From positions 76,385 to 130,942 of the forward strand of contig CAYUZE010000003.1 of assembly GCA_964449585.1 (NCBI GenBank): a stretch of 54,558 nucleotides of DNA, written 5' to 3'. The position numbers were made by a program, and so were the translations under genes. This stretch comes from an uncultured Gammaproteobacteria bacterium (GTDB lineage Bacteria > Patescibacteriota > Microgenomatia > UBA10105 > UBA927). The notes beneath the pieces are model-generated. The model was not told the origin of the DNA. It ran no database searches and saw only the letters and a program-made list of their open reading frames with translations. This document shows positions 1 through 54,558 of the stretch, piece after piece (within the stretch, counting starts at the first letter, position 1; every line of letters begins with the position of its first letter).

Positions 1-7
1 TAAAATT

Positions 8-1990
8 ATGCCAATGCGAAGAGAATATTATTCAGATTCGATAGCAAATTTTCTTAATACATCACCTTTGGAGATTTTGGGCGTACTCGTGAAAAGTAAC
101 GACTTTGCGTTGGAACAATCGCAAAGAGATGCGTGGATAGAAGAAGTAGAGATACTTCAAAAAGTATTATCTTCGTATAAAGGATCAATATATTTTGAGT
201 ATTCAATTCCGCGCATGGGCAAGCGAATTGATGTTGTTGTTATTACTGGTTCAACCATTTTTATCCTTGAATTTAAAGTTGGCGAAACTGAATTTTCATC
301 ATATGCAACAGATCAAGTTTGGGATTATGCGCTTGATTTAAAAAATTTCCATGAACCAAGTCATGAACTTTTTATAGCTCCCATTTTAATTGCTACAAAG
401 GCAAAAAATATATTAACAACAATCTCAATATCACCGCATAACGATAAAGTACTCTTTCCTATATGGTGTAATGCAGACCTGTTAAATCAGGTAATTGCAG
501 AAGTACTCATATTTACAGAAGGTAACGTTATCGATCCCATTCGGTGGGAGTCTGGAAGGTATCATCCAACTCCTACTATTATTGAAGCGGCAATGGCCTT
601 GTATAACGGACATTCAGTGAGTGAAATATCTCGAAGCGATGCAAGCGCTATCAATCTGAGTAATACAACTAAAGCTGTCTCAGATATAATTCGATTATCA
701 AGACAAAATTCATATAAATCTATATGCTTTGTAACAGGCGTGCCTGGTGCTGGAAAAACTTTAGTTGGCCTTAATATCGCAACCAAGCATATTGATAAGA
801 GCAGTGATCTTTATAGTGTCTTTCTTTCTGGCAACGGTCCACTTGTTGCCGTTCTTCGTGAAGCACTAGCTCGAGATAAAGTACGACATGAAAAAGATCG
901 CGGAAATAGAATCAAGAAAAGTGAGGCAATGAGCGATGTTAAAATGTTTATTCAAAATGTTCATAATTTTCGCGATGAATGTCTTATTGATTTGGTAAAG
1001 CCCCCTATTGAACATGTGGCTATATTCGACGAAGCACAGCGAGCATGGGATTTGCACCAAACAGCAAATTTTATGCGGCGGAAAAAAAATACTCCAAATT
1101 TTAATAAGTCTGAACCCGAATTCTTGATTTCTTGTCTTGATCGTCATCCAGATTGGGCAGTTGTTGTTTGTCTCGTTGGTGGAGGGCAAGAAATAAATAC
1201 CGGTGAAGCAGGAATTAGTGAATGGATTGAGGCATTAAATCGATCATATCCTAATTGGCATATTTACATATCATCTCGCCTTACTGATAGTGAATATGGA
1301 GCAGAAAGGGTTTTAGAAAGTATCAAAGATCATTCAAATCTTGTAAATAATAATGATCTACATCTTTCAGTCTCAATGCGTTCATTTCGCGCCGAACATA
1401 TTTCACTATTAGTTAAACAATTGCTTGATCTAAAGCTACATGAAGCACAAAAAACATTGAAAAATGTGAATAACAAATACCCAATTGTGATAACTCGTGA
1501 TTATAACAAAGCAAAACAATGGCTAAAAAATCACGCACGAGGTTCAGAAAGATATGGTGTTATAGTTTCTTCTCAAGCCCAACGACTCAAGCCTCACGCA
1601 ATAGATATAAAATCACCAGTTGATCCAATACATTGGTTTCTTGACGGAAAAGAAGATGTGCGTTCTTCATATTACCTCGAAGATGTTGTTACAGAATTTC
1701 AAATACAAGGTTTAGAACTTGATTGGGCTTGTGTTACTTGGGATGCCGATTTTCGTTATTCCAAAAATGGTTGGGAACATTTTTCCTTTGTAGGAAGTCA
1801 TTGGAATCACATAAAGAAATTGGAACGACAATTATATCTAAAGAATGCTTATCGTGTTCTTCTTACTCGTGCACGACAAGGTATGATTATAGTAATTCCA
1901 AAAGGTGATGAAATTGATCCTACGCGAAAGAAGGAATATTATGATTCAACATTTGAGTATCTACGAGAGATAGGTTTTTCTATTATTTAG
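8..1990 (+). CDS. DUF2075 / Schlafen-group-3-like helicase with an N-terminal PD-(D/E)XK-like nuclease domain
   Basis: Walker A GVPGAGKT, Walker B IFDEAQR, C-terminal [13 protein letters not shown]; N-terminal IDVVV...ILEFK; visibly AT-richer than the rest of the window. Confidence 0.8.
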
Positions 1991-2018
1991 TATGTAGTTA
2001 GGAGTGGCTTTAGAGTTT

Positions 2019-2453
2019 ATGATCCTCCACAAAACCATCCTTATCCTCGAAGACGACCTACGGACATTATCAAAAATATTAGACAGGCTTTCCGTACTCG
2101 AAGACGATCAGCCCTATCAGTTCTCTACCGTCATTCTCACCAACTATCTTCAGGTTCAGCAGTACGTGAATGACAATCCGAAGGCTCGCTTTGACATGAT
2201 CCTCCTCGATCGCGACTGCAAACTCGGGGGATCGTTTCACGTCATCGACCTTGAACGGTTCGGCGCGGAGAAAGTGATTGCTATCTCCTCCGTTCCCAAA
2301 TGGAACAAAGAAGCCAAAAAGCGGGGAGTGACCGTTGTGGTTGAGAAGGACTACAAAAATCGTGACGCGTTTGCAGATATACTGCTTGCCGAGGTGGCAA
2401 AGATGCTCAAGAACATGCCGCCCAAAGATAGCGACTTTCATCAGATTACGTGA
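2019..2453 (+). CDS. Stand-alone response-regulator receiver (REC)-like protein
   Basis: ILILEDD acidic pocket, ILLDRD phospho-Asp position, IAISS, conserved Lys in VVEKD; start is ATG 2019 or GTG 2004. Confidence 0.6.
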   Translation: MILHKTILILEDDLRTLSKILDRLSVLEDDQPYQFSTVILTNYLQVQQYVNDNPKARFDMILLDRDCKLGGSFHVIDLERFGAEKVIAISSVPKWNKEAKKRGVTVVVEKDYKNRDAFADILLAEVAKMLKNMPPKDSDFHQIT

Positions 2454-2498
2454 TCCGGTGCTATACTACTCTCATACATTTCGTTCTGCTCCGGTACT

Positions 2499-4133
2499 AT
2501 GCAATCATCCGCTTTCGGGAACAACAGACGTAATCGGAGTGCATTCCACTTCGGCGTATTCAGTAGGGTGATTAAGTCGGTGTTTCATCCCTTTCCCGTT
2601 CTTGTAGTACATGGGGTTATCATCTACGGACTCGCATGGGCGGGTACGGGCGGGTTCACCCATCTTGCGCTAAAGTCCTCGTTTTCATCAGGCAATACGC
2701 CGCCTACGGATATGGCGATTATTTATACGATATTCGGATATCTGTCGGTAGGACTGACATTAATCATCCGTCGACTGACGCGAAACATTCATGTAGTTGT
2801 CGGCGTTGCCCTACTGCTGGTAATCGCGGCGTGGGGGTGGTATCCCTTGGTGGTGCGCACGGGCGATATATCAACGGCGATACAATTGTTGGGGATGCTT
2901 CTGCGGTTGGAAATTGCGGCGGCATCATCGCTTGCGTCGGTAGTAGCGATCCTTACCTATTTAGGTTCCCGTAACCCCGAGCCGTTGGCTCCCGATGTTC
3001 ATGCAATACCGCGTGCATTTATTGCAATGAAAAAATTTCTTAGGAGTCGTGATGCATTGGCATGGGCACTGTTTCTCCTTTTTCTTGTTCAGTCTGCAGG
3101 AACCGTTATTCTATGGATGCGTTTGGGATTTGTGGAGCGAAAGCTCGGCGGATTGACGGTACTTGCATGCGATGAATCGAGGATTATTCCCGAAGTGAAA
3201 AAAGCGACGGTCCGCATCGCGGGTGAATTTGGTGAGGGCACGGGGATGATCGTGCGCGAAGATGGGCTGGTGCTTACCAACGCGCATGTCGTCGAGAGCG
3301 AAGTATCACCCAAGGTGATTATGCCCGACTATGTACTTCGTACGGCGGAAGTGGTGTTATTGGAAAAAGAAGCGGATATTGCCCTCCTCCGATTGGAGAA
3401 AGGAATATATCCCACCGTGGCATTGGGTGAGTCGAAATCCATGCGGCAGTTCACTCCGCTGTATGTGGTCGGTTTTCCGTTGGGTACGGATTTGCGCGGC
3501 GATGCGACGGTTTCCATAGGAAGATACATAACGACGCGCACAATGCGGGGCACGCCCGTCGATTATCTTCAGTATGACGGCGCCATAAACCCCGGAAACA
3601 GCGGCGGTCCCGTCGTTACTTCGTGCGGAGATGTTGTCGGCATGGCGACCGCAGGTTCTCCGGGACTTGGGTTAGCAATCACCGCGGAATCCGTCCGAAA
3701 ATTTATCGATGGAACATTGGAGTCCGAGGAAACGTTGCCTCGGGTGAACGCGCCCGAGCTGGATCCCGACAGGAGCGCAAAAGATGCGGTTACGGCGTTT
3801 TACACTTATATCAAACAACGGCAGTTTGATCGCGCCTATGCGATGGTGTCGAAGGAACGCACCAAAGATATACCGTTTTCCGTGTGGAACCAAGGATACA
3901 AGGAAACACTGGATGTGAGTCTTGTATCGGTCGAGGAGAGTGAGAATAGCCCGGGACATATATTTGTCAAAATTCGTTCGCTTGATCTGGTGGGAGAAGA
4001 TATCGTCGATAAATATTTTGAGGGTGAATGGCAGGTCGTTCAAGAAAATGGCGTATTAAAACTCGGGCAATCAAATATGAAAGAAGTCAAAGATCCTTCG
4101 TGGCTATGGTTTCTATCGGAGGATGAAGAGTAA
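2499..4133 (+). CDS. Multi-pass membrane-anchored trypsin-like (S1C/HtrA-like) serine protease without PDZ
   Basis: Catalytic triad LTNAHVV / DIALL / GNSGGP; several N-terminal hydrophobic segments; TGcTATACT at 2459-2467 upstream. Confidence 0.8.
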   Translation: MQSSAFGNNRRNRSAFHFGVFSRVIKSVFHPFPVLVVHGVIIYGLAWAGTGGFTHLALKSSFSSGNTPPTDMAIIYTIFGYLSVGLTLIIRRLTRNIHVVVGVALLLVIAAWGWYPLVVRTGDISTAIQLLGMLLRLEIAAASSLASVVAILTYLGSRNPEPLAPDVHAIPRAFIAMKKFLRSRDALAWALFLLFLVQSAGTVILWMRLGFVERKLGGLTVLACDESRIIPEVKKATVRIAGEFGEGTGMIVREDGLVLTNAHVVESEVSPKVIMPDYVLRTAEVVLLEKEADIALLRLEKGIYPTVALGESKSMRQFTPLYVVGFPLGTDLRGDATVSIGRYITTRTMRGTPVDYLQYDGAINPGNSGGPVVTSCGDVVGMATAGSPGLGLAITAESVRKFIDGTLESEETLPRVNAPELDPDRSAKDAVTAFYTYIKQRQFDRAYAMVSKERTKDIPFSVWNQGYKETLDVSLVSVEESENSPGHIFVKIRSLDLVGEDIVDKYFEGEWQVVQENGVLKLGQSNMKEVKDPSWLWFLSEDEE

Positions 4134-4151
4134 TGTCTGCCGTTCGTTACG

Positions 4152-4706
4152 CTAGCGATACAACTCGATACGAAACACTACAGTGCGATCCATGAATCGG
4201 TGTACCGCGCGGAGAACTTCCACCGTGACATACACGACGGGGATGCCTACCAACATCCCGCCCAACCATAGAGCCGTTTCCGATACCCAAAACTTCATGC
4301 CCGCAATCGTCAGCGGGTGAATGACAAAGGTTTCATCGGCGGCAAACATATCGGCATTAAACATATGATCAAGCCAAAATACCCCGATACCCAGTAGTCC
4401 GTACACCATAGCGATGACGATGCTCGGAATCGGGTGCTGTTTTTTGTAGCGCTCAATCGGCTGTCTGATACGGGTATCAATCCTGTTTGCCGCCCATGCT
4501 ATCGGCAACATCGCAAATGACACTACGACTTCAAGTCCCGCACCGAGGATAGCAAGCACTGCGTTAATAAACGGAGTAAGGAGATTATTCAGAAATGCCC
4601 AGGTTAATATTCCGCCCAGGGTGAATAGATATAGCACAAGCAGGTATGGGTGGGGAAACATGGTGACCAGATACGTCCACATAGCAGTCATAGGCATGGC
4701 GATCAT
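4152..4706 (-). CDS. Hypothetical integral membrane protein
   Basis: About 4 hydrophobic helices in the 196-aa ORF; start uncertain (ATG at 4706 chosen). Confidence 0.55.
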   Translation of the reverse strand: MIAMPMTAMWTYLVTMFPHPYLLVLYLFTLGGILTWAFLNNLLTPFINAVLAILGAGLEVVVSFAMLPIAWAANRIDTRIRQPIERYKKQHPIPSIVIAMVYGLLGIGVFWLDHMFNADMFAADETFVIHPLTIAGMKFWVSETALWLGGMLVGIPVVYVTVEVLRAVHRFMDRTVVFRIELYR

Positions 4707-4788
4707 AATCCCATAGTACTCCTTCAATTGTAGGGTACGCAAAATTTTGCTGAAGCATATATTTGCGCGGATTCTTTATAATACGGAT

Positions 4789-5631
4789 ATGAAGATCGAC
4801 GTCGCCAAACAAAAGATACTGCTTCTTAACGATCAGGTGACCCGTGATGTTGCGGAGAAAAAAGCCTGGGAGAAGAAAACAAGTGCGTTTGATGCGTTAA
4901 GTAAAGTTACGGGATTTTTCTCCCGACCCAAGGACGATGATTTTGAACTCACCTACAGCGAGCATCGGTATCAGCCGTTTTGGCATGTGGCGGCGAATGC
5001 CCGTTATGTCTATGACCGCAATACAATGTATCAAATCAGTGTCGGGGGTAAAGAAGTGCGGTCGGTAACGCTTCTTGATGCCGACTATCAGGAAACCAAC
5101 GGACATATCCATATCCCCGTAGTGGAACACTGCGTGCAGGAAGAGCATGAGGAAGTCTATGTGGACGGGGTAAGCGGCAAACAGGAAGCCGACCTTTCGG
5201 GGTATGTAAAAAAATCCGCCGAAGAAGTGAAGGGAAAAATAGAAAAACTGGTGGAAAAAGACGCCATTGTAGTTCCTCCCCAGGCGAGAGTCTCGGCCAT
5301 CATGCGCGATGCGCTTTCAAAAATGATCAAGGGTATCCAGGCGGACAAAATACTCGAGGAACATGTGGAAGTGACGACGGTCAATCTGTATTATCGACCC
5401 GTCTATGCGTTCCAATATCATTGGAAAAGCAAAGGCAAAGACGGCATTGTGGAAATAGACGGTATTACGGGTAACGTGTCCTCGGGAAGCAGAATATTCC
5501 GTGAATATTTGGGCAAGGTGCTCGATACGGATTTTCTGTTTGATATCGGTGCCGATGCCGCGGGCATGTTTATTCCCGGCGGCAGTATCGCCGTCAAAGC
5601 CGCGCGCAAATACATGGCGACGAAAAAATAA
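4789..5631 (+). CDS. Hypothetical protein
   Basis: Long ORF; TATAAT at 4777-4782 lies 6 nt before ATG 4789; YxPxW/Y motif twice, plus a C-terminal Gly/Ala-rich helix. Confidence 0.7.
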   Translation: MKIDVAKQKILLLNDQVTRDVAEKKAWEKKTSAFDALSKVTGFFSRPKDDDFELTYSEHRYQPFWHVAANARYVYDRNTMYQISVGGKEVRSVTLLDADYQETNGHIHIPVVEHCVQEEHEEVYVDGVSGKQEADLSGYVKKSAEEVKGKIEKLVEKDAIVVPPQARVSAIMRDALSKMIKGIQADKILEEHVEVTTVNLYYRPVYAFQYHWKSKGKDGIVEIDGITGNVSSGSRIFREYLGKVLDTDFLFDIGADAAGMFIPGGSIAVKAARKYMATKK

Positions 5632-5706
5632 TATGCTCCTCGGTGAAGTGATGCGCGTATTTTTTTAATTCTGATATCCCCGTGTGCTAAAATCATGTCT
5701 TCGTTT

Positions 5707-6054
5707 ATGGGAAAAAGACCGCACAGATTTCCGTTGCGTATGCAGGATATCGGCTTTGATATGCCGTTTTTTCGCCGTGCATACGATGGTGTCGCGAGTC
5801 TCCGGGAGGCAGGGTTGCATCGCGTCAGGCTGCATGATCGTCGGGTGTCGCTTACTTCGTATTATGCCGCGTACGAAGGAAGAAGATCGTTTAACATCAC
5901 CATCCATGATACGGAAGTAAACGATGTCGTTCGGGTGATGGTTGGGCATCCCTGCGGGATCGTGAAGCTAAAGCATACAAACGGAAAAAACGAAGATCAG
6001 ACGTTCAGTATCGAAGACCTCCGCGAAATATCCGTTAGGTTTATCGAACGGTAA
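5707..6054 (+). CDS. Small hypothetical protein
   Basis: ORF fills the gap between neighbours; TGcTAAAAT at 5685-5693 favours the second ATG (5707). Confidence 0.45.
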   Translation: MGKRPHRFPLRMQDIGFDMPFFRRAYDGVASLREAGLHRVRLHDRRVSLTSYYAAYEGRRSFNITIHDTEVNDVVRVMVGHPCGIVKLKHTNGKNEDQTFSIEDLREISVRFIER

Positions 6055-6059
6055 GCTGC

Positions 6060-7292
6060 TTAGAGTACGAATTTTCCGTCTCTATAGATGGGTACGACGG
6101 TGCCGTCCGAAAGTTCCGCATCAATGTTTCTATCGGTTGTCATGATGATGTCGGTATGTACCGAACAATTCGGATCGTTAAACCCAAGTGCCTCCCATTG
6201 CTCGGGTGAAAGGGTTGCGGGATCACCGTCATAGGTATCTTTGTAGCTCATGCCGACGGCAAGATGCGAATTGCCGTACTTGCCGCCCATGTTTTCATCA
6301 AACAACGTGTTACACATCGGTCGGGTGATGCGGGACAACCGACTGTCCGTCATGGAAAATTCTCCGATGTAGTCGGCATTGGGCTGGGCAAGCATGGTAC
6401 GGAGAATGTGTTCGTTCGTGTCCGCGTTTGCCTCTGTTACCTTCCCATTTTTGAACGTTAATCGAATGTTTTCGATACGGACACCGTTATAGAACAACGG
6501 CTCATTAAAGGATACGTGTCCTTCCGTGTAGCGTTTGTCGGGGGACACGAACATTTCGTAACTCGGGATATTTCTGCCGCTTCCCGCCATCCATTTCCGT
6601 TTTTCTCCGAGCGTGATCCACAGATCGGTTCCATCAGCCGTCATATGCAGACGTTTGATCGGCATGCTTTGAAGGGTCTGACGAACGCGTTCAAGTTCGA
6701 CAAACGTTTTTTTCCAGCTTGCGATGGGATCGGGGTCATTCAAATAACAGGCATTGATGATCTGTTCCCAGTATTCTTCAAGACTCATGTCTGCTTCTTT
6801 GGCGTATTCTTCGGTTCCCCAAAAGGCAAGTGTCCAGGTGTATTTGCCGCGGGCTTCTTTGTCGTTTAACCATTCGCGCATGGGTTGGGCGGATTTGGCG
6901 CGGGCAAGAATTTTTGCGGGAGGTACTCCTTCCAGGCCGTGTGGCGACTCGAGCGGCAGGATAACGATACGGTGATCGATGGTATCGACGATCGCCTTAT
7001 TCCACTCCTTCGGAAAAAACATAAGTTGCTGGTCATTTGCCGTCATGTAGAAATCCTTCTCATATCCCATGGGGATATATTTGAGCATCGGATGCGCACC
7101 CGCTTTAAGGATCGCCGTTTGGAGTGCTCCGTACATGGGTTTTGCCCAGTCGGGGACGATACAATAGACCACTTGTCCCGGTTTTACCCCATCACCGTCA
7201 TTGAGCGCGAAGTTTACCAACACATCAGCATAGTTTCGGATAATTTTTTCCGACGGCTGAAAGGGTGGTTGTTTTGATGATTGTTTAGTCAT
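6060..7292 (-). CDS. Aminopeptidase, M29 family (AmpS/AmpT-like)
   Basis: GEFSMTD, TLFDENMGG, SHLAVG and SVHTDII metal-ligand motifs. Confidence 0.9.
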   Translation of the reverse strand: MTKQSSKQPPFQPSEKIIRNYADVLVNFALNDGDGVKPGQVVYCIVPDWAKPMYGALQTAILKAGAHPMLKYIPMGYEKDFYMTANDQQLMFFPKEWNKAIVDTIDHRIVILPLESPHGLEGVPPAKILARAKSAQPMREWLNDKEARGKYTWTLAFWGTEEYAKEADMSLEEYWEQIINACYLNDPDPIASWKKTFVELERVRQTLQSMPIKRLHMTADGTDLWITLGEKRKWMAGSGRNIPSYEMFVSPDKRYTEGHVSFNEPLFYNGVRIENIRLTFKNGKVTEANADTNEHILRTMLAQPNADYIGEFSMTDSRLSRITRPMCNTLFDENMGGKYGNSHLAVGMSYKDTYDGDPATLSPEQWEALGFNDPNCSVHTDIIMTTDRNIDAELSDGTVVPIYRDGKFVL

Positions 7293-7359
7293 AATAACTT
7301 TGTATTGTCGCATATATCTCTATAGTTTAGAAAGCCTTTCTGCTATAGTATGCCTTGCC

Positions 7360-8538
7360 ATGATTTCCAATATCGTTAAATGCAAAAACTGCGGTGCGGA
7401 TATCGAAATCACCGATGCGTTTGCGCATCAGGTCGAAGAAGAACTCACCCGAAAGCTTGAGAGCAAACACGCCCAAAACCTTGCCGATGCGGTAAAACTT
7501 GCCGAACAAAAAGCTTCCGATAAAGCGGCAAAAGATTTTCAACTCAAGCTTGAAGCGGCATCAGCCGATGCCCGTGAGGAAAAGGAAAGAAACAAAAAAC
7601 TCATGGATGACGTGTCCAAAATGACCGATGAGTTACGGGCGCTCCGGCGGAAAGACGAAGAACGTGAACTGGAGATGAAGAAAACGCTCGCCGACAATGA
7701 GGCAAAAATCAGAGACGAAGCCCGCAAAAAAGCGCTTGAGGAACATGAACTGAAGGACCTCGAAAACGAAAAACAAAAAGCCGATCTCAAGAAAAAAATT
7801 GAGGAACTCAATGCCAAATTACTCCAAGGATCGCAACAGACGCAAGGCGAAGTCATGGAACTGGAAATCGAAGAAATACTTCGCAAAGAATGCCCGCGTG
7901 ATGTGATCGAAGAAGTGAAAAAGGGACAACGCGGTGCGGATATCACCCAGCATGTTATCGACAAAAAAGGCAATGAATGCGGCATCATCCTGTGGGAATC
8001 GAAAAACGCCCAATGGTCCGACACGTGGGTTCCGAAGCTAAAAGACGATCAACGGATGGCGAAAGCGGATTTGGCGGTACTCGTCGTAACCAACATGCCC
8101 AAAAAACAGGAGAGTTTTTTCTACGACGGCGAAAACCGCATTTGGATATGCCCGAGAAAACAAGTGGTACCGTTGGCGCTTGCATTGAGTTGGGGGCTTA
8201 TTGCCGTCCGATTTGAACGCAATATCCAGGCGGGGAAGGATGAAAAAAAGGAAATACTGTACCAATACATCACGAGCATGGAATTCCGCCAGCGCATGGA
8301 AGCGATAAAAGAGTCATTCACCGGTATGCAGGACGAAATCGAAAAGGAAAAACGCTGGTTTGCTCAAAAATGGTCACGGCAGGAGAAGCAACTGCGAAAG
8401 GTAATTGACAATACGCACGGGTTATACGGTGATTTGGAAGGAGTGGTGGGAGCGCTTCCCGAACTTAAAGAGACAGCACCCACTCCGCTCCCGCAGGAAC
8501 CCGCGGCGTTGCCGCTGATTGAAGATAAGCCTTTTTAA
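7360..8538 (+). CDS. DUF2130 domain protein (zinc knuckle + coiled coil + restriction-endonuclease-like C-terminus)
   Basis: CKNCG, long coiled coil, SQQTQGEVMELEIE, GAD...ILWESKN, W..KLKDD. Confidence 0.85.
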   Translation: MISNIVKCKNCGADIEITDAFAHQVEEELTRKLESKHAQNLADAVKLAEQKASDKAAKDFQLKLEAASADAREEKERNKKLMDDVSKMTDELRALRRKDEERELEMKKTLADNEAKIRDEARKKALEEHELKDLENEKQKADLKKKIEELNAKLLQGSQQTQGEVMELEIEEILRKECPRDVIEEVKKGQRGADITQHVIDKKGNECGIILWESKNAQWSDTWVPKLKDDQRMAKADLAVLVVTNMPKKQESFFYDGENRIWICPRKQVVPLALALSWGLIAVRFERNIQAGKDEKKEILYQYITSMEFRQRMEAIKESFTGMQDEIEKEKRWFAQKWSRQEKQLRKVIDNTHGLYGDLEGVVGALPELKETAPTPLPQEPAALPLIEDKPF

Positions 8539-9083
8539 GCGTCTTCGGCATCGGGCGGTTCGGGCGGGAGAAATTCCTCGCCATTGTTCCCTTGACTGAC
8601 GGGATATTCACCCGGTTTCAACCACTGTACATAAGTGCAGCCGGTTGCCACTTTTTTCTCCCTGTCCCAACCGGAAGTAGAACATTTCTTCATCTTTTTT
8701 CCGGCGGCCGTTGTATAGAGGACGAGCGGTTTGCCGCATTCGGGACATGCTTCATCGAGCGGTTCGGTCGTGCCGTTGATCCATTCGACATAATCACACC
8801 CCTCAGCTTTTTTGGTTTCGCGGTTCCAGGTATTGGTTGAGCATTTCTTCATCTTTTTGCCGAAGCGGGTTACCACCATAACAAGCGGACTGCCGCATTT
8901 GGGGCACTTCTCGTCGAGCGCCTTCGGTTCGGGCACAATCCACTTCACAAAATCACAGCCCTCGTTTTTTTTGGTTTCGGGATTCCATCTTCCTGCCGTG
9001 CATCGCTGCATTTGCTTGCCGGATTTTGTTTCGACAACGGGACCCAACGGACTTCCACATTTCGGACAATTTGTATCTGTCAT
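8535..9083 (-). CDS. Stand-alone topoisomerase-type C4 zinc-ribbon repeat protein
   Basis: Three CPxCGxPL...C...C repeats. Confidence 0.85.
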   Translation of the reverse strand: MTDTNCPKCGSPLGPVVETKSGKQMQRCTAGRWNPETKKNEGCDFVKWIVPEPKALDEKCPKCGSPLVMVVTRFGKKMKKCSTNTWNRETKKAEGCDYVEWINGTTEPLDEACPECGKPLVLYTTAAGKKMKKCSTSGWDREKKVATGCTYVQWLKPGEYPVSQGNNGEEFLPPEPPDAEDA

Positions 9084-9161
9084 ATGAAAAAACTATAGCG
9101 GGAGTTTCGTCGCGACGCAAGGGCGGTTTTTCGTTACGGACGATGGTGCTATACTTTATCG

Positions 9162-9530
9162 GTGAACAATTCGATCCCTCTTTCCTCGCACATTCGCTTT
9201 GCCAAGCGACTGACGCAAGTCATGGATCTTCGGTATAGCCTTTTCGGCGTAAGGTTCGGTATTGACCCGTTACTCAATGTCGTTCCGGGGTTAGGCAATA
9301 CGCTTGCCGCCCTTACCTCGCTTTACCTGTTGTGGCTGGCAAGCAGGTTACATGTGCCGTCGTCGGTGTATGCCCGCATGCTATGGAACATATGCATCGA
9401 TTATGTGGCGGGGGTGGTGCCGTATATCGGTATCGTGTTTGATGTTTTTTATCGTGCCAATGCGAAAAACTTCGCGCTATTGGAAAAGTATTTTGATCCC
9501 GACATCATTGAAGGGGAAGTGATTGCGTAA
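9162..9530 (+). CDS. DUF4112 family membrane protein
   Basis: MD...FGIDPLLNVVPGLG...RMLWN..D...G.VP..G..FD....AN..N pattern; GTG start. Confidence 0.85.
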   Translation: MNNSIPLSSHIRFAKRLTQVMDLRYSLFGVRFGIDPLLNVVPGLGNTLAALTSLYLLWLASRLHVPSSVYARMLWNICIDYVAGVVPYIGIVFDVFYRANAKNFALLEKYFDPDIIEGEVIA

Positions 9531-9576
9531 TCCCTTAGTTACAACGCACTGCTTTTGTGTATAATAGAAATCCGCT

Positions 9577-10218
9577 ATGAAACAGTCATATATATGGGTA
9601 GCTATCGTAGGACTGGTTCTTGTCGCGGTAGCGCTTTATTTACGATTTTCCAGAAACACTGCTATGAATCAAAATACCCCTAACCCAACGCCGACCGCAG
9701 TTGCCGATGCGCGACCCATGCCTCCTTCCATGATGATTGATACCGATAAAAAATATATTGCTACCTTAAAAACCACGGCAGGTGATATCGTTATCGAACT
9801 TACCGCAAAGGAAACGCCTGTTACGGTCAATAACTTTGTCTCCCTTGCCAAAAAAGGGTTTTATAACGGGACGCCGTTTCATCGGGTGATTCCTTCCTTT
9901 ATGATTCAGGGAGGAGATCCTCGCGGCAACGGTACGGGTGGACCCGGATATACCTTCCCCGACGAACCGTTTAGCGGCACGTACACCAGAGGAACGGTAG
10001 CGATGGCAAATGCCGGTCCCGATACAAACGGCAGTCAATTTTTCATCATGCACGCGGATTACGATTTGTCTCCCGATTATGTGATTTTCGGAAAAGTCGT
10101 TGACGGCATGTCCGCCGTTGATGCAATCGCTACCGCACCAACCGTCCAAGACGGTCGGGAAAACTCCCGTCCCGTCACCCCGGTTACCGTCACATCGGTC
10201 GTTATCGACGAACGCTAA
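9577..10218 (+). CDS. Cyclophilin-type peptidyl-prolyl isomerase with N-terminal anchor/signal
   Basis: FHRVIPSFMIQGGDP, GTVAMANAGPDTNGSQFFI. Confidence 0.95.
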   Translation: MKQSYIWVAIVGLVLVAVALYLRFSRNTAMNQNTPNPTPTAVADARPMPPSMMIDTDKKYIATLKTTAGDIVIELTAKETPVTVNNFVSLAKKGFYNGTPFHRVIPSFMIQGGDPRGNGTGGPGYTFPDEPFSGTYTRGTVAMANAGPDTNGSQFFIMHADYDLSPDYVIFGKVVDGMSAVDAIATAPTVQDGRENSRPVTPVTVTSVVIDER

Positions 10219-10295
10219 ACTCAGCAAATTCTCCGGTATGGTATCGTACGGCATCCCGTGTTTCCTCGTGGTAGGATTGGCGTAAGGAGGAACGT

Positions 10296-10694
10296 ATGAA
10301 GGGATATACCGCCAACATAGAAAAATTGACGCTTGCAAACAACAACTTCCGTACCGTTCTTTATACCGCCTCGCATTGTCAGTTGGTTGTCATGACCATC
10401 CCTCCGGGAAGTGCTATAGGGGAGGAAGTACACGAAGAAAACGATCAGTTTTTTCGCATCGAAAAGGGAACCGGTCAGGTGATTATCGACGGCGTTTCCC
10501 ATGATATTGCGGACGGCTCCGCCGTTATTGTTCCTGCGGGGGCAAAACACAATCTCATTAATTCATCGGCAACCGAACCGCTCCGGCTTTATACGCTGTA
10601 TAGCCCTCCCCATCATATCGACGCTATCGTCCATCGGACGAAAGAAGAAGCAATGAAGGACGATGAAGCGTACGACGGTGTACCCACCGAGTAA
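10296..10694 (+). CDS. Cupin domain protein
   Basis: IGEEVH...DQFF.IEKG and IVPAGAKHN..N, LYTLYSPPHH; SD aaggagg upstream. Confidence 0.9.
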   Translation: MKGYTANIEKLTLANNNFRTVLYTASHCQLVVMTIPPGSAIGEEVHEENDQFFRIEKGTGQVIIDGVSHDIADGSAVIVPAGAKHNLINSSATEPLRLYTLYSPPHHIDAIVHRTKEEAMKDDEAYDGVPTE

Positions 10695-10699
10695 TCGTC

Positions 10700-11023
10700 T
10701 TAGGATTTTTTCTGTTCCTTCTGGATGGTTTTCCAGTGGTACAGATACAGCGGAAGTCCCACCGCTATCATGGCGATAGCTCCCGATAGTTCACGTTGGC
10801 GATTCCTTTTTTGATCACGTGCCGCCTGCTCTCTGATACTCTCTTCATTTTCCGGTGCGGGTTCGCCCGGCATCTTGGGGGAGACGTATTCATACCGATC
10901 CGACTCGGGGAATACGAACACTTTTAACCCGAGATCAATAAGTCGTACCGAACCGATGACGACGATAAGAAGACCAACAAAAGAGAAAAGGTAAAGATAA
11001 ATGAATCGGATATTAAGTTTCAT
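10700..11023 (-). CDS. DUF5671-like two-helix membrane protein
   Basis: IRFIYLYLFSFVGL ... VGLPLYLYHW. Confidence 0.7.
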   Translation of the reverse strand: MKLNIRFIYLYLFSFVGLLIVVIGSVRLIDLGLKVFVFPESDRYEYVSPKMPGEPAPENEESIREQAARDQKRNRQRELSGAIAMIAVGLPLYLYHWKTIQKEQKKS

Positions 11024-11094
11024 ACTATTTATCATAGCACAGCGATGTCCGCTGCTTAGTGTCGGAAGCATGATTCCTGGTATATACTCGTCGT

Positions 11095-11853
11095 ATGCAA
11101 CCGTACGCCCCGCGCAAATATTCTCCCAAAAGCCGTGAGCCGTTTAAGATAAGCCGTACAAAACTGGATTTATTTCGCGAGTGTCCGCGGTGTTTTTATC
11201 TTGACCGGCGACTGGGAGTTTCGCGCCCTTCGCTACCGGGATTTTCATTAAACTCGGCAGTCGACCACTTGCTCAAAAAAGAATTTGATCTGTTGCGCGG
11301 GCAGGGAAAACGGCATGAAATCATGAAGCAATACGGTGTTGATGCGACGCCGTTTGAACATCCGGATCTTGCGAGTTGGCGCGAAAACTTCGTCGGCAAA
11401 CAGGTACTGCACAAGGAAACCAACTTTATCGTATTCGGCGCCGTCGACGATATATGGGTGAACCCGAAAGGCGAACTGATCATCGTTGACTACAAATCAA
11501 CCTCAACGGAAAAGGAACTCTCCCTCGATGATCAATGGAAAACAGGATACAAAAGACAGCTTGAGGTCTATCAATGGCTGTTTCGGGAAAGCGGGTTTGC
11601 GGTAAGCACGACCGCCTATATTGTCTATGCAAATGCGTTAAAAAGCCCGCCGCAATTTGACGGAAGGTTGGAATTTTCCCTGACGCTCCTTGCTCACAAA
11701 GGGGATATTAAGTGGATAGCACCGTTACTTATTGCGATGAAAGCGTGTTTGGATAGCGATACCTTGCCGCCCGTCGGCAACAATTGCGAATACTGTGCCT
11801 ATCGCGTGCGGGCGGGGGAACACGAAACGGTACAAGGACAACTGCTCCTGTGA
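11095..11853 (+). CDS. PD-(D/E)XK nuclease family protein (AddB/Cas4-like, Cys-flanked)
   Basis: GAVDD...IVDYKS, QLEVY, N-terminal CPRC and C-terminal CEYC. Confidence 0.85.
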   Translation: MQPYAPRKYSPKSREPFKISRTKLDLFRECPRCFYLDRRLGVSRPSLPGFSLNSAVDHLLKKEFDLLRGQGKRHEIMKQYGVDATPFEHPDLASWRENFVGKQVLHKETNFIVFGAVDDIWVNPKGELIIVDYKSTSTEKELSLDDQWKTGYKRQLEVYQWLFRESGFAVSTTAYIVYANALKSPPQFDGRLEFSLTLLAHKGDIKWIAPLLIAMKACLDSDTLPPVGNNCEYCAYRVRAGEHETVQGQLLL

Positions 11854-11865
11854 TATGGTAGAACT

Positions 11866-12381
11866 ATGATGCGAAAAAAATCCGCACGGTCACTCTCCGT
11901 ATCCCGGAAACCTGATTGGCAATCGTTTGTGTTTTGGATTGTTCTGTGTGAGCTTGCGGGGGTATTGGGATCGGTGTTCACCGTCTCTGCAATTCCCACC
12001 TGGTATCAAACGCTTACCCGTCCTTCCTTTAGCCCGCCCAACTGGATATTCGGCCCCGTGTGGACAACGCTCTATCTTCTGATGGGGGTTGCGATAGCGC
12101 TGGTGCGTCAGCGGAAAAATAGGAAAGAATCGGTACAGTCGGCAACAACCCTTTTTGTCGTGCATCTTTTTGCAAACGCATTGTGGTCGCCGCTATTTTT
12201 CGGGGCAAAAAATATTCCGCTCGCATTTGTCGTCATCGGATTTATTTGGGTAAGTCTGATCCTGCTCATTTTCCGATTTTATGCAATTGAGAAAAAGAGT
12301 GCTTACCTCTTATTGCCGTATCTTGCCTGGATATCGTTTGCCACCGTGTTAAATTATCATTTCTGGTTGCTCAATCCCTGA
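11866..12381 (+). CDS. tspO: TspO/MBR tryptophan-rich sensory protein
   Basis: WYQTL.RP.F.PPNWIFGPVWT.LY, LLPYLAW..FA..LN. Confidence 0.95.
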   Translation: MMRKKSARSLSVSRKPDWQSFVFWIVLCELAGVLGSVFTVSAIPTWYQTLTRPSFSPPNWIFGPVWTTLYLLMGVAIALVRQRKNRKESVQSATTLFVVHLFANALWSPLFFGAKNIPLAFVVIGFIWVSLILLIFRFYAIEKKSAYLLLPYLAWISFATVLNYHFWLLNP

Positions 12382-12383
12382 CG

Positions 12384-12800
12384 TTATATCCAAGTCGTAA
12401 GGATTGCTCCCATGACGAGAAACGACGCAAGTTGATACCCGCTATTAATAAGGAAGAGTCCCCACGGCATTTCCGCGAATAGCACGCTCGTAAGCATGGT
12501 CGTGGTCACGAATCCGAGCCATATCACGCCGGACACCATCAACCCTTCAGAGATATCGACAACCAACGTCGCATTGATGATCAGAGCCAACGCATACGCG
12601 GTGACGAGCGTTGCAAGAAACGATACGCCGTAGGTTTTTCCCATGGTCTTCTGCGTTTTTTTCAGTTTCTTCTCGTCAATCTTTGCATATTTCATCCAGG
12701 GTTTCGCGAACAGAAGCGGCGAGTACCAGAGAAAACCCACCAGCATACTGGCCAGGGCGGCGATAAGCACGGCAACATAGTTAACGGATAGGTAAAACAT
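12384..12800 (-). CDS. DUF1761 family membrane protein
   Basis: NYVAVLIAA....VGFLWYSPLLF.KPW ... INSGY. Confidence 0.85.
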   Translation of the reverse strand: MFYLSVNYVAVLIAALASMLVGFLWYSPLLFAKPWMKYAKIDEKKLKKTQKTMGKTYGVSFLATLVTAYALALIINATLVVDISEGLMVSGVIWLGFVTTTMLTSVLFAEMPWGLFLINSGYQLASFLVMGAILTTWI

Positions 12801-12875
12801 ACGCCAATGATTCCTTTCTGATTCCAGTATTTCGTAGCGGGGGAGTCGGAGTCAAGAAAGGGCGTTGTTATGTGC

Positions 12876-12903
12876 TTGACAAAGAAAAAATGCGCGGTAT
12901 AAT
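12876..12903 (+). promoter_or_regulatory. sigma70 promoter for rpoBC
   Basis: TTGACA (12876-12881), 16-nt spacer, TATAAT (12898-12903). Confidence 0.8.
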
Positions 12904-12924
12904 GATGATTACTTGAATAGCCTT

Positions 12925-12957
12925 AAGGAGGCGAACGTTCATTGTTCGCTTCTTTTT
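12925..12957 (+). terminator. Terminator-like hairpin + U-tract inside the rpoB leader
   Basis: aaggaggcgaac / gttcgcttcttt 12-bp stem (2 G-U), 7-nt loop, running into the T-run at 12953-12957. Confidence 0.55.
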
Positions 12958-13004
12958 GTCGTTCTTTACAACAGTATAAACGGTCTTATTAAAAGCATTA
13001 CGTA

Positions 13005-16000
13005 ATGGCATCTAAACCTTCCATTTATAAGCGAGACAACTGGGGCACCGAATACCCCGACCTTCCCAAGTTAGACCTTACGTTAGTCCAACGCGAATCC
13101 TACCAATGGTTTTTGGAACACGGTATCAAAGAACTCCTTGATGAAGTAACCCCGATGACCGACTTCACCGGTAAGAACTGGGAACTCGGATTCGGAGATT
13201 ATTATTTCGGTCGACCGCGACTTACCCCCGAAATCGCACAACAAAAAGGACTCACCTTCGACATGCCGCTCAAAGTAAAAGCAACCCTCACCAACAAGCA
13301 AACCGGTCACCAGCTCACGCAGGAAGTCTTTTTGGGTGACATCCCCGCCATGACGGAACGCGGCACCTTTGTGATTAACGGTATTGAACGATGTGTGGTA
13401 AATCAGCTGGTTCGTTCACCGGGCGTGTATTTGACCGGAGAAGTCGATCCCTCCACGGGACGTACCTTATATAGTGCGGAAATCCGACCGATGCATGGAA
13501 GCTGGCTTGAATTCTTTGTAACACGAAACGACGTATTGATGGTGCGTATCGACCGACGGCGAAAGTTTGTGGCATCCACCTTCCTTCGCGCGGTAGGATT
13601 CTCCTCAAATGAGGAAATCGAACGGTTGTTTGCCGAAGTTGACGTCAATCCCGATCATCAGTTCACCAAGGCAACGCTTGCCAAAGACACGACAACCGAC
13701 AGCAACGAAGCGGTGCTCGAGCTCTATCGCAAACTTCGCCCGGGAGAACCGATCGTCCTTGATAATGCCCAGGAGTTACTCCGCACGATGTTCTTTGACT
13801 ACCGACGATATTCCTTGGAGCGGGTCGGTCGCTACAAGATGAACAAGAAATTGAACCTCGATGTTCCCAACAACAAAGAAAATTGGGTACTAACCCGCGA
13901 CGATATCGTGGGCAGTATTCGTTACCTTATAAATTTGACCAACGGTAAGGGTGACGTCGATGATATCGATCATCTCGGCAATCGCCGTGTTCGACGAGTC
14001 GGCGAATTGGTTGCCACCAATGCATTCCGCGTCGGTATTTTGCGCCTTGAACGATCCATTCGTGAAAAAATGAGTTTAGCCGGACCCAATGCCGAGGATT
14101 TGACGCCGACGCACTTGGTGAATGCCCGACCGATCATTGCTTCTATCAATGATTTCTTCCGAACCAGTCAGCTTTCCACCATCTTGGATCAGACGAATCC
14201 CTTGGCCGAAATCGATAACCTTCGCCGTTTGACCGTTATGGGTGTCGGCGGTATCTCACGGGAACGCGCAAGCTTCTCTATTCGCGACATCAACGCATCA
14301 CAATACGGCCGTGTTGACCCCGTCAGAAGTCCTGAGGGACCGAACATCGGACTTGTCACCTACATGGCATTGTATTCGCGCGTCAATGAATACGGATTTT
14401 TGGAAACACCGTACCGCAAAGTGGAAAAAGTCATGCACGGCGACAAAGCCAAAGTGCGGGCAACCGATGAAATCGTCTACCTTGATGCAAACGATGAGAT
14501 GTATCACTACATTACCCACGCCGAACTTCCGAAGGACAAAGACGGATTTATCAGTGCGGATCGCGTGCCGGTTCGTTACAAGGGAGAGTTTTTGGAAACC
14601 GATGCATCGCTTATCGAATACATTGATATCGTACCGCGCCAGGTGGTAGGTGCACCCGCATCGCTTATTCCGTTCCTCGCCCATGACGAAGCAAACCGCG
14701 CGCTTATGGGTACGCACATGCAATGTCAGGCAGTACCGCTTTTGATCCCGCAATCACCCGTGGTGGGAACGGGTATGGAAGGCGCTGTCGTCGAATCTAT
14801 GGGACGCCTGGTACGCGCCACGGATGAGGGAGAAGTCATCTATTCCGATGCCGGACTTATCAAAGTCAAATACAAAAACGGCGATATTACCTCTTACGAA
14901 CCGCAGAAATTCAAGCGCACCTCACAGTCCACCTGCTATAACCAACGCGTGTTGGTGAACCTTGGGGATAAAGTGCAAAAGGGTGACGTGTTAATCGAAG
15001 CTCCCGCCTCGGAAAACGGCGAATTGGCATTGGGTTCCAACCTTACCATTGCCTACATGAGTTATGAAGGATTGGGCTATGAAGACGCCATCGTCATTTC
15101 CAACAGATTGGTTCGCGAGGACTTACTGACCTCGGTTCACATCGAAGAGCATGAATGCAGTGTCGTCGACACCAAACTTGGGCCGGAAGAAACCACCCGC
15201 GATATCCCCAATGTCGGCGAAGAAGCATTACGAAATCTTGATGAAAACGGTGTTGTCGTAGTTGGTGCCGATGTCGGACCCAACGATATCCTTGTCGGAA
15301 AAATTGCTCCGAAAGGGGAAACCGAACTTACGGCTGAAGAACGATTGCTTCGTGCAATCTTCGGAGAAAAGGCCCGTGAAGTGCGAGACACATCGCTTCG
15401 CCTCCCGCACGGAGAACGCGGAACGGTTATTGACGTCGTGACGCTTGATAAAGAAAAGGGTGACGAACTCGAACCGGGCACCAACAGAAAGATTATCGTC
15501 AAAATCGCGCAAATGCGTAAAGTCGTCGTCGGAGACAAACTTGCCGGACGTCACGGAAACAAAGGCGTTATTTCAAAGATTGTACCGCAGTCAGACATGC
15601 CGTATATGGCGGACGGAACGGTCGTTGACATCATTATTTCACCGCTTTCCGTGTTGAGCCGTATGAACCTCGGGCAATTATTGGAATCGCACCTCGGTCT
15701 TGCGATGAGTAAGATGAATGTCAAAGTCGGGCTTCCCGTATTTGAACATGTTTCCGAAGATCGCATGACCCAACAGATGGAAAAATCCGGATTGTCCTTA
15801 AGCGGCAAGAGCACCCTGTACGACGGGAAGACCGGAGAACCGTACAAGGAACCGATCGTTGTCGGTATCGGCTACATCATGAAGCTTATTCACATGGTGG
15901 AAGACAAGACACACGCGCGAAGTACGGGTCCGTACTCTTTGGTTACCCAACAGCCGCTCGGCGGAAAAGCACAAATGGGAGGACAACGACTTGGAGAAAT

Positions 16001-16379
16001 GGAAGTCTGGGCATTGGAATCACACAGAGCAGCTCACATACTGCAGGAAATGTTGACGATCAAATCCGACGATGTGGTTGGACGTGCCAAGGCATTCGAG
16101 GCAATCGTCAAAGGAACCGACATTCCCGCCTCCACCGTTCCGGAATCATTCAAGGTTTTGGTAAAAGAACTGCAGGCATTGGGTCTTAACGTCATTCCGA
16201 CCGGAGTCGTTACCGCGAAGCCCGCCGTCCTTGCCGATGCGGCAAAAGAAGAAGTGGTAGCCAAAGTCGCCAAGGAACTTGCGGAAGTGAGCGGGGAAGA
16301 AACGGTATCCGAGGAAGCAGCAGAAGATCGCGGTACAGAAACACCGGTAGAACCGAACGAAGGAGAAAACAATGGATAA
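13005..16379 (+). CDS. rpoB: RNA polymerase beta subunit
   Basis: [30 protein letters not shown]. Confidence 0.99.
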
Positions 16380-19300
16380 AAAAGGAAATTTCGCCAATAT
16401 TGTTGACTTTACCGGATTGCTTATCAAGCTTGCCGCTCCCGATGAGGTGAAGGCATGGAGTTACGGAGAGGTTATCAAACCGGAAACGATCAACTATCGG
16501 ACACTGAAGCCCGAAAAAGACGGACTTTTTGACGAGCGCATTTTCGGACCGACCAAGGACTGGGAATGTTACTGCGGCAAATACAAGAGAATCCGCTATC
16601 GCGGCATCGTCTGCGACAAGTGCGGTGTTGAGGTTACCCAAAGTAAAGTACGTCGCGAGCGAATGGGACACATCACGCTTGCCGCGCCCGTTGCCCACGT
16701 ATGGTTCTTTAAAGGAGCCCCGAGTAAGCTTTCGTTACTTTTGGATATTTCCCCGCGTGCGCTTGAAGGCGTTATCTACTTTGCTCAATACCTTGTCGTC
16801 GCCGTTGACGAAGAGGAAAAGAAGAAAGTATTGGCGGGCCTCGTAGAACAGGGAGAAAAGCGTATCGCCGATCTTGCCGCCCGCGTCGATGCGGAAAAAG
16901 AAAAACGCAAAAAAGAAATTGCACGGGAAAAGTCGGAGGTTGTTTCCAATGTGCACGGCAAGGAAGCACAGGATTTGGCAACCAGTGAATTGACGCTTCG
17001 TGAACGCCAGGAATTTGCCACGCTTGATGATCAATTTGAAAAGGAATCGGAAAAAATCAAACAGGTTATCGAGCAGATTACGGCTATTGTTAAAAGTATC
17101 AAGCCGCGGGTTACCATCACGGAAGATGAATACCTGAGACTTTTGGACTATGACGCATCTTCATTCTTGAAGGTCGGCATGGGAGCGGAAGCGATGCTTG
17201 AGGTGGTCAAGAAAATTGATCTTGATAAGCTTGCCGCGGAACTTCGTGAAGAAATCCAGACCTCCAGCGGACAACGCCATGTGAAGGCCACAAAGCGCCT
17301 TCGGGTAGTGGACGGCATGAGAAAATCCACGATCAATCCGACCTGGATGGTCATGCACACACTTCCGGTGTTGCCTCCGGATCTGCGTCCTATGGTGCAG
17401 CTTACCGGCGGCCGGTTTGCCACTTCCGATTTGAATGACTTGTACCGCAGAGTGATTAACCGCAACAACCGTCTGAAGCACCTTATGGATTTGGGAGCTC
17501 CCGAAATTATCTTGCGCAACGAAAAACGCATGTTGCAGGAAGCGGTTGACAGTCTTATTGATGCAACGCAACGCCCGTCGTCACGAACGGTTATCCAACC
17601 GCTTCGCAGTCTTTCCGACATGCTTCGCGGCAAACAGGGACGGTTCCGACAGAACCTTTTGGGAAAGCGCGTTGACTATTCCGGTCGTTCCGTTATCGTG
17701 GTAGGACCCGAATTGAAACTCAACCAATGCGGACTTCCCAAGGAAATGGCGCTTGAAATGTTCAAACCGTTTGTGCTCCGCGAACTTATCGTCCGGGGGA
17801 TTGCACCCAACGTCAAAAACGCAAAGAATGTATTGGAACGCAGAACGCCTGAGGTCTATGACATCCTGGAAGAAATCACCAAGAATCATCCGGTCATGTT
17901 GAACCGTGCGCCGACGTTGCACAAACTCGGATTCCAGGCATTTTATCCGGTACTTATCGAAGGCGCGGCCATCCGCATTCACCCCTGTGTGTGTGCAGGA
18001 TACAATGCCGACTTCGACGGAGACCAAATGGCCGTGCATATTCCGCTTTCCGCTTCTTCACAACAGGAAGCGATCGCGCTCATGTTGCCGACCCACAACC
18101 TGCTCAAACCCGCAGACGGATCGCCGATCACCGTTCCGAACAAGGAAATGGTAATCGGGTGTTACTACCTGACCACCATGAATGCAGCCGATGCTGCCGT
18201 CGATGAAACGACGTTGCATGCCTATGCGGATGCCGCAGAAGCGATCTATGCCTATCAATCAGGAAAAGTCGGACTCAGAAACCCGATCAGATTGCCGATT
18301 GACGGAAAGCTTACCGTTACGACCGTCGGAAAGATCATGTTTAACGAAGTGCTTCCTGAAGGACTTCGCTACATCAACACGCCGGTGAAGGCCGCAACGA
18401 TTAAGCAACTTATCACCAAAGCATTCGGCATGTATTCCAAGGAAGCGGTTACCGAGCTTATCGATGCCATCAAAAACATCGGTTTCTTCGGCGCCACGCT
18501 CTGCGGAGGATTATCCGTATCCGTCTTTGATAACCAATCCATCGAAGAAAAGAACGATATCATCGGGGAAGCGGATGCAAAAGTTAAAGAAATCGATCAA
18601 AACTTCCAAATGGGATTAATCACCCTTGAGGAAAAGAGGCGACTTTCCAATGAAGTCTGGATCGAAGTCACCGAACGTATTGCCGACCTTACTTGGGAAC
18701 GCTTGGATGCCGATAATCCGGTCAAGATGATTATCGACTCCGGAGGAGCGCGGGCAAGTAAAGATCAATTGAAGCAACTTTGTGCTATCAAAGGATTGGT
18801 TGTTGATCCGTTGGGTAAAATCGTGGAATTGCCTACCAAGAGTAACTATCGTGAGGGACTTTCCATCTTTGAGTACGTAACCAGTACCCGCGGATCACGC
18901 AAAGGTCTTACAGACTCGGCACTCAAAACCGCAGATGCCGGATACCTGACCCGACGGCTTGTCGATGTCGCGCATGACGTCATCATCAGAATGGCTGACT
19001 GCGGAACGACCGAAGGATGGACGCTTTCCCGAAAAGACGGTCGTCAGATGGCCTTTGCCAGTCGGCTCGCCGGACGATTCAGTGCGGAAGATGTGGTGGT
19101 TCCCGGAAGCAAAAAAGTGCTTGTCAAAAAAGGTGAGGAAATTACGGAAGATATTGCCCGCGAAATCGACGAAGCAAACGTTGAATCCGTCGTGGTACGT
19201 TCACCGATTGCCTGTACCGCGAAGATCGGTATCTGTGCGACCTGCTACGGACGCGACTATGCGACGACCAAACTGGTTGAGTTAGGCACGCCGGTCGGCG

Positions 19301-20094
19301 TCATGGCGGCACAATCTATCGGAGAACCGGGAACGCAGCTTACCATGCGGGTGAGACACGCCGGAGGAATCGTCGGATTGGACGTTACCCAAGGATTACC
19401 GCGTGTGGAAGAATTATTCGAGGCACGAACGCCCCGGAACCTTTCCCCGGTATCCGAAATCGCCGGAAAAGCAGAAGTGACCGAAACCCCGCAAGGGTAC
19501 AAGGTTAAAGTGGTGAACAACACGATGAAGCCCGTTGAAGAACGCGAGTACTTGGTACCGCTCACTAGTGAGCTGAACGTGAAGACCGGAGATTTGGTAG
19601 CGGCAGGCGACCAACTGGGAAGCGGATATCTGGATATCAAGGAAGTACTGCAGGTTCGCGGACTCGCCGGGGCTCAGTACTACCTCATCAACGAAGTGCA
19701 AAAGGTATATGAGTCACAAGGTATCTCGATTCATGACAAGCATTTTGAGACGATTGCCCGCAAGATGAGCGACAAAGTGCGCATTGATACCTCCGGTGAC
19801 ACGATGCTGCTTCCGGGAGAGCTGGTTGACAAAAACCGCTTCCGAGAAGAAAATGCACGAGTGCTTGCGGAAGGCGGCGAACCGTCAACGGCACACATTG
19901 TCGTCCTTGGAATAACGAGAGCGGCGCTCTATACCGAAAGCTGGTTATCAGCGGCGTCCTTCCAGGAAACGACCAATGTCTTAACCGACGCGGCATTGGC
20001 TACCAAAGAAGACAAGTTGTTAGGACTCAAAGAAAACGTTATAATCGGACGACTCATTCCGGTTTCCCCGGAACGGGCAGCGATTCAGGAGTAA
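16372..20094 (+). CDS. rpoC: RNA polymerase beta' subunit
   Basis: NADFDGD, zinc finger CYCGKYK...[19 protein letters not shown]. Confidence 0.99.
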
Positions 20095-20099
20095 ATAGT

Positions 20100-20537
20100 A
20101 TGCCAACAGTCAATCAATTAGTTCGCCAGGGGCGACATCATAAATCAAAAAAGGTGAAAGCCACCGCGCTTCGCAAGTTCTTTAACGCGAAGGACGGGGT
20201 GACGAAATCACTGCCGGCTCCGTTTAAACGGGGAGTGGTAACACTCGTTAAAACCATGACGCCGAAAAAGCCGAATTCGGCACTTCGGAAAGTGGCTCGC
20301 GTGCGGCTTTCAAACAAGCAGGAAGTGACGGCATATATTCCCGGTATCGGTCATGAGTTGACGGAACACGCCATCGTACTTGTCCGCGGCGGTCGTGTCC
20401 CCGACTTACCAGGAGTCAAATACCATATTGTCCGCGGTAAGTTTGATACCACCGGAGTCGTGACCCGACGCCAGGGACGCAGCCGATATGGAACTAAGAA
20501 AACACAAAGCGGACCGACACCCGCATCAGCAAACTAA
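20100..20537 (+). CDS. rpsL: 30S protein S12
   Basis: [23 protein letters not shown]. Confidence 0.99.
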
Positions 20538-20546
20538 TCGTAACCT

Positions 20547-21023
20547 ATGAGAACAAGCAAAACATATCATAAACTTCTTCCCGCCGATCCTATGTACGGC
20601 AATCGCCTGGTGACGCGATTTGTGAATCGCGTGATGGTTGACGGGAAAAAGACGGTTGCCGAAGGTCAGGTGTATAAAGCACTCGAACTTATTAAGGCAA
20701 AAACCAACGATGATCCCATCAAGGTATTTGAAAACGCCATCAACAATGTCGGTCCCAAGACGGAAGTAAAAGCACGCCGGGTCGGGGGAGCAAGTTACCA
20801 GGTGCCTATGGAAGTCCGCGGTGACCGCCGGGTATCACTTGCCATCCGCTGGATCGTCGAATTTGCCAAGAAACGAAGTAACCGTGAGTTCCATACGTTT
20901 GCCGAAAAGCTCGCGGCGGAAATATTGGATGCGGCAGGCAATGTCGGAGAAGCAATCAAAAAGCGAGACACCGTACACCGCATGGCGGATGCGAACAAAG
21001 CGTTTGCCCACTTCCGATGGTAA
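20547..21023 (+). CDS. rpsG: 30S protein S7
   Basis: RRVGGASYQVP, HRMADANKAFAH. Confidence 0.99.
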   Translation: MRTSKTYHKLLPADPMYGNRLVTRFVNRVMVDGKKTVAEGQVYKALELIKAKTNDDPIKVFENAINNVGPKTEVKARRVGGASYQVPMEVRGDRRVSLAIRWIVEFAKKRSNREFHTFAEKLAAEILDAAGNVGEAIKKRDTVHRMADANKAFAHFRW

Positions 21024-21622
21024 AAGGATCTTCGATTCACGCGCATTTTCAAAAAGCTGATCCCGTTCTTTTCTCCCTTTTGCCGTCACGTATCGTTCCC
21101 CTTCGTCCGAGTAGCTCCGGCACCTACTTTGCCAGCATGTGCCGCACCATTATCGGACAACAACTGTCCACGACGGCAGCAGACACCATCTATGCCAGAT
21201 TCCGCAAACTTTTCGGATCTACGCGCATCACTCCGACTACCGTGCTTGCGATTCCCGATGAGACGCTTCGAAGCGTCGGCATGTCCTATGCCAAAATTCG
21301 CTTTGTGAAAGACTGGGCAAGAAGAGTCAACGCCAAAGAAGTACCGCTTGCGGGACTCTCCGCGATGGATAACGAAGCGGTGATTGATATTCTTACGCAA
21401 ACAAAGGGGATAGGGAAGTGGACGGCAGAGATGTTTCTTATGTTCACCTTAGGGAGAGAAGACGTATTTTCCTTCGGCGATCTCGGACTCAAACGGGCTA
21501 TACAGACGGCCTATAAGTTAAAACGCGAGCCGTCAATGCAGTATATGGAACGACTGAGCAAACGGTGGGTGCCCTTCCGGACCTATGCCGCTCTTGCGCT
21601 ATGGGCATATAAGGATCAATAA
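21017..21622 (+). CDS. alkA: DNA-3-methyladenine glycosylase II (AlkA/HhH-GPD family)
   Basis: IIGQQLS, KGIGKWTAEMFLMF.LGREDV...D; start overlaps the rpsG stop. Confidence 0.9.
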   Translation: MVKGSSIHAHFQKADPVLFSLLPSRIVPLRPSSSGTYFASMCRTIIGQQLSTTAADTIYARFRKLFGSTRITPTTVLAIPDETLRSVGMSYAKIRFVKDWARRVNAKEVPLAGLSAMDNEAVIDILTQTKGIGKWTAEMFLMFTLGREDVFSFGDLGLKRAIQTAYKLKREPSMQYMERLSKRWVPFRTYAALALWAYKDQ

Positions 21623-21633
21623 TAGAAGGAGCT

Positions 21634-22020
21634 TTGAAAGTACTCATTACCCTCGTTATCCTCGGTATTCTGGGAATAGGTATCCGATACGGATTTTTGT
21701 TGCGACAAACAGCTCGCGCCTGTAACGCCGTATATCAGGAATCACTCGATACCATAGCCGCACAATCGCAAACCGTGCTCGCCGACAACAAAACCTCGTG
21801 TATTAACTCGTACTCACTCCTCACTGAATGGGATGCCTGTCTTACGAAGGGAAAAGACGCTGTTCCCGATACGCTTCTTCCGGTCGTCAGCCCCGTCGTT
21901 TCGAATGTCATGCTGTTTTTCCGCGAAAAACGTAAGGATATGTCGGTACTCAAAAAAGAACACGACGTCCGGTGCAAAGGATACACCGAGCTCATATTTT
22001 TCCCTCCCGATGCGGAGTGA
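21634..22020 (+). CDS. Hypothetical membrane-anchored protein with four Cys
   Basis: N-terminal hydrophobic helix; TTG start, uncertain. Confidence 0.55.
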   Translation: MKVLITLVILGILGIGIRYGFLLRQTARACNAVYQESLDTIAAQSQTVLADNKTSCINSYSLLTEWDACLTKGKDAVPDTLLPVVSPVVSNVMLFFREKRKDMSVLKKEHDVRCKGYTELIFFPPDAE

Positions 22021-22029
22021 AACGAGTCT

Positions 22030-22674
22030 ATGCAAGGCGGCTTACACAAAATAACCGTCCAAAAGCCGAATAGATCACGCCTCTTTCTCGCCATCCCCAT
22101 CGAACATACCTGGCAGTATGCGCTTGCTGCCTGGCAATTGAACGTGGGAAAAAAACTTGCCTGCGGCACCGTACCGACCAGGTGGACGTCGCCGGCGCAG
22201 TATCATATAACCGTTCGTTTTATCGGGACTATCGAACAACGTCTCGTACCGGGGATTGTGGCGCAGCTTCGTGGACTCATCAGCCGACACCGTGCGTTTT
22301 CATTACCCTTTCACGGTATTGAGTACGCAACACCGAACGAACCGAAAATGATTTGGGCACGATTTTCCAAAACCGCCCGGTTTAACCGGTTAGTTCAGGA
22401 TATGACGCGTCAGATTCCCCGTTTTCTCTCTATGCATGGGGAAAAAACGCCGCAACTTTCGGGACATGGGATCATTCCCCATATTACGCTTGCCCGAGCC
22501 AAAGGGAATTTTCATGCCGGATCGATGCTTTCCGGCGATACAATAACGCCAGACGCACCGCTTCCCGTGCGCTCACTTATCCTGTATGAGTCGGTACATA
22601 TCCCGGATCAAACCGTCTATAAAACAATTGCAACGTTCCCTTTGCCACCTCAAGACGGTACCATAGAAGCATGA
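22030..22674 (+). CDS. thpR: RNA 2',3'-cyclic phosphodiesterase (2H family)
   Basis: RLFLAIP, two HxT motifs (YHITVRF, PHITLAR). Confidence 0.9.
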   Translation: MQGGLHKITVQKPNRSRLFLAIPIEHTWQYALAAWQLNVGKKLACGTVPTRWTSPAQYHITVRFIGTIEQRLVPGIVAQLRGLISRHRAFSLPFHGIEYATPNEPKMIWARFSKTARFNRLVQDMTRQIPRFLSMHGEKTPQLSGHGIIPHITLARAKGNFHAGSMLSGDTITPDAPLPVRSLILYESVHIPDQTVYKTIATFPLPPQDGTIEA

Positions 22675-23885
22675 AGATCAAATACGCTTTGCTGGGTATA
22701 CTGTTTGCCGTCATTGCGTACGGGGCGTGGTTTGTCTATACGAATCTTCGAGGAAGCGGAGCCGCCTTCGGTCCGATCCCGCGTATATCTGAAGAAGCGG
22801 TAAACACGGCTCCGTTATCGACGGCATCGATAAACCGTACCGGTCTGCCGCTGACGGTTGCAGACGGAGTGTCGCTTTCGATTTTTGCAAAAGACCTGGG
22901 GGCTCCGCGGGTACTAACTGAGGATGCAACCGGGACAATCCTTACAAGTATTCCCGCACAAAGCAAAGTGGTGGCATTACCCGATGCGAATGCCGACGGT
23001 GTCGCGGACACGGTGATGACGGTTGCGGAAGGACTTTCCCTGCCGCACGGGATCGCGTTTCATGGCGGGCGACTCTTTATCGCCGAAACAAATATGGTAG
23101 CGTCGTACGCCTACGATCCGACGACAAAAAAAGCGACGGATAAAAAAAAGCTTTTTGACCTTCCCGTCGGCGGCAATCATTTCTCGCGTTCGATAGGATT
23201 TGGTCCGGACGGAAAACTCTATGTTTCCATAGGATCCAGTTGCAATGTTTGTGTGGAGAAGGATCCGCGACGGGCGGCGATATTTGTCGCCAATGCGGAC
23301 GGCTCCGGTTTTCGCAGTTTTGCCACCGGCTTAAGAAATACGGTGTTCTTTACCTGGCACCCGGAAACACGCGAGATGTGGGGAACGGATATGGGGAGGG
23401 ATCTTTTGGGAGACAACACGCCGTTTGAGGAAGTGAATATCATCAAAGACGGCGCTTACTACGGATGGCCGTATTGTTACAACAATAAAACGCATGACGG
23501 ATCCTTTGATCCGAGTGCTCAGGCAAAAGAAAAATGCGAGGCGAGTGTCTCACCGCATATCACCTTTCAGGCACATGCTGCACCGCTGGGATTGGCGTTT
23601 GTTCCGGAAAGTTGGCCACCGCAGTATCGGGGAGATCTCCTCGTTGCGTATCACGGTTCATGGAATAGAAGCGCTCCCACGGGATATAAAATCGCGCGGT
23701 TTGACCTCAACGAGCAACATGCAGCCAATGAGGAATCTGATTTCATTGCCGGTTGGCTGGTCGGAAACGGTGCTTTAGGCAGACCGGTCGGATTGTTGTT
23801 TAGCCACGACGACACACTCTATATAAGCGATGACAAATCAGGGACAATTTACCGCGCGGTACCGGTTGCGCCGTCAGGAAAGTAA
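22671..23885 (+). CDS. Glucose/sorbosone dehydrogenase (GSDH, PQQ-type beta-propeller), membrane-anchored
   Basis: GLRN..., GPDGKLYVSIGSSCN, YGWPYC, HAAPLGL, GRPVG. Confidence 0.85.
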   Translation: MKIKYALLGILFAVIAYGAWFVYTNLRGSGAAFGPIPRISEEAVNTAPLSTASINRTGLPLTVADGVSLSIFAKDLGAPRVLTEDATGTILTSIPAQSKVVALPDANADGVADTVMTVAEGLSLPHGIAFHGGRLFIAETNMVASYAYDPTTKKATDKKKLFDLPVGGNHFSRSIGFGPDGKLYVSIGSSCNVCVEKDPRRAAIFVANADGSGFRSFATGLRNTVFFTWHPETREMWGTDMGRDLLGDNTPFEEVNIIKDGAYYGWPYCYNNKTHDGSFDPSAQAKEKCEASVSPHITFQAHAAPLGLAFVPESWPPQYRGDLLVAYHGSWNRSAPTGYKIARFDLNEQHAANEESDFIAGWLVGNGALGRPVGLLFSHDDTLYISDDKSGTIYRAVPVAPSGK

Positions 23886-25592
23886 TCAACCGAACGTAAA
23901 TGCGTAAAGCTCAATATCCCCGTCCAGCACTTCCAGTTTGAGGATATGTTTGCCTGCGCTTGGGAGTTTAATAAGTTTGTATAACCGGTCGGCGGTTACT
24001 TTTACCTTCCCGTCCTCAACGTCGTCTCCTTTGAGTTCATCGGTAACGGGAACCCCATCCAGGAAGACGCGAATGCCCCCTTTGGCATCTGCCTTGGGTC
24101 GCATGACAAGGAAGACCTCTTTTGCCTCAAAGTGATAGGTGAGAGTGGCTCCCGTGTGCGGCATTGCCCGTTCTCCGCCGATCGTCCATTTCCCCGACAA
24201 TGCAAAGGTGTTCTTGGGAAGGGTTGCGGGTGCGGAAAATTCCGTGAGCATATCCGGCCGTACCGGTTCGGGAGAAACAATTCCCGCCATTCGTTCATAG
24301 CCAAGGTAGGTTTCCGGGGTTCTCGCTTCGACGCGATAGGCTGGATTTTCAATGGCATCCTCGACGGTTGTTCCCGTTTCTTTGAGAAGCGCTTGGATCA
24401 TCGCTTCCGTTTCATCATAGTCGCCCTCGCCGAAATGTGTGTAGCGGATTTTTCCGTTTTTATCGACCATATATTTTGCCGGCCAATAACGGTTGGCATA
24501 CGCCCGCCAGGTTTTATAGTCGTTATCCTGCATGATGGGGTAGGTAAGTCCGAAATCAGCGGCCGCTTTCTTCACGTTAGCAAGGTCTTTTTCGAACTCG
24601 AATTCAGGCGTATGGACGCCGACGATAACCAGTCCCTTGTCTTTATACTTTTCATGCCATGACCGGATGTAGGGGAGCGTACGAATGCAGTTTATGCAGG
24701 TGTACGTCCAGAAATCGACCAACACTACCTTTCCGCGCAACTCTTGCATGGTGAGGGGAGCGGAGTTTATCCACTCACCGCCGGCAATAAATTCGGGTGC
24801 GTTGCCGTAATTATTCTCCAAGAGATCGGTCAGCATAGATCCTCCTTTTTGTAAATCGGTTAACCGGTTTCGTACCAGTGCATTGTCTTCAAGTTTTGTA
24901 AGACCCGTGCCGTATGCGGGAAATTTATCCAATATAAACGTCTGAAACGCTCGATCCCAGGAATGATAAATGGCGAGTGCGGTAAGGAGCATAAGGATAC
25001 CGAATGCTTTCTGAATTTTCGCGGTATTTGCCAGTAACCAAGGGTGGTTGGTGAGCAGGGATCTGCCACCCATGGTGATGGCAAGGAGGGGAATCGCCGT
25101 CCCTAAGGCATATGCGAGGGTAAGGATGACTGCATTGAACCCTACGGTGCTGGTGGCGGCAAGCGTAATGATAGAGGCAAGGATCGGGCCCACGCAGGGT
25201 GTCCATAGCAAGCCTAAACTTACGCCAACCAAGACTCCGGAAAGATACCCGTCGTTTTGCGATTGCCGAGGGACAAACGCCGTCATTTTCGAAAAGAATT
25301 TCTCTACCATAATTTGAAATGCGGGGATAAGCAGACTGACGCCGAAGAACGCAATGACAAAAACGGCAACGAGCCGCAACACATCTGCTGAAAGTCCCGT
25401 AGATCGGACAATTGCCGAAAGAAACAGCGTGAAGAAGGTAAAGCTCGCGATAAATCCGGTAACCACCCCCAACGGACGACGCTTGCCGCCGGTTATACTC
25501 CCGGATAGCACCACCGGCAAAATAGGGAGAATACACGGAGAAAGAATGGTGATAAGTCCGCCTAAGAATGCAAAAAGGATAAGAATAATCAT
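23886..25592 (-). CDS. dipZ: DipZ-like protein (CcdA membrane domain + TlpA thioredoxin + C-terminal domain)
   Basis: ILSPCILP and WTPCVGP (CcdA Cys pair), FWTYTCINC, C-terminal YAFTFG. Confidence 0.92.
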   Translation of the reverse strand: MIILILFAFLGGLITILSPCILPILPVVLSGSITGGKRRPLGVVTGFIASFTFFTLFLSAIVRSTGLSADVLRLVAVFVIAFFGVSLLIPAFQIMVEKFFSKMTAFVPRQSQNDGYLSGVLVGVSLGLLWTPCVGPILASIITLAATSTVGFNAVILTLAYALGTAIPLLAITMGGRSLLTNHPWLLANTAKIQKAFGILMLLTALAIYHSWDRAFQTFILDKFPAYGTGLTKLEDNALVRNRLTDLQKGGSMLTDLLENNYGNAPEFIAGGEWINSAPLTMQELRGKVVLVDFWTYTCINCIRTLPYIRSWHEKYKDKGLVIVGVHTPEFEFEKDLANVKKAAADFGLTYPIMQDNDYKTWRAYANRYWPAKYMVDKNGKIRYTHFGEGDYDETEAMIQALLKETGTTVEDAIENPAYRVEARTPETYLGYERMAGIVSPEPVRPDMLTEFSAPATLPKNTFALSGKWTIGGERAMPHTGATLTYHFEAKEVFLVMRPKADAKGGIRVFLDGVPVTDELKGDDVEDGKVKVTADRLYKLIKLPSAGKHILKLEVLDGDIELYAFTFG

Positions 25593-25596
25593 TTCG

Positions 25597-26106
25597 TTAT
25601 TTAATGTTTGCGATGAGATCGCGAATATCGCCCCCATTCCACTTGGTTACTTCGCGGCCGTCTTCGTCCACCTGCACGAACGTGTGTTGATAGGTTATCC
25701 CATACTTTCTCTTGAGAGCGGTTGCACTGTCATAATCGGTTTTAAACAAAACCACATCTTCAGGAATATTCGCCGAATTGTTCTGGAATGCCGCATCCGC
25801 AGGTCTGCAGGTGGGGCACCACGGCGCGTGGAAAAACAGCACCCGTTTTTTGTCAGCAGAGGCTTCAAATGCCGTTTCGGAATACGCAAGATAGCGGGTT
25901 TCATTTTTCATCATTGTCCCGTCTTCCTTTTTCATGGCATCATCGTTGCTTTCCGCATTTTCCATCATCGTATCGGTTTCTTCCATTGCGGATGTCGGGG
26001 ACCGCATGCGAGCGTTATCGACGGACGACTGATTATTTTTAAACGCTACGACTCCTCCGACAAGGGTAAGAACTATGACGACGCCGATGATGAGTTTGTT
26101 TTTCAT
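25597..26106 (-). CDS. Exported thioredoxin-family protein
   Basis: N-terminal signal/anchor, FFHAPWCPTC, YGITYQHTFV; SD ggagg. Confidence 0.9.
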   Translation of the reverse strand: MKNKLIIGVVIVLTLVGGVVAFKNNQSSVDNARMRSPTSAMEETDTMMENAESNDDAMKKEDGTMMKNETRYLAYSETAFEASADKKRVLFFHAPWCPTCRPADAAFQNNSANIPEDVVLFKTDYDSATALKRKYGITYQHTFVQVDEDGREVTKWNGGDIRDLIANIK

Positions 26107-26143
26107 AAAACCTCCAGAAAAAGCAAACGTTGTTACTTATCTC

Positions 26144-26172
26144 ACAATATAACCGTTTTCCGGGAATGTCAA
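26144..26172 (-). promoter_or_regulatory. sigma70 promoter for the thioredoxin-dipZ operon
   Basis: Minus strand: TTGACA, 17-nt spacer, TATTGT. Confidence 0.6.
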
Positions 26173-26196
26173 GCGGACTTAACATCGAAGTTGATG

Positions 26197-26571
26197 TTAC
26201 TGGGTGATTTGTGTATAGAGTCGGACAAGAATTTTCGTGAGTAACATGCCGCCGAGGGCGCCTAGTAGCCAGGGGTCGATGTTGTGATTGAGTGCCTGGG
26301 TAATAATGCCAATGGTGAGTATCGATGATCCGACAAAAAAGGATATTCTTCCTGCGGTTAGCTGATGCGCATGTTCGCGTTCATCCGCCGCCCGTTCTTT
26401 CCAGATAAATCCCAGGTAGGCAAAAAAAGCGAGCGCAAATAATACCAGTAAAAACATCTCGGTGGATTTGGGCATAAGGAGTCCCGGAGGGGTTATAAAC
26501 GCTGCCAGAAGAACGATGAGCATGAGCGCCGTGGCAACCTCTCCGAGTTGATAACGTGTTATTTTTTGCAT
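26197..26571 (-). CDS. Membrane protein, DUF2178-like
   Basis: Four hydrophobic helices with a DERE...AGRISF motif; downstream of and overlapping an XRE gene, the usual context for this pair. Confidence 0.6.
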   Translation of the reverse strand: MQKITRYQLGEVATALMLIVLLAAFITPPGLLMPKSTEMFLLVLFALAFFAYLGFIWKERAADEREHAHQLTAGRISFFVGSSILTIGIITQALNHNIDPWLLGALGGMLLTKILVRLYTQITQ

Positions 26572-26765
26572 AGTTCAAATATTGATTCTACTGGTTTATG
26601 AAAGTACTGTGCAATCTTGAGTGCCAAAAGTAATGACGGGGTGTAGGAGCCTTTCTCTATGGAGATAATTGTTTGACGGGTAACACCGATAGCCGTGGCC
26701 AGCTGTTCCTGGGTGATTTTTGCTTTCGCACGTAGTTCATTGACGGAATTTTCTATCGTTTCCAT
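26559..26765 (-). CDS. XRE-family helix-turn-helix regulator
   Basis: TQEQLA..IGVTRQTIISIEKG.Y.PSL.LALKIA..F. Confidence 0.93.
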   Translation of the reverse strand: METIENSVNELRAKAKITQEQLATAIGVTRQTIISIEKGSYTPSLLLALKIAQYFHKPVESIFELCKK

Positions 26766-26812
26766 GCAGCAGCGATTATACCCTAGTATTTTTAAAACCG
26801 AAAACGAGGGGG

Positions 26813-26843
26813 TTGACTATAACGTTACGTTATTGTTTAGTAT
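26813..26843 (+). promoter_or_regulatory. MerR-type promoter with dyad operator
   Basis: TTGACT (26813-26818), 19-nt spacer, TAGTAT (26838-26843); perfect dyad ATAACGT-T-ACGTTAT at 26819-26833. Confidence 0.85.
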
Positions 26844-26849
26844 CACGAT

Positions 26850-27593
26850 ATGGTCTATACGGTAAGACAATTAGCACAGCTTGCGGGGGTAAGCGTCCGC
26901 ACACTTCATTATTACGACAACATCGGTTTGCTCAAGCCGTCCTTCGTGCGGCAAAACGGGTATCGTATCTATGAGGAAAAAGAAGTGCGCAAGCTCCAAC
27001 AGATATTGCTGTTTCGTGAGTTAGCGTTTCCGTTAGACCAGATTCAGCGCATGATGACTGCAAAGAATTTTGACGTTAAGCAGGCGCTTCACGATCAATA
27101 TCGGTTGCTTACGCTTAAAAAAGCAAAAATACAACGGCTTATGCATGTGGTGGAAGGCCGATTGAAAGGAGGTGATACCATGACGAACCAAAATCAATTC
27201 GGTGTATTTACCGACAAACAATTGGAAAACTTTAAAGAGGAAGCGCGCAAGCGATGGGGTGAAACGGATGCCTACAAGCAATCCGTAGAACGCACAAAAC
27301 ACTGGACAAAAGCAGACTATGACAGGATTGCGGAAGAGGGCACGAAATTCACCGAAGCACTGGCAAAGCTTATGGATAGAGGAATAGCAGATGAAAAAGT
27401 ACAGCAGATGATCGAAAAACACTATCAGGGCATCAAGGTGTTTTATGATTGTCCGATTGAGATGTACAGAAGTTTAGGAGCAATGTATGTCGAAGATCCG
27501 CGCTTTCGCGCGTATTACGAAAAGTTCCGCAAAGGCATGGCGGCGTTTATGAACAATGCTATCGCCTATTACTGCGATAGCCACACGACCTAA
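26850..27593 (+). CDS. MerR-family regulator of TipA/Mta type (MerR HTH + TipAS-like domain)
   Basis: GVSVRTLHYYDNIGLLKP, NGYRIY; EARKRWG.TDAY, LGAMYVEDPRF. Confidence 0.93.
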   Translation: MVYTVRQLAQLAGVSVRTLHYYDNIGLLKPSFVRQNGYRIYEEKEVRKLQQILLFRELAFPLDQIQRMMTAKNFDVKQALHDQYRLLTLKKAKIQRLMHVVEGRLKGGDTMTNQNQFGVFTDKQLENFKEEARKRWGETDAYKQSVERTKHWTKADYDRIAEEGTKFTEALAKLMDRGIADEKVQQMIEKHYQGIKVFYDCPIEMYRSLGAMYVEDPRFRAYYEKFRKGMAAFMNNAIAYYCDSHTT

Positions 27594-27601
27594 TCGATAT
27601 T

Positions 27602-27628
27602 CTCCGGGATGATACGTACATCCCGGAG
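27602..27628. repeat. Perfect 10-bp inverted repeat downstream of the MerR gene (possible terminator/processing stem)
   Basis: ctccgggatg-N7-catcccggag. Confidence 0.6.
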
Positions 27629-27770
27629 GTGTCGGGGTGATATCAGCGTGTGCTGACGGTATGGAACATCTTCCCCCGGCTTTTTTCTGTGTACGCAAAA
27701 AATATTGCGTAGCATTCAAACAAGGGAAAAAATTGCAAAATATGCAAAGAAAGCGTATAGTTAGCGCGCT

Positions 27771-28025
27771 ATGGCAGTACAAAAAGAGGGTACGACAAGA
27801 ATAAATGCAGGGTGTGAATTTCTTCATGACCGGCAGATAGCTGATGTGCAGGTGGAAGTAGTTGAGCCGGTTAATGTGGGAAGTACGGGAAGGTGTTTGG
27901 GGACATGCCCCGATTGTCCAGCACTCCCGGGTAGGTCAGTGACGTTTATTTCCGTAAGCAGGTTTCCCGCGTTAGGCATAGGAAACACGATTGTCAAACC
28001 AGTGACCGGTACGGAGACGGCATAG
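27771..28025 (+). CDS. Small hypothetical protein with CxxxCxxC
   Basis: 84-aa ORF preceded by TTGCAA-17-TATAGT (27733-27761), 9 nt before the ATG. Confidence 0.45.
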   Translation: MAVQKEGTTRINAGCEFLHDRQIADVQVEVVEPVNVGSTGRCLGTCPDCPALPGRSVTFISVSRFPALGIGNTIVKPVTGTETA

Positions 28026-28051
28026 ACAACCGGTATATTTTTTAGTACAAT
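28023..28051 (+). promoter_or_regulatory. sigma70 promoter for fusA-tuf
   Basis: TAGACA (28023-28028), 17-nt spacer, TACAAT (28046-28051). Confidence 0.65.
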
Positions 28052-28084
28052 CATCTCTATAGAAGTGTTGAAGGAAATATTTGT

Positions 28085-28105
28085 CCCGCTTCGGCGGGTT
28101 TTTTT
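28085..28105 (+). terminator. Terminator-like hairpin + U7 ending 6 nt before the fusA start
   Basis: cccgc-ttcg-gcggg followed by ttttttt. Confidence 0.65.
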
Positions 28106-28111
28106 ATTACT

Positions 28112-30214
28112 ATGGCAAATCCACAAACAACCGTAACCGAAAATCGCGACGTCCCTCTTGATAAGGTGAGAAACATCGGCATTATCGCCCATATCGATGC
28201 CGGGAAAACCACGACCACTGAGCGCATCCTTTTTTATACCGGAAGAAGTTATAAATTAGGCGACATCGATGAAGGTAACACCCAAATGGACTGGATGGAG
28301 CAGGAACGGGAACGGGGTATTACCATCGTGTCCGCCGCAACCACCACGTTTTGGAAAAGCTACCGCTTCAACATCATTGATACTCCCGGACACGTGGACT
28401 TTACCGCGGAAGTAGAGCGGTCACTACGGGTGCTTGACGGCGGCATCACCGTGCTTGACGCGGAAGAAGGCGTGCAATCACAGTCGGAAACCGTATGGCA
28501 TCAGGCGGATAAATATAAAGTGCCGCGTATCTGTTTTGTCAACAAAATGGACAAAATCGGCGCGGATTTCAGAAACACGATTAAACAGATCGAAGAGCGC
28601 CTCGGTGCGCGGACCGCCGTTATGGTCGTTCCCATCGGTCGCGAAAACACCTTTCGGGGTGCCGTTGATTTGTTGACCCGTGAGGCACACGTATGGAATA
28701 CCGATGATTTGGGCGCAAACCCCGAAACGATTGAAATTCCCGAAGAACTGAAAGCCGAAGTCGAACAATCACGCCATGATCTTATTGAACGCATTGCCGA
28801 AACGGATGATGCGCTTCTTGAAAAATATCTCGGCGGAGAAGAAATCGGTGTCGAGGAACTTAAAGCGAGTCTTCGTCGTGCCGTTATCGCCTACAAGCTT
28901 GTTCCTATTTACTGCGGCACCAGCTTGAGAAACAAAGGCGTACAACCGCTTCTTGATGCGGTTGTGGATTATTTGCCATCACCGCTTGATCTTCCCGAGG
29001 TGGAAGGAACCAATCCGAAAACCAATGAAAAAACGACCAGAAAGCGTGTGAACGAAGAGAAGTTCTCCGGTTTGGCGTTTAAAATCCAAATTGATCCGCA
29101 TGTCGGAAAACTTACCTACGTCCGTATCTACTCAGGCAAACTTGAATCGGGTTCTTATGTCTATAACTCCACAAAGGGAGCAAAGGAACGCGTCGGTCGA
29201 TTGCTTTTGATGCATGCGAATCAACGGGAAGAAATCCGTGAGGCATATGCGGGAGAAATCGTGGGCGTCGTCGGATTTAAGGATACGATTACGGGCGATA
29301 CGATTTGTGAGGATGCCAATCCGATTGTGCTTGAGCAGATCACCTTCCCCGAACCGGTTATTTCTTTGGCGATCGAACCCAAGACCAAAAACGACCAGGA
29401 AAAGATGGGGTATGCACTGCAGCGGTTAAGCGAAGAAGACCCGACATTTAAGATCAAATCCAATCAGGAAACAAATCAGACCATTATCTGGGGTATGGGT
29501 GAACTACACCTCGAAATCCTCGTTGACCGCATGAAACGGGAATTTAAGGTTGAAGCAAATGTGGGAGCGCCGCAGGTTGCTTACAAGGAAACCATCAAGA
29601 AAATGGCTGAAGGAGAAGGAAAGTATATCCGACAAACCGGAGGTCGCGGTCAATACGGTCATGCAATGATTCGCATCGAACCGAAAGCACGAGGCGAAGG
29701 ATTTGAGTTTATCGATGCCATCAAGGGAGGAGCGGTTCCCAACGAATTTATTCCGCCTATTGAAAAAGGTATCGTGGAAGCCATGGAAAACGGCGTACTT
29801 GCAGGCTACCCCTTGGTAGATATGTCGGCAACCCTTTACGACGGAAGTTATCACGATGTCGACTCTTCGGAAATGGCCTTTAAGATCGCAGGATCCATGG
29901 CATTGCAGGATGCGGTAAAGCATGCCGACGCGACGATCCTCGAGCCGATCATGAAGGTTGAGGTTACAACCCCGGACGAATATATGGGAGATTGTATCGG
30001 TGACCTTTCCGCGCGTCGCGCGCAAATCATGGGATCCGAACAGCGGGGAACCGTGACGGTGATTCTTGCCATGGTGCCGCTTGCGGAATTGTCAGGATAC
30101 GCCACCGTGCTTCGTTCGTTATCCAAAGGAAGAGCGACCTATTATATGGAGCCTTCCCATTACGAAGAAGTGCCGAAGAATATCCAAGAAAAGATTATTG
30201 CGAAAAACGTCTAA
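28112..30214 (+). CDS. fusA: Elongation factor G
   Basis: [29 protein letters not shown]. Confidence 0.99.
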
Positions 30215-30303
30215 GGTGTGTTAAAATGTCGCAAGCGACTTAATTTTTTAAGGTCGAGTATTTATTTTTTATAAACATTATTGAGATCTTGTAAGGAGGG
30301 AAT

Positions 30304-31491
30304 ATGGCAGATGCAGCCAAATTTGTTCGAAGTAAACCACATTTGAATATCGGAACCATCGGTCACGTTGACCATGGAAAAACAACCCTTACCTCCGCAA
30401 TCACCCACGTGCTTGCCAAAAAAGGCATGGCGAAGGCGATGAAATATGAGGAAATCGATAATGCCCCCGAAGAAAAGGCGCGCGGAGTCACCATTAACAT
30501 TCACCACTCCGAATACGAAACCGACAAACGGCACTATGCCCACATTGATGCACCGGGACACGCTGATTATGTCAAAAACATGATCACCGGAGCCGCCCAA
30601 ATGGACGGAGCCATCTTGGTGGTATCTGCGCCGGATGGTCCGATGCCGCAGACCCGCGAGCACATCCTGCTTGCAAACCAGGTTAACGTTCCCGCCATCA
30701 TTGTCTTCATGAACAAATGCGACATGGTGCAGGACAAAGAGCTTTTGGATCTTGTGGAAATGGAAGTTCGTGAACTTCTTACCAAATACAAGTATCCGGG
30801 GGACAAAATCCCGGTTATCCGCGGCTCCGCGCTTAAAGCATTGCAAGGTGATGCTGATGCGGAAAAGGCGATTGAAGAGCTCATGAAGACCGTGGATGAA
30901 TATATCCCGGATCCCGTTCGTGAACTCGACAAACCGTTCCTTATGCCGGTAGAAGACGTCTTCTCCATCAAAGGGAGAGGAACTGTCGTGACCGGAAGAG
31001 TTACCCGCGGAAAGGTGAAAGTCGGCGACACGATTGAAATTGTCGGTATCAAACCGTCACAATCCACTGTCGTTACCGGAGTCGAAATGTTTAGAAAATC
31101 ACTCGACGAAGGACTTGCCGGCGACAACATCGGCGTGTTACTCCGAGGCGTCGAAAAAGAACAGGTCGAACGAGGTCAGGTGCTTTCAGCATCCGGCTCG
31201 GTAAAGCCGCACACCGAATTTGAAGCGGAAGTCTACGTCTTGACCAAAGAAGAAGGCGGACGACACACACCGTTCTTCACGGGATACCGACCGCAGTTCT
31301 ATATCCAGACGACCGACGTAACCGGAGAAGTTGCCCTTCCCCAGGGAGTCGAAATGGTTATGCCTGGAGATAGTACCAAGATGAATGTCAAACTTATCGT
31401 ACCCGTTGCTCTTGAAGAAGGACTTCGGTTTGCTATCCGCGAGGGTGGTCATACGGTAGGAGCGGGAGTTGTTACAAAGATTATCGCTTAA
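30304..31491 (+). CDS. tuf: Elongation factor Tu
   Basis: [24 protein letters not shown]; SD aaggagg. Confidence 0.99.
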
Positions 31492-31533
31492 GTTTCTTAA
31501 CTTATTAAGGCACATTAAGCACATTAACACACA

Positions 31534-31842
31534 ATGCCAAAAGGTCGTATTCGTGTCAGGTTAAAAGCATATGACAGCAGGATCGTCGATGACTGTTGTC
31601 AAAAAATACTCGATACCGCAGTGAGAACGGGTGCTCGGGTTGTGGGACCGGTTCCCCTTCCTACCGACAAAACCCATTTCAATGTGGCACGGGCGACCTT
31701 TATCGACCGGAATAGCCGCGAGGACTTTATGATCAAAGTCCATAAGCGACTTATCGACATTGTGGAACCTACCGATAAGACCATTGATCAACTTATGCAT
31801 CTGGATCTTCCGGCGGGGGTGGATATTGAGATTAAGATGTAA
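31534..31842 (+). CDS. rpsJ: 30S protein S10
   Basis: IRVRLKAYD, GPVPLPT, HKRLIDI. Confidence 0.98.
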   Translation: MPKGRIRVRLKAYDSRIVDDCCQKILDTAVRTGARVVGPVPLPTDKTHFNVARATFIDRNSREDFMIKVHKRLIDIVEPTDKTIDQLMHLDLPAGVDIEIKM

Positions 31843-31843
31843 T

Positions 31844-31872
31844 TTGAGTTTGGAGAGATACTCTGGTATACT
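31844..31872 (+). promoter_or_regulatory. Internal sigma70 promoter upstream of rplC
   Basis: TTGAGT (31844-31849), 17-nt spacer, extended TGgTATACT (31864-31872). Confidence 0.65.
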
Positions 31873-31955
31873 TAAGAATCTTGATATGACGCGACAAAGC
31901 GAAATATCGGAAGTAACCAAAAGTCTCGGATGAGCGTGTCCCGACAAATTTCGGG

Positions 31956-31984
31956 AAAACGACCTCAACCGAGGTCGTTTTTTT
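31956..31984 (+). terminator. Terminator-like hairpin inside the rplC leader
   Basis: aaaacgacctc-aacc-gaggtcgtttt perfect 11-bp stem, T-run to 31984. Confidence 0.65.
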
Positions 31985-31997
31985 GTGGAATATCTAT

Positions 31998-32636
31998 ATG
32001 ATAACTGCTTTACTCGGTAAAAAAATTGGACAATCGCAAGCCTTTGATGAGAATGGCATGCGTATGCCTGTGACAAAAATACTTGCCGGTCCCAACTGGA
32101 TTACCGAAGTAGAAGATAAGGAAAGCTTCAAAAGCATTCAGCTCGGATTCGGTACGATCAAAAATCTTAGCAAAGCGGAAGCTGGACACTTAAAGAAAGC
32201 GGGGCTCGAAGACAAAAAGCTCCGCTTTTTACGTAGTTTTACGGTAAATGAAATCGCCGAAACCGAAAAACCCGGCGCACAAGTGGCGGTCGATGCCGTC
32301 TTTGCCGTCGGCGATGTTGTCCGGGTAACCGGTACCAGCAAAGGAAAAGGATTTGCAGGAGTGGTGAAGCGACATAATTTCCGCGGCGGACCGCGCAGTC
32401 ACGGTCAATCCGATCGGGAACGCGCACCGGGTTCCATCGGACAGACAACGACTCCGGGTCGGGTCTATAAAGGAAAGCGCATGGCGGGAAGAATGGGAAA
32501 TGACACCGTGACGCTCCGAAATCTTAAAGTAGTCGCCGTTGATCCGGCAACGCAGGTTATTACGGTCAAAGGATTGGTTCCCGGAGCGGTGAGCGGACTC
32601 GTCATCATTGCAAAAGAACCGGGTAAGAACAAATAA
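31998..32636 (+). CDS. rplC: 50S protein L3
   Basis: LLGKKIG, SKGKGFAGVVKRHNF, GKRMAGRMG. Confidence 0.98.
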   Translation: MITALLGKKIGQSQAFDENGMRMPVTKILAGPNWITEVEDKESFKSIQLGFGTIKNLSKAEAGHLKKAGLEDKKLRFLRSFTVNEIAETEKPGAQVAVDAVFAVGDVVRVTGTSKGKGFAGVVKRHNFRGGPRSHGQSDRERAPGSIGQTTTPGRVYKGKRMAGRMGNDTVTLRNLKVVAVDPATQVITVKGLVPGAVSGLVIIAKEPGKNK

Positions 32637-32638
32637 CT

Positions 32639-33343
32639 ATGGCAACAAAAACGACAAAATCAGTAAGTAAGGCAACAATAGCCGCCAAAAAGGAAACAAA
32701 GCCGGAAGTCAAAAAAGATGCCGGTCTTTCCGTGTCGGTTGTCGATGCCGCAGGCAAAGCCGGCGGTACCGTTGCTCTTACTCCCGAATTGTTCGGCGCG
32801 AAAGTGAATAAGGAATTATTGGCGCAGTCCGTTCGTGTGTATCTGGCCAACCAACGGGAAGGCGGAGCACGAAGCAAGACACGCGGTATGGTGGAAGGGT
32901 CGTCACGAAAGATTTATCGCCAAAAAGGTACGGGAAGAGCACGGCACGGGTCGATTCGCGCACATATCTTTGTCGGCGGAGGAGTGGTATTCGGTCCCGT
33001 CGGACGGGATTATCACCTCACCATGACCAAACAGATGAAGCGCGGTGCATTAGTGTCCGCATTAAGTGCCAAGAAAGACGATGTCATCGTTATTGACGGC
33101 CTGGAAGCGGTAGAAGCAAAAACAAAGCAGGTGGCAAAGTCTCTTACCCTCGCGGGAGCAACGGACAAAGTGTTATTGGTGCTTCCTACGGGAGCAACGG
33201 GACTTGCCAGAGCCGCGCGAAACATCGCATCCGTGAATTTGATCGGTGCCAAGGAATTACATCCGTATGCACTGGTGACTCACAAAAAGATTGTTTTTAC
33301 AAAGAAATCACTGGAAGAGAGCAAGGCGCATTTTACCAAGTAA
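32639..33343 (+). CDS. rplD: 50S protein L4
   Basis: RKIYRQKGTGRARHGS. Confidence 0.98.
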   Translation: MATKTTKSVSKATIAAKKETKPEVKKDAGLSVSVVDAAGKAGGTVALTPELFGAKVNKELLAQSVRVYLANQREGGARSKTRGMVEGSSRKIYRQKGTGRARHGSIRAHIFVGGGVVFGPVGRDYHLTMTKQMKRGALVSALSAKKDDVIVIDGLEAVEAKTKQVAKSLTLAGATDKVLLVLPTGATGLARAARNIASVNLIGAKELHPYALVTHKKIVFTKKSLEESKAHFTK

Positions 33344-33344
33344 T

Positions 33345-33641
33345 ATGAAACTTATTCGTCCGATCATTACTGAAAAATCCATGATGCTCGCCCAAAAAGG
33401 GTGGTATTCCTTTGCGATGCCGGCAAGCAGCAGAAAAGAAGGGATAGCGCGCGAAATCAACAATTTATATAATGTGACGGTTCGCGAAATCCGAACGATT
33501 CGCCGCAAGGGAAAAATGCAACGAACGGGACGGAAAGCGGTGCCGAAGCAACGACCCGATTGGAAGAAAGCAATGGTTCGTTTGGCAAAAGGGCAAAAAA
33601 TAGCGATATTCGATATCGGCGACCAGACAAAACAGGCATAA
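33345..33641 (+). CDS. rplW: 50S protein L23
   Basis: IRPIITEKS, WKKAMVRL. Confidence 0.96.
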   Translation: MKLIRPIITEKSMMLAQKGWYSFAMPASSRKEGIAREINNLYNVTVREIRTIRRKGKMQRTGRKAVPKQRPDWKKAMVRLAKGQKIAIFDIGDQTKQA

Positions 33642-33645
33642 CACT

Positions 33646-34401
33646 ATGAGTAAGATAACCGTACGATCATTGGTGACGATTCTCCCGAAAAAATCGGGGA
33701 GAGATATGTTCGGACACGTTTCCGTGCGCCATCAGGGCGGTCGCGAGAAGCGATTCTACCGAATTATTGATTGGAAGCGCGAAAAGGAGAATGTACCGGC
33801 GAAAGTACTGGACATAAGCTATGACCCGAACCGCTCGGCAGATGTTGCACTTTTGGGCTACCAAGACGGGGATAAACGGTATATACTGGCTCCTCTGGGT
33901 CTTAAGGTGAATGACGTTGTGTTGACGGGGAGTAACATTGACGCCAAAGTCGGCAATTGTATGCCGCTCGGGAGTATGCCCGTCGGCACCATGGTGCACA
34001 ATTTGGAAATAAAACCCGGAAGAGGCGCACAAATGGTGCGATCCGCAGGAAACGTTGCAACGGTTCTTGCCCGAGACGGCGCATTGGTACAGGTGAAACT
34101 CCCCAGCGGAGAAACCCGCGTATTCGATGCGGCAGCCCGGGCAACCGTCGGACAAGTCGGCAATATCGAATGGAAAAACCGTGTTATCGGAAAAGCGGGA
34201 CGAGCACGACATATGGGGAAGCGGCCGGAAGTTCGCGGTGTCGCCATGAATCCCCGGAGTCATCCGCATGGAGGAGGAGAAGGTAGAAGCGGTATCGGTC
34301 TTAAATCTCCCAAAAGCCCGTGGGGTAAAAGAACGCTCGGAAAAAGAACAAGAAAATTACGAAAATACAGTGACCGCTTTATTGTCGGTCGGAGGAAATA
34401 A
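33646..34401 (+). CDS. rplB: 50S protein L2 (N-terminally short)
   Basis: [22 protein letters not shown]. Confidence 0.98.
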
Positions 34402-34403
34402 TT

Positions 34404-34688
34404 ATGGCACGAAGCAGCAAAAAAGGACCGTATATTGACCCGCGAGTGCTTGCAAAAATTAACAAGCAAAAAGCGGGGGGAGATCGTGCGCCGATTAAAA
34501 CATGGGCACGGGCAAGTCAGATATCTCCCGAATTTGTGGGAGTGACGTTTGCCGTCCATAACGGTCGCGTATTTACCGAAGTTTTCGTTACCGAAGCCAT
34601 GGTGGGACATCGTTTGGGAGAGTTTGCTCCGACCCGAACGTTCCGCGGACATGGTCAGGTTACCAAGCGCGTTTTGGATAAGACCTAA
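34404..34688 (+). CDS. rpsS: 30S protein S19
   Basis: [21 protein letters not shown]. Confidence 0.98.
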
Positions 34689-34764
34689 TAGTATGTTCGT
34701 GACACACGTTACTTCGTCTCAAAAAAACGAAGAAGCGATGGAACGAAAAACGAAATAACGAACT

Positions 34765-35109
34765 ATGGAATACACAGCAACAGCAAAATATATTCGAACG
34801 AGTCCGCGAAAATTGCGGTTAGTTGCCCGTGCGATTTCAGGGAAGAAAGTAACCGTTGCATTGCAGGCATTGAGTGCCATGGCAAAACACGCATCGGAGC
34901 CGATGACCAAAGTCGTCGCTTCCGCACTCGCCAATGCGGTGCAAAAGAAAGCGGCCGCGGAAAATCTTATGATTGCGACCATTGATGTCATGGGTGCGCC
35001 GGTACTGAAACGATGGCATGCCGTCAGTAAGGGAAGCGCGCATGCATTTAAAAAACGAATGACGCATGTCAAAGTAGTACTGAAGGAAATGGAGAAGAAA
35101 GGTAACTAA
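34765..35109 (+). CDS. rplV: 50S protein L22
   Basis: YIRTSPRKLRLVA, SALANA. Confidence 0.96.
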   Translation: MEYTATAKYIRTSPRKLRLVARAISGKKVTVALQALSAMAKHASEPMTKVVASALANAVQKKAAAENLMIATIDVMGAPVLKRWHAVSKGSAHAFKKRMTHVKVVLKEMEKKGN

Positions 35110-35111
35110 TT

Positions 35112-35792
35112 ATGGGACAAAAAATTCATCCGTACGGATTTCGCTTGGGGCCATTGTACACGTGGGTGTCCCGATGGTTCGCCGACGACGCGCATTATGC
35201 AGATTTATTACTGCAGGATGTATTGCTTCGTGAGGCGTTGGCAAAGCGCTTAAAACCGGCGGGTCTCGCGCAAATCGAACTTGAACGGTCGATCAACAAG
35301 TTGCGGGTCATCTTGCACGTTTCACGACCCGGTTTGGTTATCGGTCGGGGAGGAACGGGGCTTGAAGAAGTCAAAAAGTTTATCGAAGCGGAGGTCATAA
35401 AGATTGCCCGGACACGAAAACTCGGCAAGGCGGCGTTTGATAAAACGAAAACAAAGATTGAAGTGGTAGTCGAACCCGTTAAAGAACCGAATTTGAGCGC
35501 ACATATCGTTGCCGTCAACATTGCCGATCAATTGATCAAACGGATGCCGCACAAGCGCATTTGTATGCAGACGCTTGATCGCGTAATGACGAGCGGCGCC
35601 AGAGGCGTCAAAATAAAGTTGGCGGGACGTATCGCGGGAGCAGAAATTTCCCGTCGCGAAACGTATAAGACCGGGACGATTCCGCTCTCAACGCTTCGTG
35701 AAGAAGTAGACTATGCTGAAGTACCGGCGCTTACGAAATCAGGATATGTCGGAGTAAAAGTCTGGATCTGCAAGAAAAACAAATCGTTATAA
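35112..35792 (+). CDS. rpsC: 30S protein S3
   Basis: [23 protein letters not shown]. Confidence 0.98.
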
Positions 35793-35796
35793 ACCT

Positions 35797-36213
35797 ATGT
35801 TAGCACCAAAACGAGCAAAACATCGAAAAGTATTCAGAGGCAAACGCCGCGGACTCGCGTTCCGGGGTTCGGTGCTCTCGTTCGGTGAATACGGTCTTAA
35901 GGCGATGGAATCCGGATGGGTGTCCAGCCGACAGATTGAAGCATCACGGCGCGCATTGACGCACCACATCCGACGCGGCGGTCGTGTTTGGATCAGGATA
36001 TTTCCTGACAAACCGATTACCAAGAAGCCGCCGGAAACCCGTATGGGAAGCGGTAAAGGAGATGTTGCGGAATACGTATGCGTCGTAAAACCGGGAAGAG
36101 TATTGTTTGAAATGTCGGGTGTTGACGCGACACTTGCCGCGGAAGCCATGCGGCTTGCCGGTATCAAATTGCCGATCAAATCTAAGTTCATTATGAAGGA
36201 GAAGACGGTATGA
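35797..36213 (+). CDS. rplP: 50S protein L16
   Basis: [18 protein letters not shown]. Confidence 0.98.
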
Positions 36214-36419
36214 AAAAACGGGATCGCGATGAGATGCACGGCATGAAGCCGGAAGAATTGGTCAAGAAAGCATCTGATCTGAAAAAACAGATTGCTTCAG
36301 AGCGACTTAATTTGCTTACAAAAGAGGTCAAAAATAGAAGAGTGGCGAGGGAATTGCGAAAAAAGCGGGCGGTTGCATTAACGATAGCTCGCCAAAAAAT
36401 ACTCGCGCAAGGAAAGTAG
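36210..36419 (+). CDS. rpmC: 50S protein L29
   Basis: Position between rplP and rpsQ; small basic helical protein, divergent. Confidence 0.85.
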
Positions 36420-36424
36420 GTATT

Positions 36425-36667
36425 ATGAAAAAACGAAAAGAATTTATCGGCACGGTCATTTCGACCAAAATGAAGGATACAATCGTCGTGGAAGTCGAGC
36501 GCATGACGCGTCATCCGTTGTACCGAAAGACGGTACGAAGTACCAAACACTTTGTCGCACACATTGAAAATGCCGTTGTCGAAGTGGGTGACTATGTTAA
36601 GATTGCGGAAACAAAGCCGATCAGCAAGACGAAGCATTTTTTGTTTATTGAAAAAGTATCGAAATAA
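36425..36667 (+). CDS. rpsQ: 30S protein S17
   Basis: G.VIS.KMKDTIVV, HPLY.K, KPISKTK. Confidence 0.98.
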   Translation: MKKRKEFIGTVISTKMKDTIVVEVERMTRHPLYRKTVRSTKHFVAHIENAVVEVGDYVKIAETKPISKTKHFLFIEKVSK

Positions 36668-36676
36668 TATTTACTT

Positions 36677-37045
36677 ATGATTCAACGACGTACCAGTTTA
36701 ACGGTTGCAGACAATTCGGGAGCCCAAAAGATGGTGGTTATCCATATCTATGGCGCCGGTCAAAAGACAACGGCAACATTGGGCGATGTGGTGCAATGTG
36801 TCGTCAAACAGGCTGACCCGCTGGGAATCGTAAAAGATGACGAGCTGGTACATGTGGTGATCGTCCGTGTGCGGAAAGAATATCACCGGGCAGACGGTTC
36901 CTACATTCGTTTTGACGACAATGCGGGAGTGGTCATTGATGATGCGGAGAACCCGAGAGGAACCCGCGTGTTCGGACCGATCGCCCGCGAAGTGAAGGAA
37001 AAAGGATTTGATAAAATTGCCAGTTTGGCGGTAGAGGTTTATTAA
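36677..37045 (+). CDS. rplN: 50S protein L14
   Basis: VADNSGA, IRFDDNA, GTRVFGPIARE. Confidence 0.98.
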   Translation: MIQRRTSLTVADNSGAQKMVVIHIYGAGQKTTATLGDVVQCVVKQADPLGIVKDDELVHVVIVRVRKEYHRADGSYIRFDDNAGVVIDDAENPRGTRVFGPIAREVKEKGFDKIASLAVEVY

Positions 37046-37046
37046 T

Positions 37047-37352
37047 ATGAAATACAAAAAAGGCGATACCATCATCGTAACGGTAGGACGGGACAAAGGG
37101 CACAAGGGAAAAATCGATAAGGTGCTCCCCGCACTGTCAAAAGTCGTCGTTTCGGGAGTCAACATGTCCAAAAGACACATGAAACGAAAAGACGAAAAGA
37201 ATCCGGGTGGGATTATCGATATCGTGAAACCGATTGATGTTGCAAAAGTGGCGATCGTCTGCCCTTCCTGCAATAAGCCGACTCGTGTGGGGTATGTTGT
37301 TGCCAAAAACGAAAAGGTACGGGTATGCCGAAAGTGCGGAAAGAAAATATAA
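37047..37352 (+). CDS. rplX: 50S protein L24
   Basis: KKGD...GRDKG.KG KOW motif; CPSC...CRKC. Confidence 0.97.
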   Translation: MKYKKGDTIIVTVGRDKGHKGKIDKVLPALSKVVVSGVNMSKRHMKRKDEKNPGGIIDIVKPIDVAKVAIVCPSCNKPTRVGYVVAKNEKVRVCRKCGKKI

Positions 37353-37354
37353 TT

Positions 37355-37903
37355 ATGAATACGCTATTTGAAACATACAAAAAAGAAATGGTGCCGCAGC
37401 TCATGAATGAGTTGGGGATTACCAACAAAATGGCCGTGCCGAAGCTCGTCAAGGTCGTCGTCAACTGCGGTATCGGTGCCGAGGCGCAGAAAGATAAGAA
37501 GATTATCGAAAAAGTGACGGAACAGCTCGGTATCATTACCGGACAACGGCCGCACATAACACGAGCCAAACAGGCTATTTCGTCCTTTAAGTTGCGTGCG
37601 GGAGATCCCGTCGGATTGCGGGTAACGCTGCGCGGGATGCGTATGTATGATTTTATTTTGCGGCTTACCATTGTGGCTCTTCCCCGTGTCCGTGATTTCC
37701 GGGGAATTCCCAACAAAGGGTTTGACGGTCGCGGGAACTATACCTTGGGGCTTTCCGAGCAGACATTGTTTCCCGAACTTGATTACGGATTGATCGATCG
37801 GGTGCGAGGTTTTGAAATAACATTTGTTACAAACGCTAAAAATGACAAAGGGGGAAAGACACTCCTTAAGGCATTAGGAATGCCGTTTGCAAAGGAGAAA
37901 TAA
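37355..37903 (+). CDS. rplE: 50S protein L5
   Basis: VPKLVKVVVNCG, ALPRVRDFRG, FDGRGNY. Confidence 0.98.
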   Translation: MNTLFETYKKEMVPQLMNELGITNKMAVPKLVKVVVNCGIGAEAQKDKKIIEKVTEQLGIITGQRPHITRAKQAISSFKLRAGDPVGLRVTLRGMRMYDFILRLTIVALPRVRDFRGIPNKGFDGRGNYTLGLSEQTLFPELDYGLIDRVRGFEITFVTNAKNDKGGKTLLKALGMPFAKEK

Positions 37904-37906
37904 TAT

Positions 37907-38092
37907 ATGGCAAAAACATCAGATGTCGTCAAATTTGAACACAAGCAGAAATTTAGTGTCCGGCACCGAAACCGCTGCGTTCTTTGCGGCAGGTCACGTG
38001 CATACATGCGCAAGTTTAAATTGTGCCGCATCTGTTTCCGGAAACTCGCTCACAAAGGCGAATTGCCGGGAGTAGTGAAGGCGTCTTGGTAA
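37907..38092 (+). CDS. rpsN: 30S protein S14 type Z
   Basis: RC..CGR...[15 protein letters not shown]. Confidence 0.98.
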
Positions 38093-38104
38093 AGGAGTAA
38101 TTTT

Positions 38105-38500
38105 ATGATGATAAGCGACCCAGTCGGAGACATGTTAACACGCATCAGGAATGCGGCCCTTGCTCACAAGAAAAATGTGGAGCTTCCTTCCAGTAAGCTC
38201 AAGGTTGCCGTGGCAAAATTGCTCGTGAAGGAAGGGTATCTGACGTCCGCTGAAGAAGAAACGAACGAACAGGGACAGGTGTTGAAACTGGTGCTCACGT
38301 ACGAAGGCAAAGAACCGCTGCTTACGGGCATTAAACGAATCAGCAAGCCCGGTCTTCGCTGGTACATCAACAAAAAGAAAATCCCGATGGTCATGGGAGG
38401 CGCAGGCATTGCGATCCTTTCCACCCCGCAGGGTATTATGAGCGGCAAAGATGCGAAGATAAAAGGAGTAGGTGGAGAATTATTGTGTGAAGTTTGGTAA
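38105..38500 (+). CDS. rpsH: 30S protein S8
   Basis: DPVGDMLTRIRNA, ISKPGLR, GGELLC.VW. Confidence 0.98.
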   Translation: MMISDPVGDMLTRIRNAALAHKKNVELPSSKLKVAVAKLLVKEGYLTSAEEETNEQGQVLKLVLTYEGKEPLLTGIKRISKPGLRWYINKKKIPMVMGGAGIAILSTPQGIMSGKDAKIKGVGGELLCEVW

Positions 38501-38510
38501 GGAGTAACGT

Positions 38511-39071
38511 ATGTCACGAATTGGAAATTTACCGGTTGCAGTACCAAAAGATGTTACGATTACCCTTTCGGGGGATAAAGTAACGGTCAAAGGATCAAAA
38601 GGCGAGCTTATCGTTCCTATCCAGAACGGCATTGCCGTTTCCCAGGATGGCGAAAATCTTGTTGCCAAAAAGACCCGCAATGACAAAAGTACCCGAGCAG
38701 CGCACGGCACCGTCGTCGCGTTACTCAAAAATGCCATCATCGGGGTGACCAAAGGGTGGACAAAACAGTTGGAATTGACGGGAGTCGGTTATCGGTCCGC
38801 ACTTGCCGGAACGAATTTGACCTTGAATGTCGGATTCTCCCATCCGGTGACGATTACGCCGCCTACGGGTATTACCTTTGCCGTGACGGATGGAAAGATT
38901 GTCGTGAGCGGTATTGATAAATATCTTGTCGGTCAAACCGCCGCAACGATTCGCAACGTCAAACCGCCGGAACCATACAAAGGAAAAGGTATTAAATATA
39001 CCGGTGAACATATTCGTAAAAAGGCAGGTAAATCCGCCAAAGCAGTAGGAGGGGCTCCGGGAGCCAAATAA
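38511..39071 (+). CDS. rplF: 50S protein L6
   Basis: MSRIG, PEPYKGKGI. Confidence 0.98.
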   Translation: MSRIGNLPVAVPKDVTITLSGDKVTVKGSKGELIVPIQNGIAVSQDGENLVAKKTRNDKSTRAAHGTVVALLKNAIIGVTKGWTKQLELTGVGYRSALAGTNLTLNVGFSHPVTITPPTGITFAVTDGKIVVSGIDKYLVGQTAATIRNVKPPEPYKGKGIKYTGEHIRKKAGKSAKAVGGAPGAK

Positions 39072-39073
39072 CT

Positions 39074-39403
39074 ATGAAAACGAAGAAACAAATGCGGCTT
39101 AAGCGAAAATTGACGATCAGACGACGATTGAGCGGCACGGAAAGCCGACCGAGAATGTCGATTTTCCGCTCCAACACTCGCTTGTCCGCACAACTTATTG
39201 ACGATGAAAAAGCGGTGACCGTCGTTTCAAGTTGGGTCAAGGGCAAAAATATTGCCGCGGCAGTAAAGCTCGGAGAAACAATCGCCGCGCTTACCAAAGC
39301 AAAGAAAATTACCACCATTGTCTTTGACCGGTCGGGATATCGTTATCACGGCGCGATCAAAGCATTTGCGGAAACGCTTCGTAGCGGAGGATTAGTTTTC
39401 TAA
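39074..39403 (+). CDS. rplR: 50S protein L18
   Basis: RPRMSIFRSN, FDRSGYRYHG. Confidence 0.97.
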   Translation: MKTKKQMRLKRKLTIRRRLSGTESRPRMSIFRSNTRLSAQLIDDEKAVTVVSSWVKGKNIAAAVKLGETIAALTKAKKITTIVFDRSGYRYHGAIKAFAETLRSGGLVF

Positions 39404-39416
39404 AAAGGAGCATATT

Positions 39417-39893
39417 ATGATGAATACGCGAAGACCAGATAACAGACCCCCAAGCGAATTCGATGAAAAAGTCGTACAGGTTAATCGTGTTTCAAAAAAA
39501 ACCAAAGGCGGCAATAAAATCGGATTTTCCGTGCTCGTCGTTGTCGGCGACAAAAAAGGACGGGTCGGTGCCGGATTAGGCGGCGCCCCGGATGTCTCCG
39601 CCGCGGTCAAAAAAGCGGTGATTTATGCAAGAAAACATTTGGTAACGGTTCCGATGAACAAATCCACGATTCCGCATGTGGTATTCGTGAAACTGGGAGC
39701 GGCAAAAATCATGTTGAAACCGGCTCCTGCGGGAACGGGAGTTATCGCGGGCGGACCCGTTCGTGCGGTGGTTGAAGCTGCGGGTATCCGGGATATCGTT
39801 TCGAAGATTTTGGGAACCAGTAACAAAGCATCGAATGTCTATGCTACGATAGAAGCTCTCAAACAATTAAAAGCAATACATTCAGCAAAATAA
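39417..39893 (+). CDS. rpsE: 30S protein S5
   Basis: NRVSKKTKGG, PAPAGTGVIAGG. Confidence 0.98.
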   Translation: MMNTRRPDNRPPSEFDEKVVQVNRVSKKTKGGNKIGFSVLVVVGDKKGRVGAGLGGAPDVSAAVKKAVIYARKHLVTVPMNKSTIPHVVFVKLGAAKIMLKPAPAGTGVIAGGPVRAVVEAAGIRDIVSKILGTSNKASNVYATIEALKQLKAIHSAK

Positions 39894-39897
39894 TTCT

Positions 39898-40323
39898 ATG
39901 ATACACACCATGCCTACTACCGTTGATCGTTCACATAAGCGCCTCGGCCGGGGTCACGGTTCAGGTCGGGGAAAAACCTCGGGACGCGGAACAAAAGGGC
40001 AGAAAGCCCGGGGAACAATCCCTCCGCATTTTGAGGGAGGACAGCTCTCGGTAATGAAGCGGTTGCCGTATCTTCGGGGAAAACTGAGAAACAAATCACA
40101 CCACGAAAAACCGGCGCGGGTAAAAGTGGAACAATTGGCGACCTTGGCTGCGGGAACAAAGGTAACACTTGAAGTGTTAAAGAAACAAAACCTTGTTCCG
40201 CAGGATGCCTACGCGGCAAAAGTACTCGGTAACGGCAAACTGACTATTGCTCTCAATGTTCAGGTTGCCTGTTCGGAGGGTGCGAAATCAATCATCGAAA
40301 AAGCCGGCGGAACCGTTGCGTAA
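39898..40323 (+). CDS. rplO: 50S protein L15
   Basis: GRGHGSGRGKTSGRGTKGQKAR, FEGGQ. Confidence 0.98.
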   Translation: MIHTMPTTVDRSHKRLGRGHGSGRGKTSGRGTKGQKARGTIPPHFEGGQLSVMKRLPYLRGKLRNKSHHEKPARVKVEQLATLAAGTKVTLEVLKKQNLVPQDAYAAKVLGNGKLTIALNVQVACSEGAKSIIEKAGGTVA

Positions 40324-40363
40324 CACGAGCCTTGCGTTATCCTGAATCAGGATTACAAATGGT

Positions 40364-41653
40364 ATGAATTCACTTTTGACTGCCCTTGTAAATAGTTGGA
40401 AGTCACCTGAACTGCGAAGGAAAATCCTTCTCACCGCACTGATTTTTGTCATATTCCGAATATTTGCCCACACGCCGATTCCGGGTATTGATCGCGAAAA
40501 ACTTGCCCTGCTGTTTTCCCAAAACCAGTTCCTGGGACTTTTGGATATCTTTTCAGGAGGCACGCTTGTTAATTTTTCGATTCTTGCATTGGGGCTTAAC
40601 CCATATATCAACGCGTCCATCGTATTACAACTTCTCACCATCGTATTTCCGAAACTCGAAGCCCTACAAAAAGAAGGGGAGTACGGTCGGGAAAAAATTA
40701 ACCAATACACCCGTTTTCTCGCCGTTCCTCTTGCCGCGATGCAGGCGGTTGGTATGTATGTCCTCCTTCGCAATCAGGGAATCGTCGGAGTACTTGATCC
40801 GTTAACACTCATTTCGATCGTGCTTACCATGACTGCCGGGACGCTTTTTGTCATGTGGCTCGGGGAACTTATCACGGAGTACGGGGTAGGTAACGGGATA
40901 TCACTCCTTATTTTTGCGGGCATTGTAGGAAGGCTACCCGTGGTGCTTTTCCAAACGGCAAGCACCTTCCAGCCCGAGCAGCTGATGAATATGGTTATCT
41001 TCGGATTTGTGGCGCTTGTAGTTATCGCGGGAACGGTATTTATGAATGAGGCGGTCCGACGTATTCCCGTGCATTATGCACGACGAATCCGCGGCAACCG
41101 CATGTATGGAGGAAACACCTCCTATCTCCCGCTTCGCGTCAATCAGGCGGGTGTTATTCCCATTATCTTTGCGGTGTCGCTGGTGCTTATCCCGTCGCTT
41201 TTGGGAGGATTCATGCAACAGCTTAAGAATCCGACTCTTGCCGGTATCGGAAGATTTTTTACGACGGCATTTAACCCGGACGGCGTTTCATACAATGTCA
41301 TTTACTTTTTCCTTGTTCTCGGATTTACGTATTTTTATACGGCCATCACGTTTAATCCCACAAAGATAGCGGGAGAGATCCAAAAGTACGGCGGATTTAT
41401 CCCCGGTATTCGACCGGGAACACCGACGGCAAATTACCTTAACTATATCTTGACAAGAATTACGCTCGCAGGCGCCTTGTTTTTGGGAGTATTGGCGGTA
41501 TTTCCTTCGATAGCAAGAAGCATCTCCGGTCTCTCAACGTTACTCGTTGGAGGAACGGGAGTGCTGATCGTCGTCTCCGTTGTATTGGAAACCGTGAAAG
41601 CATTGGAAGCGCAGCTTGTCATGCGCAATTATGAAGGGTTCATGGATAAATAA
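40364..41653 (+). CDS. secY: Preprotein translocase SecY
   Basis: [29 protein letters not shown]. Confidence 0.99.
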
Positions 41654-41721
41654 ATTGCATCGGTGTGTCGATGCGAAGAGAATAAATGATCGTATGGAGT
41701 AAGAAAGGCAACTCCACCAGT

Positions 41722-42267
41722 ATGAAAGTGATACTTATCGGTATTCAGGGTTCGGGAAAGTCCACGCAAGGCAATATCTTAAGCGAAAAGCTCCATGTGC
41801 CGTACCTTTCGAGCGGTCACATATTCCGTCAAATGTCGCAGGAAAAAACGGCATGGGGCAGATATGTCAAAGAGACGCTGAATGCGGGTTTTCTTATCCC
41901 TGACGAAAAAGCGATTCCGATTATCGAAGAATACCTGGCAAAACCCGAATACAAGAACGGGTATATTCTTGACGGGTTTCCCCGAACCACAAAACAGGCG
42001 GAAGACTTCACGAACGGCGTCGACAAGGTTATCTACCTTAAAGTATCCGACAAAGAGGCGTTATGGCGCCTAAGCGGAAGGATGGAAGAAGGGGTTAGGG
42101 AAGACAATACGCTCCAGGCGATTAGGAATCGCATTCAGCTTTTTCACGACGTGACGGAACCGGTACTTCACTATTACCGTGATCATGGAAGACTCCTTGA
42201 AGTTGACGGAGAGCAGTCCATCGAGGAAGTAACCTCCAAAATTCTTCTCGGCCTGGGGGTGTCGTGA
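41722..42267 (+). CDS. adk: Adenylate kinase, short-LID type
   Basis: GIQGSGKSTQ, LDGFPRT, REDN; syntenic after secY. Confidence 0.92.
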   Translation: MKVILIGIQGSGKSTQGNILSEKLHVPYLSSGHIFRQMSQEKTAWGRYVKETLNAGFLIPDEKAIPIIEEYLAKPEYKNGYILDGFPRTTKQAEDFTNGVDKVIYLKVSDKEALWRLSGRMEEGVREDNTLQAIRNRIQLFHDVTEPVLHYYRDHGRLLEVDGEQSIEEVTSKILLGLGVS

Positions 42268-42815
42268 AAAAAAACACGTATGTCGCGATCGTGGGTCTTC
42301 CGGGTTCCGGTAAGACCGTCGCCGCTCAATTTTTCCGTCTTCGCGGGTTTTCCGTACTTCGGTTCGGTGACGTTACCGATAACGGACTGGCCGAACAAGG
42401 TTTGCCGCTTACGGAGGCAAATGAACGCAAATACCGTGAGGAAATCCGCGCAAAACTCGGTATGGGAGCAATGGCGATAAAGATAGAGCCTCGTATCCGT
42501 GATGCGGAGAAAACATCGTCGATGATTGCCCTTGACGGCATGCGCAGTTTTGAGGAGTACGTGTATCTTAAAGAAAAATTTCCCGGACTCATCGTTCTTT
42601 GTATCTACGCCTCTCCCGCGATCCGTTACCAACGACTTGCGACAAGGAAAGAGCGCCCGTTGAGTGCTGCCGAATCACAATCGCGTGATTACGCGGAGAT
42701 CGAAAACTTACATTCCGGCGGACCCATTGCCATGGCGGATTATTTGATACAGAACGAGAGCACACCGGAATCGTTTGAAGCCTTACTCAATGAATTTTTA
42801 CAATCATTGCCATGA
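42264..42815 (+). CDS. Second P-loop nucleoside/nucleotide kinase-like protein (UPF0200 / dephospho-CoA-kinase-like)
   Basis: GLPGSGKT, DGMRS..E, RYQRL..R, IAMADYLIQN; GTG start overlaps the adk stop. Confidence 0.7.
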   Translation: MKKNTYVAIVGLPGSGKTVAAQFFRLRGFSVLRFGDVTDNGLAEQGLPLTEANERKYREEIRAKLGMGAMAIKIEPRIRDAEKTSSMIALDGMRSFEEYVYLKEKFPGLIVLCIYASPAIRYQRLATRKERPLSAAESQSRDYAEIENLHSGGPIAMADYLIQNESTPESFEALLNEFLQSLP

Positions 42816-43585
42816 AAGCACAACCTACCGATCAAAAAATTGCCGCAATGCGCGAAGGGGGAGCGGTACTGGGAACGATACTCGAAGAGCTTCTTGAAGT
42901 TGCGGCGCCCGGAATCGCGCTACTCGAGCTGGAGGAAATTGCGCAAAAAAGGATAAAAGCGGCAGGGATGAAGCCGTCGTTTTCGACGGTTGCCGATTAT
43001 AGGTGGGCAACCTGTCTTTGCGTCAATGACATTATTGTGCACGGAATTCCGACAAATTACGTGTTGGTCGAAGGGGATCTTTTGACGATTGATATTGGTC
43101 TTATTAATCGCGGGTATCACACCGATACCGCGTGGTCAAAAGTCATCGGGAACAAAGGATATACGATGCGCCCCGAAGTTGCCGCGTTTCTTGATACGGG
43201 AAAGAAAGCGTTACAAAAAGCAATAGCACAAGCAAGAAGCGGAAATCGCGTCGGTCATATTTCTCAGACACTGCAGACAATCGTCGAAGGGGCGGGATAC
43301 GGCATCGTCCGCCCGCTGGTCGGTCACGGGGTAGGGAAGACGCTCCATGAAGAACCGCAAATACCCGGATTTTTGAAAGGAGCGATCGATAAAACGCCGA
43401 AATTGACAAGCGGTATGACCATTGCCATAGAAGTCATCTATTCAATGGGAAACCCTGCGGTGTATTACCATGAAGACGGTTGGTCGATTGCGACCCGTGA
43501 CCATTCGCTTTCTGCGGTATTCGAGCAAACCATTGCCATTACCGACAGTGAGCCGATTATTCTCACTCCTCCGCATGCGGTATAA
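42812..43585 (+). CDS. map: Methionine aminopeptidase type I
   Basis: CVND.IVHGIP, GHGVG..LHEEP, FEQT. Confidence 0.97.
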   Translation: MKAQPTDQKIAAMREGGAVLGTILEELLEVAAPGIALLELEEIAQKRIKAAGMKPSFSTVADYRWATCLCVNDIIVHGIPTNYVLVEGDLLTIDIGLINRGYHTDTAWSKVIGNKGYTMRPEVAAFLDTGKKALQKAIAQARSGNRVGHISQTLQTIVEGAGYGIVRPLVGHGVGKTLHEEPQIPGFLKGAIDKTPKLTSGMTIAIEVIYSMGNPAVYYHEDGWSIATRDHSLSAVFEQTIAITDSEPIILTPPHAV

Positions 43586-43634
43586 CCCGAATTACTTGAC
43601 GTGACGGCTATTGGAGGATTACGCTGTCATCACT

Positions 43635-45638
43635 ATGAAGAAACTTCTTATATTCGTCATAGGAATCCTTCTTTTTGTATCGGGCTACCGGTATATACAA
43701 GGAAAAACGGGAGCAGTTTCATCGGGAAAGGTGAAGTTATATTGGTTTATTCCCGACGGAATGCGCGCGGAACCGGATCTTTTTAACATCTACGCATGGG
43801 CAAAAGAAGGGAAGCTCCCGAACATTAAAAAACTCATGGATCGCGGGACGTACGGATATTCCTATCCGAATTTCCCCAGTCATACGCCGACAAATTTTGC
43901 TACGCTTCTGACGGGTTCCATGCCGGAGATTCATGGGGTCGATGATGGCCCGATGCGCGAGGTGGGAAAACCGCTTGATGCCGTGGCGGTGCCGGGGTTT
44001 CGCTCCACCGCAAAAAAAGTTGCACCTATCTGGAAAACGCTGGAAGAGGCGGGGATGAAAGTCGCCGTGCTTTCCGTGCCCGGCAGTACCCCTCCCGAAA
44101 TTCAAAAGGGAGTAGTCATCCGCGGCCGTTGGGGAGGATGGGGTGCGGATTTTGCGTCACTCAATTTTGAAACAATGGGAGATCTGACGCAACGGAAAAA
44201 ACAGGGAAGAGCAACAAAGTTGTTTTTTTTCGGTCCCCAGCTTACCCAATACATCGATAGCGTCAAACCGACCGGTTGGGAAAACCCGCCGATGAGTTTT
44301 TCGGACGCTGCGGAGGTGACCCTCACGGGTTGGGGGACTCCCGTGTATGCCTATATCTACGACAGCACCGATGACGGCAGGAAAAACCCTGATCATGTAC
44401 TTTTCTCCCTCGACAAAAAAACAATACTCGGTGACGTTACTCCTGGCGGCTGGACTGACTGGCAGCCGATTACCCTTACCTGGAAAACCGCCGATGCCGC
44501 GGTTCCCGTTGCTTCACAGGTGAAAGCCGGAGTCATAAAACTTGGCGATAACGGATTCTTTCGGATGCGCCTTTTGTACGATGCCTTAAATAAACACATA
44601 ACGTTCCCTGAAACGGCGGCGGAAGTGCTGCAAAAATCCGTAGGTCCCATGACCGATTTTGCCGACAATTTTCCGGCACAGCTTATCTATTATCCCGAGG
44701 ATAAGAAAGCGTTTATGGATGAAGCGGCGCTCTCGTTTGACTGGCATACGAAAGCGGTCGGGGCGATGGTGAAGCACTTTACGCCGGATGTTGTCATCCA
44801 CGATATTTATACGCCGAATCAGATGCTTACCAGTAAATGGTGGATGAGCGGCGTTGACCCAAAGAGCGCCTCGTATACTGCGATGAGTGCGCAAGATCGA
44901 GAAAAACTTTGGAGTGAAGTGCAGGATATGTATGTGAAACTCGATGCCATGGTCGGTGAGATTCTAAAAGTAGCTGATGACAACACCTACGTCGTCGTAA
45001 GCAGCGACCACGGGGCGGTACCCTTGGATCGCAGCGTGAACCTCAATAATGTCTTTGCGAAAAAAGGTTGGCTTAAATTCACGCTTGATCCAAAGACGGG
45101 TGAGCCGATTATTGACTGGGATAAATCGAAAGTCATGTATCTTAAAATGGCGCATGTGTACATAAACCCTAACGGGCTTGCCGGTAACTATACCCGCGCA
45201 AGCGGAGCCGCCTATGACGCATTACGAAATGACGTCATAGAAACGCTCAAAAATCTTGCCGATGAAAACGGGGCAAAGCCGGTCGTTGATATCGTCAAAT
45301 GGGAAGATGCAAAGGCATACATGCAGCTAGATCCCGACAGAATCGGCGACCTTGTCGTCGCCAATGCGCCGGGGTACGGATGGAATGAGGAAATGACCGC
45401 CGATCTTGCGTTTTTCTCTACCCCTGCGGTTGCCGGATATAAACAGGCGATTAAAGCAATTGATGTTCCCGGTATGTGGACGCCGTTTATCATGGCAGGG
45501 CCGGGTATAAAGAAAAATAATTTTTTGGGGGACAAGCCGTTCTCGCTTATCCAGCAGTATCCGACCATCATGAAGGCGCTTCGAGTGGAGGTTCCCTCAT
45601 ATGTACAGGGCAAACCGTTGGAGATATTCAGCCGGTGA
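43635..45638 (+). CDS. Membrane-anchored alkaline-phosphatase-superfamily protein (NPP/phosphodiesterase-like)
   Basis: FIPDGMR, PSHTPTNFATLLTG, VSSDHG; N-terminal hydrophobic helix. Confidence 0.85.
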   Translation: MKKLLIFVIGILLFVSGYRYIQGKTGAVSSGKVKLYWFIPDGMRAEPDLFNIYAWAKEGKLPNIKKLMDRGTYGYSYPNFPSHTPTNFATLLTGSMPEIHGVDDGPMREVGKPLDAVAVPGFRSTAKKVAPIWKTLEEAGMKVAVLSVPGSTPPEIQKGVVIRGRWGGWGADFASLNFETMGDLTQRKKQGRATKLFFFGPQLTQYIDSVKPTGWENPPMSFSDAAEVTLTGWGTPVYAYIYDSTDDGRKNPDHVLFSLDKKTILGDVTPGGWTDWQPITLTWKTADAAVPVASQVKAGVIKLGDNGFFRMRLLYDALNKHITFPETAAEVLQKSVGPMTDFADNFPAQLIYYPEDKKAFMDEAALSFDWHTKAVGAMVKHFTPDVVIHDIYTPNQMLTSKWWMSGVDPKSASYTAMSAQDREKLWSEVQDMYVKLDAMVGEILKVADDNTYVVVSSDHGAVPLDRSVNLNNVFAKKGWLKFTLDPKTGEPIIDWDKSKVMYLKMAHVYINPNGLAGNYTRASGAAYDALRNDVIETLKNLADENGAKPVVDIVKWEDAKAYMQLDPDRIGDLVVANAPGYGWNEEMTADLAFFSTPAVAGYKQAIKAIDVPGMWTPFIMAGPGIKKNNFLGDKPFSLIQQYPTIMKALRVEVPSYVQGKPLEIFSR

Positions 45639-45646
45639 TTTACCGG

Positions 45647-46231
45647 CTATTGAGCGCAGGTCATTGACACCATTTGACTGAGAAGTTCCTTTTCGCGGGA
45701 AGGGAAAGCGGCGGTCTCTGTGATAAGTTCAAGTTTTATAAGCAAAGAAGAATTCGAGCAATACACAAATCCCATTAGGCCCTTATAAGCTGCCTGATCT
45801 TTGGAGCAGGATCCGAAGGTGAGTCTGTTGTTTAAATACCCCGTAAAATACCGAATACCGTTTTCTTCGCGATAGGTGGGGATGTATGCGGGATCGCAGA
45901 CGACGGCATCGGAGATTTCTCCGGGGTACGGTGCGGGAGCCTTTTCAAAAAGCGCTTTCATACGGGAAACGGCTCCGATAAGTTCCTGATCGGACTGTTC
46001 CGCAAGTACTTTTTTCACTTCAATACGAAGCAGAGCGGATGGCGATTCATAGAGAGCACGATATGCGTCGGGCGCATCAGCGTATTCTTCTTTCTGATGA
46101 AATGTATACAGGTTTGGCAGAGTAATACAGGTGAGATTTTTGCAAAGCGACCTCGGGGCACGATACCTATCGAGGAAGAAAAATATGCCGACGAAAAAAA
46201 GAAAAATGACGGCGAGTATGCGAGTGGTCAT
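45647..46231 (-). CDS. Hypothetical membrane-anchored protein with five Cys
   Basis: N-terminal hydrophobic helix; TATAAT upstream on the minus strand. Confidence 0.6.
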   Translation of the reverse strand: MTTRILAVIFLFFVGIFFFLDRYRAPRSLCKNLTCITLPNLYTFHQKEEYADAPDAYRALYESPSALLRIEVKKVLAEQSDQELIGAVSRMKALFEKAPAPYPGEISDAVVCDPAYIPTYREENGIRYFTGYLNNRLTFGSCSKDQAAYKGLMGFVYCSNSSLLIKLELITETAAFPSREKELLSQMVSMTCAQ

Positions 46232-46277
46232 AGTAGGATATATGTATTATAGTTAACTGTAGCATTTTTTGTTTTCC

Positions 46278-47633
46278 ATGAAATTACCCGTACTCTCAAT
46301 CCGCTTTCTTTACGTATCAATCTTGATTGTTGCAATAGCAAGTGTTCTATTCGTTGTTTCAATATCTCGAAATTCCCGTTCATCCCTCTCATGCAAGGAT
46401 TGCAATATTCTCGTTATTGCCGTTGATCCGCTCCGTGCAGATGCGCTCGAAAGTATGGGGGGCATACGGGATTACGCTCCGACAATTGACGGACTTGCAA
46501 AGCAAGGGTATTCGTTTACAAATGCAATTAGCGCGTCATCGTGGACACTACCGTCCGCGATGAGTTTTATGACGGGAACATATCCTTCAAAACACGGCAT
46601 CATCAATAAAGAACTGTTGCGGGATTCACCGGCGGGAGAAACTGTTCCCGCGATCCTGAAGGAAACGGCACCGCAGCTCACCCCACTCGTACGTGTGCTC
46701 CGTACTCATGGCTATGCAACGGGAGGATTTGCCGGTGGTGCTGCACTCGATCCGTCGTACGGATTTGCCGAAGGCTTTGATAGGTATGAGAGTCCGGGAG
46801 AGTTTAATGATATCGCAAGTTCATCAGCAAAGGCGCTCGATTTTATCCGTGAGAATAGCAATAAGAAGCTATTTGTCTTTCTTCACGGGTTCGATGTGCA
46901 CGGACAGTATATGCCTGCCCAAGGATTGGATAGACGCTTTGTTTCTTCTTCCTACAAAGGAATGCTTACGGGAAGTCCAATGGAACAAAAAGAACTGCGG
47001 GAGCAGGGGGTACGGCAAGGATCGCTATATCTTGCCGATGAGGACGTCATGTTCCTTCGCGCCATATACGATGAGAAAGTTGCTCTTTTGGACAGGGAAA
47101 TCAGCGAGTTCTTAGATGCGTATAACGCACTGGGGTTACCACGGAAAACCATAATCGTTTTTACTTCCCATCATGGAGAGGAATTTTATGAGCACGGACG
47201 AATTGATCACGGGATGACGCTTTTTGATGAGGTTATCCGGGTGCCGCTTATCATCGTGGTTCCCGGAGGTGCAAAAGGAAAACGTGTTGACAGTCAAGTG
47301 AGAAATATCGACATACTGCCAACCATTCTTGCCGTCGTGGGAATAACGCCGCCGTCAGGAAAGATCGATGGGGTGAGTCTTGTGCCGCTTATGCAGGGGA
47401 ATGCAATGAGGCTAAATGCCGTTTCCGAGACAAGCTATCGGTACGCCACATTCCAAACGGCACTCCGCAGTTGGGACGGATGGAAATTAATTTACGATCG
47501 GGAGCAACAAACCAAAAAGCTCTTTCATCTTGCAACGGATGAAGGGGAAATTGATGACCGGTACGGACAACATGAGAAAAAGGAGATAGACCTTATCAAT
47601 GAAATATTGCAATACATTAACGGAGTGCAATAG
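46278..47633 (+). CDS. Sulfatase-like hydrolase/transferase, membrane-anchored
   Basis: DPLRAD, SWTLPS..S..TG, YD......D, HGEEF.EHG..DHG, VPLI. Confidence 0.88.
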   Translation: MKLPVLSIRFLYVSILIVAIASVLFVVSISRNSRSSLSCKDCNILVIAVDPLRADALESMGGIRDYAPTIDGLAKQGYSFTNAISASSWTLPSAMSFMTGTYPSKHGIINKELLRDSPAGETVPAILKETAPQLTPLVRVLRTHGYATGGFAGGAALDPSYGFAEGFDRYESPGEFNDIASSSAKALDFIRENSNKKLFVFLHGFDVHGQYMPAQGLDRRFVSSSYKGMLTGSPMEQKELREQGVRQGSLYLADEDVMFLRAIYDEKVALLDREISEFLDAYNALGLPRKTIIVFTSHHGEEFYEHGRIDHGMTLFDEVIRVPLIIVVPGGAKGKRVDSQVRNIDILPTILAVVGITPPSGKIDGVSLVPLMQGNAMRLNAVSETSYRYATFQTALRSWDGWKLIYDREQQTKKLFHLATDEGEIDDRYGQHEKKEIDLINEILQYINGVQ

Positions 47634-47659
47634 TATAGCCGGGTGTTTGCGCCAATAGT

Positions 47660-49267
47660 ATGCGTAAAGGAAAATTTTTACCTCTCTTCATTTTGGGAAC
47701 CGTTTTCGGTACGTTGGTGCTTACCGGTTTGCAATATGCAAAAACAGAAAAGAAAAATACTGTTTTTTTTCGCAAACTAAGAAACATCCTGACAAAAAAA
47801 GCCCTATGTCCCGAATGCAATATACTCCTGGTTAATTTGGATACCCTTCGGGCACCCGAGCTCCCATGTTACGGCTATCATCGTGACACCGCGCCGAATT
47901 TATGTCGGTATGCGATGAACAACCAACTATTTACCAATTTTTACACACAAACCTCCTTTACGCTGGATAGCCACATGTCTATTTTTACCGGGTTATACCC
48001 TTCTTCGCATCAGGTGTTAGATGCCCTCAAAGATTCATTAAACCCCGCGATTCCAACACTTACTAAAACACTTAAAAATAACGGATACAGAACTATATGG
48101 GCCGGGGTAACCGATGACGTTAATCTTCCGCTCGATCGTGGGTTGGGCCAGGGTTTTGATGAGTTCTATCATTTGGATGGAGCGACTCCCGACTGGTCAA
48201 CTAAATACGAAAAACTTTTACCGAAGTTTTTGGACACCACGCCCACCTTCATGTTTATTCATTCGTACGGGGTCCACTCCCCGTACCTTGTCGGAAAAGG
48301 CCCGTATCGTTTTGTAACCCGCATATACCCGGGAATTCCGCTTACCCAAGAGGATTTTTATCCGCATTCGCCTGAATATTATGAATTTGTCATCGATGAA
48401 TTTATGGATAGACTATCTTCGAGCGTTACCGAGGAGAGCAAGGCGCGAAACGGGGATATCGTAAAACGACTCCAACTTGCGCTGGCGGCAAATGATCTGA
48501 AAAAAGCACAGGCAATCACTTGGGAGTTTCCCGGATATGAAAATTACAGTTTATATATGACCTGGTATTATCGGCGCTTACAGTACGGTGATCCGAACAT
48601 GCTTGATTATATACAAACGCTTTATGATGAACGAATTTATCAGGTAGATCAACAACTCGCTCCGCTCTTTGCCTTTCTGAATCGTCCGGAGGTGAAAAAA
48701 AGAACTATTGTACTTTTTCTTTCCGACAACGGTGAGGAATTTATGGAGCACGGGTTTTTGGATCATGGCTGGAATATTTACAACACCTCGACGCATGCAC
48801 CGTTTATCCTCGCCGTGCCCGGGATACCGCACCGGGTTTTTCACGAACTCATACAGGCAATTGATATTGTACCCACACTGCTTGGCCTGGTGGGTATACT
48901 TCCCGAAGGCCCGCTCGAAGGAATAAGTTTTCATCCACTCCTTGAAGGAAAAGAACTGACGTACGTCGGAGATCGGTATCTTATCGGTCAGAATAGAGGC
49001 GATGATATTGTGTCTATAAGAAATAACCGTTGGAAAATGTATAAAAATACGAAACCTACACCCTATGTCGAATTATTTGACCTCATGAAAGATCCGTTGG
49101 AAACGCAGAACGTTTTGGGTGAGCATCCTGATATTGCGCGCCTTTTGGATCAGGCGCTCACCAGGGAACTGAAAGCCTCGCCGAAATATCCTGCGGTTAA
49201 GGGGGACTTTCCCGTCTGGTTGGACGAAGAAAAGCGAAATAGCCTCAAAAATGCGGGTTATTTCTGA
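47660..49267 (+). CDS. Sulfatase-like hydrolase/transferase, membrane-anchored
   Basis: [35 protein letters not shown]. Confidence 0.88.
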
Positions 49268-49282
49268 GCTCAGGCAGGCGTG

Positions 49283-49311
49283 TTGACCAATCGGGGATTA
49301 TAGGGTACAAT
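49283..49311 (+). promoter_or_regulatory. sigma70 promoter for the infA/alpha block
   Basis: TTGACC (49283-49288), 17-nt spacer, TACAAT (49306-49311). Confidence 0.75.
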
Positions 49312-49365
49312 AAGAGTCTTCAACAAATTCCCTCTCTAACTAAGAGGGAAGTTTGTTGTTATAAT

Positions 49366-49584
49366 ATGGCGCATCAGGGGAATATAGAGATCGATGGGGA
49401 AGTGGTAGAATGTCTGCCGAATACATTGTTCCGAGTTAAACTCGCCAATGGCCATATCGTGTTGTGTCATCTTTCGGGGAAAATGCGATTGCATTTTATC
49501 CGCATTATGCCGGGAGACCGGGTGAAACTGGAGATGACGCCGTATGATCCGGCGAAGGGAAGAATTACCTATCGGTTGAAATAA
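49366..49584 (+). CDS. infA: Translation initiation factor IF-1
   Basis: [15 protein letters not shown]...I.I.PGD.V..EMTPYD..KGRI.YR. Confidence 0.98.
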
Positions 49585-49591
49585 CGAAAGT

Positions 49592-49705
49592 ATGAAAGTT
49601 CGAGCAAGTATTAAACCAATGTGCAGAAAGTGTAAAATCGTTCGCCGACGCGGACGAGTGTACATCATTTGCGAGAACCCGAAACATAAACAGCGACAAG
49701 GATAA
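49592..49705 (+). CDS. rpmJ: 50S protein L36 (absent from the ORF track because it is 37 aa)
   Basis: Hand translation [37 protein letters not shown]. Confidence 0.98.
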
Positions 49706-49711
49706 AAAACT

Positions 49712-50119
49712 ATGGCACGTATCTCAGGAGTAGATTTACCGAACGACAAGCGACTGGACATTGCCCTTACCTATCTGTATGGGGTAGGCAGGTCAAACGT
49801 AAAACTTATCCTCAAAAAGGCCGAGCTTGATCCCACCCGACGATTCAAAACATTAACCGACGATGAAGTCAGCAAACTCACCAAAATCATCGAAAAAGAA
49901 ACGATGGTCGAAGGGGATTTGCGACGCGCCGTCGGCGACAACGTAAAACGTCTTATCGAAATCAAAGCCTACCGGGGTATCCGCCACGCGAGAAGACTTC
50001 CTTCACGCGGACAACGTACCCGCACCAATGCCCGTACCAAGCGCGGCAAGCGTATGACGGTAGGAGCGCTCAAGAAAGAAGATCGGGCAAAGACGGAGTC
50101 TGCGGCTGCGGCAAAATAA
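49712..50119 (+). CDS. rpsM: 30S protein S13
   Basis: MARISGVDLP, RGQRTRTNART. Confidence 0.98.
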   Translation: MARISGVDLPNDKRLDIALTYLYGVGRSNVKLILKKAELDPTRRFKTLTDDEVSKLTKIIEKETMVEGDLRRAVGDNVKRLIEIKAYRGIRHARRLPSRGQRTRTNARTKRGKRMTVGALKKEDRAKTESAAAAK

Positions 50120-50122
50120 CCT

Positions 50123-50494
50123 ATGGCAACCAAATCAACCAAAACCATTCCGACAAAAGGCCGTGTATATATTACGGCGACGTTTAACAACACGCTCGTG
50201 ACGTTAACCGATGAGCACGGCAATGCCTTGTTCTGGGGTTCTTCAGGACTCGTGGGATTTAAGGGTGCCAGGCGCGCCACGCCGTACGCGGCAACAACTG
50301 CCGTCGAGGGGGTGGCAAGAAAAGCGCTTGATGCGGGACTTCGCGAGGTTGAAGTCTACATCAAAGGACCGGGAGCCGGTCGTGATGCGGCGCTTCGCGC
50401 ACTGAAAGCGGTCGGACTCAGTATTTCGCTCATTGCGGATGTTACCCCGATTCCGCATAACGGCGTGAGACCGAAGAAAAAGCGGAGAGTATAA
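50123..50494 (+). CDS. rpsK: 30S protein S11
   Basis: [19 protein letters not shown]. Confidence 0.98.
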
Positions 50495-50497
50495 CCT

Positions 50498-51118
50498 ATG
50501 GCAAAATATAACGGACCAAAAAACAGACTCGCAAGAAAAGAAGGCATTGATTTGGGCCTTAAGACGGTTGGCACCAAAAGTCATGCCGGTTTGCAACGAA
50601 GACTGAATGTTCCTCCGGGACAGCACGGTCAAAAAATGCGGAGAAAAGTATCCAGCTACGGTATCCAACTTCGTGAGAAACAGAAGATGAAGCGACTCTA
50701 CGGAGTTTTGGAACGGCAATTCAGAAAATACTTTGCCATGGCAAGAAAATGGCGAGGAAACACCGGCGACATGCTTGTGCAATTTTTGGAGCGCAGACTG
50801 GATAACACCGTATATCGCTTGGGGTTTGCACCGACGAGAACGAGTGCACGACAATTTGTTTCTCACGGGCACATCATGGTCAACGGATCCAGAGTGAATA
50901 TTCCATCCTACCTGGTTGCCGCAGATGCCGTCGTTACCGTCAAGCCGAAAGCCGCGGAAATTCCGGTGATCAAGAAAATGCTTGAGGATAAAACATTCAC
51001 CCCGCCCGCATGGTTGGAGCGCAAAGGGGGAGCCGGAAAAGTAGTCCGTTTGCCGGAGCGGGATGATGTGAAAGAAGATATTAATACACAATTAGTTATC
51101 GAGTATTATTCTCGTTAA
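50498..51118 (+). CDS. rpsD: 30S protein S4
   Basis: QLREKQK, LERRLDN.VYR, ARQ.VSHGH. Confidence 0.98.
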   Translation: MAKYNGPKNRLARKEGIDLGLKTVGTKSHAGLQRRLNVPPGQHGQKMRRKVSSYGIQLREKQKMKRLYGVLERQFRKYFAMARKWRGNTGDMLVQFLERRLDNTVYRLGFAPTRTSARQFVSHGHIMVNGSRVNIPSYLVAADAVVTVKPKAAEIPVIKKMLEDKTFTPPAWLERKGGAGKVVRLPERDDVKEDINTQLVIEYYSR

Positions 51119-51189
51119 GGAGGCAGGGTCTAGGCTGTTGAGTTTATTTCGGGAAGTAAGCTCAAAGCATTATGCCCTAAGCACGAATT

Positions 51190-52110
51190 ATGATAGATCC
51201 GAATTTTGCAATAAAAACAGAGGTGGACAAACCCGGATACGGGATGTTTGTCATCGAACCGTTGGAACAGGGATACGGTCACACGCTCGGCAACAGCCTT
51301 CGCCGTGTGCTTTTGGCGTCTCTTCCCGGATCGTCCATTACTTCCATTAAAATCGGCGGCGTTGCGCATCAGTTCTCCACGCTTGCGGGTCTTAAAGAAG
51401 ATATCGTCGAACTTATTTTGAATCTTAAAAAGGTACGTCTGGCCGTCGCAACGGGAGAGAGTGCGGTCATCAAGCTTTCCAAAAAAGGAGCGGGTGTCGT
51501 TACCGCGGGCGATTTTGAGGTTCCCGCAGGAGTTACGATCGTCAATCCTGACCTTATTATCGCAAACCTTACCGACAAAAAAGCCGAGCTCGATCTTGAG
51601 GCATCGGTAGAAACAGGGTACGGCTACGTACAGGCGGATGAACGCCATGTTGATGAAGTGGGCCGAATACCCATGGATTCGTTGTTCAGTCCGGTCGTTC
51701 GTGTGAACTACCGTGTTGATGCTACCCGTGTCGGACGCATGACGAACCTTGATAAGCTCGTTATGGAAATCTGGACGGATGAAACAATCAGCCCGCTTGC
51801 CGCTTTGAAGAGTGCCGCAAAGGTGCTTGTTTCCTACTTTATGCAAGTCTATGAACCGAAGGCAAAAATGTCTGACGAAACGGTAGCGGTCGCCCCGTCC
51901 GTTTCCGATGAAGTGCTCAAAATGCGTATCGAGGAACTTGATATCCCGACCCGCATCGTCAACGCACTTGCCCGCGGCAGTATCGAAACCATCGGCCAGT
52001 TGCTTGGGACCCCCCGCACTGAGCTTATGAAGATCAAAAATCTTGGAGCAAAATCACTTTCCATCGTTGAAGACAAGCTTCGCGAAAAGGGAGTGACAAT
52101 CTCCGTCTAA
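51190..52110 (+). CDS. rpoA: RNA polymerase alpha subunit
   Basis: EPLEQGYGHTLGNSLRRVLL, alpha-CTD IEELDIP.R..N.L. Confidence 0.98.
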   Translation: MIDPNFAIKTEVDKPGYGMFVIEPLEQGYGHTLGNSLRRVLLASLPGSSITSIKIGGVAHQFSTLAGLKEDIVELILNLKKVRLAVATGESAVIKLSKKGAGVVTAGDFEVPAGVTIVNPDLIIANLTDKKAELDLEASVETGYGYVQADERHVDEVGRIPMDSLFSPVVRVNYRVDATRVGRMTNLDKLVMEIWTDETISPLAALKSAAKVLVSYFMQVYEPKAKMSDETVAVAPSVSDEVLKMRIEELDIPTRIVNALARGSIETIGQLLGTPRTELMKIKNLGAKSLSIVEDKLREKGVTISV

Positions 52111-52115
52111 TACTT

Positions 52116-52610
52116 ATGAAGCACGGGTACTTTGGTCGCAAACTGGGAAGAAATAAAGATGAACGGCGCAGGTTGTTCATGATACTGACACGATCGCTTA
52201 TCGGATCGGGTCGGGTTCGTACCACGCTTGCGAAAGCAAAGGCGATTCAGCCGATGGTTGAAAAGCTTATCACCAAAGCAAAATCCGGTGAATCAGGTGC
52301 ACTTCGCAAGGCATCCATGGTGCTTGCAGACATTGATTCTTATAAAAAACTGCTTGCGATGGCAAAAGAGCGATTTGCCAAACGAACAAGCGGCTATACA
52401 CGGATCGTCAAGCTCGGCACCCGATTAGGAGATGCATCGGAAATGGTATATTTGGAATTTGTCGATAGCGCTCCCGTCGTCGAAAAGCCGAAGAAGCCGG
52501 CAACAAAGAAGGGTGAAAAGGAAATTCAGGAAGCGGAAGTAGTGACGGAAGAACCGAAAGCGCCCGCAAAAAAAGCAAAAACTGAAAAAAAAGTAAAAGC
52601 GGATAAATAA
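52116..52610 (+). CDS. rplQ: 50S protein L17 with a Lys/Glu-rich C-terminal tail
   Basis: RKLGR, TT.AKAK, GYTRIVKLG.R.GD. Confidence 0.97.
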   Translation: MKHGYFGRKLGRNKDERRRLFMILTRSLIGSGRVRTTLAKAKAIQPMVEKLITKAKSGESGALRKASMVLADIDSYKKLLAMAKERFAKRTSGYTRIVKLGTRLGDASEMVYLEFVDSAPVVEKPKKPATKKGEKEIQEAEVVTEEPKAPAKKAKTEKKVKADK

Positions 52611-52611
52611 T

Positions 52612-53031
52612 ATGAACACTACCAAAGCAACCCAAGCAAGCAAAATTAACAGAGTCTGGCACCTTGTGGATGCAAAAGACAAGGTTTTGGGACGAGTCGC
52701 CGTCGAAATTGCCGCGAAGTTGATCGGTAAGTCCAAACCGTATTTTGTGCGCAATTTGGACTGCGGAGATTTTGTGGTCGTTATCAATGCAAAGGAAGTA
52801 AAAGTGACGGGGCATAAGGAAAAGGAAAAACTTTACACTCGTTACTCGGGATTTCCGGGCGGACTTAAGACAAAAGCGCTCTGGCAGATGCGGGAGGAAA
52901 AGCCCACCGATATCATCCGCCGTGCGGTGATGGGAATGCTTCCCAAAAACAAATTGAGAAACCGGATGATCACGAGACTCCATATTTCGGCTGATGCAAC
53001 ACATAATTTTGCCAGTAAATTTAATCAATAA
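52612..53031 (+). CDS. rplM: 50S protein L13
   Basis: WHLVDA...LGR.A, DCGDFVVVINA, GMLPKN. Confidence 0.98.
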   Translation: MNTTKATQASKINRVWHLVDAKDKVLGRVAVEIAAKLIGKSKPYFVRNLDCGDFVVVINAKEVKVTGHKEKEKLYTRYSGFPGGLKTKALWQMREEKPTDIIRRAVMGMLPKNKLRNRMITRLHISADATHNFASKFNQ

Positions 53032-53036
53032 CTATT

Positions 53037-53495
53037 ATGGAAGAAGATACAAACCAAACAAAAACAACATATTATGAAGCGGTCGGTCGTCGGAAGAACG
53101 CTACCGCACGGGTGCGACTATACGTGGTCAAAGAGGAGTCGGTTGTTATCAACGGGACGACGGTTGCCAAGGGCGATATGATCGTCAACGGCAGACCCGC
53201 TGATGCGTATTTCCCCGGTGAAATCGACAAAAAAGTATATCTTGAACCGTTTCGCACCACTAACACGATTGGTAGATTTGCCGTCAGCGTCCATACGACG
53301 GGCGGTGGTCTCGCAGGACAGCTCGGCGCGACCTTACAGGGAATTTCCCGAGCGCTCGAAAAGACGGACAAAGAGAAGTTCCGCCCGATCTTGAAGAAAC
53401 GCGGATTCATGACGCGTGATTCCAGAAAGAAACAACGCATTAAGGCAGGATTCGCGCATAAAGCACGTGCCCGCAAACAATCGCCGAAGCGATAA
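53037..53495 (+). CDS. rpsI: 30S protein S9
   Basis: GRRKNATARVR, GGGL.GQ, TRD.R, KAR...Q.PKR. Confidence 0.98.
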   Translation: MEEDTNQTKTTYYEAVGRRKNATARVRLYVVKEESVVINGTTVAKGDMIVNGRPADAYFPGEIDKKVYLEPFRTTNTIGRFAVSVHTTGGGLAGQLGATLQGISRALEKTDKEKFRPILKKRGFMTRDSRKKQRIKAGFAHKARARKQSPKR

Positions 53496-53502
53496 GGTAG
53501 TT

Positions 53503-53566
53503 TCGGGACGGAAACGAGGTTTCCTTCCCGACGTGGCGGCAGGCAATGCCTGCGGAAAACCGCCAC
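53503..53566. repeat. Two adjacent GC-rich hairpins between convergent rpsI and trmH (possible terminator region)
   Basis: tcggga.ggaaac-gag-gtttcc.tcccga and gtggcg/gcaggc-aat-gcctgc/cgccac, followed by a pyrimidine tract. Confidence 0.55.
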
Positions 53567-53645
53567 TGCTCTTCTTTCCTTTTATAACGCGGATATCCTA
53601 TCGGTCAGGAAGTGGCACTGCTCTTTTTCCCTCAACATGAATGTG

Positions 53646-54239
53646 CTATTTTTTGGCGCGTTCCAAGAAATCTTCAAGAAGTGCTTGTTGTGCGTTTGGG
53701 GAAAGTTTCAACGGCGTGCCAGAGTGCACCCGTTGGTTCGTTATCTCCCATAAAAGAATCGCCGCGGCTACCGAGACATTGAGGCTTTGCACAAAGCCCT
53801 GCATGGGAATTTTCAGCACGACGTCCGCGTTTTTCAACATCGTGTCAGATACGCCCGCGTGTTCATTGCCGACGACCAGGGCAATCGGCGTTTTTGGATC
53901 ATGATACCGTTCAAGGGAAACGGCGGTATCCGAAAGCGAGGAAACAACGATGCGATACTCTTCCTTCTTCAGCGCTTCAATGCATGCCAAAGAGGAAGAA
54001 AAGGTTTTGAAATCCAACCATTTATTGGCACTTGAACTGGTGGCTTTCCCGATCCGTTTCGGATTGTATGATGCTTCTTTTTCGAAAATAAACCATACGT
54101 GTTGAATGCCCATTGCGTCACAGGTGCGCAGAATTGCCGCGGCATTATGCGGGTCATGGATGTCTTCAAGCACGACAATCACTCCTGACTGGCGATTATT
54201 GATGACGTTTGTTATTCGCTCAATTCTGCGTTGTTGCAT
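53646..54239 (-). CDS. trmH: tRNA (Gm18) 2'-O-methyltransferase, SpoU/TrmH family
   Basis: HDPHNAAAILRTCDAMG, VGNEHAG, IPMQG.VQSLNVSVA; the ORF-track N-terminus runs into the tRNA, so the start was moved to 54239. Confidence 0.9.
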   Translation of the reverse strand: MQQRRIERITNVINNRQSGVIVVLEDIHDPHNAAAILRTCDAMGIQHVWFIFEKEASYNPKRIGKATSSSANKWLDFKTFSSSLACIEALKKEEYRIVVSSLSDTAVSLERYHDPKTPIALVVGNEHAGVSDTMLKNADVVLKIPMQGFVQSLNVSVAAAILLWEITNQRVHSGTPLKLSPNAQQALLEDFLERAKK

Positions 54240-54409
54240 GTATATAAGTATACGGTATACGGAGTCTCCTGTGTGTGCCCACATCTTACGACGAATATCG
54301 TGCGGTGGGGGATAAAATTGAGGACGACCGCAGGTTGCCGATGTATTCGCCGGGGCGATCCCGCTAAGCGGGACGACCGTACAACCACGCATCACCGTTA
54401 AATAGTTTG

Positions 54410-54482
54410 TCGGGGCGACACGATTTGAACGTGCGACCACACGACCCCCAGCCGTGTGCTCTACCAACTGAGCTACGCCCCG
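54410..54482 (-). tRNA. tRNA-Pro(GGG), CCA not encoded
   Basis: Reverse complement folds as CGGGGCG/CGCCCCG acceptor stem, GCTC/GAGC D-arm, loop CT-GGG-GG, T-loop TTCAAAT; followed by CAA. Confidence 0.95.
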
Positions 54483-54558
54483 TCTTCGTAATTCGGACCT
54501 TTTTTCACTTTGGGACGAAACCTACGGTTTCTTCCCAACGATCTTCCTTTAAGCGGAA

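Follow-up and report, generated by a model that had tools for sequence, protein, structure and literature searches.

Conserved terminator-type hairpins in the leaders of rpoB, fusA and rplC of a CPR bacterium and its relatives: candidate attenuators of the core gene-expression machinery

In E. coli, a partial terminator located upstream of rpoB, the rplL-rpoB attenuator (P26 in Pseudomonas aeruginosa), buffers polymerase activity: when the polymerase is impaired read-through increases, and homeostasis results (PMC4324240). The leader of the E. coli S10 operon is the site of L4-mediated termination, and the element is restricted to Gammaproteobacteria (PMC3616713). The infC-rpmI-rplT leader of B. 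subtilis features L20 attenuation, based on a terminator and an antiterminator (PMC1865079). A candidate L4 r-leader from Archaeoglobi lies upstream of rplC-rplD-rplW-rplB; the survey of ribosomal leaders which reports it lists no leader from the candidate phyla radiation, CPR (PMC7247131).

The sequence compared here with these systems is a window of 54,558 nucleotides, i.e. the whole stretch of DNA analyzed. A first-pass annotation, made from the sequence alone, had assigned it to a CPR bacterium, and rightly so; no L30 gene is present. Gene identities are Pfam profile matches, and the leader elements described below, with the genes that they precede, are on the + strand. To our knowledge, gene regulation in CPR is almost entirely unexplored. 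A literature search found no paper joining CPR with intrinsic terminators, and no description for CPR of elements such as those reported here, in agreement with what the annotation had stated.

Three terminator-type hairpins in the window

Both strands of the window were scanned by a d'Aubenton-Carafa-type score, d. The three best sites on either strand are hairpins followed by a U-run, found in front of fusA (d = 49.5, rank 1), rplC (42.7) and rpoB (25.5); the next best site scores 18.4. They correspond to the elements pointed out by the first-pass annotation at 12925-12957 (rpoB), 28085-28105 (fusA) and 31956-31984 (rplC). In 20 dinucleotide shuffles, sites with d >= 25 were found 0.6 times on average, and sites with d >= 40 never. 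Folding z-scores are -4.46 for rpoB, -2.4 for fusA and -5.19 for rplC; in the same order, stems measure 10-13, 5 and 7-11 bp, loops 5, 4 and 4 nt, and free energies are -13.1, -8.7 and -10.7 kcal/mol. The U-run directly abuts the stem in all cases (TTTTTGT, TTTTTTT and TTTTTTT). When the window was scanned with Rfam 15 at the gathering threshold, only a tRNA-Pro was found and no leader family; the three leaders, compared to Rfam at E up to 10, gave nothing credible and one spurious match to a eukaryotic sRNA.

Weak terminator-like sites are as numerous in the window as expected from the shuffles, with no excess, as if the hairpins might be chance structures in AT-rich spacers. Ranks 1-3, however, all fall within three leaders totalling about 350 nt, and counterparts of differing sequence are found in dozens of relatives; this conservation effectively refutes chance, whose probability may be regarded as negligible.

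Each of the three hairpins follows a promoter-like site and precedes the first start codon; none of them closes a transcription unit, as intrinsic terminators usually do. The annotation had remarked that they do not sit at gene ends; this holds, as the gaps between convergent genes are only 0-18 nt long and terminator-like sites, as just described, do not exceed the shuffles. The start codons of rpoB, fusA and rplC, and that of infA, are not preceded by a Shine-Dalgarno sequence, which the internal genes tuf, rpoC, rpsL and rpsS do carry. At many genes of the window a -10-like box is seen 6-12 nt ahead of the start codon. Apart from the leader hairpins, the window contains practically no predicted terminators.

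The rpoB gene (13005-16379) heads rpoB-rpoC-rpsL-rpsG and is preceded, in the window, by a divergent DUF1761 gene. Its promoter, TTGACA-16-TATAAT (12876-12903), matches the consensus at 12 of 12 positions; both hexamers are kept in near and distant relatives, while spacer and flanks have diverged. The hairpin, GAGGCGAACG-TTCAT-TGTTCGCTTC, occupies 12928-12952, with a stem extendable to 12925-12955, and together with the U-run spans 12925-12959, 24 nt past the promoter; the hairpin lies 52 nt ahead of the ATG. Eight related loci (L181-L186, L001, L027) share the 35-nt block AGGCGAACGTTCATTGTTCGCTTCTTTTTGTCGT almost unchanged, with diverged flanks. Besides this block, nothing in the intergenic region is conserved but the promoter hexamers. 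A weak promoter-like sequence, TTTACA-16-TATTAA, follows the hairpin at 12965-12992.

Both the rpoB element and the rplL-rpoB attenuator are terminator-type hairpins located just upstream of rpoB. The latter is internal to an operon, after rplL in rplKAJL-rpoBC, whereas rpoB has here its own consensus promoter and no rplL upstream; rplL is never found upstream of rpoB in CPR loci, only in non-CPR ones. The hairpin sequence, conserved here including the loop, bears no relation to that of the rplL-rpoB attenuator. Judged from sequence, the likeness between the rpoB element and the E. coli/Pseudomonas attenuator is one of logic, not of context.

The fusA gene (28112-30214) heads fusA-tuf-rpsJ. 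Its promoter-like site is TAGACA-17-TACAAT (28023-28051), a hexamer pair conserved in relatives: it is kept in L081-L089 and L171-L178 despite unrelated upstream sequence. The hairpin, CCCGC-TTCG-GCGGG (28085-28098), is followed by T7 (28099-28105), leaving 6 nt before the ATG. Relatives feature, at the same place, hairpins of differing sequence (CTGTCTCGCC.., GCTTCCC.., CTGCTTC..). We know of no described counterpart for a fusA-specific leader.

A fourth, weaker case is found at infA. Its leader (49283-49365) contains the promoter TTGACC-17-TACAAT (49283-49311) and a hairpin (49324-49355) with a weak U-rich tail, 10 nt ahead of the ATG at 49366. L161-L170 all share the same promoter hexamers and hairpin; this is true even of L169, whose spacer has otherwise diverged.

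The rplC leader

The rplC gene (L3; 31998-32636) heads the rplC-rplD-rplW-rplB... operon. Its start is the ATG at 31998 (MITALLGKK...), as indicated by alignment of the L3 N-terminus, which led to the rejection of an in-frame TTG at 31983. The promoter-like site, TTGAGT-17-TATACT with an upstream TG (31844-31872), includes TGGTATACT, conserved in the clade, and the leader is about 105 nt long. Its first helix, P1 (TTGATAT..ATATCGG, with an inner CGC/GCG helix; 31881-31910), is kept in relatives, where, on reading by eye, it is formed by differing sequences (GATATGA/TCATATC, CTTATGA/TCACATAAG, TTGTTC/GAACAA). An invariant ACCAAAAGUCUCGG and the antiterminator 5' strand GUCUCGG-A-UGAG (31923-31934) follow at 31916-31934, as defined on 13 leader versions; the ACCAAAAGUCUCGG motif is present in 8 of 160 loci, seven times in rplC leaders and once (L112) elsewhere. 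A second hairpin, P2 (TCCCGA-caaatt-TCGGGA; 31939-31956), lies directly ahead of the terminator CGACCUC-AACC-GAGGUCG (31960-31977), whose U7 (31978-31984) leaves 13 nt before the ATG.

P2 occurs in five sequence versions in organisms with identical S10 protein and is formed in all of them; variants are UCCCGC/GCGGGA, UCCGC/GCGGA, CCUCGC/GCGGGG and CCCGA/UCGGG. It is present and covarying in near relatives of the window, and absent from L081, L085 and L088.

The antiterminator 5' strand pairs with 31964-31975. Terminator and antiterminator are mutually exclusive, both using 31969-31975. In the 13 leader versions, pairing amounts to 100% for the terminator and 98.9% for the outer antiterminator helix, against 29-54% for slid controls. 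One compensatory change is seen (G-C to A-U, in L083); most pairs of the two helices are invariant, which makes covariation support thin. The computed energies are nearly the same, -23.8 kcal/mol for antiterminator plus P2 and -20.7 to -25.2 kcal/mol for terminator plus P2; by calculation, the antiterminator gives the lowest-energy structure both for a transcript ending at 31975 and for the whole leader. Complementarity between leader and hairpin has a mean z of -1.21 at rplC, with 10 of 22 leaders below -1.64. No general antiterminator was found in the rpoB and fusA leaders: the same complementarity gives no signal at rpoB (mean z about 0), and at fusA it is limited to a subset of leaders (mean z -0.65), the pairing seen in the window, UGUUGAAG:CUUCGGCG (p = 0.003), being kept in neither L081 nor L086. 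Alignments and modelled folds depict the leader of rplC as a structured RNA with a terminator/antiterminator alternative; it is a promising candidate for a new family of ribosomal-protein leaders, with a switch that can be read from the sequence.

The rplC leader shares several features with the E. coli S10 leader: both head an operon encoding L3, L4, L23 and L2, both have a terminator hairpin and U-run just before the start codon, and a second hairpin (HD in E. coli; P2 here, in the window and its near relatives) lies directly upstream of the terminator (PMC3616713 and references therein). In E. coli this second hairpin is required for L4 action. The first gene is rplC here and rpsJ in the E. 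coli S10 operon, whereas rpsJ sits here with tuf. The two leaders are dissimilar in sequence, Rfam gives no match, as far as it covers the S10 leader, and the explicit antiterminator helix is unlike the NusA-dependent E. coli leader; a role of L4 would be suggested here by analogy. With the infC leader the rplC leader has in common mutually exclusive helices of similar stability and a conserved upstream segment pairing with the terminator (PMC1865079), as well as a kinetically favoured antiterminator, making read-through the default, for rplC by calculation only. Operon, protein and sequence are different, and the rplC upstream segment pairs with the loop, the 3' arm and part of the 5' arm, unlike that of infC. 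The Archaeoglobi L4 r-leader likewise heads an operon with rplC first; it is archaeal, of unrelated structure, and without match to the leaders described here.

Conservation and geometry of the leaders in relatives

Hairpins with a U-run were counted within 130 nt upstream of the start at Microgenomates-like loci. In Microgenomates-type Patescibacteria they are found at the same place in 22 of 38 rpoB, 28 of 80 fusA and 22 of 37 rplC loci, while for internal operon genes the same count gives 0/49 (rpoC), 0/62 (rpsL), 0/64 (rpsG), 1/30 (rplD), 0/31 (rplW) and 0/30 (rplB); in other lineages, 1 of 37 rpoB loci is positive. Prevalence below 100% is partly due to the strict score, and some loci are truly devoid of the element. 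The first-pass annotation had indicated lack of conservation in relatives as evidence that would speak against its proposal: the hairpins are clearly recurrent at rpoB, fusA and rplC. Stem sequences vary among relatives, with structure and spacing kept. At the sequence level, rpoB, fusA and rplC represent three independent leader families, unrelated to each other also in architecture.

From the end of the -10 box to the hairpin, distances in the window are 24 (rpoB), 33 (fusA) and 87 nt (rplC). Among relatives, the distance from the -10 box is mostly 24-34 nt at rpoB, in leaders where a box is detected, 6-23 nt in 21 of 29 fusA leaders, and about 76 nt at rplC (of the 20 relatives in which a box can be detected, 17 have 63-93 nt). 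Median distances from hairpin to ATG are 42.5 (rpoB), 18 (fusA) and 19.5 nt (rplC). The leading T-run measures 5-8 nt in 22 of 22 rplC and 26 of 29 fusA leaders, and abuts the stem in the sequences read, including rpoB leaders below the score threshold.

Promoter-like matches, defined by a score of 9 or more points, are present upstream of the hairpin in 9 of 22 rpoB, 21 of 28 fusA and 15 of 22 rplC leaders; between hairpin and ATG they are found in 0/22, 1/28 and 0/22, respectively, which bears out the statement of the annotation that no second promoter follows the hairpin. These numbers concern the possibility that the hairpins are ordinary terminators of the upstream unit, the downstream gene being transcribed from an unrecognized promoter, located after or overlapping the hairpin, into a leaderless or nearly leaderless mRNA. 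Leaderless mRNAs seem common, given the -10-like boxes close to many starts of the window; 17 of 27 fusA and 10 of 22 rplC hairpins have the end of a co-oriented ORF within the preceding 130 nt; a -10-like hexamer is found after the hairpin, 5-9 nt before the fusA ATG, in L081, L089, L131 and L171/L174/L177; and the weak promoter-like sequence already described follows the rpoB hairpin. The window itself, however, has no such hexamer just before the fusA or rplC start, where U-run and ATG are only 6 and 13 nt apart, and a conserved promoter is found at a fixed distance upstream of the hairpin. Hairpins track the downstream gene whatever lies upstream: they are kept where the upstream gene is distant or divergent (7 of 20 rpoB cases), and at rplC also where genes are inserted between rpsJ and rplC. 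Promoter and hairpin travel as a unit with the downstream gene, and this explanation is considered improbable.

The hairpins might also act as insulators, stopping read-in from inserted upstream genes while sparing freshly started polymerases in early elongation. The ribosomal superoperon of the clade is indeed broken by insertions (21017-27593 and 43611-49267), each fragment having gained a promoter and a hairpin, and in the fusA and rpoB leaders only about 0-27 nt of transcript precede the hairpin. By contrast, about 70-85 nt separate the rplC hairpin from the start site, beyond any early-elongation window, and the rpoB neighbour is divergent in the window, leaving nothing to insulate against. 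We know of no precedent for an early-elongation escape from termination, and insulation is held to be highly improbable.

Attenuation and its alternatives

From the position, strength, conservation and geometry of the elements, which are directly observed, and from the alternative pairing found at rplC, we infer that termination takes place in the leaders, in a partial or regulated way; this interpretation of the hairpins as leader attenuators is held with moderate confidence. Each hairpin with its U-run would act as an intrinsic-terminator-type signal inside the 5' leader, after the operon's own sigma-70-type promoter, and would have to be passed by RNA polymerase for the expression of rpoB-rpoC-rpsL-rpsG, fusA-tuf-rpsJ and rplC-rplD-..., and probably infA...rpoA too. 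At rplC, the GUCUCGG-A-UGAG segment would pair with the terminator loop and 3' arm (CUCA-A-CCGAGGU), thus serving as antiterminator; it is complete 2 nt before the terminator, so that read-through would be the kinetic default. A factor capturing the upstream segment, or stabilizing P2 and terminator, would lead to termination; by analogy, the effector might be one of the operon's own products, for instance L4, the product of its second gene, and feedback control would result. The rpoB and fusA elements would most likely be partial terminators, with read-through set, as in the rpoB attenuator of E. coli and Pseudomonas, by polymerase kinetics, NTP levels or Nus factors. Against attenuation speaks the cost of strong predicted terminators placed directly before operons that are essential and highly expressed, a cost to be avoided only by efficient read-through.

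A different role is conceivable for hairpins which do not terminate. Stem-loops at the 5' end, of the ompA type in E. coli and of the aprE/ermC type in B. subtilis, stabilize abundant mRNAs; a location at the very 5' end is required, an adjoining U-run is not. The hairpins might similarly protect the mRNA from 5'-end-dependent decay, with the U-run as an unstructured ribosome landing site of the S1 type, and both functions had been proposed by the annotation. The distribution of Shine-Dalgarno sequences, missing at rpoB, fusA, rplC and infA and present at internal genes, fits with this role, as does the position of the U-run, which in most leaders of fusA and rplC ends 0-25 nt ahead of the start codon; the near absence of terminators from the rest of the window also suggests that the signal may not serve termination. 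In 9 of 29 fusA leaders the hairpin begins 6-10 nt past the -10 box, i.e. at about the predicted 5' end, and the likeness to stabilizing stem-loops is limited to this subset, for which the annotation's proposal of a 5' stabilizer is suitable. It is not so for rplC, where about 65-85 nt lie between the predicted 5' end and the hairpin, nor are most rpoB hairpins (about 18-27 nt) 5'-terminal; in the window, the three hairpins start about 15 (rpoB), 27 (fusA) and 80 nt (rplC) downstream of the predicted start sites, none of them at the 5' end. As to translation, about 42 nt separate the rpoB U-run from the ATG, too great a distance for it to replace a Shine-Dalgarno sequence. More generally, the U-run is fixed to the stem and lies at a variable 7-99 nt from the ATG, a constraint expected from a terminator or pause site and not from ribosome binding; the conserved rplC antiterminator pairing would be left unexplained. 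This alternative, the main rival, is seen as rather unlikely, and attenuation is favoured by the same three facts: the conserved terminator/antiterminator alternative at rplC, the distance of the rpoB U-run from the start codon, and that of the rplC hairpin from the 5' end.

In the annotation, attenuation was proposed as a shared layer. Attenuation is the part favoured here; its shared nature is not demonstrated, the leaders being unrelated and a switch being found only at rplC. An attenuation layer extending to the whole lineage, with a promoter-proximal intrinsic terminator gating every superoperon fragment (rpoBC-rpsLG, fusA-tuf-rpsJ, rplC..., infA...rpoA) and read-through set by polymerase speed and nucleotide supply, with a protein-responsive switch added at rplC, is a speculative and unlikely extension; if true, it would provide a simple growth-rate control of the whole gene-expression machinery in nucleotide-scavenging, regulator-poor cells.

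Three or four short, well-defined, conserved cis-elements precede the most important operons of the cell. Most likely they are leader attenuators of a kind not described before, by which a CPR bacterium and its relatives control their core gene-expression machinery. If they terminate, they would illustrate the way in which a minimal bacterium keeps polymerase, elongation factors and ribosomal proteins in balance once the superoperon has been broken up; if they do not, a canonical terminator signal would be read differently in this lineage, with consequences for the prediction of operons in thousands of CPR genomes.

Genomic setting of the leader hairpins

The best matches of RpoC, at 56-77% identity, are found in MAGs labelled Patescibacteria, Microgenomates, Woesebacteria, Levybacteria and Curtissbacteria. 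The S5 and L15 genes directly adjoin, without an L30 gene between them (39417-40323), and absence of the L30 gene has been reported for genomes of the candidate phyla radiation (CPR). Because of the RpoC matches and the missing L30 gene, assignment of the host to CPR is, on sequence grounds, sound.

Gene identities were assigned from Pfam. The usual superoperon (rpoBC-str-S10-spc-alpha order) is split by two inserted blocks into four units. A minus-strand DUF1761 gene (12384-12800) lies before rpoB (13005-16379), which is followed by rpoC, rpsL and rpsG, ending at 21023. The first inserted block, about 6.6 kb long (21017-27593), contains unrelated genes (HhH-GPD, LigT, GSDH, DsbD/thioredoxins, an HTH gene, MerR/TipAS). 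The second unit comprises fusA (28112-30214), tuf and rpsJ, ending at 31842; the third runs from rplC (31998-32636) through rplD (32639-33343), rplW and rplB to secY, adk and map. The second inserted block (43611-49267) encodes a phosphodiesterase and two sulfatases, and infA, coding for IF-1 (49366-49584), heads the last unit, infA-rpmJ-rpsM-rpsK-rpsD-rpoA-rplQ-rplM-rpsI. Near relatives share this layout. Two long minus-strand ORFs, at 49336-49761 and 50243-51091, have no Pfam matches; they only shadow rpsM, rpsK and rpsD on the plus strand, and a gene map drawn naively from the longest ORFs goes wrong there. The MerR/TipAS-type regulator lies just 5' of fusA (region 26850-28025), and its stop codon is followed by a strong 10-bp hairpin lacking a U-run (27602-27628). 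The sole ORF in the roughly 400 nt beyond encodes 84 aa (27771-28025), without a Pfam match; it is called as a gene in near relatives too.

Hairpins followed by a U-run lie where the first-pass annotation had placed them, ahead of rpoB (12925-12957), fusA (28085-28105) and rplC (31956-31984); for rplC the hairpin location stands, while the start was corrected to the ATG at 31998. Terminator strength was evaluated on both strands of the window by a d'Aubenton-Carafa-type score (d), in which hairpin energy per length is combined with a weighted U-run. The fusA, rplC and rpoB sites score 49.5, 42.7 and 25.5, and rank first, second and third in the whole window; the next-best site (18.4) is antisense within a gene. 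Over twenty dinucleotide shuffles of the window, the average is 0.6 sites at d>=25, and no site reaches d>=40. The folding z scores against shuffles are -4.5 for rpoB, -2.4 for fusA and -5.2 for rplC. Another terminator scan overlooked the rplC site for one reason only: it pairs the A and U runs on either side of the stem, and the tail is thereby consumed. Since the leader sites are top-ranked, convergent genes abut with gaps of 0-18 nt and weak terminator-like sites do not, in total, exceed the shuffle level, the claim that terminator-shaped hairpins sit in leaders, not at gene ends, is correct for this window.

Each hairpin is preceded by a promoter-like site: a perfect TTGACA-16-TATAAT for rpoB (12876-12903), TAGACA-17-TACAAT for fusA (28023-28051) and TTGAGT-17-TATACT with an extended TG for rplC (31844-31872), transcription starts being predicted from the -10 boxes, about 7 nt 3' of them (near 12910, 28058 and 31879). 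In relatives the promoter elements are kept at fixed distances from the hairpins. The spacing of -10 box and hairpin is 63-93 nt in 17 of the 20 rplC leaders whose -10 box could be detected; in rpoB leaders with a detected -10 box it is mostly 24-34 nt, and in 21 of 29 fusA leaders 6-23 nt. Median distances from hairpin to ATG are 19.5 nt for rplC, 42.5 for rpoB and 18 for fusA; in the window, the U-run ends 6 nt before the fusA ATG and 13 nt before that of rplC. With a threshold of 9 points, promoter-like matches lie 5' of the hairpin in 9/22 rpoB, 21/28 fusA and 15/22 rplC leaders. The corresponding counts for the stretch from hairpin to ATG are 0/22, 1/28 and 0/22, in agreement with the first-pass annotation, which had seen no second promoter there.

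These data bear on the idea that the hairpins are ordinary terminators, each followed by a hidden leaderless promoter. Many genes in the window look leaderless, and good -10 hexamers are found 5-9 nt before fusA in some relatives; yet no such hexamer is present in the window, and the conserved promoters lie 5' of the hairpins, making this explanation quite improbable. As for the window at large, many genes outside the ribosomal operons lack a Shine-Dalgarno sequence and show, 6-12 nt ahead of the start codon, a TATAAT-like box (for example 8535-9083 minus, 9162, 11095, 26559-26765 minus, 26850), and Shine-Dalgarno sequences are present at the internal operon genes tuf, rpoC, rpsL and rpsS. This pattern suggests that leaderless mRNAs may be widespread in the host.

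Conservation in relatives

Relatives were collected as 80 genome loci, through RpoC, and 80 metagenome loci, through EF-G; near relatives were obtained by exact look-up of the IF-1, S10 and S12 proteins, which led to near-identical contigs in, among others, SRR15237809, SRR31850041 and GCA_009612915.1. A sense-strand hairpin with U-run, d>=10, at most 130 nt 5' of the start, is present in 22/38 Microgenomates-like loci for rpoB, 28/80 for fusA and 22/37 for rplC, the sequences compared not being independent of one another. The figures for rpoB and rplC are underestimates, because several leaders have a spacer of 1-2 bases between hairpin and U-run; most element-free fusA genes directly follow rpsG, without a spacer. 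For the other genes the element is found in 0/49 loci (rpoC), 0/62 (rpsL), 0/64 (rpsG), 1/30 (rplD), 0/31 (rplW), 0/30 (rplB), 7/58 (tuf) and 5/49 (rpsJ). Outside the Microgenomates-like loci it occurs in 1/37 cases for rpoB, 4/36 for fusA and 2/11 for rplC. The first-pass annotation had named lack of conservation as a reason to abandon its reading; the hairpins are in fact kept across relatives.

Stem sequences vary freely while the structure is retained: CCCGC/GCGGG, CTGTCTCGCC/GCGGGGCAG, GCTTCCC/GGGGAGC and CTGCTTC/GRRGCAG for fusA; CGACCTC, GCGCC, GGTGC, GGGGGCC and GTAGCC for rplC. By sequence comparison, the hairpins stay with the downstream gene. The gene upstream of rpoB is divergent in 7 of 20 cases, and rplL was never found there in the CPR loci compared; the rplC hairpin lies 7-60 nt 5' of rplC, also in loci where it is separated from rpsJ by 0.4-1.5 kb that include minus-strand genes; fusA retains promoter and hairpin next to an 84-aa ORF, rpsG or a divergent gene alike. 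Such context classes come from crude ORF maps of the relatives and are used qualitatively only. A role as insulator could suit fusA and rpoB but is unsuited to rplC, and is considered very improbable.

Structure of the individual leaders

The three leaders are, as far as sequence can tell, different things, with no sequence in common. In the window's clade, the rplC leader forms a structured RNA about 105 nt long, preceded by a conserved promoter, TGGTATACT. RNAalifold on MAFFT alignments returned the terminator helices only; helix P1 (31881-31910) was read by eye and is retained, by the same reading, in relatives of differing sequence. It is followed by an invariant segment, ACCAAAAGUCUCGG (31916-31929), and by hairpin P2 (31939-31956), found in five sequence versions among organisms with an identical S10 protein. 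The terminator, CGACCUC-AACC-GAGGUCG plus U7, is invariant in the clade. The complement of an invariant GUCUCGG-A-UGAG (31923-31934) is present at 31964-31975 as CUCA-A-CCGAGGU, a partner made of the end of the terminator 5' arm, the loop and most of the 3' arm, so that an alternative, antiterminator pairing is predicted. Over 13 distinct leader versions, the antiterminator outer helix is 98.9% paired and the terminator 100%, against 29-54% in slid controls; the pairs are mostly invariant, with one double change, G-C to A-U. That the switch segments stay invariant, in contrast to the drifting P1 and P2, is explained by the need to keep both pairings. In energy the folds are almost equal (-23.8 kcal/mol for antiterminator plus P2, -20.7 to -25.2 for terminator plus P2), and the antiterminator is the minimum-energy fold both for a transcript ending at 31975 and for the whole leader. 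In the wider clade, complementarity of the upstream leader to the hairpin exceeds that of shuffles (mean z -1.21; 10 of 22 leaders below -1.64).

Five rplC leaders of more distant Microgenomates (loci L005, L008, L093, L099, L106) share a motif, GGAGGTGAT, the full anti-Shine-Dalgarno complement, in or beside very short ORFs (5-7 codons) some 40-60 nt 5' of the terminator hairpin; such a region could encode a leader peptide or act as a decoy for ribosome binding. The motif is absent from the rplC leaders of the window's clade. A possible likeness of the rplC leader to 23S rRNA plays no part in the conclusions.

Comparison of the window with near relatives and with L001 and L027, genomes of 77% identity, shows that the rpoB intergenic region retains nothing beyond its two promoter hexamers and a block of 35 nt, AGGCGAACGTTCATTGTTCGCTTCTTTTTGTCGT. 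Three candidate features were dropped. Neither the AAGGAGG (12925-12931) nor the 16-codon ORF from TTG 12942 of a putative leader peptide is kept in L001 or L027; complementarity between upstream sequence and hairpin has a mean z of about 0, giving no support to an antiterminator; and GTTCTTTACAACA (12961-12973), directly 3' of the U-run and similar to the boxA antitermination motif, is kept in species-level relatives but not in L001 or L027.

An antiterminator is likewise not claimed for the window's fusA leader, where the possible pairing is G-U-rich and lacks conservation (mean z -0.65 in the wider clade). A subset of relatives (L083, L084, L087-L089, L103, L114, L115, L119, L131 and the L171 type) features a three-segment arrangement, GAAGCA / CUGCUUC / GRRGCAG, with partly matching changes within the subset; it is missing in L081, L086 and the class with the hairpin at the 5' terminus. 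L171, L174 and L177, whose S10 is identical to the window's, have a different hairpin, GCTTCCC-agtc-GGGGAGC, with a complementary GAAGCA 5' of it. These three also have a TACAAT 3' of the hairpin, at 6 nt from the ATG, which may act as a second promoter of the leaderless kind; comparable -10 hexamers precede fusA in L081, L089 and L131. In many metagenome relatives (L081, L083-L085, L087-L090 and others) the EF-G match covers about 2600 nt instead of 2100, which suggests an insertion near fusA or a match-joining artefact.

A fourth case is infA, with a TTGACC-17-TACAAT promoter (49283-49311) and a 13-15 bp hairpin (49324-49355), which has only a weak U-rich tail and ends 10 nt before the ATG. 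The first 160 loci stop short of infA, and tblastn with IF-1 found no match in them; by exact-protein look-up, ten near relatives were found to share the promoter hexamers and the hairpin unchanged, also where the remaining spacer has diverged. Given this promoter-hairpin-start arrangement, every superoperon fragment in the window begins alike. All four first genes lack a Shine-Dalgarno sequence, and in a subset of fusA leaders the hairpin starts at the predicted +1, both in keeping with a stabiliser or translation enhancer. Such a role is however at odds with where the rplC and rpoB hairpins lie, the latter with 42 nt from U-run to ATG, and would also leave the rplC antiterminator unexplained; we regard it as rather unlikely.

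Predicted attenuation and known systems

Under attenuation, which we consider the most likely reading, the rplC antiterminator would form first, with read-through as the default, and a ribosomal protein trapping the upstream segment would allow the terminator to form. This anatomy agrees with the model for the infC leader from B. subtilis, where the antiterminator also forms first and a ribosomal protein traps an upstream segment to give termination (PMC1865079). Position and two-hairpin layout agree with the E. coli S10 leader, in which L4, together with NusA, makes transcription terminate shortly ahead of the first gene (PMC3616713). Since L4 is encoded by the second gene of the operon, feedback with L4 as effector would, by analogy, be a natural guess for rplC.

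The rpoB element has its nearest known counterpart in a partial terminator that lies 5' of rpoB in both E. coli and Pseudomonas; there, lower polymerase efficiency leads to less termination and more rpoBC expression (PMC4324240). The CPR element would follow the same logic; it differs in having its own promoter and no rplL. The loop of its hairpin is conserved in sequence, which hints at specific recognition. As to fusA, we know of no precedent for a leader hairpin; our best guess, at lower confidence, is a simple partial terminator.

No Rfam family matches the leaders. A survey of ribosomal leaders (PMC7247131) includes no CPR leader and reports an rplC-operon leader for Archaeoglobi only, and a literature search found no paper joining CPR with intrinsic terminators. 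That operons for polymerase and ribosomal proteins can be attenuated in their leaders is, as a kind of control, well known. For this predicted attenuation, what is new is the members, the lineage and the placement: rplC as first gene, a fusA-specific leader, and an rpoB leader with its own promoter.

Follow-up and report, generated by a model that had tools for sequence, protein, structure and literature searches.

A basic residue beside the catalytic histidine of the RNA polymerase trigger loop is shared by a large clade of Microgenomatia and accompanied by changes in the bridge helix

Introduction

The triplet TFH in the trigger loop of RNA polymerase is conserved from bacteria to yeast RNA polymerase II. 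In a stretch of DNA of 54,558 nucleotides (referred to here as the window), whose host is a Gottesmanbacteria-like member of the class Microgenomatia (Patescibacteria), the rpoC gene encodes Val-Arg-His at this place. This raises the question whether the deviating loop is an error, a peculiarity of a single genome or the regular state of a larger group, and how the enzyme accommodates it. The original prediction, which was made from the sequence of the window alone, proposed that such a loop might alter pausing or termination and that this could be related to the read-through of terminator-like leaders. Here, the loop is examined in its gene, in its relatives and in comparison with known polymerases.

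The variant loop is encoded by an intact rpoC gene

13005-16379, + strand: rpoB, encoding the β subunit of 1124 amino acids (open reading frame, Pfam); overlaps the start of rpoC
16372-20094, + strand: rpoC, encoding the β' subunit of 1240 amino acids (open reading frame and translation; sole match in the genome)
19336-19368, + strand: arm 1 of the trigger loop, residues 989-999 of β' (sequence, translation, E. coli alignment)
19351-19353, + strand: V994, equivalent to E. coli T934 (alignment to E. coli K-12 RpoC)
19354-19356, + strand: R995, equivalent to E. coli F935 (alignment to E. coli K-12 RpoC)

The rpoC gene is located directly downstream of rpoB, and its start at position 16372 overlaps the end of rpoB. 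It is of full length and encodes the Rpb1 domains 1 to 5 in order (Pfam PF04997, PF00623, PF04983, PF05000 and PF04998; E-values of 5e-72 to 7e-5), the catalytic motif NADFDGD and the N-terminal zinc-binding cysteine cluster (CYCGKY...CDKCG), and it is the single rpoC match in the genome (1.21 Mb, 31 contigs, 98.8% complete). The codons at 19336-19368 of the + strand, cag ctt acc atg cgg gtg aga cac gcc gga gga, lie in the rpoC frame. Alignment with E. coli K-12 RpoC bears out both the motif and the numbering as T934V/F935R that had been given to it: the canonical T934-F935 is absent and V994-R995 is found instead, while the equivalents of the NTP-contacting residues M932 (M992), R933 (R993) and H936 (H996) and the GG tip (G998-G999) are kept. 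R995 adjoins H996, and a charged residue is indeed placed beside the catalytic histidine. The bacterial consensus from which the loop was said to deviate also holds, as [ML]RTFH is present in 64 of 66 matches outside of the Patescibacteria and MRTIH in the other two. Thus, the studied loop occupies the same gene and position as the canonical β' loop (E. coli Q929-G939, QLTMRTFHIGG; Thermus thermophilus M1238-H1242), is devoid of an SI3 insert and of the same length class as canonical loops without SI3, and additionally retains Q929, L930 and T931; however, it differs by T934 to Val, F935 to Arg and, in arm 2, I1134 to Val, and its tip is one residue shorter, a trait that is found class-wide.

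A deviating motif could likewise result from errors in sequencing or assembly or from a second, decaying gene copy. However, rpoC is single and full-length, and the sequence is identical in independent studies: near-identical DNA is found in 16 public runs of about 11 sludge, bioreactor and wastewater studies, and the region 19150-19550 is free of differences (0) in Logan contigs, which stem from three independent DNA studies and from one metatranscriptome. The metatranscriptome contig, which spans 19178-19366, is no proof of transcription since RNA libraries may contain DNA. The same motif also occurs in more than 190 relatives; MRV[RK]H is present in 120 of the 120 closest database homologues, and the named relatives are Candidatus Gottesmanbacteria, Woesebacteria, Curtissbacteria and "Microgenomates", which places the genome in the class Microgenomatia. 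Among 30 related genomes, Val934 is encoded by GTG, GTA, GTC or GTT, Arg935 by CGT, CGC, CGG, AGA or AGG and Lys935 by AAA or AAG; the codons drift while the amino acids stay, and the latter are therefore under selection. No support for an error or a decaying second copy was found in these comparisons, the sequencing error that had been named as one possible refutation of the variant loop is rejected, and we consider the probability of such an artefact to be negligible.

In several public MAG records, whose titles name an 'uncultured Gammaproteobacteria' or 'Pseudomonadales' bacterium, there are RpoC segments that are 51-62% identical to the studied one and carry the Microgenomatia-type loops MRVRH, MRVKH, LRTKH and LHGKR; the organism names of these records look wrong or like placeholders.

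The basic residue was gained once within Microgenomatia

The distribution of the loop was analyzed in a class sample comprising rpoB and rpoC of the studied genome and of 88 further Microgenomatia genomes, representing 50 families. The alignment of RpoC proteins from the candidate phyla radiation that had been suggested as a check confirms the departure from the consensus: a basic residue at position 935 is shared by 70 of the 89 genomes from about 39 of the 50 families, whereas canonical MRTFH is found in 19 genomes of 11 families, which are basal. In the 70 derived genomes, residue 935 is K (51), R (17) or H (2) and is preceded by T or V. MRV[RK]H is present in all sampled genomes of the same genus, family and order.

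In a FastTree phylogeny of concatenated RpoB and RpoC, in which the trait columns were masked and E. coli served as outgroup, the 70 variant genomes without exception group in a single clade (SH-like support of 100), and the families with TFH form a basal grade. The state of position 935, phenylalanine or not, changes once on the Microgenomatia tree; in all, at least 10 residue changes are seen at this position, with exchanges between K, R and H, and Phe never returns. The VRH form of the studied genome lies within an 18-genome subclade of families with VR or VK. Judged from these alignments, the variant loop is an ancient, clade-wide state and no oddity of one genome, with VR as one version of the general pattern [TV][KR].

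Positions in the bridge helix and arm 2 changed on the same branch

About 2300 aligned columns of β and β' were scanned for separation of the 19 basal from the 70 derived genomes. The best discriminating columns are β' 786, 1134, 773, 1319, 784 and 409, which correspond to the following features of the studied rpoC.

17857-17859, + strand: Y496, equivalent to E. coli W409; Trp in 18/19 basal, Phe or Tyr in 67/70 derived genomes
18865-18975, + strand: bridge helix, residues 832-868 (translation, alignment, column scans)
18877-18879, + strand: V836, equivalent to F773, bridge helix; basal F 19, derived V 62, I 6, L 1, F 1 (alignment, column scans)
18910-18912, + strand: T847, equivalent to A784, bridge helix; basal A or V, derived T 60 (alignment, column scans)
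18916-18918, + strand: S849, equivalent to T786, bridge helix; basal R 10, K 9, derived S 36, T 33, I 1 (alignment, column scans)
19384-19386, + strand: V1005, equivalent to I1134, trigger-loop arm 2; Ile in 19/19 basal, Val in 69/70 derived genomes (column scans)
19942-19944, + strand: W1191, equivalent to F1319; Phe or Val in basal, Trp in 69/70 derived genomes

The changes at 773, 784, 786 and 1134 fall on the same branch as the loss of F935. Since all of them map to one branch, they constitute one evolutionary event and no repeated covariation. Position 281 (R281) of β' also discriminates between basal and derived genomes; W409, F1319 and R281 have no known link to the loop, and some of the co-changes may be hitchhikers. 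The charge class at 786 switches twice on the tree, one of these switches being that between E. coli (T) and the basal genomes. In total, this position has undergone at least 10 residue changes, with exchanges between R and K and between S and T, and a basic residue never returns within the derived clade. Among 167 Patescibacteria genomes, none combines a basic residue at 786 with one at 935, whereas, of the 88 genomes that have retained F935, 29 carry a basic 786. In one derived family (f50), position 773 has reverted to Phe in the presence of VRH. The positions were co-fixed, later turned over within their charge classes and have been subject to purifying selection.

Within the alignment of the 89 class genomes, no column of the β subunit cleanly separates variant from canonical genomes; columns 1281 and 1282 track the variant in part, and the NTP-contacting residue R678 as well as M681 (E. 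coli numbering) are conserved. RpoB of the window has a cysteine, C574 (14724-14726), at the position of E. coli R687 (MQCQ as compared with MQRQ of NMQRQAVP), and position 687 is C, A, T, N, G or S throughout the Microgenomatia sample, whether the loop is canonical or variant. A transfer of this arginine from β to the trigger loop was considered and rejected: R687C is found class-wide and is uncoupled from the loop because the TFH genomes carry the substitution as well.

Two further bridge-helix residues deviate from E. coli. S842 (18895-18897) corresponds to A779, which we take to be a residue of the salinamide pocket, and is Ser in most of the variant clade. R840 (18889-18891) is Arg in all sampled Microgenomatia and corresponds to H777, which has been implicated in the action of CBR703 (PMC3959191, PMC4227799). 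Given H777R and A779S, the sensitivity to CBR703- and salinamide-like compounds may differ.

Trigger loops of other Patescibacteria

In a wider sample of 80 genomes from 63 Patescibacteria families outside of Microgenomatia, most families possess MRTFH together with the bridge-helix sequence EYFISTHG. At least five lineages in this sample gained K935 independently (SSKH/QGKH, DTKH, GSKH, DSKH and HSKH). All five keep F773, have a non-basic residue at 786 and have lost R933; according to the alignment, these lineages seem to have moved the basic residue two positions along the loop, from 933 to 935. A general coupling of positions 935 and 773 was therefore rejected, as the five other K935 lineages keep F773, and, because these lineages and family f50 have F773, position 935 can be basic in the absence of F773V.

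More extreme loops are found elsewhere. Among the loops of families f19, f38, f25, f46, f80, f107 and f70, QMTLHGKRGG and QLTINAKR have both R933 and H936 replaced, and others have the histidine exchanged for Gln (LRTKQ, MRTFQ) or Lys (MRTFK), or R933 for Gln (QMTMQTFH). As read from these alignments, the catalytic His and Arg of the trigger loop are not invariant in Patescibacteria.

This plasticity bears on the possibility of compensated drift, in which a slightly harmful change was fixed by chance under weak selection, as in small-genome symbionts, and was subsequently patched, leaving an enzyme that behaves like the canonical one. Patescibacteria loops are unusually plastic (H936 to Q, R or K, loss of R933, LHGKR, INAKR), β R687 has been replaced across the class, and substitutions that are lethal in yeast occur in natural bacterial trigger loops, 17 of them among 1403 loops of unnamed lineages (Duan et al., PMC12391331). 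However, about 39 sampled families have retained basic 935, and at least 9 later switches between K, R and H have taken place without a return of Phe, and the accompanying changes are grouped at one interface and not scattered. Drift thus appears unlikely, if still a serious competitor; it overlaps with the compensated polymerase favored below, and the sole difference is that it predicts no net phenotype.

Probable contacts between the loop and the bridge helix

Published contacts were transferred to the loop by means of residue equivalences. Yeast D826, K830 and G819 presumably correspond to E. coli D785, K789 and G778 by a constant offset of 41, and we take yeast V1094 to correspond to I1134 (the Pro-Arg anchor) and G1088 to G939. 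The equivalences were checked against the residue names quoted in papers, and E. coli has D785, K789 and G778 as the offset predicts. In E. coli, bridge-helix residues 785-790 form the interface with the trigger loop, K789 contacts L930 and D785 is close by (PMC3077646). In the closed loop of yeast, V1094 is close to D826 and K830 of the bridge helix, and G819 and G1088 form a bridge helix-loop pair (PMC10069792). These anchors set 930 against 789 and 939 against 778, so that the two helices should run antiparallel and residues 934-935 should face approximately 783-786; the contact between 935 and 786 is an interpolation between these published anchor pairs. Furthermore, a model places F935 and I1134 near one and the same group of streptolydigin (PMC11724273), and F935 has been drawn together with M932 and H936 as an NTP-stabilizing loop residue (PMC10716388, PMC13538358). 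Positions 784, 786, 934/935 and 1134 plausibly form one contact cluster, while 773 is located further along the bridge helix at the cap that controls folding of the loop.

Comparison with cyanobacterial and yeast polymerases

The valine at bridge-helix position 773 (V836) is common to the studied RpoC, the cyanobacterial and chloroplast RNA polymerases and the E. coli F773V mutant. Cyanobacteria keep TFH, and their polymerase contains a huge SI3 insert. F773V is natural in the cyanobacterial and chloroplast enzymes, and F935 is not listed among the cyanobacteria-specific changes (Riaz-Bradley et al. 2020, PMC7026648). In E. coli, the F773V enzyme is described as the quintessential example of a mostly closed active site, with fast, error-prone catalysis and slow translocation, and it is insensitive to regulatory pauses, resistant to terminators and toxic (Malinen et al. 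2014, PMC3959191). The exchange also abolishes the hairpin-stabilized his pause (Windgassen et al. 2014, PMC4227799) and accelerates intrinsic RNA cleavage 8-9-fold (PMC7026648). Cyanobacteria are devoid of Gre factors, whereas GreA is present in 154 of 160 Microgenomatia genomes and the variant clade is free of SI3 and has the basic residue at 935. Compensation for missing Gre factors, as in cyanobacteria, was therefore rejected: the GreA/GreB domain occurs in these 154 genomes, basal and derived alike (the tally includes one unpublished genome, G095, none of whose sequence was used). The studied genome encodes two GreA/GreB-domain proteins of about 165 amino acids outside of the window (PF01272 at G000:C4:57600-57818 and G000:C4:40063-40275), and many class genomes encode two or three.

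Because F773V originally emerged as an allele conferring CBR resistance (PMC3959191) and a model of the E. coli complex has R933, F935 and I1134 close to streptolydigin (PMC11724273), resistance to streptolydigin-, salinamide- or CBR-like inhibitors might have selected the changes at 773, 784, 935 and 1134, and the sludge and bioreactor communities of the host are rich in antibiotic producers. However, CBR compounds are synthetic, the change is ancient and clade-wide across habitats, there is no sign of any producer-target relationship, and resistance data for substitutions of F935 or I1134 were not found in the literature covered. Selection by inhibitors is thus very unlikely.

The homologous TFH position of yeast RNA polymerase II, Rpb1 F1084, has been studied by the Kaplan laboratory, and F1084R is the exact change found in the studied RpoC. 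F1084K causes a loss and F1084I a gain of function (PMC10069792, PMC12391331, PMC3325174). F1084R is lethal on its own and is specifically suppressed by Rpb1 Q1078S and Rpb2 Y769F (PMC12391331, PMC10069792). The bacterial equivalents of these suppressor sites, β' Q929 and β M681, are unchanged in the studied genome; unlike the yeast suppressors, the natural solution of the variant clade is found at bridge-helix positions. On this comparison, yeast F1084R and the variant clade would follow the same logic of context-dependent tolerance.

A proposed compensated polymerase

We favor, with a probability of roughly 60%, the view that the variant clade possesses a working housekeeping polymerase in which the replacement of F935 by K or R and the changes in the bridge helix and arm 2, with a charge moved from 786 to 935, compensate each other. 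On one ancestral branch, a basic residue took the place of F935, and 786 changed from K/R to S/T together with A784T, F773V and I1134V; subsequent exchanges between K and R at 935 and between S and T at 786 occurred without crossing back. According to the model, residues 934-935 would face bridge-helix residues 783-786 and position 1134 in the folded loop, and the changes would therefore represent one packing and charge cluster. The positive charge would have moved from the bridge helix (786) to the loop (935), where K/R935 may form a salt bridge with D785, an invariant residue, or contact the phosphates of the NTP next to H936, with the packing presumably adjusted by A784T and I1134V. Loss of Phe is predicted to weaken folding of the loop and F773V to strengthen it, and the two effects might offset each other; T934V would be secondary and nearly isosteric.

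Elongation is probably affected only modestly on balance. Any shift would be expected to favor closure of the active site and to weaken pausing and termination that depend on hairpins. The altered pausing or termination that had been proposed gains at most indirect support, from the co-fixed F773V, which the original prediction had not mentioned and which resists pauses and terminators in E. coli. It is conceivable, at somewhat below even odds, that hairpin-dependent pausing or termination is measurably reduced as compared with the basal relatives. It is tempting to speculate further that an electrostatic contact between K/R935 and D785 replaces Phe and, with F773V adding to it, holds the trigger loop shut, so that the polymerase of about three quarters of the sampled Microgenomatia families would not respond to hairpin-dependent pauses and would respond poorly to intrinsic terminators; we consider this improbable. 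If it were true, the hairpin and U-tract elements of the clade, leaders included, would work unlike the textbook model.

The rpoB leader predates the loop change

12876-12903, upstream of rpoB: perfect promoter, TTGACA-16-TATAAT
about 12925-12957, between the promoter and the rpoB ATG (13005): hairpin of 13 pairs followed by a T-tract

The proposed relation between the variant loop and terminator-like leaders was not supported. A hairpin with a T-tract within 250 nucleotides upstream of rpoB is as common with the canonical loop as with the variant one: of 65 variant genomes, 29 have it, vs 8 of 17 with canonical TFH/F773 (opposite-strand counts of 9 and 2, respectively). As it occurs with both loop types, the leader predates the change of the loop and does not depend on it. 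Its stem often reads GGCGTAC...GTACGCC across many Microgenomatia families and AGGCGAACG...CGTTCGCTT in the family of the studied genome; this conservation suggests a specific RNA element, such as an attenuator or a protein-binding site, and no chance terminator. Loss of Rho was also considered and rejected, as the Rho RNA-binding domain is present in the studied genome and in three of four relatives checked, which cover both loop types, and shows no pattern.

Conclusions

On the evidence of the alignments and the phylogeny, the trigger loop of the studied genome is real and ancient and has been maintained by selection; it modifies a known machine, together with a small group of co-fixed partner positions, and represents no new kind of system. 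In a search of openly accessible literature, one paper on insertion domains was the only one found to join the trigger loop or bridge helix with Patescibacteria, the candidate phyla radiation or Microgenomates; the present analysis adds the phylogenetic origin of the variant, the co-fixed positions and the charge pattern of 786 and 935. A near-universal motif was replaced in the sole essential polymerase and then kept through a very large radiation. The exact exchange of F to R is lethal in yeast and the change of its bridge-helix partner is toxic in E. coli, yet the clade carries both. For polymerase specialists, the variant clade thus represents a natural epistasis experiment, whose small set of substitutions (773, 784, 786, 935 and 1134) offers a means to probe the coupling between the folding energy of the loop, pausing, termination and cleavage, as well as the idea from deep mutational scans that the function of the loop depends on the enzyme context. 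Taken together, the finding suggests caution in applying the pausing and termination rules of E. coli to the annotation of Patescibacteria genomes.

What the first reader, a model, noticed from the sequence alone, without database searches (positions are those of the whole stretch)
26813..27593. Complete TipA-like circuit: operator, leaderless long form and SD-driven internal short form
Seen: a 19-bp-spacer promoter with a perfect 7-1-7 dyad, and an ATG 6 nt after the -10 box. Inside the gene is AAAGGAGGTGAT (27165-27176), the longest SD match I noticed in the window, before in-frame ATG 27180 (Met111), predicting a 137-aa ligand-binding product. Established: Streptomyces tipA yields TipAL plus in-frame TipAS, a thiopeptide-binding protein. 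From memory the thiostrepton-reactive Cys aligns with Ser here (YDCPIEMYRSLG), which needs checking. Inference: an autoregulated antibiotic sponge with a possibly different ligand, located just upstream of fusA-tuf, whose function thiopeptides block.
Basis: partly seen in the sequence, partly recalled or inferred. Interest (0 to 1): 0.66.

Follow-up and report, generated by a model that had tools for sequence, protein, structure and literature searches.

The report
TipA-class regulator with two starts
This is an ordinary member of the known TipA class of self-activating antibiotic-sensing regulators; comparison with relatives indicates it also makes a second, shorter ligand-binding protein from a strong ribosome-binding site inside the gene, as the Streptomyces prototype does.

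Summary

- **Promoter:** TTGACT, a 19-nt spacer holding a perfect 7-1-7 dyad, then TAGTAT. The ATG lies 6 nt after the -10 box.
- **Gene:** a 247-aa MerR + TipAS protein.
- **Internal start:** AAAGGAGGTGAT lies 3 nt before in-frame Met111.

Comparison with relatives shows these features are under selection.

- The promoter/operator pattern is conserved across phyla.
- The near-zero leader is conserved in the close relatives.
- The internal AAA-GGA-GGT is invariant at synonymous sites in 14 of 15 distinct relatives (50-93% identity). All other conserved Gly codons vary freely.
- It is the strongest anti-SD match on either strand of the 54.5-kb window.
- The residues it encodes lie in a predicted disordered linker.
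- Across 31 family clusters, 30 keep a linker ATG and 19 keep a top-5% SD.

The two-product reading is therefore well supported by comparison, but no protein data exist. The thiostrepton-reactive Cys of TipAS aligns with Ser208, so covalent thiopeptide capture is not expected and the ligand is unknown. The proposed link to fusA-tuf is not supported: intervening genes vary among relatives, and terminator-like hairpins separate the genes.

Verdict: a new member of a known kind. The modest added value is evidence that the dual-start design is widespread in the family.

The parts
26813..26818 (+). -35 hexamer TTGACT of the MerR-type promoter
   Evidence: Read. TTGAC(T/C) is conserved in 15 close relatives and across phyla.
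26819..26833 (+). Operator dyad ATAACGT-T-ACGTTAT inside the 19-nt spacer (26819-26837). Its core ACG-N3-CGT is the TipA-class operator core.
   Evidence: Two-sided changes keep the symmetry in L081 and L001 (ATGACG-caa-CGTCAT). Streptomyces loci carry the same core (CTCACGTCACGTGAG). The full promoter pattern is unique in the window.
26838..26843 (+). -10 hexamer TAGTAT. Its TAG is an in-frame stop that closes the ORF upstream.
   Evidence: TA(N)TAT/TATACT is conserved 19 nt after the -35 in all 15 relatives.
26850..27593 (+). Long form (TipAL-like), 247 aa. The ATG begins 7 nt after the last base of the -10 and has no SD, which is a leaderless-type start.
   Evidence: no SD, +0.6 kcal/mol. 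The gap from -10 to ATG is 6-9 nt in the 15 close relatives.
26856..27062 (+). MerR winged helix-turn-helix DNA-binding domain (residues 3-71)
   Evidence: Pfam MerR_1 1.7e-16. The fold matches MtaN, TipAN and Lmo0526.
27075..27164 (+). Long dimerisation helix / coiled coil (residues 76-105)
   Evidence: AlphaFold2 model gives a helix at 76-105 with pLDDT 84-89.
27165..27176 (+). Internal Shine-Dalgarno AAAGGAGGTGAT, coding K106-G107-G108-D109. GGAGG ends 7 nt before the ATG.
   Evidence: Unique in the window. Strongest anti-SD duplex of both strands. AAA/GGA/GGT are codon-invariant in 14/14, 14/14 and 14/15 relatives, while other Gly codons vary. The local RNA has no significant structure.
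27180..27593 (+). Predicted short form (TipAS-like), 137 aa, starting at Met111 in the disordered linker
   Evidence: In frame. It aligns to TipAS residues 3-143. Residues 109-113 have pLDDT below 50. A linker ATG is present in 30 of 31 family clusters.
27231..27572 (+). TipAS antibiotic-recognition domain (residues 128-241)
   Evidence: Pfam PF07739 5.5e-35, full profile 1-117. PDB 2mbz/1ny9 3e-27. Fold match.
27471..27473 (+). Ser208 codon (AGT), at the position of the thiostrepton-reactive Cys214 of TipAL (Cys105 of TipAS)
   Evidence: Alignment. Cys identity from PMC11098121. In 121 homologs this position is G 50, N 43, S 9, A 6 and C 1.
27588..27638 (+). Strong hairpin right after the stop codon (core CUCCGGGAUG / CAUCCCGGAG). 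It is the likely 3' end or stabiliser of the transcript.
   Evidence: Fold: the 116-nt stretch gives -41.3 kcal/mol, z = -2.3. No T-run follows directly, so a terminator function is inferred only.

Best explanation
The gene is a TipA-class MerR regulator in an uncultivated sludge or bioreactor bacterium.

**Taxon.** The closest genome-resolved relatives are Candidatus Woesebacteria and Roizmanbacteria. The taxon itself is inferred, not shown.

**Transcription.** A dimer of the long form binds the ACG-N3-CGT dyad inside the over-long 19-bp spacer of its own promoter. Like other MerR activators, it realigns the -35 and -10 boxes when its C-terminal TipAS domain binds a ligand, so the gene activates itself. 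The mRNA starts at or within a base or two of the ATG, so it is leaderless.

**Translation.** The long form is therefore made by SD-independent initiation. A second initiation occurs on the same mRNA at Met111. It is driven by the strongest SD in the region. It yields a 137-aa ligand-binding domain with no DNA-binding part. This short form would buffer or sequester the ligand and damp the positive feedback, as TipAS does in Streptomyces lividans and AlbAS in Klebsiella.

**Ligand.** The ligand is unknown. The reactive Cys is a Ser, so any binding would be non-covalent.

**Basis of each step.**
- Shown by sequence and comparison: family membership, the promoter/operator, the absence of a leader and of an upstream SD, and purifying selection on the internal SD + ATG at the nucleotide level.
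- Inferred: that two proteins accumulate, their ratio, autoactivation, and the sponge function.
For: - **Domains and relatives.** MerR_1 plus TipAS at 5.5e-35. PDB sequence matches: Lmo0526 1.7e-38, SkgA 6.3e-34, TipAS 3e-27, MtaN 2.3e-26. Fold matches agree.
- **Promoter.** The TipA-class promoter pattern is unique in the window against 0.03 expected. It is conserved from Streptomyces to Firmicutes, Chloroflexi and CPR.
- **Dyad.** Two-sided changes keep its symmetry.
- **Leaderless start.** The -10 to ATG gap is 6-9 nt in all 15 close relatives. Leaderless-type starts are common in this genome: 14 of 41 genes against 11% of random positions.
- **Strength of the internal SD.** It is unique and the strongest on both strands at -16.2 kcal/mol, against -11.6 for the best real gene start. 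The local RNA is unstructured. No sigma-70-like promoter lies inside the gene on the + strand.
- **Synonymous constraint.** Of 149 conserved degenerate codon columns, only F74, K106 and G107 are codon-invariant, and G108 is 14/15. The other Gly columns use 3-4 codons each.
- **Structural context.** The encoded K-G-G-D-T-M lies in a low-confidence, non-helical linker. A protein-structural reason for this conservation is therefore weak.
- **Position of Met111.** It lies within 4 residues of the known TipAS start.
- **Family-wide pattern.** 30 of 31 clusters keep a linker ATG. 19 of 31 have an SD in the top 5% of their own gene. Mean duplex energy is -8.3 kcal/mol against -3.0 for other internal ATGs.
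- **Joint loss.** GG and Met are lost together: odds ratio 31, p = 6e-5, uncorrected for phylogeny.
- **Precedent.** Two products from one gene are established for TipA (PMC7762955, PMC11098121) and described for AlbA (PMC6078987; bioRxiv 10.64898/2026.09.21.753095).
Against: - There is no direct evidence of two proteins, of the transcription start, or of DNA or ligand binding for this gene. The RNA-labelled runs held only low-depth fragments of related sequences.
- The organism's own 16S 3' end is not in the window, so the anti-SD sequence is assumed to be canonical.
- The sequences used in the comparison are related to each other. The counts are therefore not independent events.
- An internal SD-like motif could in principle act on elongation rather than initiation.
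- The reactive Cys is absent. Two of the five thiopeptide-contact residues named in PMC7762955 differ (F126 to K123, V135 to A132), as mapped by hand from the alignment.
- No efflux or other resistance gene carrying the operator lies in the window.
Confidence: 0.7

Rival explanations
1. Only one product is made. The AAAGGAGGTG motif is kept for another nucleic-acid-level reason, such as an anti-SD-mediated elongation pause that lets the N-terminal DNA-binding and coiled-coil part fold or dimerise before the effector domain emerges. Met111 would then be just a linker residue.
For: - Synonymous constraint shows selection on the RNA sequence but does not by itself say what the selection is for.
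- The motif sits exactly at the domain boundary.
Against: - The motif is always followed by an in-frame ATG 7-10 nt after GGAGG, even where the Met moves by one codon (L132, L001, L129, L130).
- Met and GG are lost together.
- The homologous position is a proven start in TipA (PMC7762955).
- From general knowledge, SD-induced pausing is disputed.
Confidence: 0.12
2. The K-G-G-[D/E]-x-M motif is conserved purely as protein, as a flexible hinge. The SD resemblance would then be an accident of Lys/Gly codons.
For: - Gly-Gly is a plausible hinge.
- The motif is widespread at the amino-acid level.
Against: - Codon choice is invariant: AAA 14/14, GGA 14/14, GGT 14/15. The other Gly columns use 3-4 codons each.
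- Streptomyces encodes the SD with different residues (M-E-A, atGGAGGc) at the same distance from its Met.
- The linker is predicted to be disordered.
Confidence: 0.04
3. The dual-start architecture is real, but the system is not an antibiotic sponge. It would be a stress or redox regulator acting on the neighbouring thioredoxin / DsbD-redoxin genes, comparable to SkgA of Caulobacter, which from general knowledge is tied to stationary-phase oxidative-stress genes. It would respond to an endogenous or environmental small molecule.
For: - In relatives L116, L119, L124 and L125 the thioredoxin gene is the divergent neighbour, only about 86 nt away. The DsbD_TM-Redoxin-Thioredoxin_10 gene follows it.
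- The same block is present in the window.
- The reactive Cys is absent.
- No transporter with an operator lies nearby.
Against: - In the window, L120, L122 and L129 other genes (XRE + membrane protein, CYTH, Colicin_V/CAP) lie between the two, so the adjacency is not kept.
- More distant relatives have unrelated neighbours.
- Only one operator copy is present.
Confidence: 0.2

Closest known systems
TipA (TipAL/TipAS) of Streptomyces lividans
   Same: - Same architecture: MerR HTH, coiled coil and TipAS domain.
- Own promoter with a 19-bp spacer and an ACG-N3-CGT dyad. Streptomyces loci show TTGCAC-CTCACGTCACGTGAGG....
- In-frame internal start in the linker, preceded by an SD. In Streptomyces this reads atGGAGGcacgcaagATG. 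Two products are established (PMC7762955, PMC11098121).
   Different: - The long form here has no leader (6 nt after the -10). Streptomyces has 26-38 nt.
- The internal SD is a 12-nt perfect match coded by K-G-G-D, not GGAGG coded by M-E-A.
- Met111 lies 4 residues downstream of the TipAS Met position.
- The reactive Cys214 is Ser208.
- Two of the five named thiopeptide contacts differ.
- Identity to TipAS is about 40%.
Lmo0526 of Listeria monocytogenes (PDB 3qao) and Mta of Bacillus subtilis (MtaN, PDB 1jbg/1r8d)
   Same: - Best solved sequence relative: 3qao at 1.7e-38, including the linker ...KGEITMTNKEKF, against KGGDTMTNQNQF here.
- Same class (PMC7762955).
- Firmicute loci also carry gaaGGAGa-N-ATG in the linker.
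   Different: - No short form was found reported for them in the papers searched.
- Firmicute loci have 18-36 nt leaders.
- From general knowledge, Mta controls efflux pump genes. None is evident here.
SkgA of Caulobacter crescentus (PDB 7cla)
   Same: Full-length TipA-class protein at 6.3e-34, with a linker Met at the same place (LEGDETMDDKHLF). The autoinhibition model in PMC7762955 probably applies.
   Different: It has a different physiological role (stationary-phase gene control, from general knowledge). Its DNA was not examined here.
AlbA (AlbAL/AlbAS) of Klebsiella oxytoca
   Same: A self-upregulating MerR regulator plus a short in-frame ligand-binding product that sequesters an antibiotic (PMC6078987; bioRxiv 10.64898/2026.09.21.753095).
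   Different: AlbAS is a tandem of two TipAS-like domains (221 aa) with only about 13% identity to TipAS, and it binds albicidin. The gene here has a single TipAS domain.

Membership tests
TipA class of MerR-family regulators | N-terminal MerR winged-HTH followed by a long dimerisation helix | tested here: met
   MerR_1 1.7e-16 and MerR 1.3e-13. Modelled helix at residues 76-105. Fold matches to MtaN, TipAN and Lmo0526.
TipA class of MerR-family regulators | [quoted passage not shown] | tested here: met
   PF07739 at 5.5e-35 over the full profile. TipAS structures 2mbz/1ny9 at 3e-27.
TipA class of MerR-family regulators | Own promoter with an over-long (19-bp) spacer carrying an inverted repeat (autoregulation) | tested here: met
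   The sequence features are present and conserved. Actual binding and autoactivation were not tested.
TipA class of MerR-family regulators | Two in-frame translation products (long regulator, short ligand-binding domain) | tested here: inconclusive
   Comparative support is strong: synonymous invariance, the strongest SD in the window, and a conserved ATG. No protein, ribosome-profiling or usable RNA data exist.
TipA class of MerR-family regulators | Covalent capture of thiopeptides through the reactive Cys (Cys214 of TipAL, Cys105 of TipAS). This feature belongs to TipA itself rather than to the whole class. | tested here: not met
   The Cys aligns with Ser208. Only 1 of 121 homologs has Cys there. 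The other Cys (TipA YDC, here Cys201) is kept in 90 of 121.
TipA class of MerR-family regulators | Binding of an antibiotic or other ligand that triggers activation | not testable with these tools
   Only residue mapping was possible. F120, F128 and W136 match TipA F123, Y131 and W139. K123 and A132 replace F126 and V135 (with PMC7762955).

The most novel reading that the evidence does not exclude
The long/short dual-start design is ancestral to the whole TipA class, including Mta-type and Lmo0526-type proteins for which the papers searched report no short form. In this lineage it is hard-wired as a leaderless long form plus a maximal-strength SD for the short form. The regulator-to-sponge ratio would then depend on how ribosomes initiate: SD-independent initiation on the leaderless start against SD-led initiation at the internal site. 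The circuit would itself read out translation stress as well as ligand.
Probability: 0.15. Interest if true: 0.6.

Novelty: new member of a known kind. Interest (0 to 1): 0.38.

Why it matters
- **A clean example.** This is a case where a conserved protein motif (K-G-G-[D/E]-x-M in a disordered linker) is best explained by selection on the mRNA, as an internal ribosome-binding site plus start codon.
- **Wider reach for the family.** The regulator-plus-sponge isoform pair known from Streptomyces TipA and Klebsiella AlbA appears to be common across the TipA class, in many phyla. This includes small-genome uncultivated bacteria from sludge.
- **A testable prediction.** The same should hold for well-studied homologs in Bacillus, Listeria and Caulobacter.
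- **Annotation.** Single-product annotation of these genes misses a probable second protein.
- **Limit.** It does not reveal a new kind of system.

Tried and rejected
- **Metagenome scan with the single protein.** It returned only three useful relatives (L081-L083). The rest were N-terminal MerR matches. Close relatives were instead fetched one at a time.
- **Exact look-up of the window protein.** Not on record.
- **Cluster membership.** It gave no organism names, so the taxon stays inferred from the best genome hits (Woesebacteria and Roizmanbacteria, 55% identity).
- **RNA evidence.** It yielded only low-depth contig fragments of related, non-identical genes in runs of uncertain RNA status. 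It gives no information on the transcript start or on the isoforms.
- **Founding TipA papers.** PMC413584 and PMC154473 are not held. Claims about TipA rest on later papers that cite them.
- **First GG/Met table.** It was flawed because it counted Met residues upstream of the motif. It was redone.
- **Other operator copies.** The only near match (517-531, 2 mismatches) lies inside a coding region with no promoter context. It was rejected as chance.
- **Internal promoter for a separate short transcript.** None was found on the + strand inside the gene.
- **Functional coupling to fusA-tuf.** Rejected on variable synteny and intervening terminator-like hairpins.

Full report
**Observation**

Reading 26500-27900 confirms every feature at the stated coordinates.

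- TTGACT lies at 26813-26818.
- The 19-nt spacer (26819-26837) contains the perfect dyad ATAACGT-T-ACGTTAT (26819-26833). The repeat finder extends it to 10-nt arms at 90% complementarity.
- TAGTAT lies at 26838-26843, followed by six bases and ATG 26850.
- The TAG within the -10 box is in frame with the ORF, so the ORF cannot start further upstream.
- No SD precedes this ATG (+0.6 kcal/mol).
- The ORF 26850-27593 encodes 247 aa.
- AAAGGAGGTGAT lies at 27165-27176, and ATG 27180 is codon 111 in frame, giving 137 aa.

**Is it more than chance?**

- AAGGAGGTGA occurs once in the 54.5-kb window, against 0.06 expected.
- I scored every position on both strands for pairing with a canonical 16S 3' tail. 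This site gives the minimum, -16.2 kcal/mol. The strongest SD at any plausible gene start is -11.6, at tuf.
- A 7-1-7 dyad alone is not rare. By my own arithmetic about three are expected per 54 kb.
- The promoter pattern abstracted from the family (TTGAC-N4-ACG-N3-CGT-N7-TANNNT) occurs only here, even with one mismatch allowed, against 0.03 expected.

**What the protein is**

- Pfam finds MerR_1 (residues 3-71) and the TipAS antibiotic-recognition domain (residues 128-241) at 5.5e-35 over the whole profile.
- The best solved relatives by sequence are Lmo0526 of Listeria (3qao, 1.7e-38), SkgA of Caulobacter (7cla, 6.3e-34), TipAS (2mbz/1ny9, about 3e-27), MtaN (2.3e-26) and TipAN.
- An AlphaFold2 model has mean pLDDT 84.7. 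It shows the HTH, a long helix at 76-105, a low-confidence non-helical linker (pLDDT below 50 at residues 109-113), and then a helical bundle.
- Foldseek returns the same structures.
- The short ORF from Met111 aligns to TipAS residues 3-143. Met111 lies four residues downstream of the position of the TipAS start Met.

**Comparative test of the promoter and the leaderless start**

I collected 15 distinct relatives with DNA, at 50-93% protein identity.

- All keep TTGAC(T/C), 19 nt, and a TAnnnT box.
- All keep the ACG-N3-CGT core.
- All have only 6-9 nt between the -10 box and the ATG.
- In L081 and L001 the half-sites changed on both sides (ATGACG-caa-CGTCAT), which keeps the symmetry. This is what a dimer-bound operator predicts.

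Across 79 genome loci from many phyla the same promoter is found. Streptomyces shows TTGCAC-CTCACGTCACGTGAGG....

- The leader is 26-38 nt in Streptomyces and 18-36 nt in most Firmicutes.
- It is near zero in the Microgenomates-type relatives and a few others: Ktedonobacteraceae, Calditrichia and Geodermatophilaceae.

In this window, leaderless-type starts are common. 14 of 41 genes have a -10-like hexamer 4-10 nt before the start, against 11% of random positions. The leaderless long form therefore fits the organism's habits and is not special to this gene.

**Comparative test of the internal SD and ATG**

I built a codon alignment of the 15 relatives. It has 149 columns where a degenerate amino acid is conserved in at least 10 sequences.

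- Only three columns are codon-invariant: F74, K106 (AAA, 14/14) and G107 (GGA, 14/14).
- G108 is GGT in 14/15. The exception, L082, still reads AAAGGAG.
- The other conserved Gly columns each use 3-4 codons, with pairwise codon identity of 0.23-0.38.
- Flanking codons vary freely.
- Where the Met moves by a codon or an extra residue is inserted (L001, L003, L129, L130, L132), the ATG stays 7-10 nt after GGAGG.

The encoded residues lie in a predicted disordered linker, so a protein-level reason for such codon invariance is weak. The RNA around the site has no significant structure (z = -0.8), and the centroid fold leaves the SD and AUG unpaired. No sigma-70-like promoter lies inside the gene on the + strand, so the short form would come from the same mRNA.

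The pattern holds family-wide.

- I grouped the 79 genome loci into 31 clusters at 60% identity. Thirty have an in-frame ATG in the linker window.
- Nineteen have an SD in the top 5% of their own gene's positions.
- Mean duplex energy is -8.3 kcal/mol, against -3.0 for other internal ATGs.
- Streptomyces builds its SD from different residues (M-E-A, atGGAGGc...ATG).
- Loci from lineages such as Saprospiraceae, Saccharibacteria, Parcubacteria and Falkowbacteria lack the SD.
- Among 121 protein homologs, GG and Met co-occur in 89. GG occurs without Met once. Both are absent in 8 (odds ratio 31, p = 6e-5).
- These counts are not corrected for shared ancestry.

**Literature**

- tipA of S. lividans gives TipAL and TipAS from two start codons, and TipAS is the predominant form (PMC7762955; PMC11098121).
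- TipAS binds thiostrepton covalently through its Cys105, which is Cys214 of TipAL (PMC11098121).
- The position is G, N or S in nearly all 121 homologs and Cys in only one.
- Five thiopeptide-contact residues are named in PMC7762955. F123, Y131 and W139 correspond to F120, F128 and W136. F126 and V135 correspond to K123 and A132. I mapped these by hand.
- AlbA of Klebsiella is a second case of a long regulator plus a short sequestering product (PMC6078987; bioRxiv 10.64898/2026.09.21.753095).
- Full-text searches found no paper describing family-wide conservation of the internal ribosome-binding site. The founding papers are not held, so this absence is weak evidence.

**Context**

- The window reads rpoB, rpoC, rpsL, rpsG, then a block of nine genes, then fusA, tuf, S10 and L3.
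- The nine-gene block is: an HhH-GPD glycosylase, an unknown gene, a LigT-like gene, a GSDH-like gene, a DsbD_TM-Redoxin-Thioredoxin_10 fusion and a thioredoxin on the minus strand, a 124-aa membrane protein and a 68-aa XRE regulator on the minus strand, and the TipA-like gene.
- Relatives L119 and L120 have the same block, but what lies between the TipA-like gene and fusA varies. The window has nothing annotated there. L120 has Cdd1 plus a deaminase. L130 has seven called genes. L127/L128 have other neighbours altogether.
- A strong hairpin follows the stop codon.
- A terminator-like hairpin with a T7 run sits directly before the fusA ATG.

I therefore see no support for a functional tie to fusA-tuf. 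In several relatives the divergent neighbour is the thioredoxin gene, about 86 nt away. That keeps a redox-related regulon as a rival for the physiological role.

**Expression data**

DNA runs holding the sequence are from sludge, bioreactor and wastewater metagenomes. RNA-labelled runs gave only low-depth fragments of related genes. They say nothing on 5' ends or isoforms.

**Verdict**

- The circuit reading is well supported by comparison but untested biochemically.
- The ligand and sponge role are inferred.
- The fusA-tuf link is not supported.
- This is a new member of the known TipA class. Its lineage-specific traits are a leaderless long form, a maximal internal SD, and no reactive Cys.
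- The comparison also shows that the dual-start design is widespread in the family.

Noticed in passing
window 20100-28111: The str operon is split. rpsL (20100-20537) and rpsG (ending at 21023) are separated from fusA (28112) by a block of about 7 kb holding nine unrelated genes on both strands. The TipA-like gene is the last of them. The same block is seen in relatives L119 and L120.
   Followed up: partly
window 28023-28111; L120 7592-7675; L130 8195-8252: fusA has no SD. Its ATG is preceded by a promoter-like TACAAT or TATAAT box, then a G+C-rich hairpin followed by T7, then 6-19 nt. The stem sequences are entirely different in the three relatives (CCCGC/GCGGG, GCTTCCC/GGGGAGC, CTGTTCC/GGAACAG), but the layout is kept. 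It may be a conserved leader attenuator or a U-rich translation element for the fusA-tuf-S10 operon.
   Followed up: partly
window, whole (for example 7360, 9162, 11095, 26765, 39910): Leaderless-type starts are frequent. 14 of 41 genes have a -10-like hexamer 4-10 nt before the start codon, against 11% of random positions. About 16 of 41 have an SD core, so the genome mixes both initiation modes.
   Followed up: partly
window 26197-26765 (- strand): A 68-aa XRE/HTH_3 regulator and a 124-aa membrane protein overlap by 13 nt. The pair is divergent from the TipA-like gene, and the XRE ATG lies 9 nt after a perfect TATAAT. The pair is present next to the gene in L120, L122 and L129 but absent in L116, L119 and L124, so it looks like a small mobile or facultative module.
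   Followed up: no
window 23886-26106 (- strand): A thioredoxin (169 aa) lies next to a 583-aa fusion of DsbD-type transmembrane, Redoxin/AhpC-TSA and Thioredoxin_10 domains. The pair is syntenic with the TipA-like gene in most close relatives and is its immediate divergent neighbour in some.
   Followed up: partly
L010-L079 (Streptomyces loci), linker region: In Streptomyces the TipAS SD (GGAGG) is spelled by the codons for Met-Glu-Ala (atg gag gcN), 8-9 nt before the TipAS ATG. It is near-invariant across dozens of species. Other phyla spell the SD with Lys/Glu-Gly-Gly/Glu.
   Followed up: partly
window 517-531: A near-copy of the operator (ATAACGTTACCTTCT, 2 mismatches) lies inside a coding region, with no -35/-10 context. 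It is probably chance.
   Followed up: yes
window 26922-27358 in runs X25, X26, X28: Metagenomic runs labelled RNA-Seq (mud, wetland) hold short low-depth contigs 90-97% identical to the gene. None of their differences falls in 27159-27226, the stretch that holds the SD and ATG.
   Followed up: no
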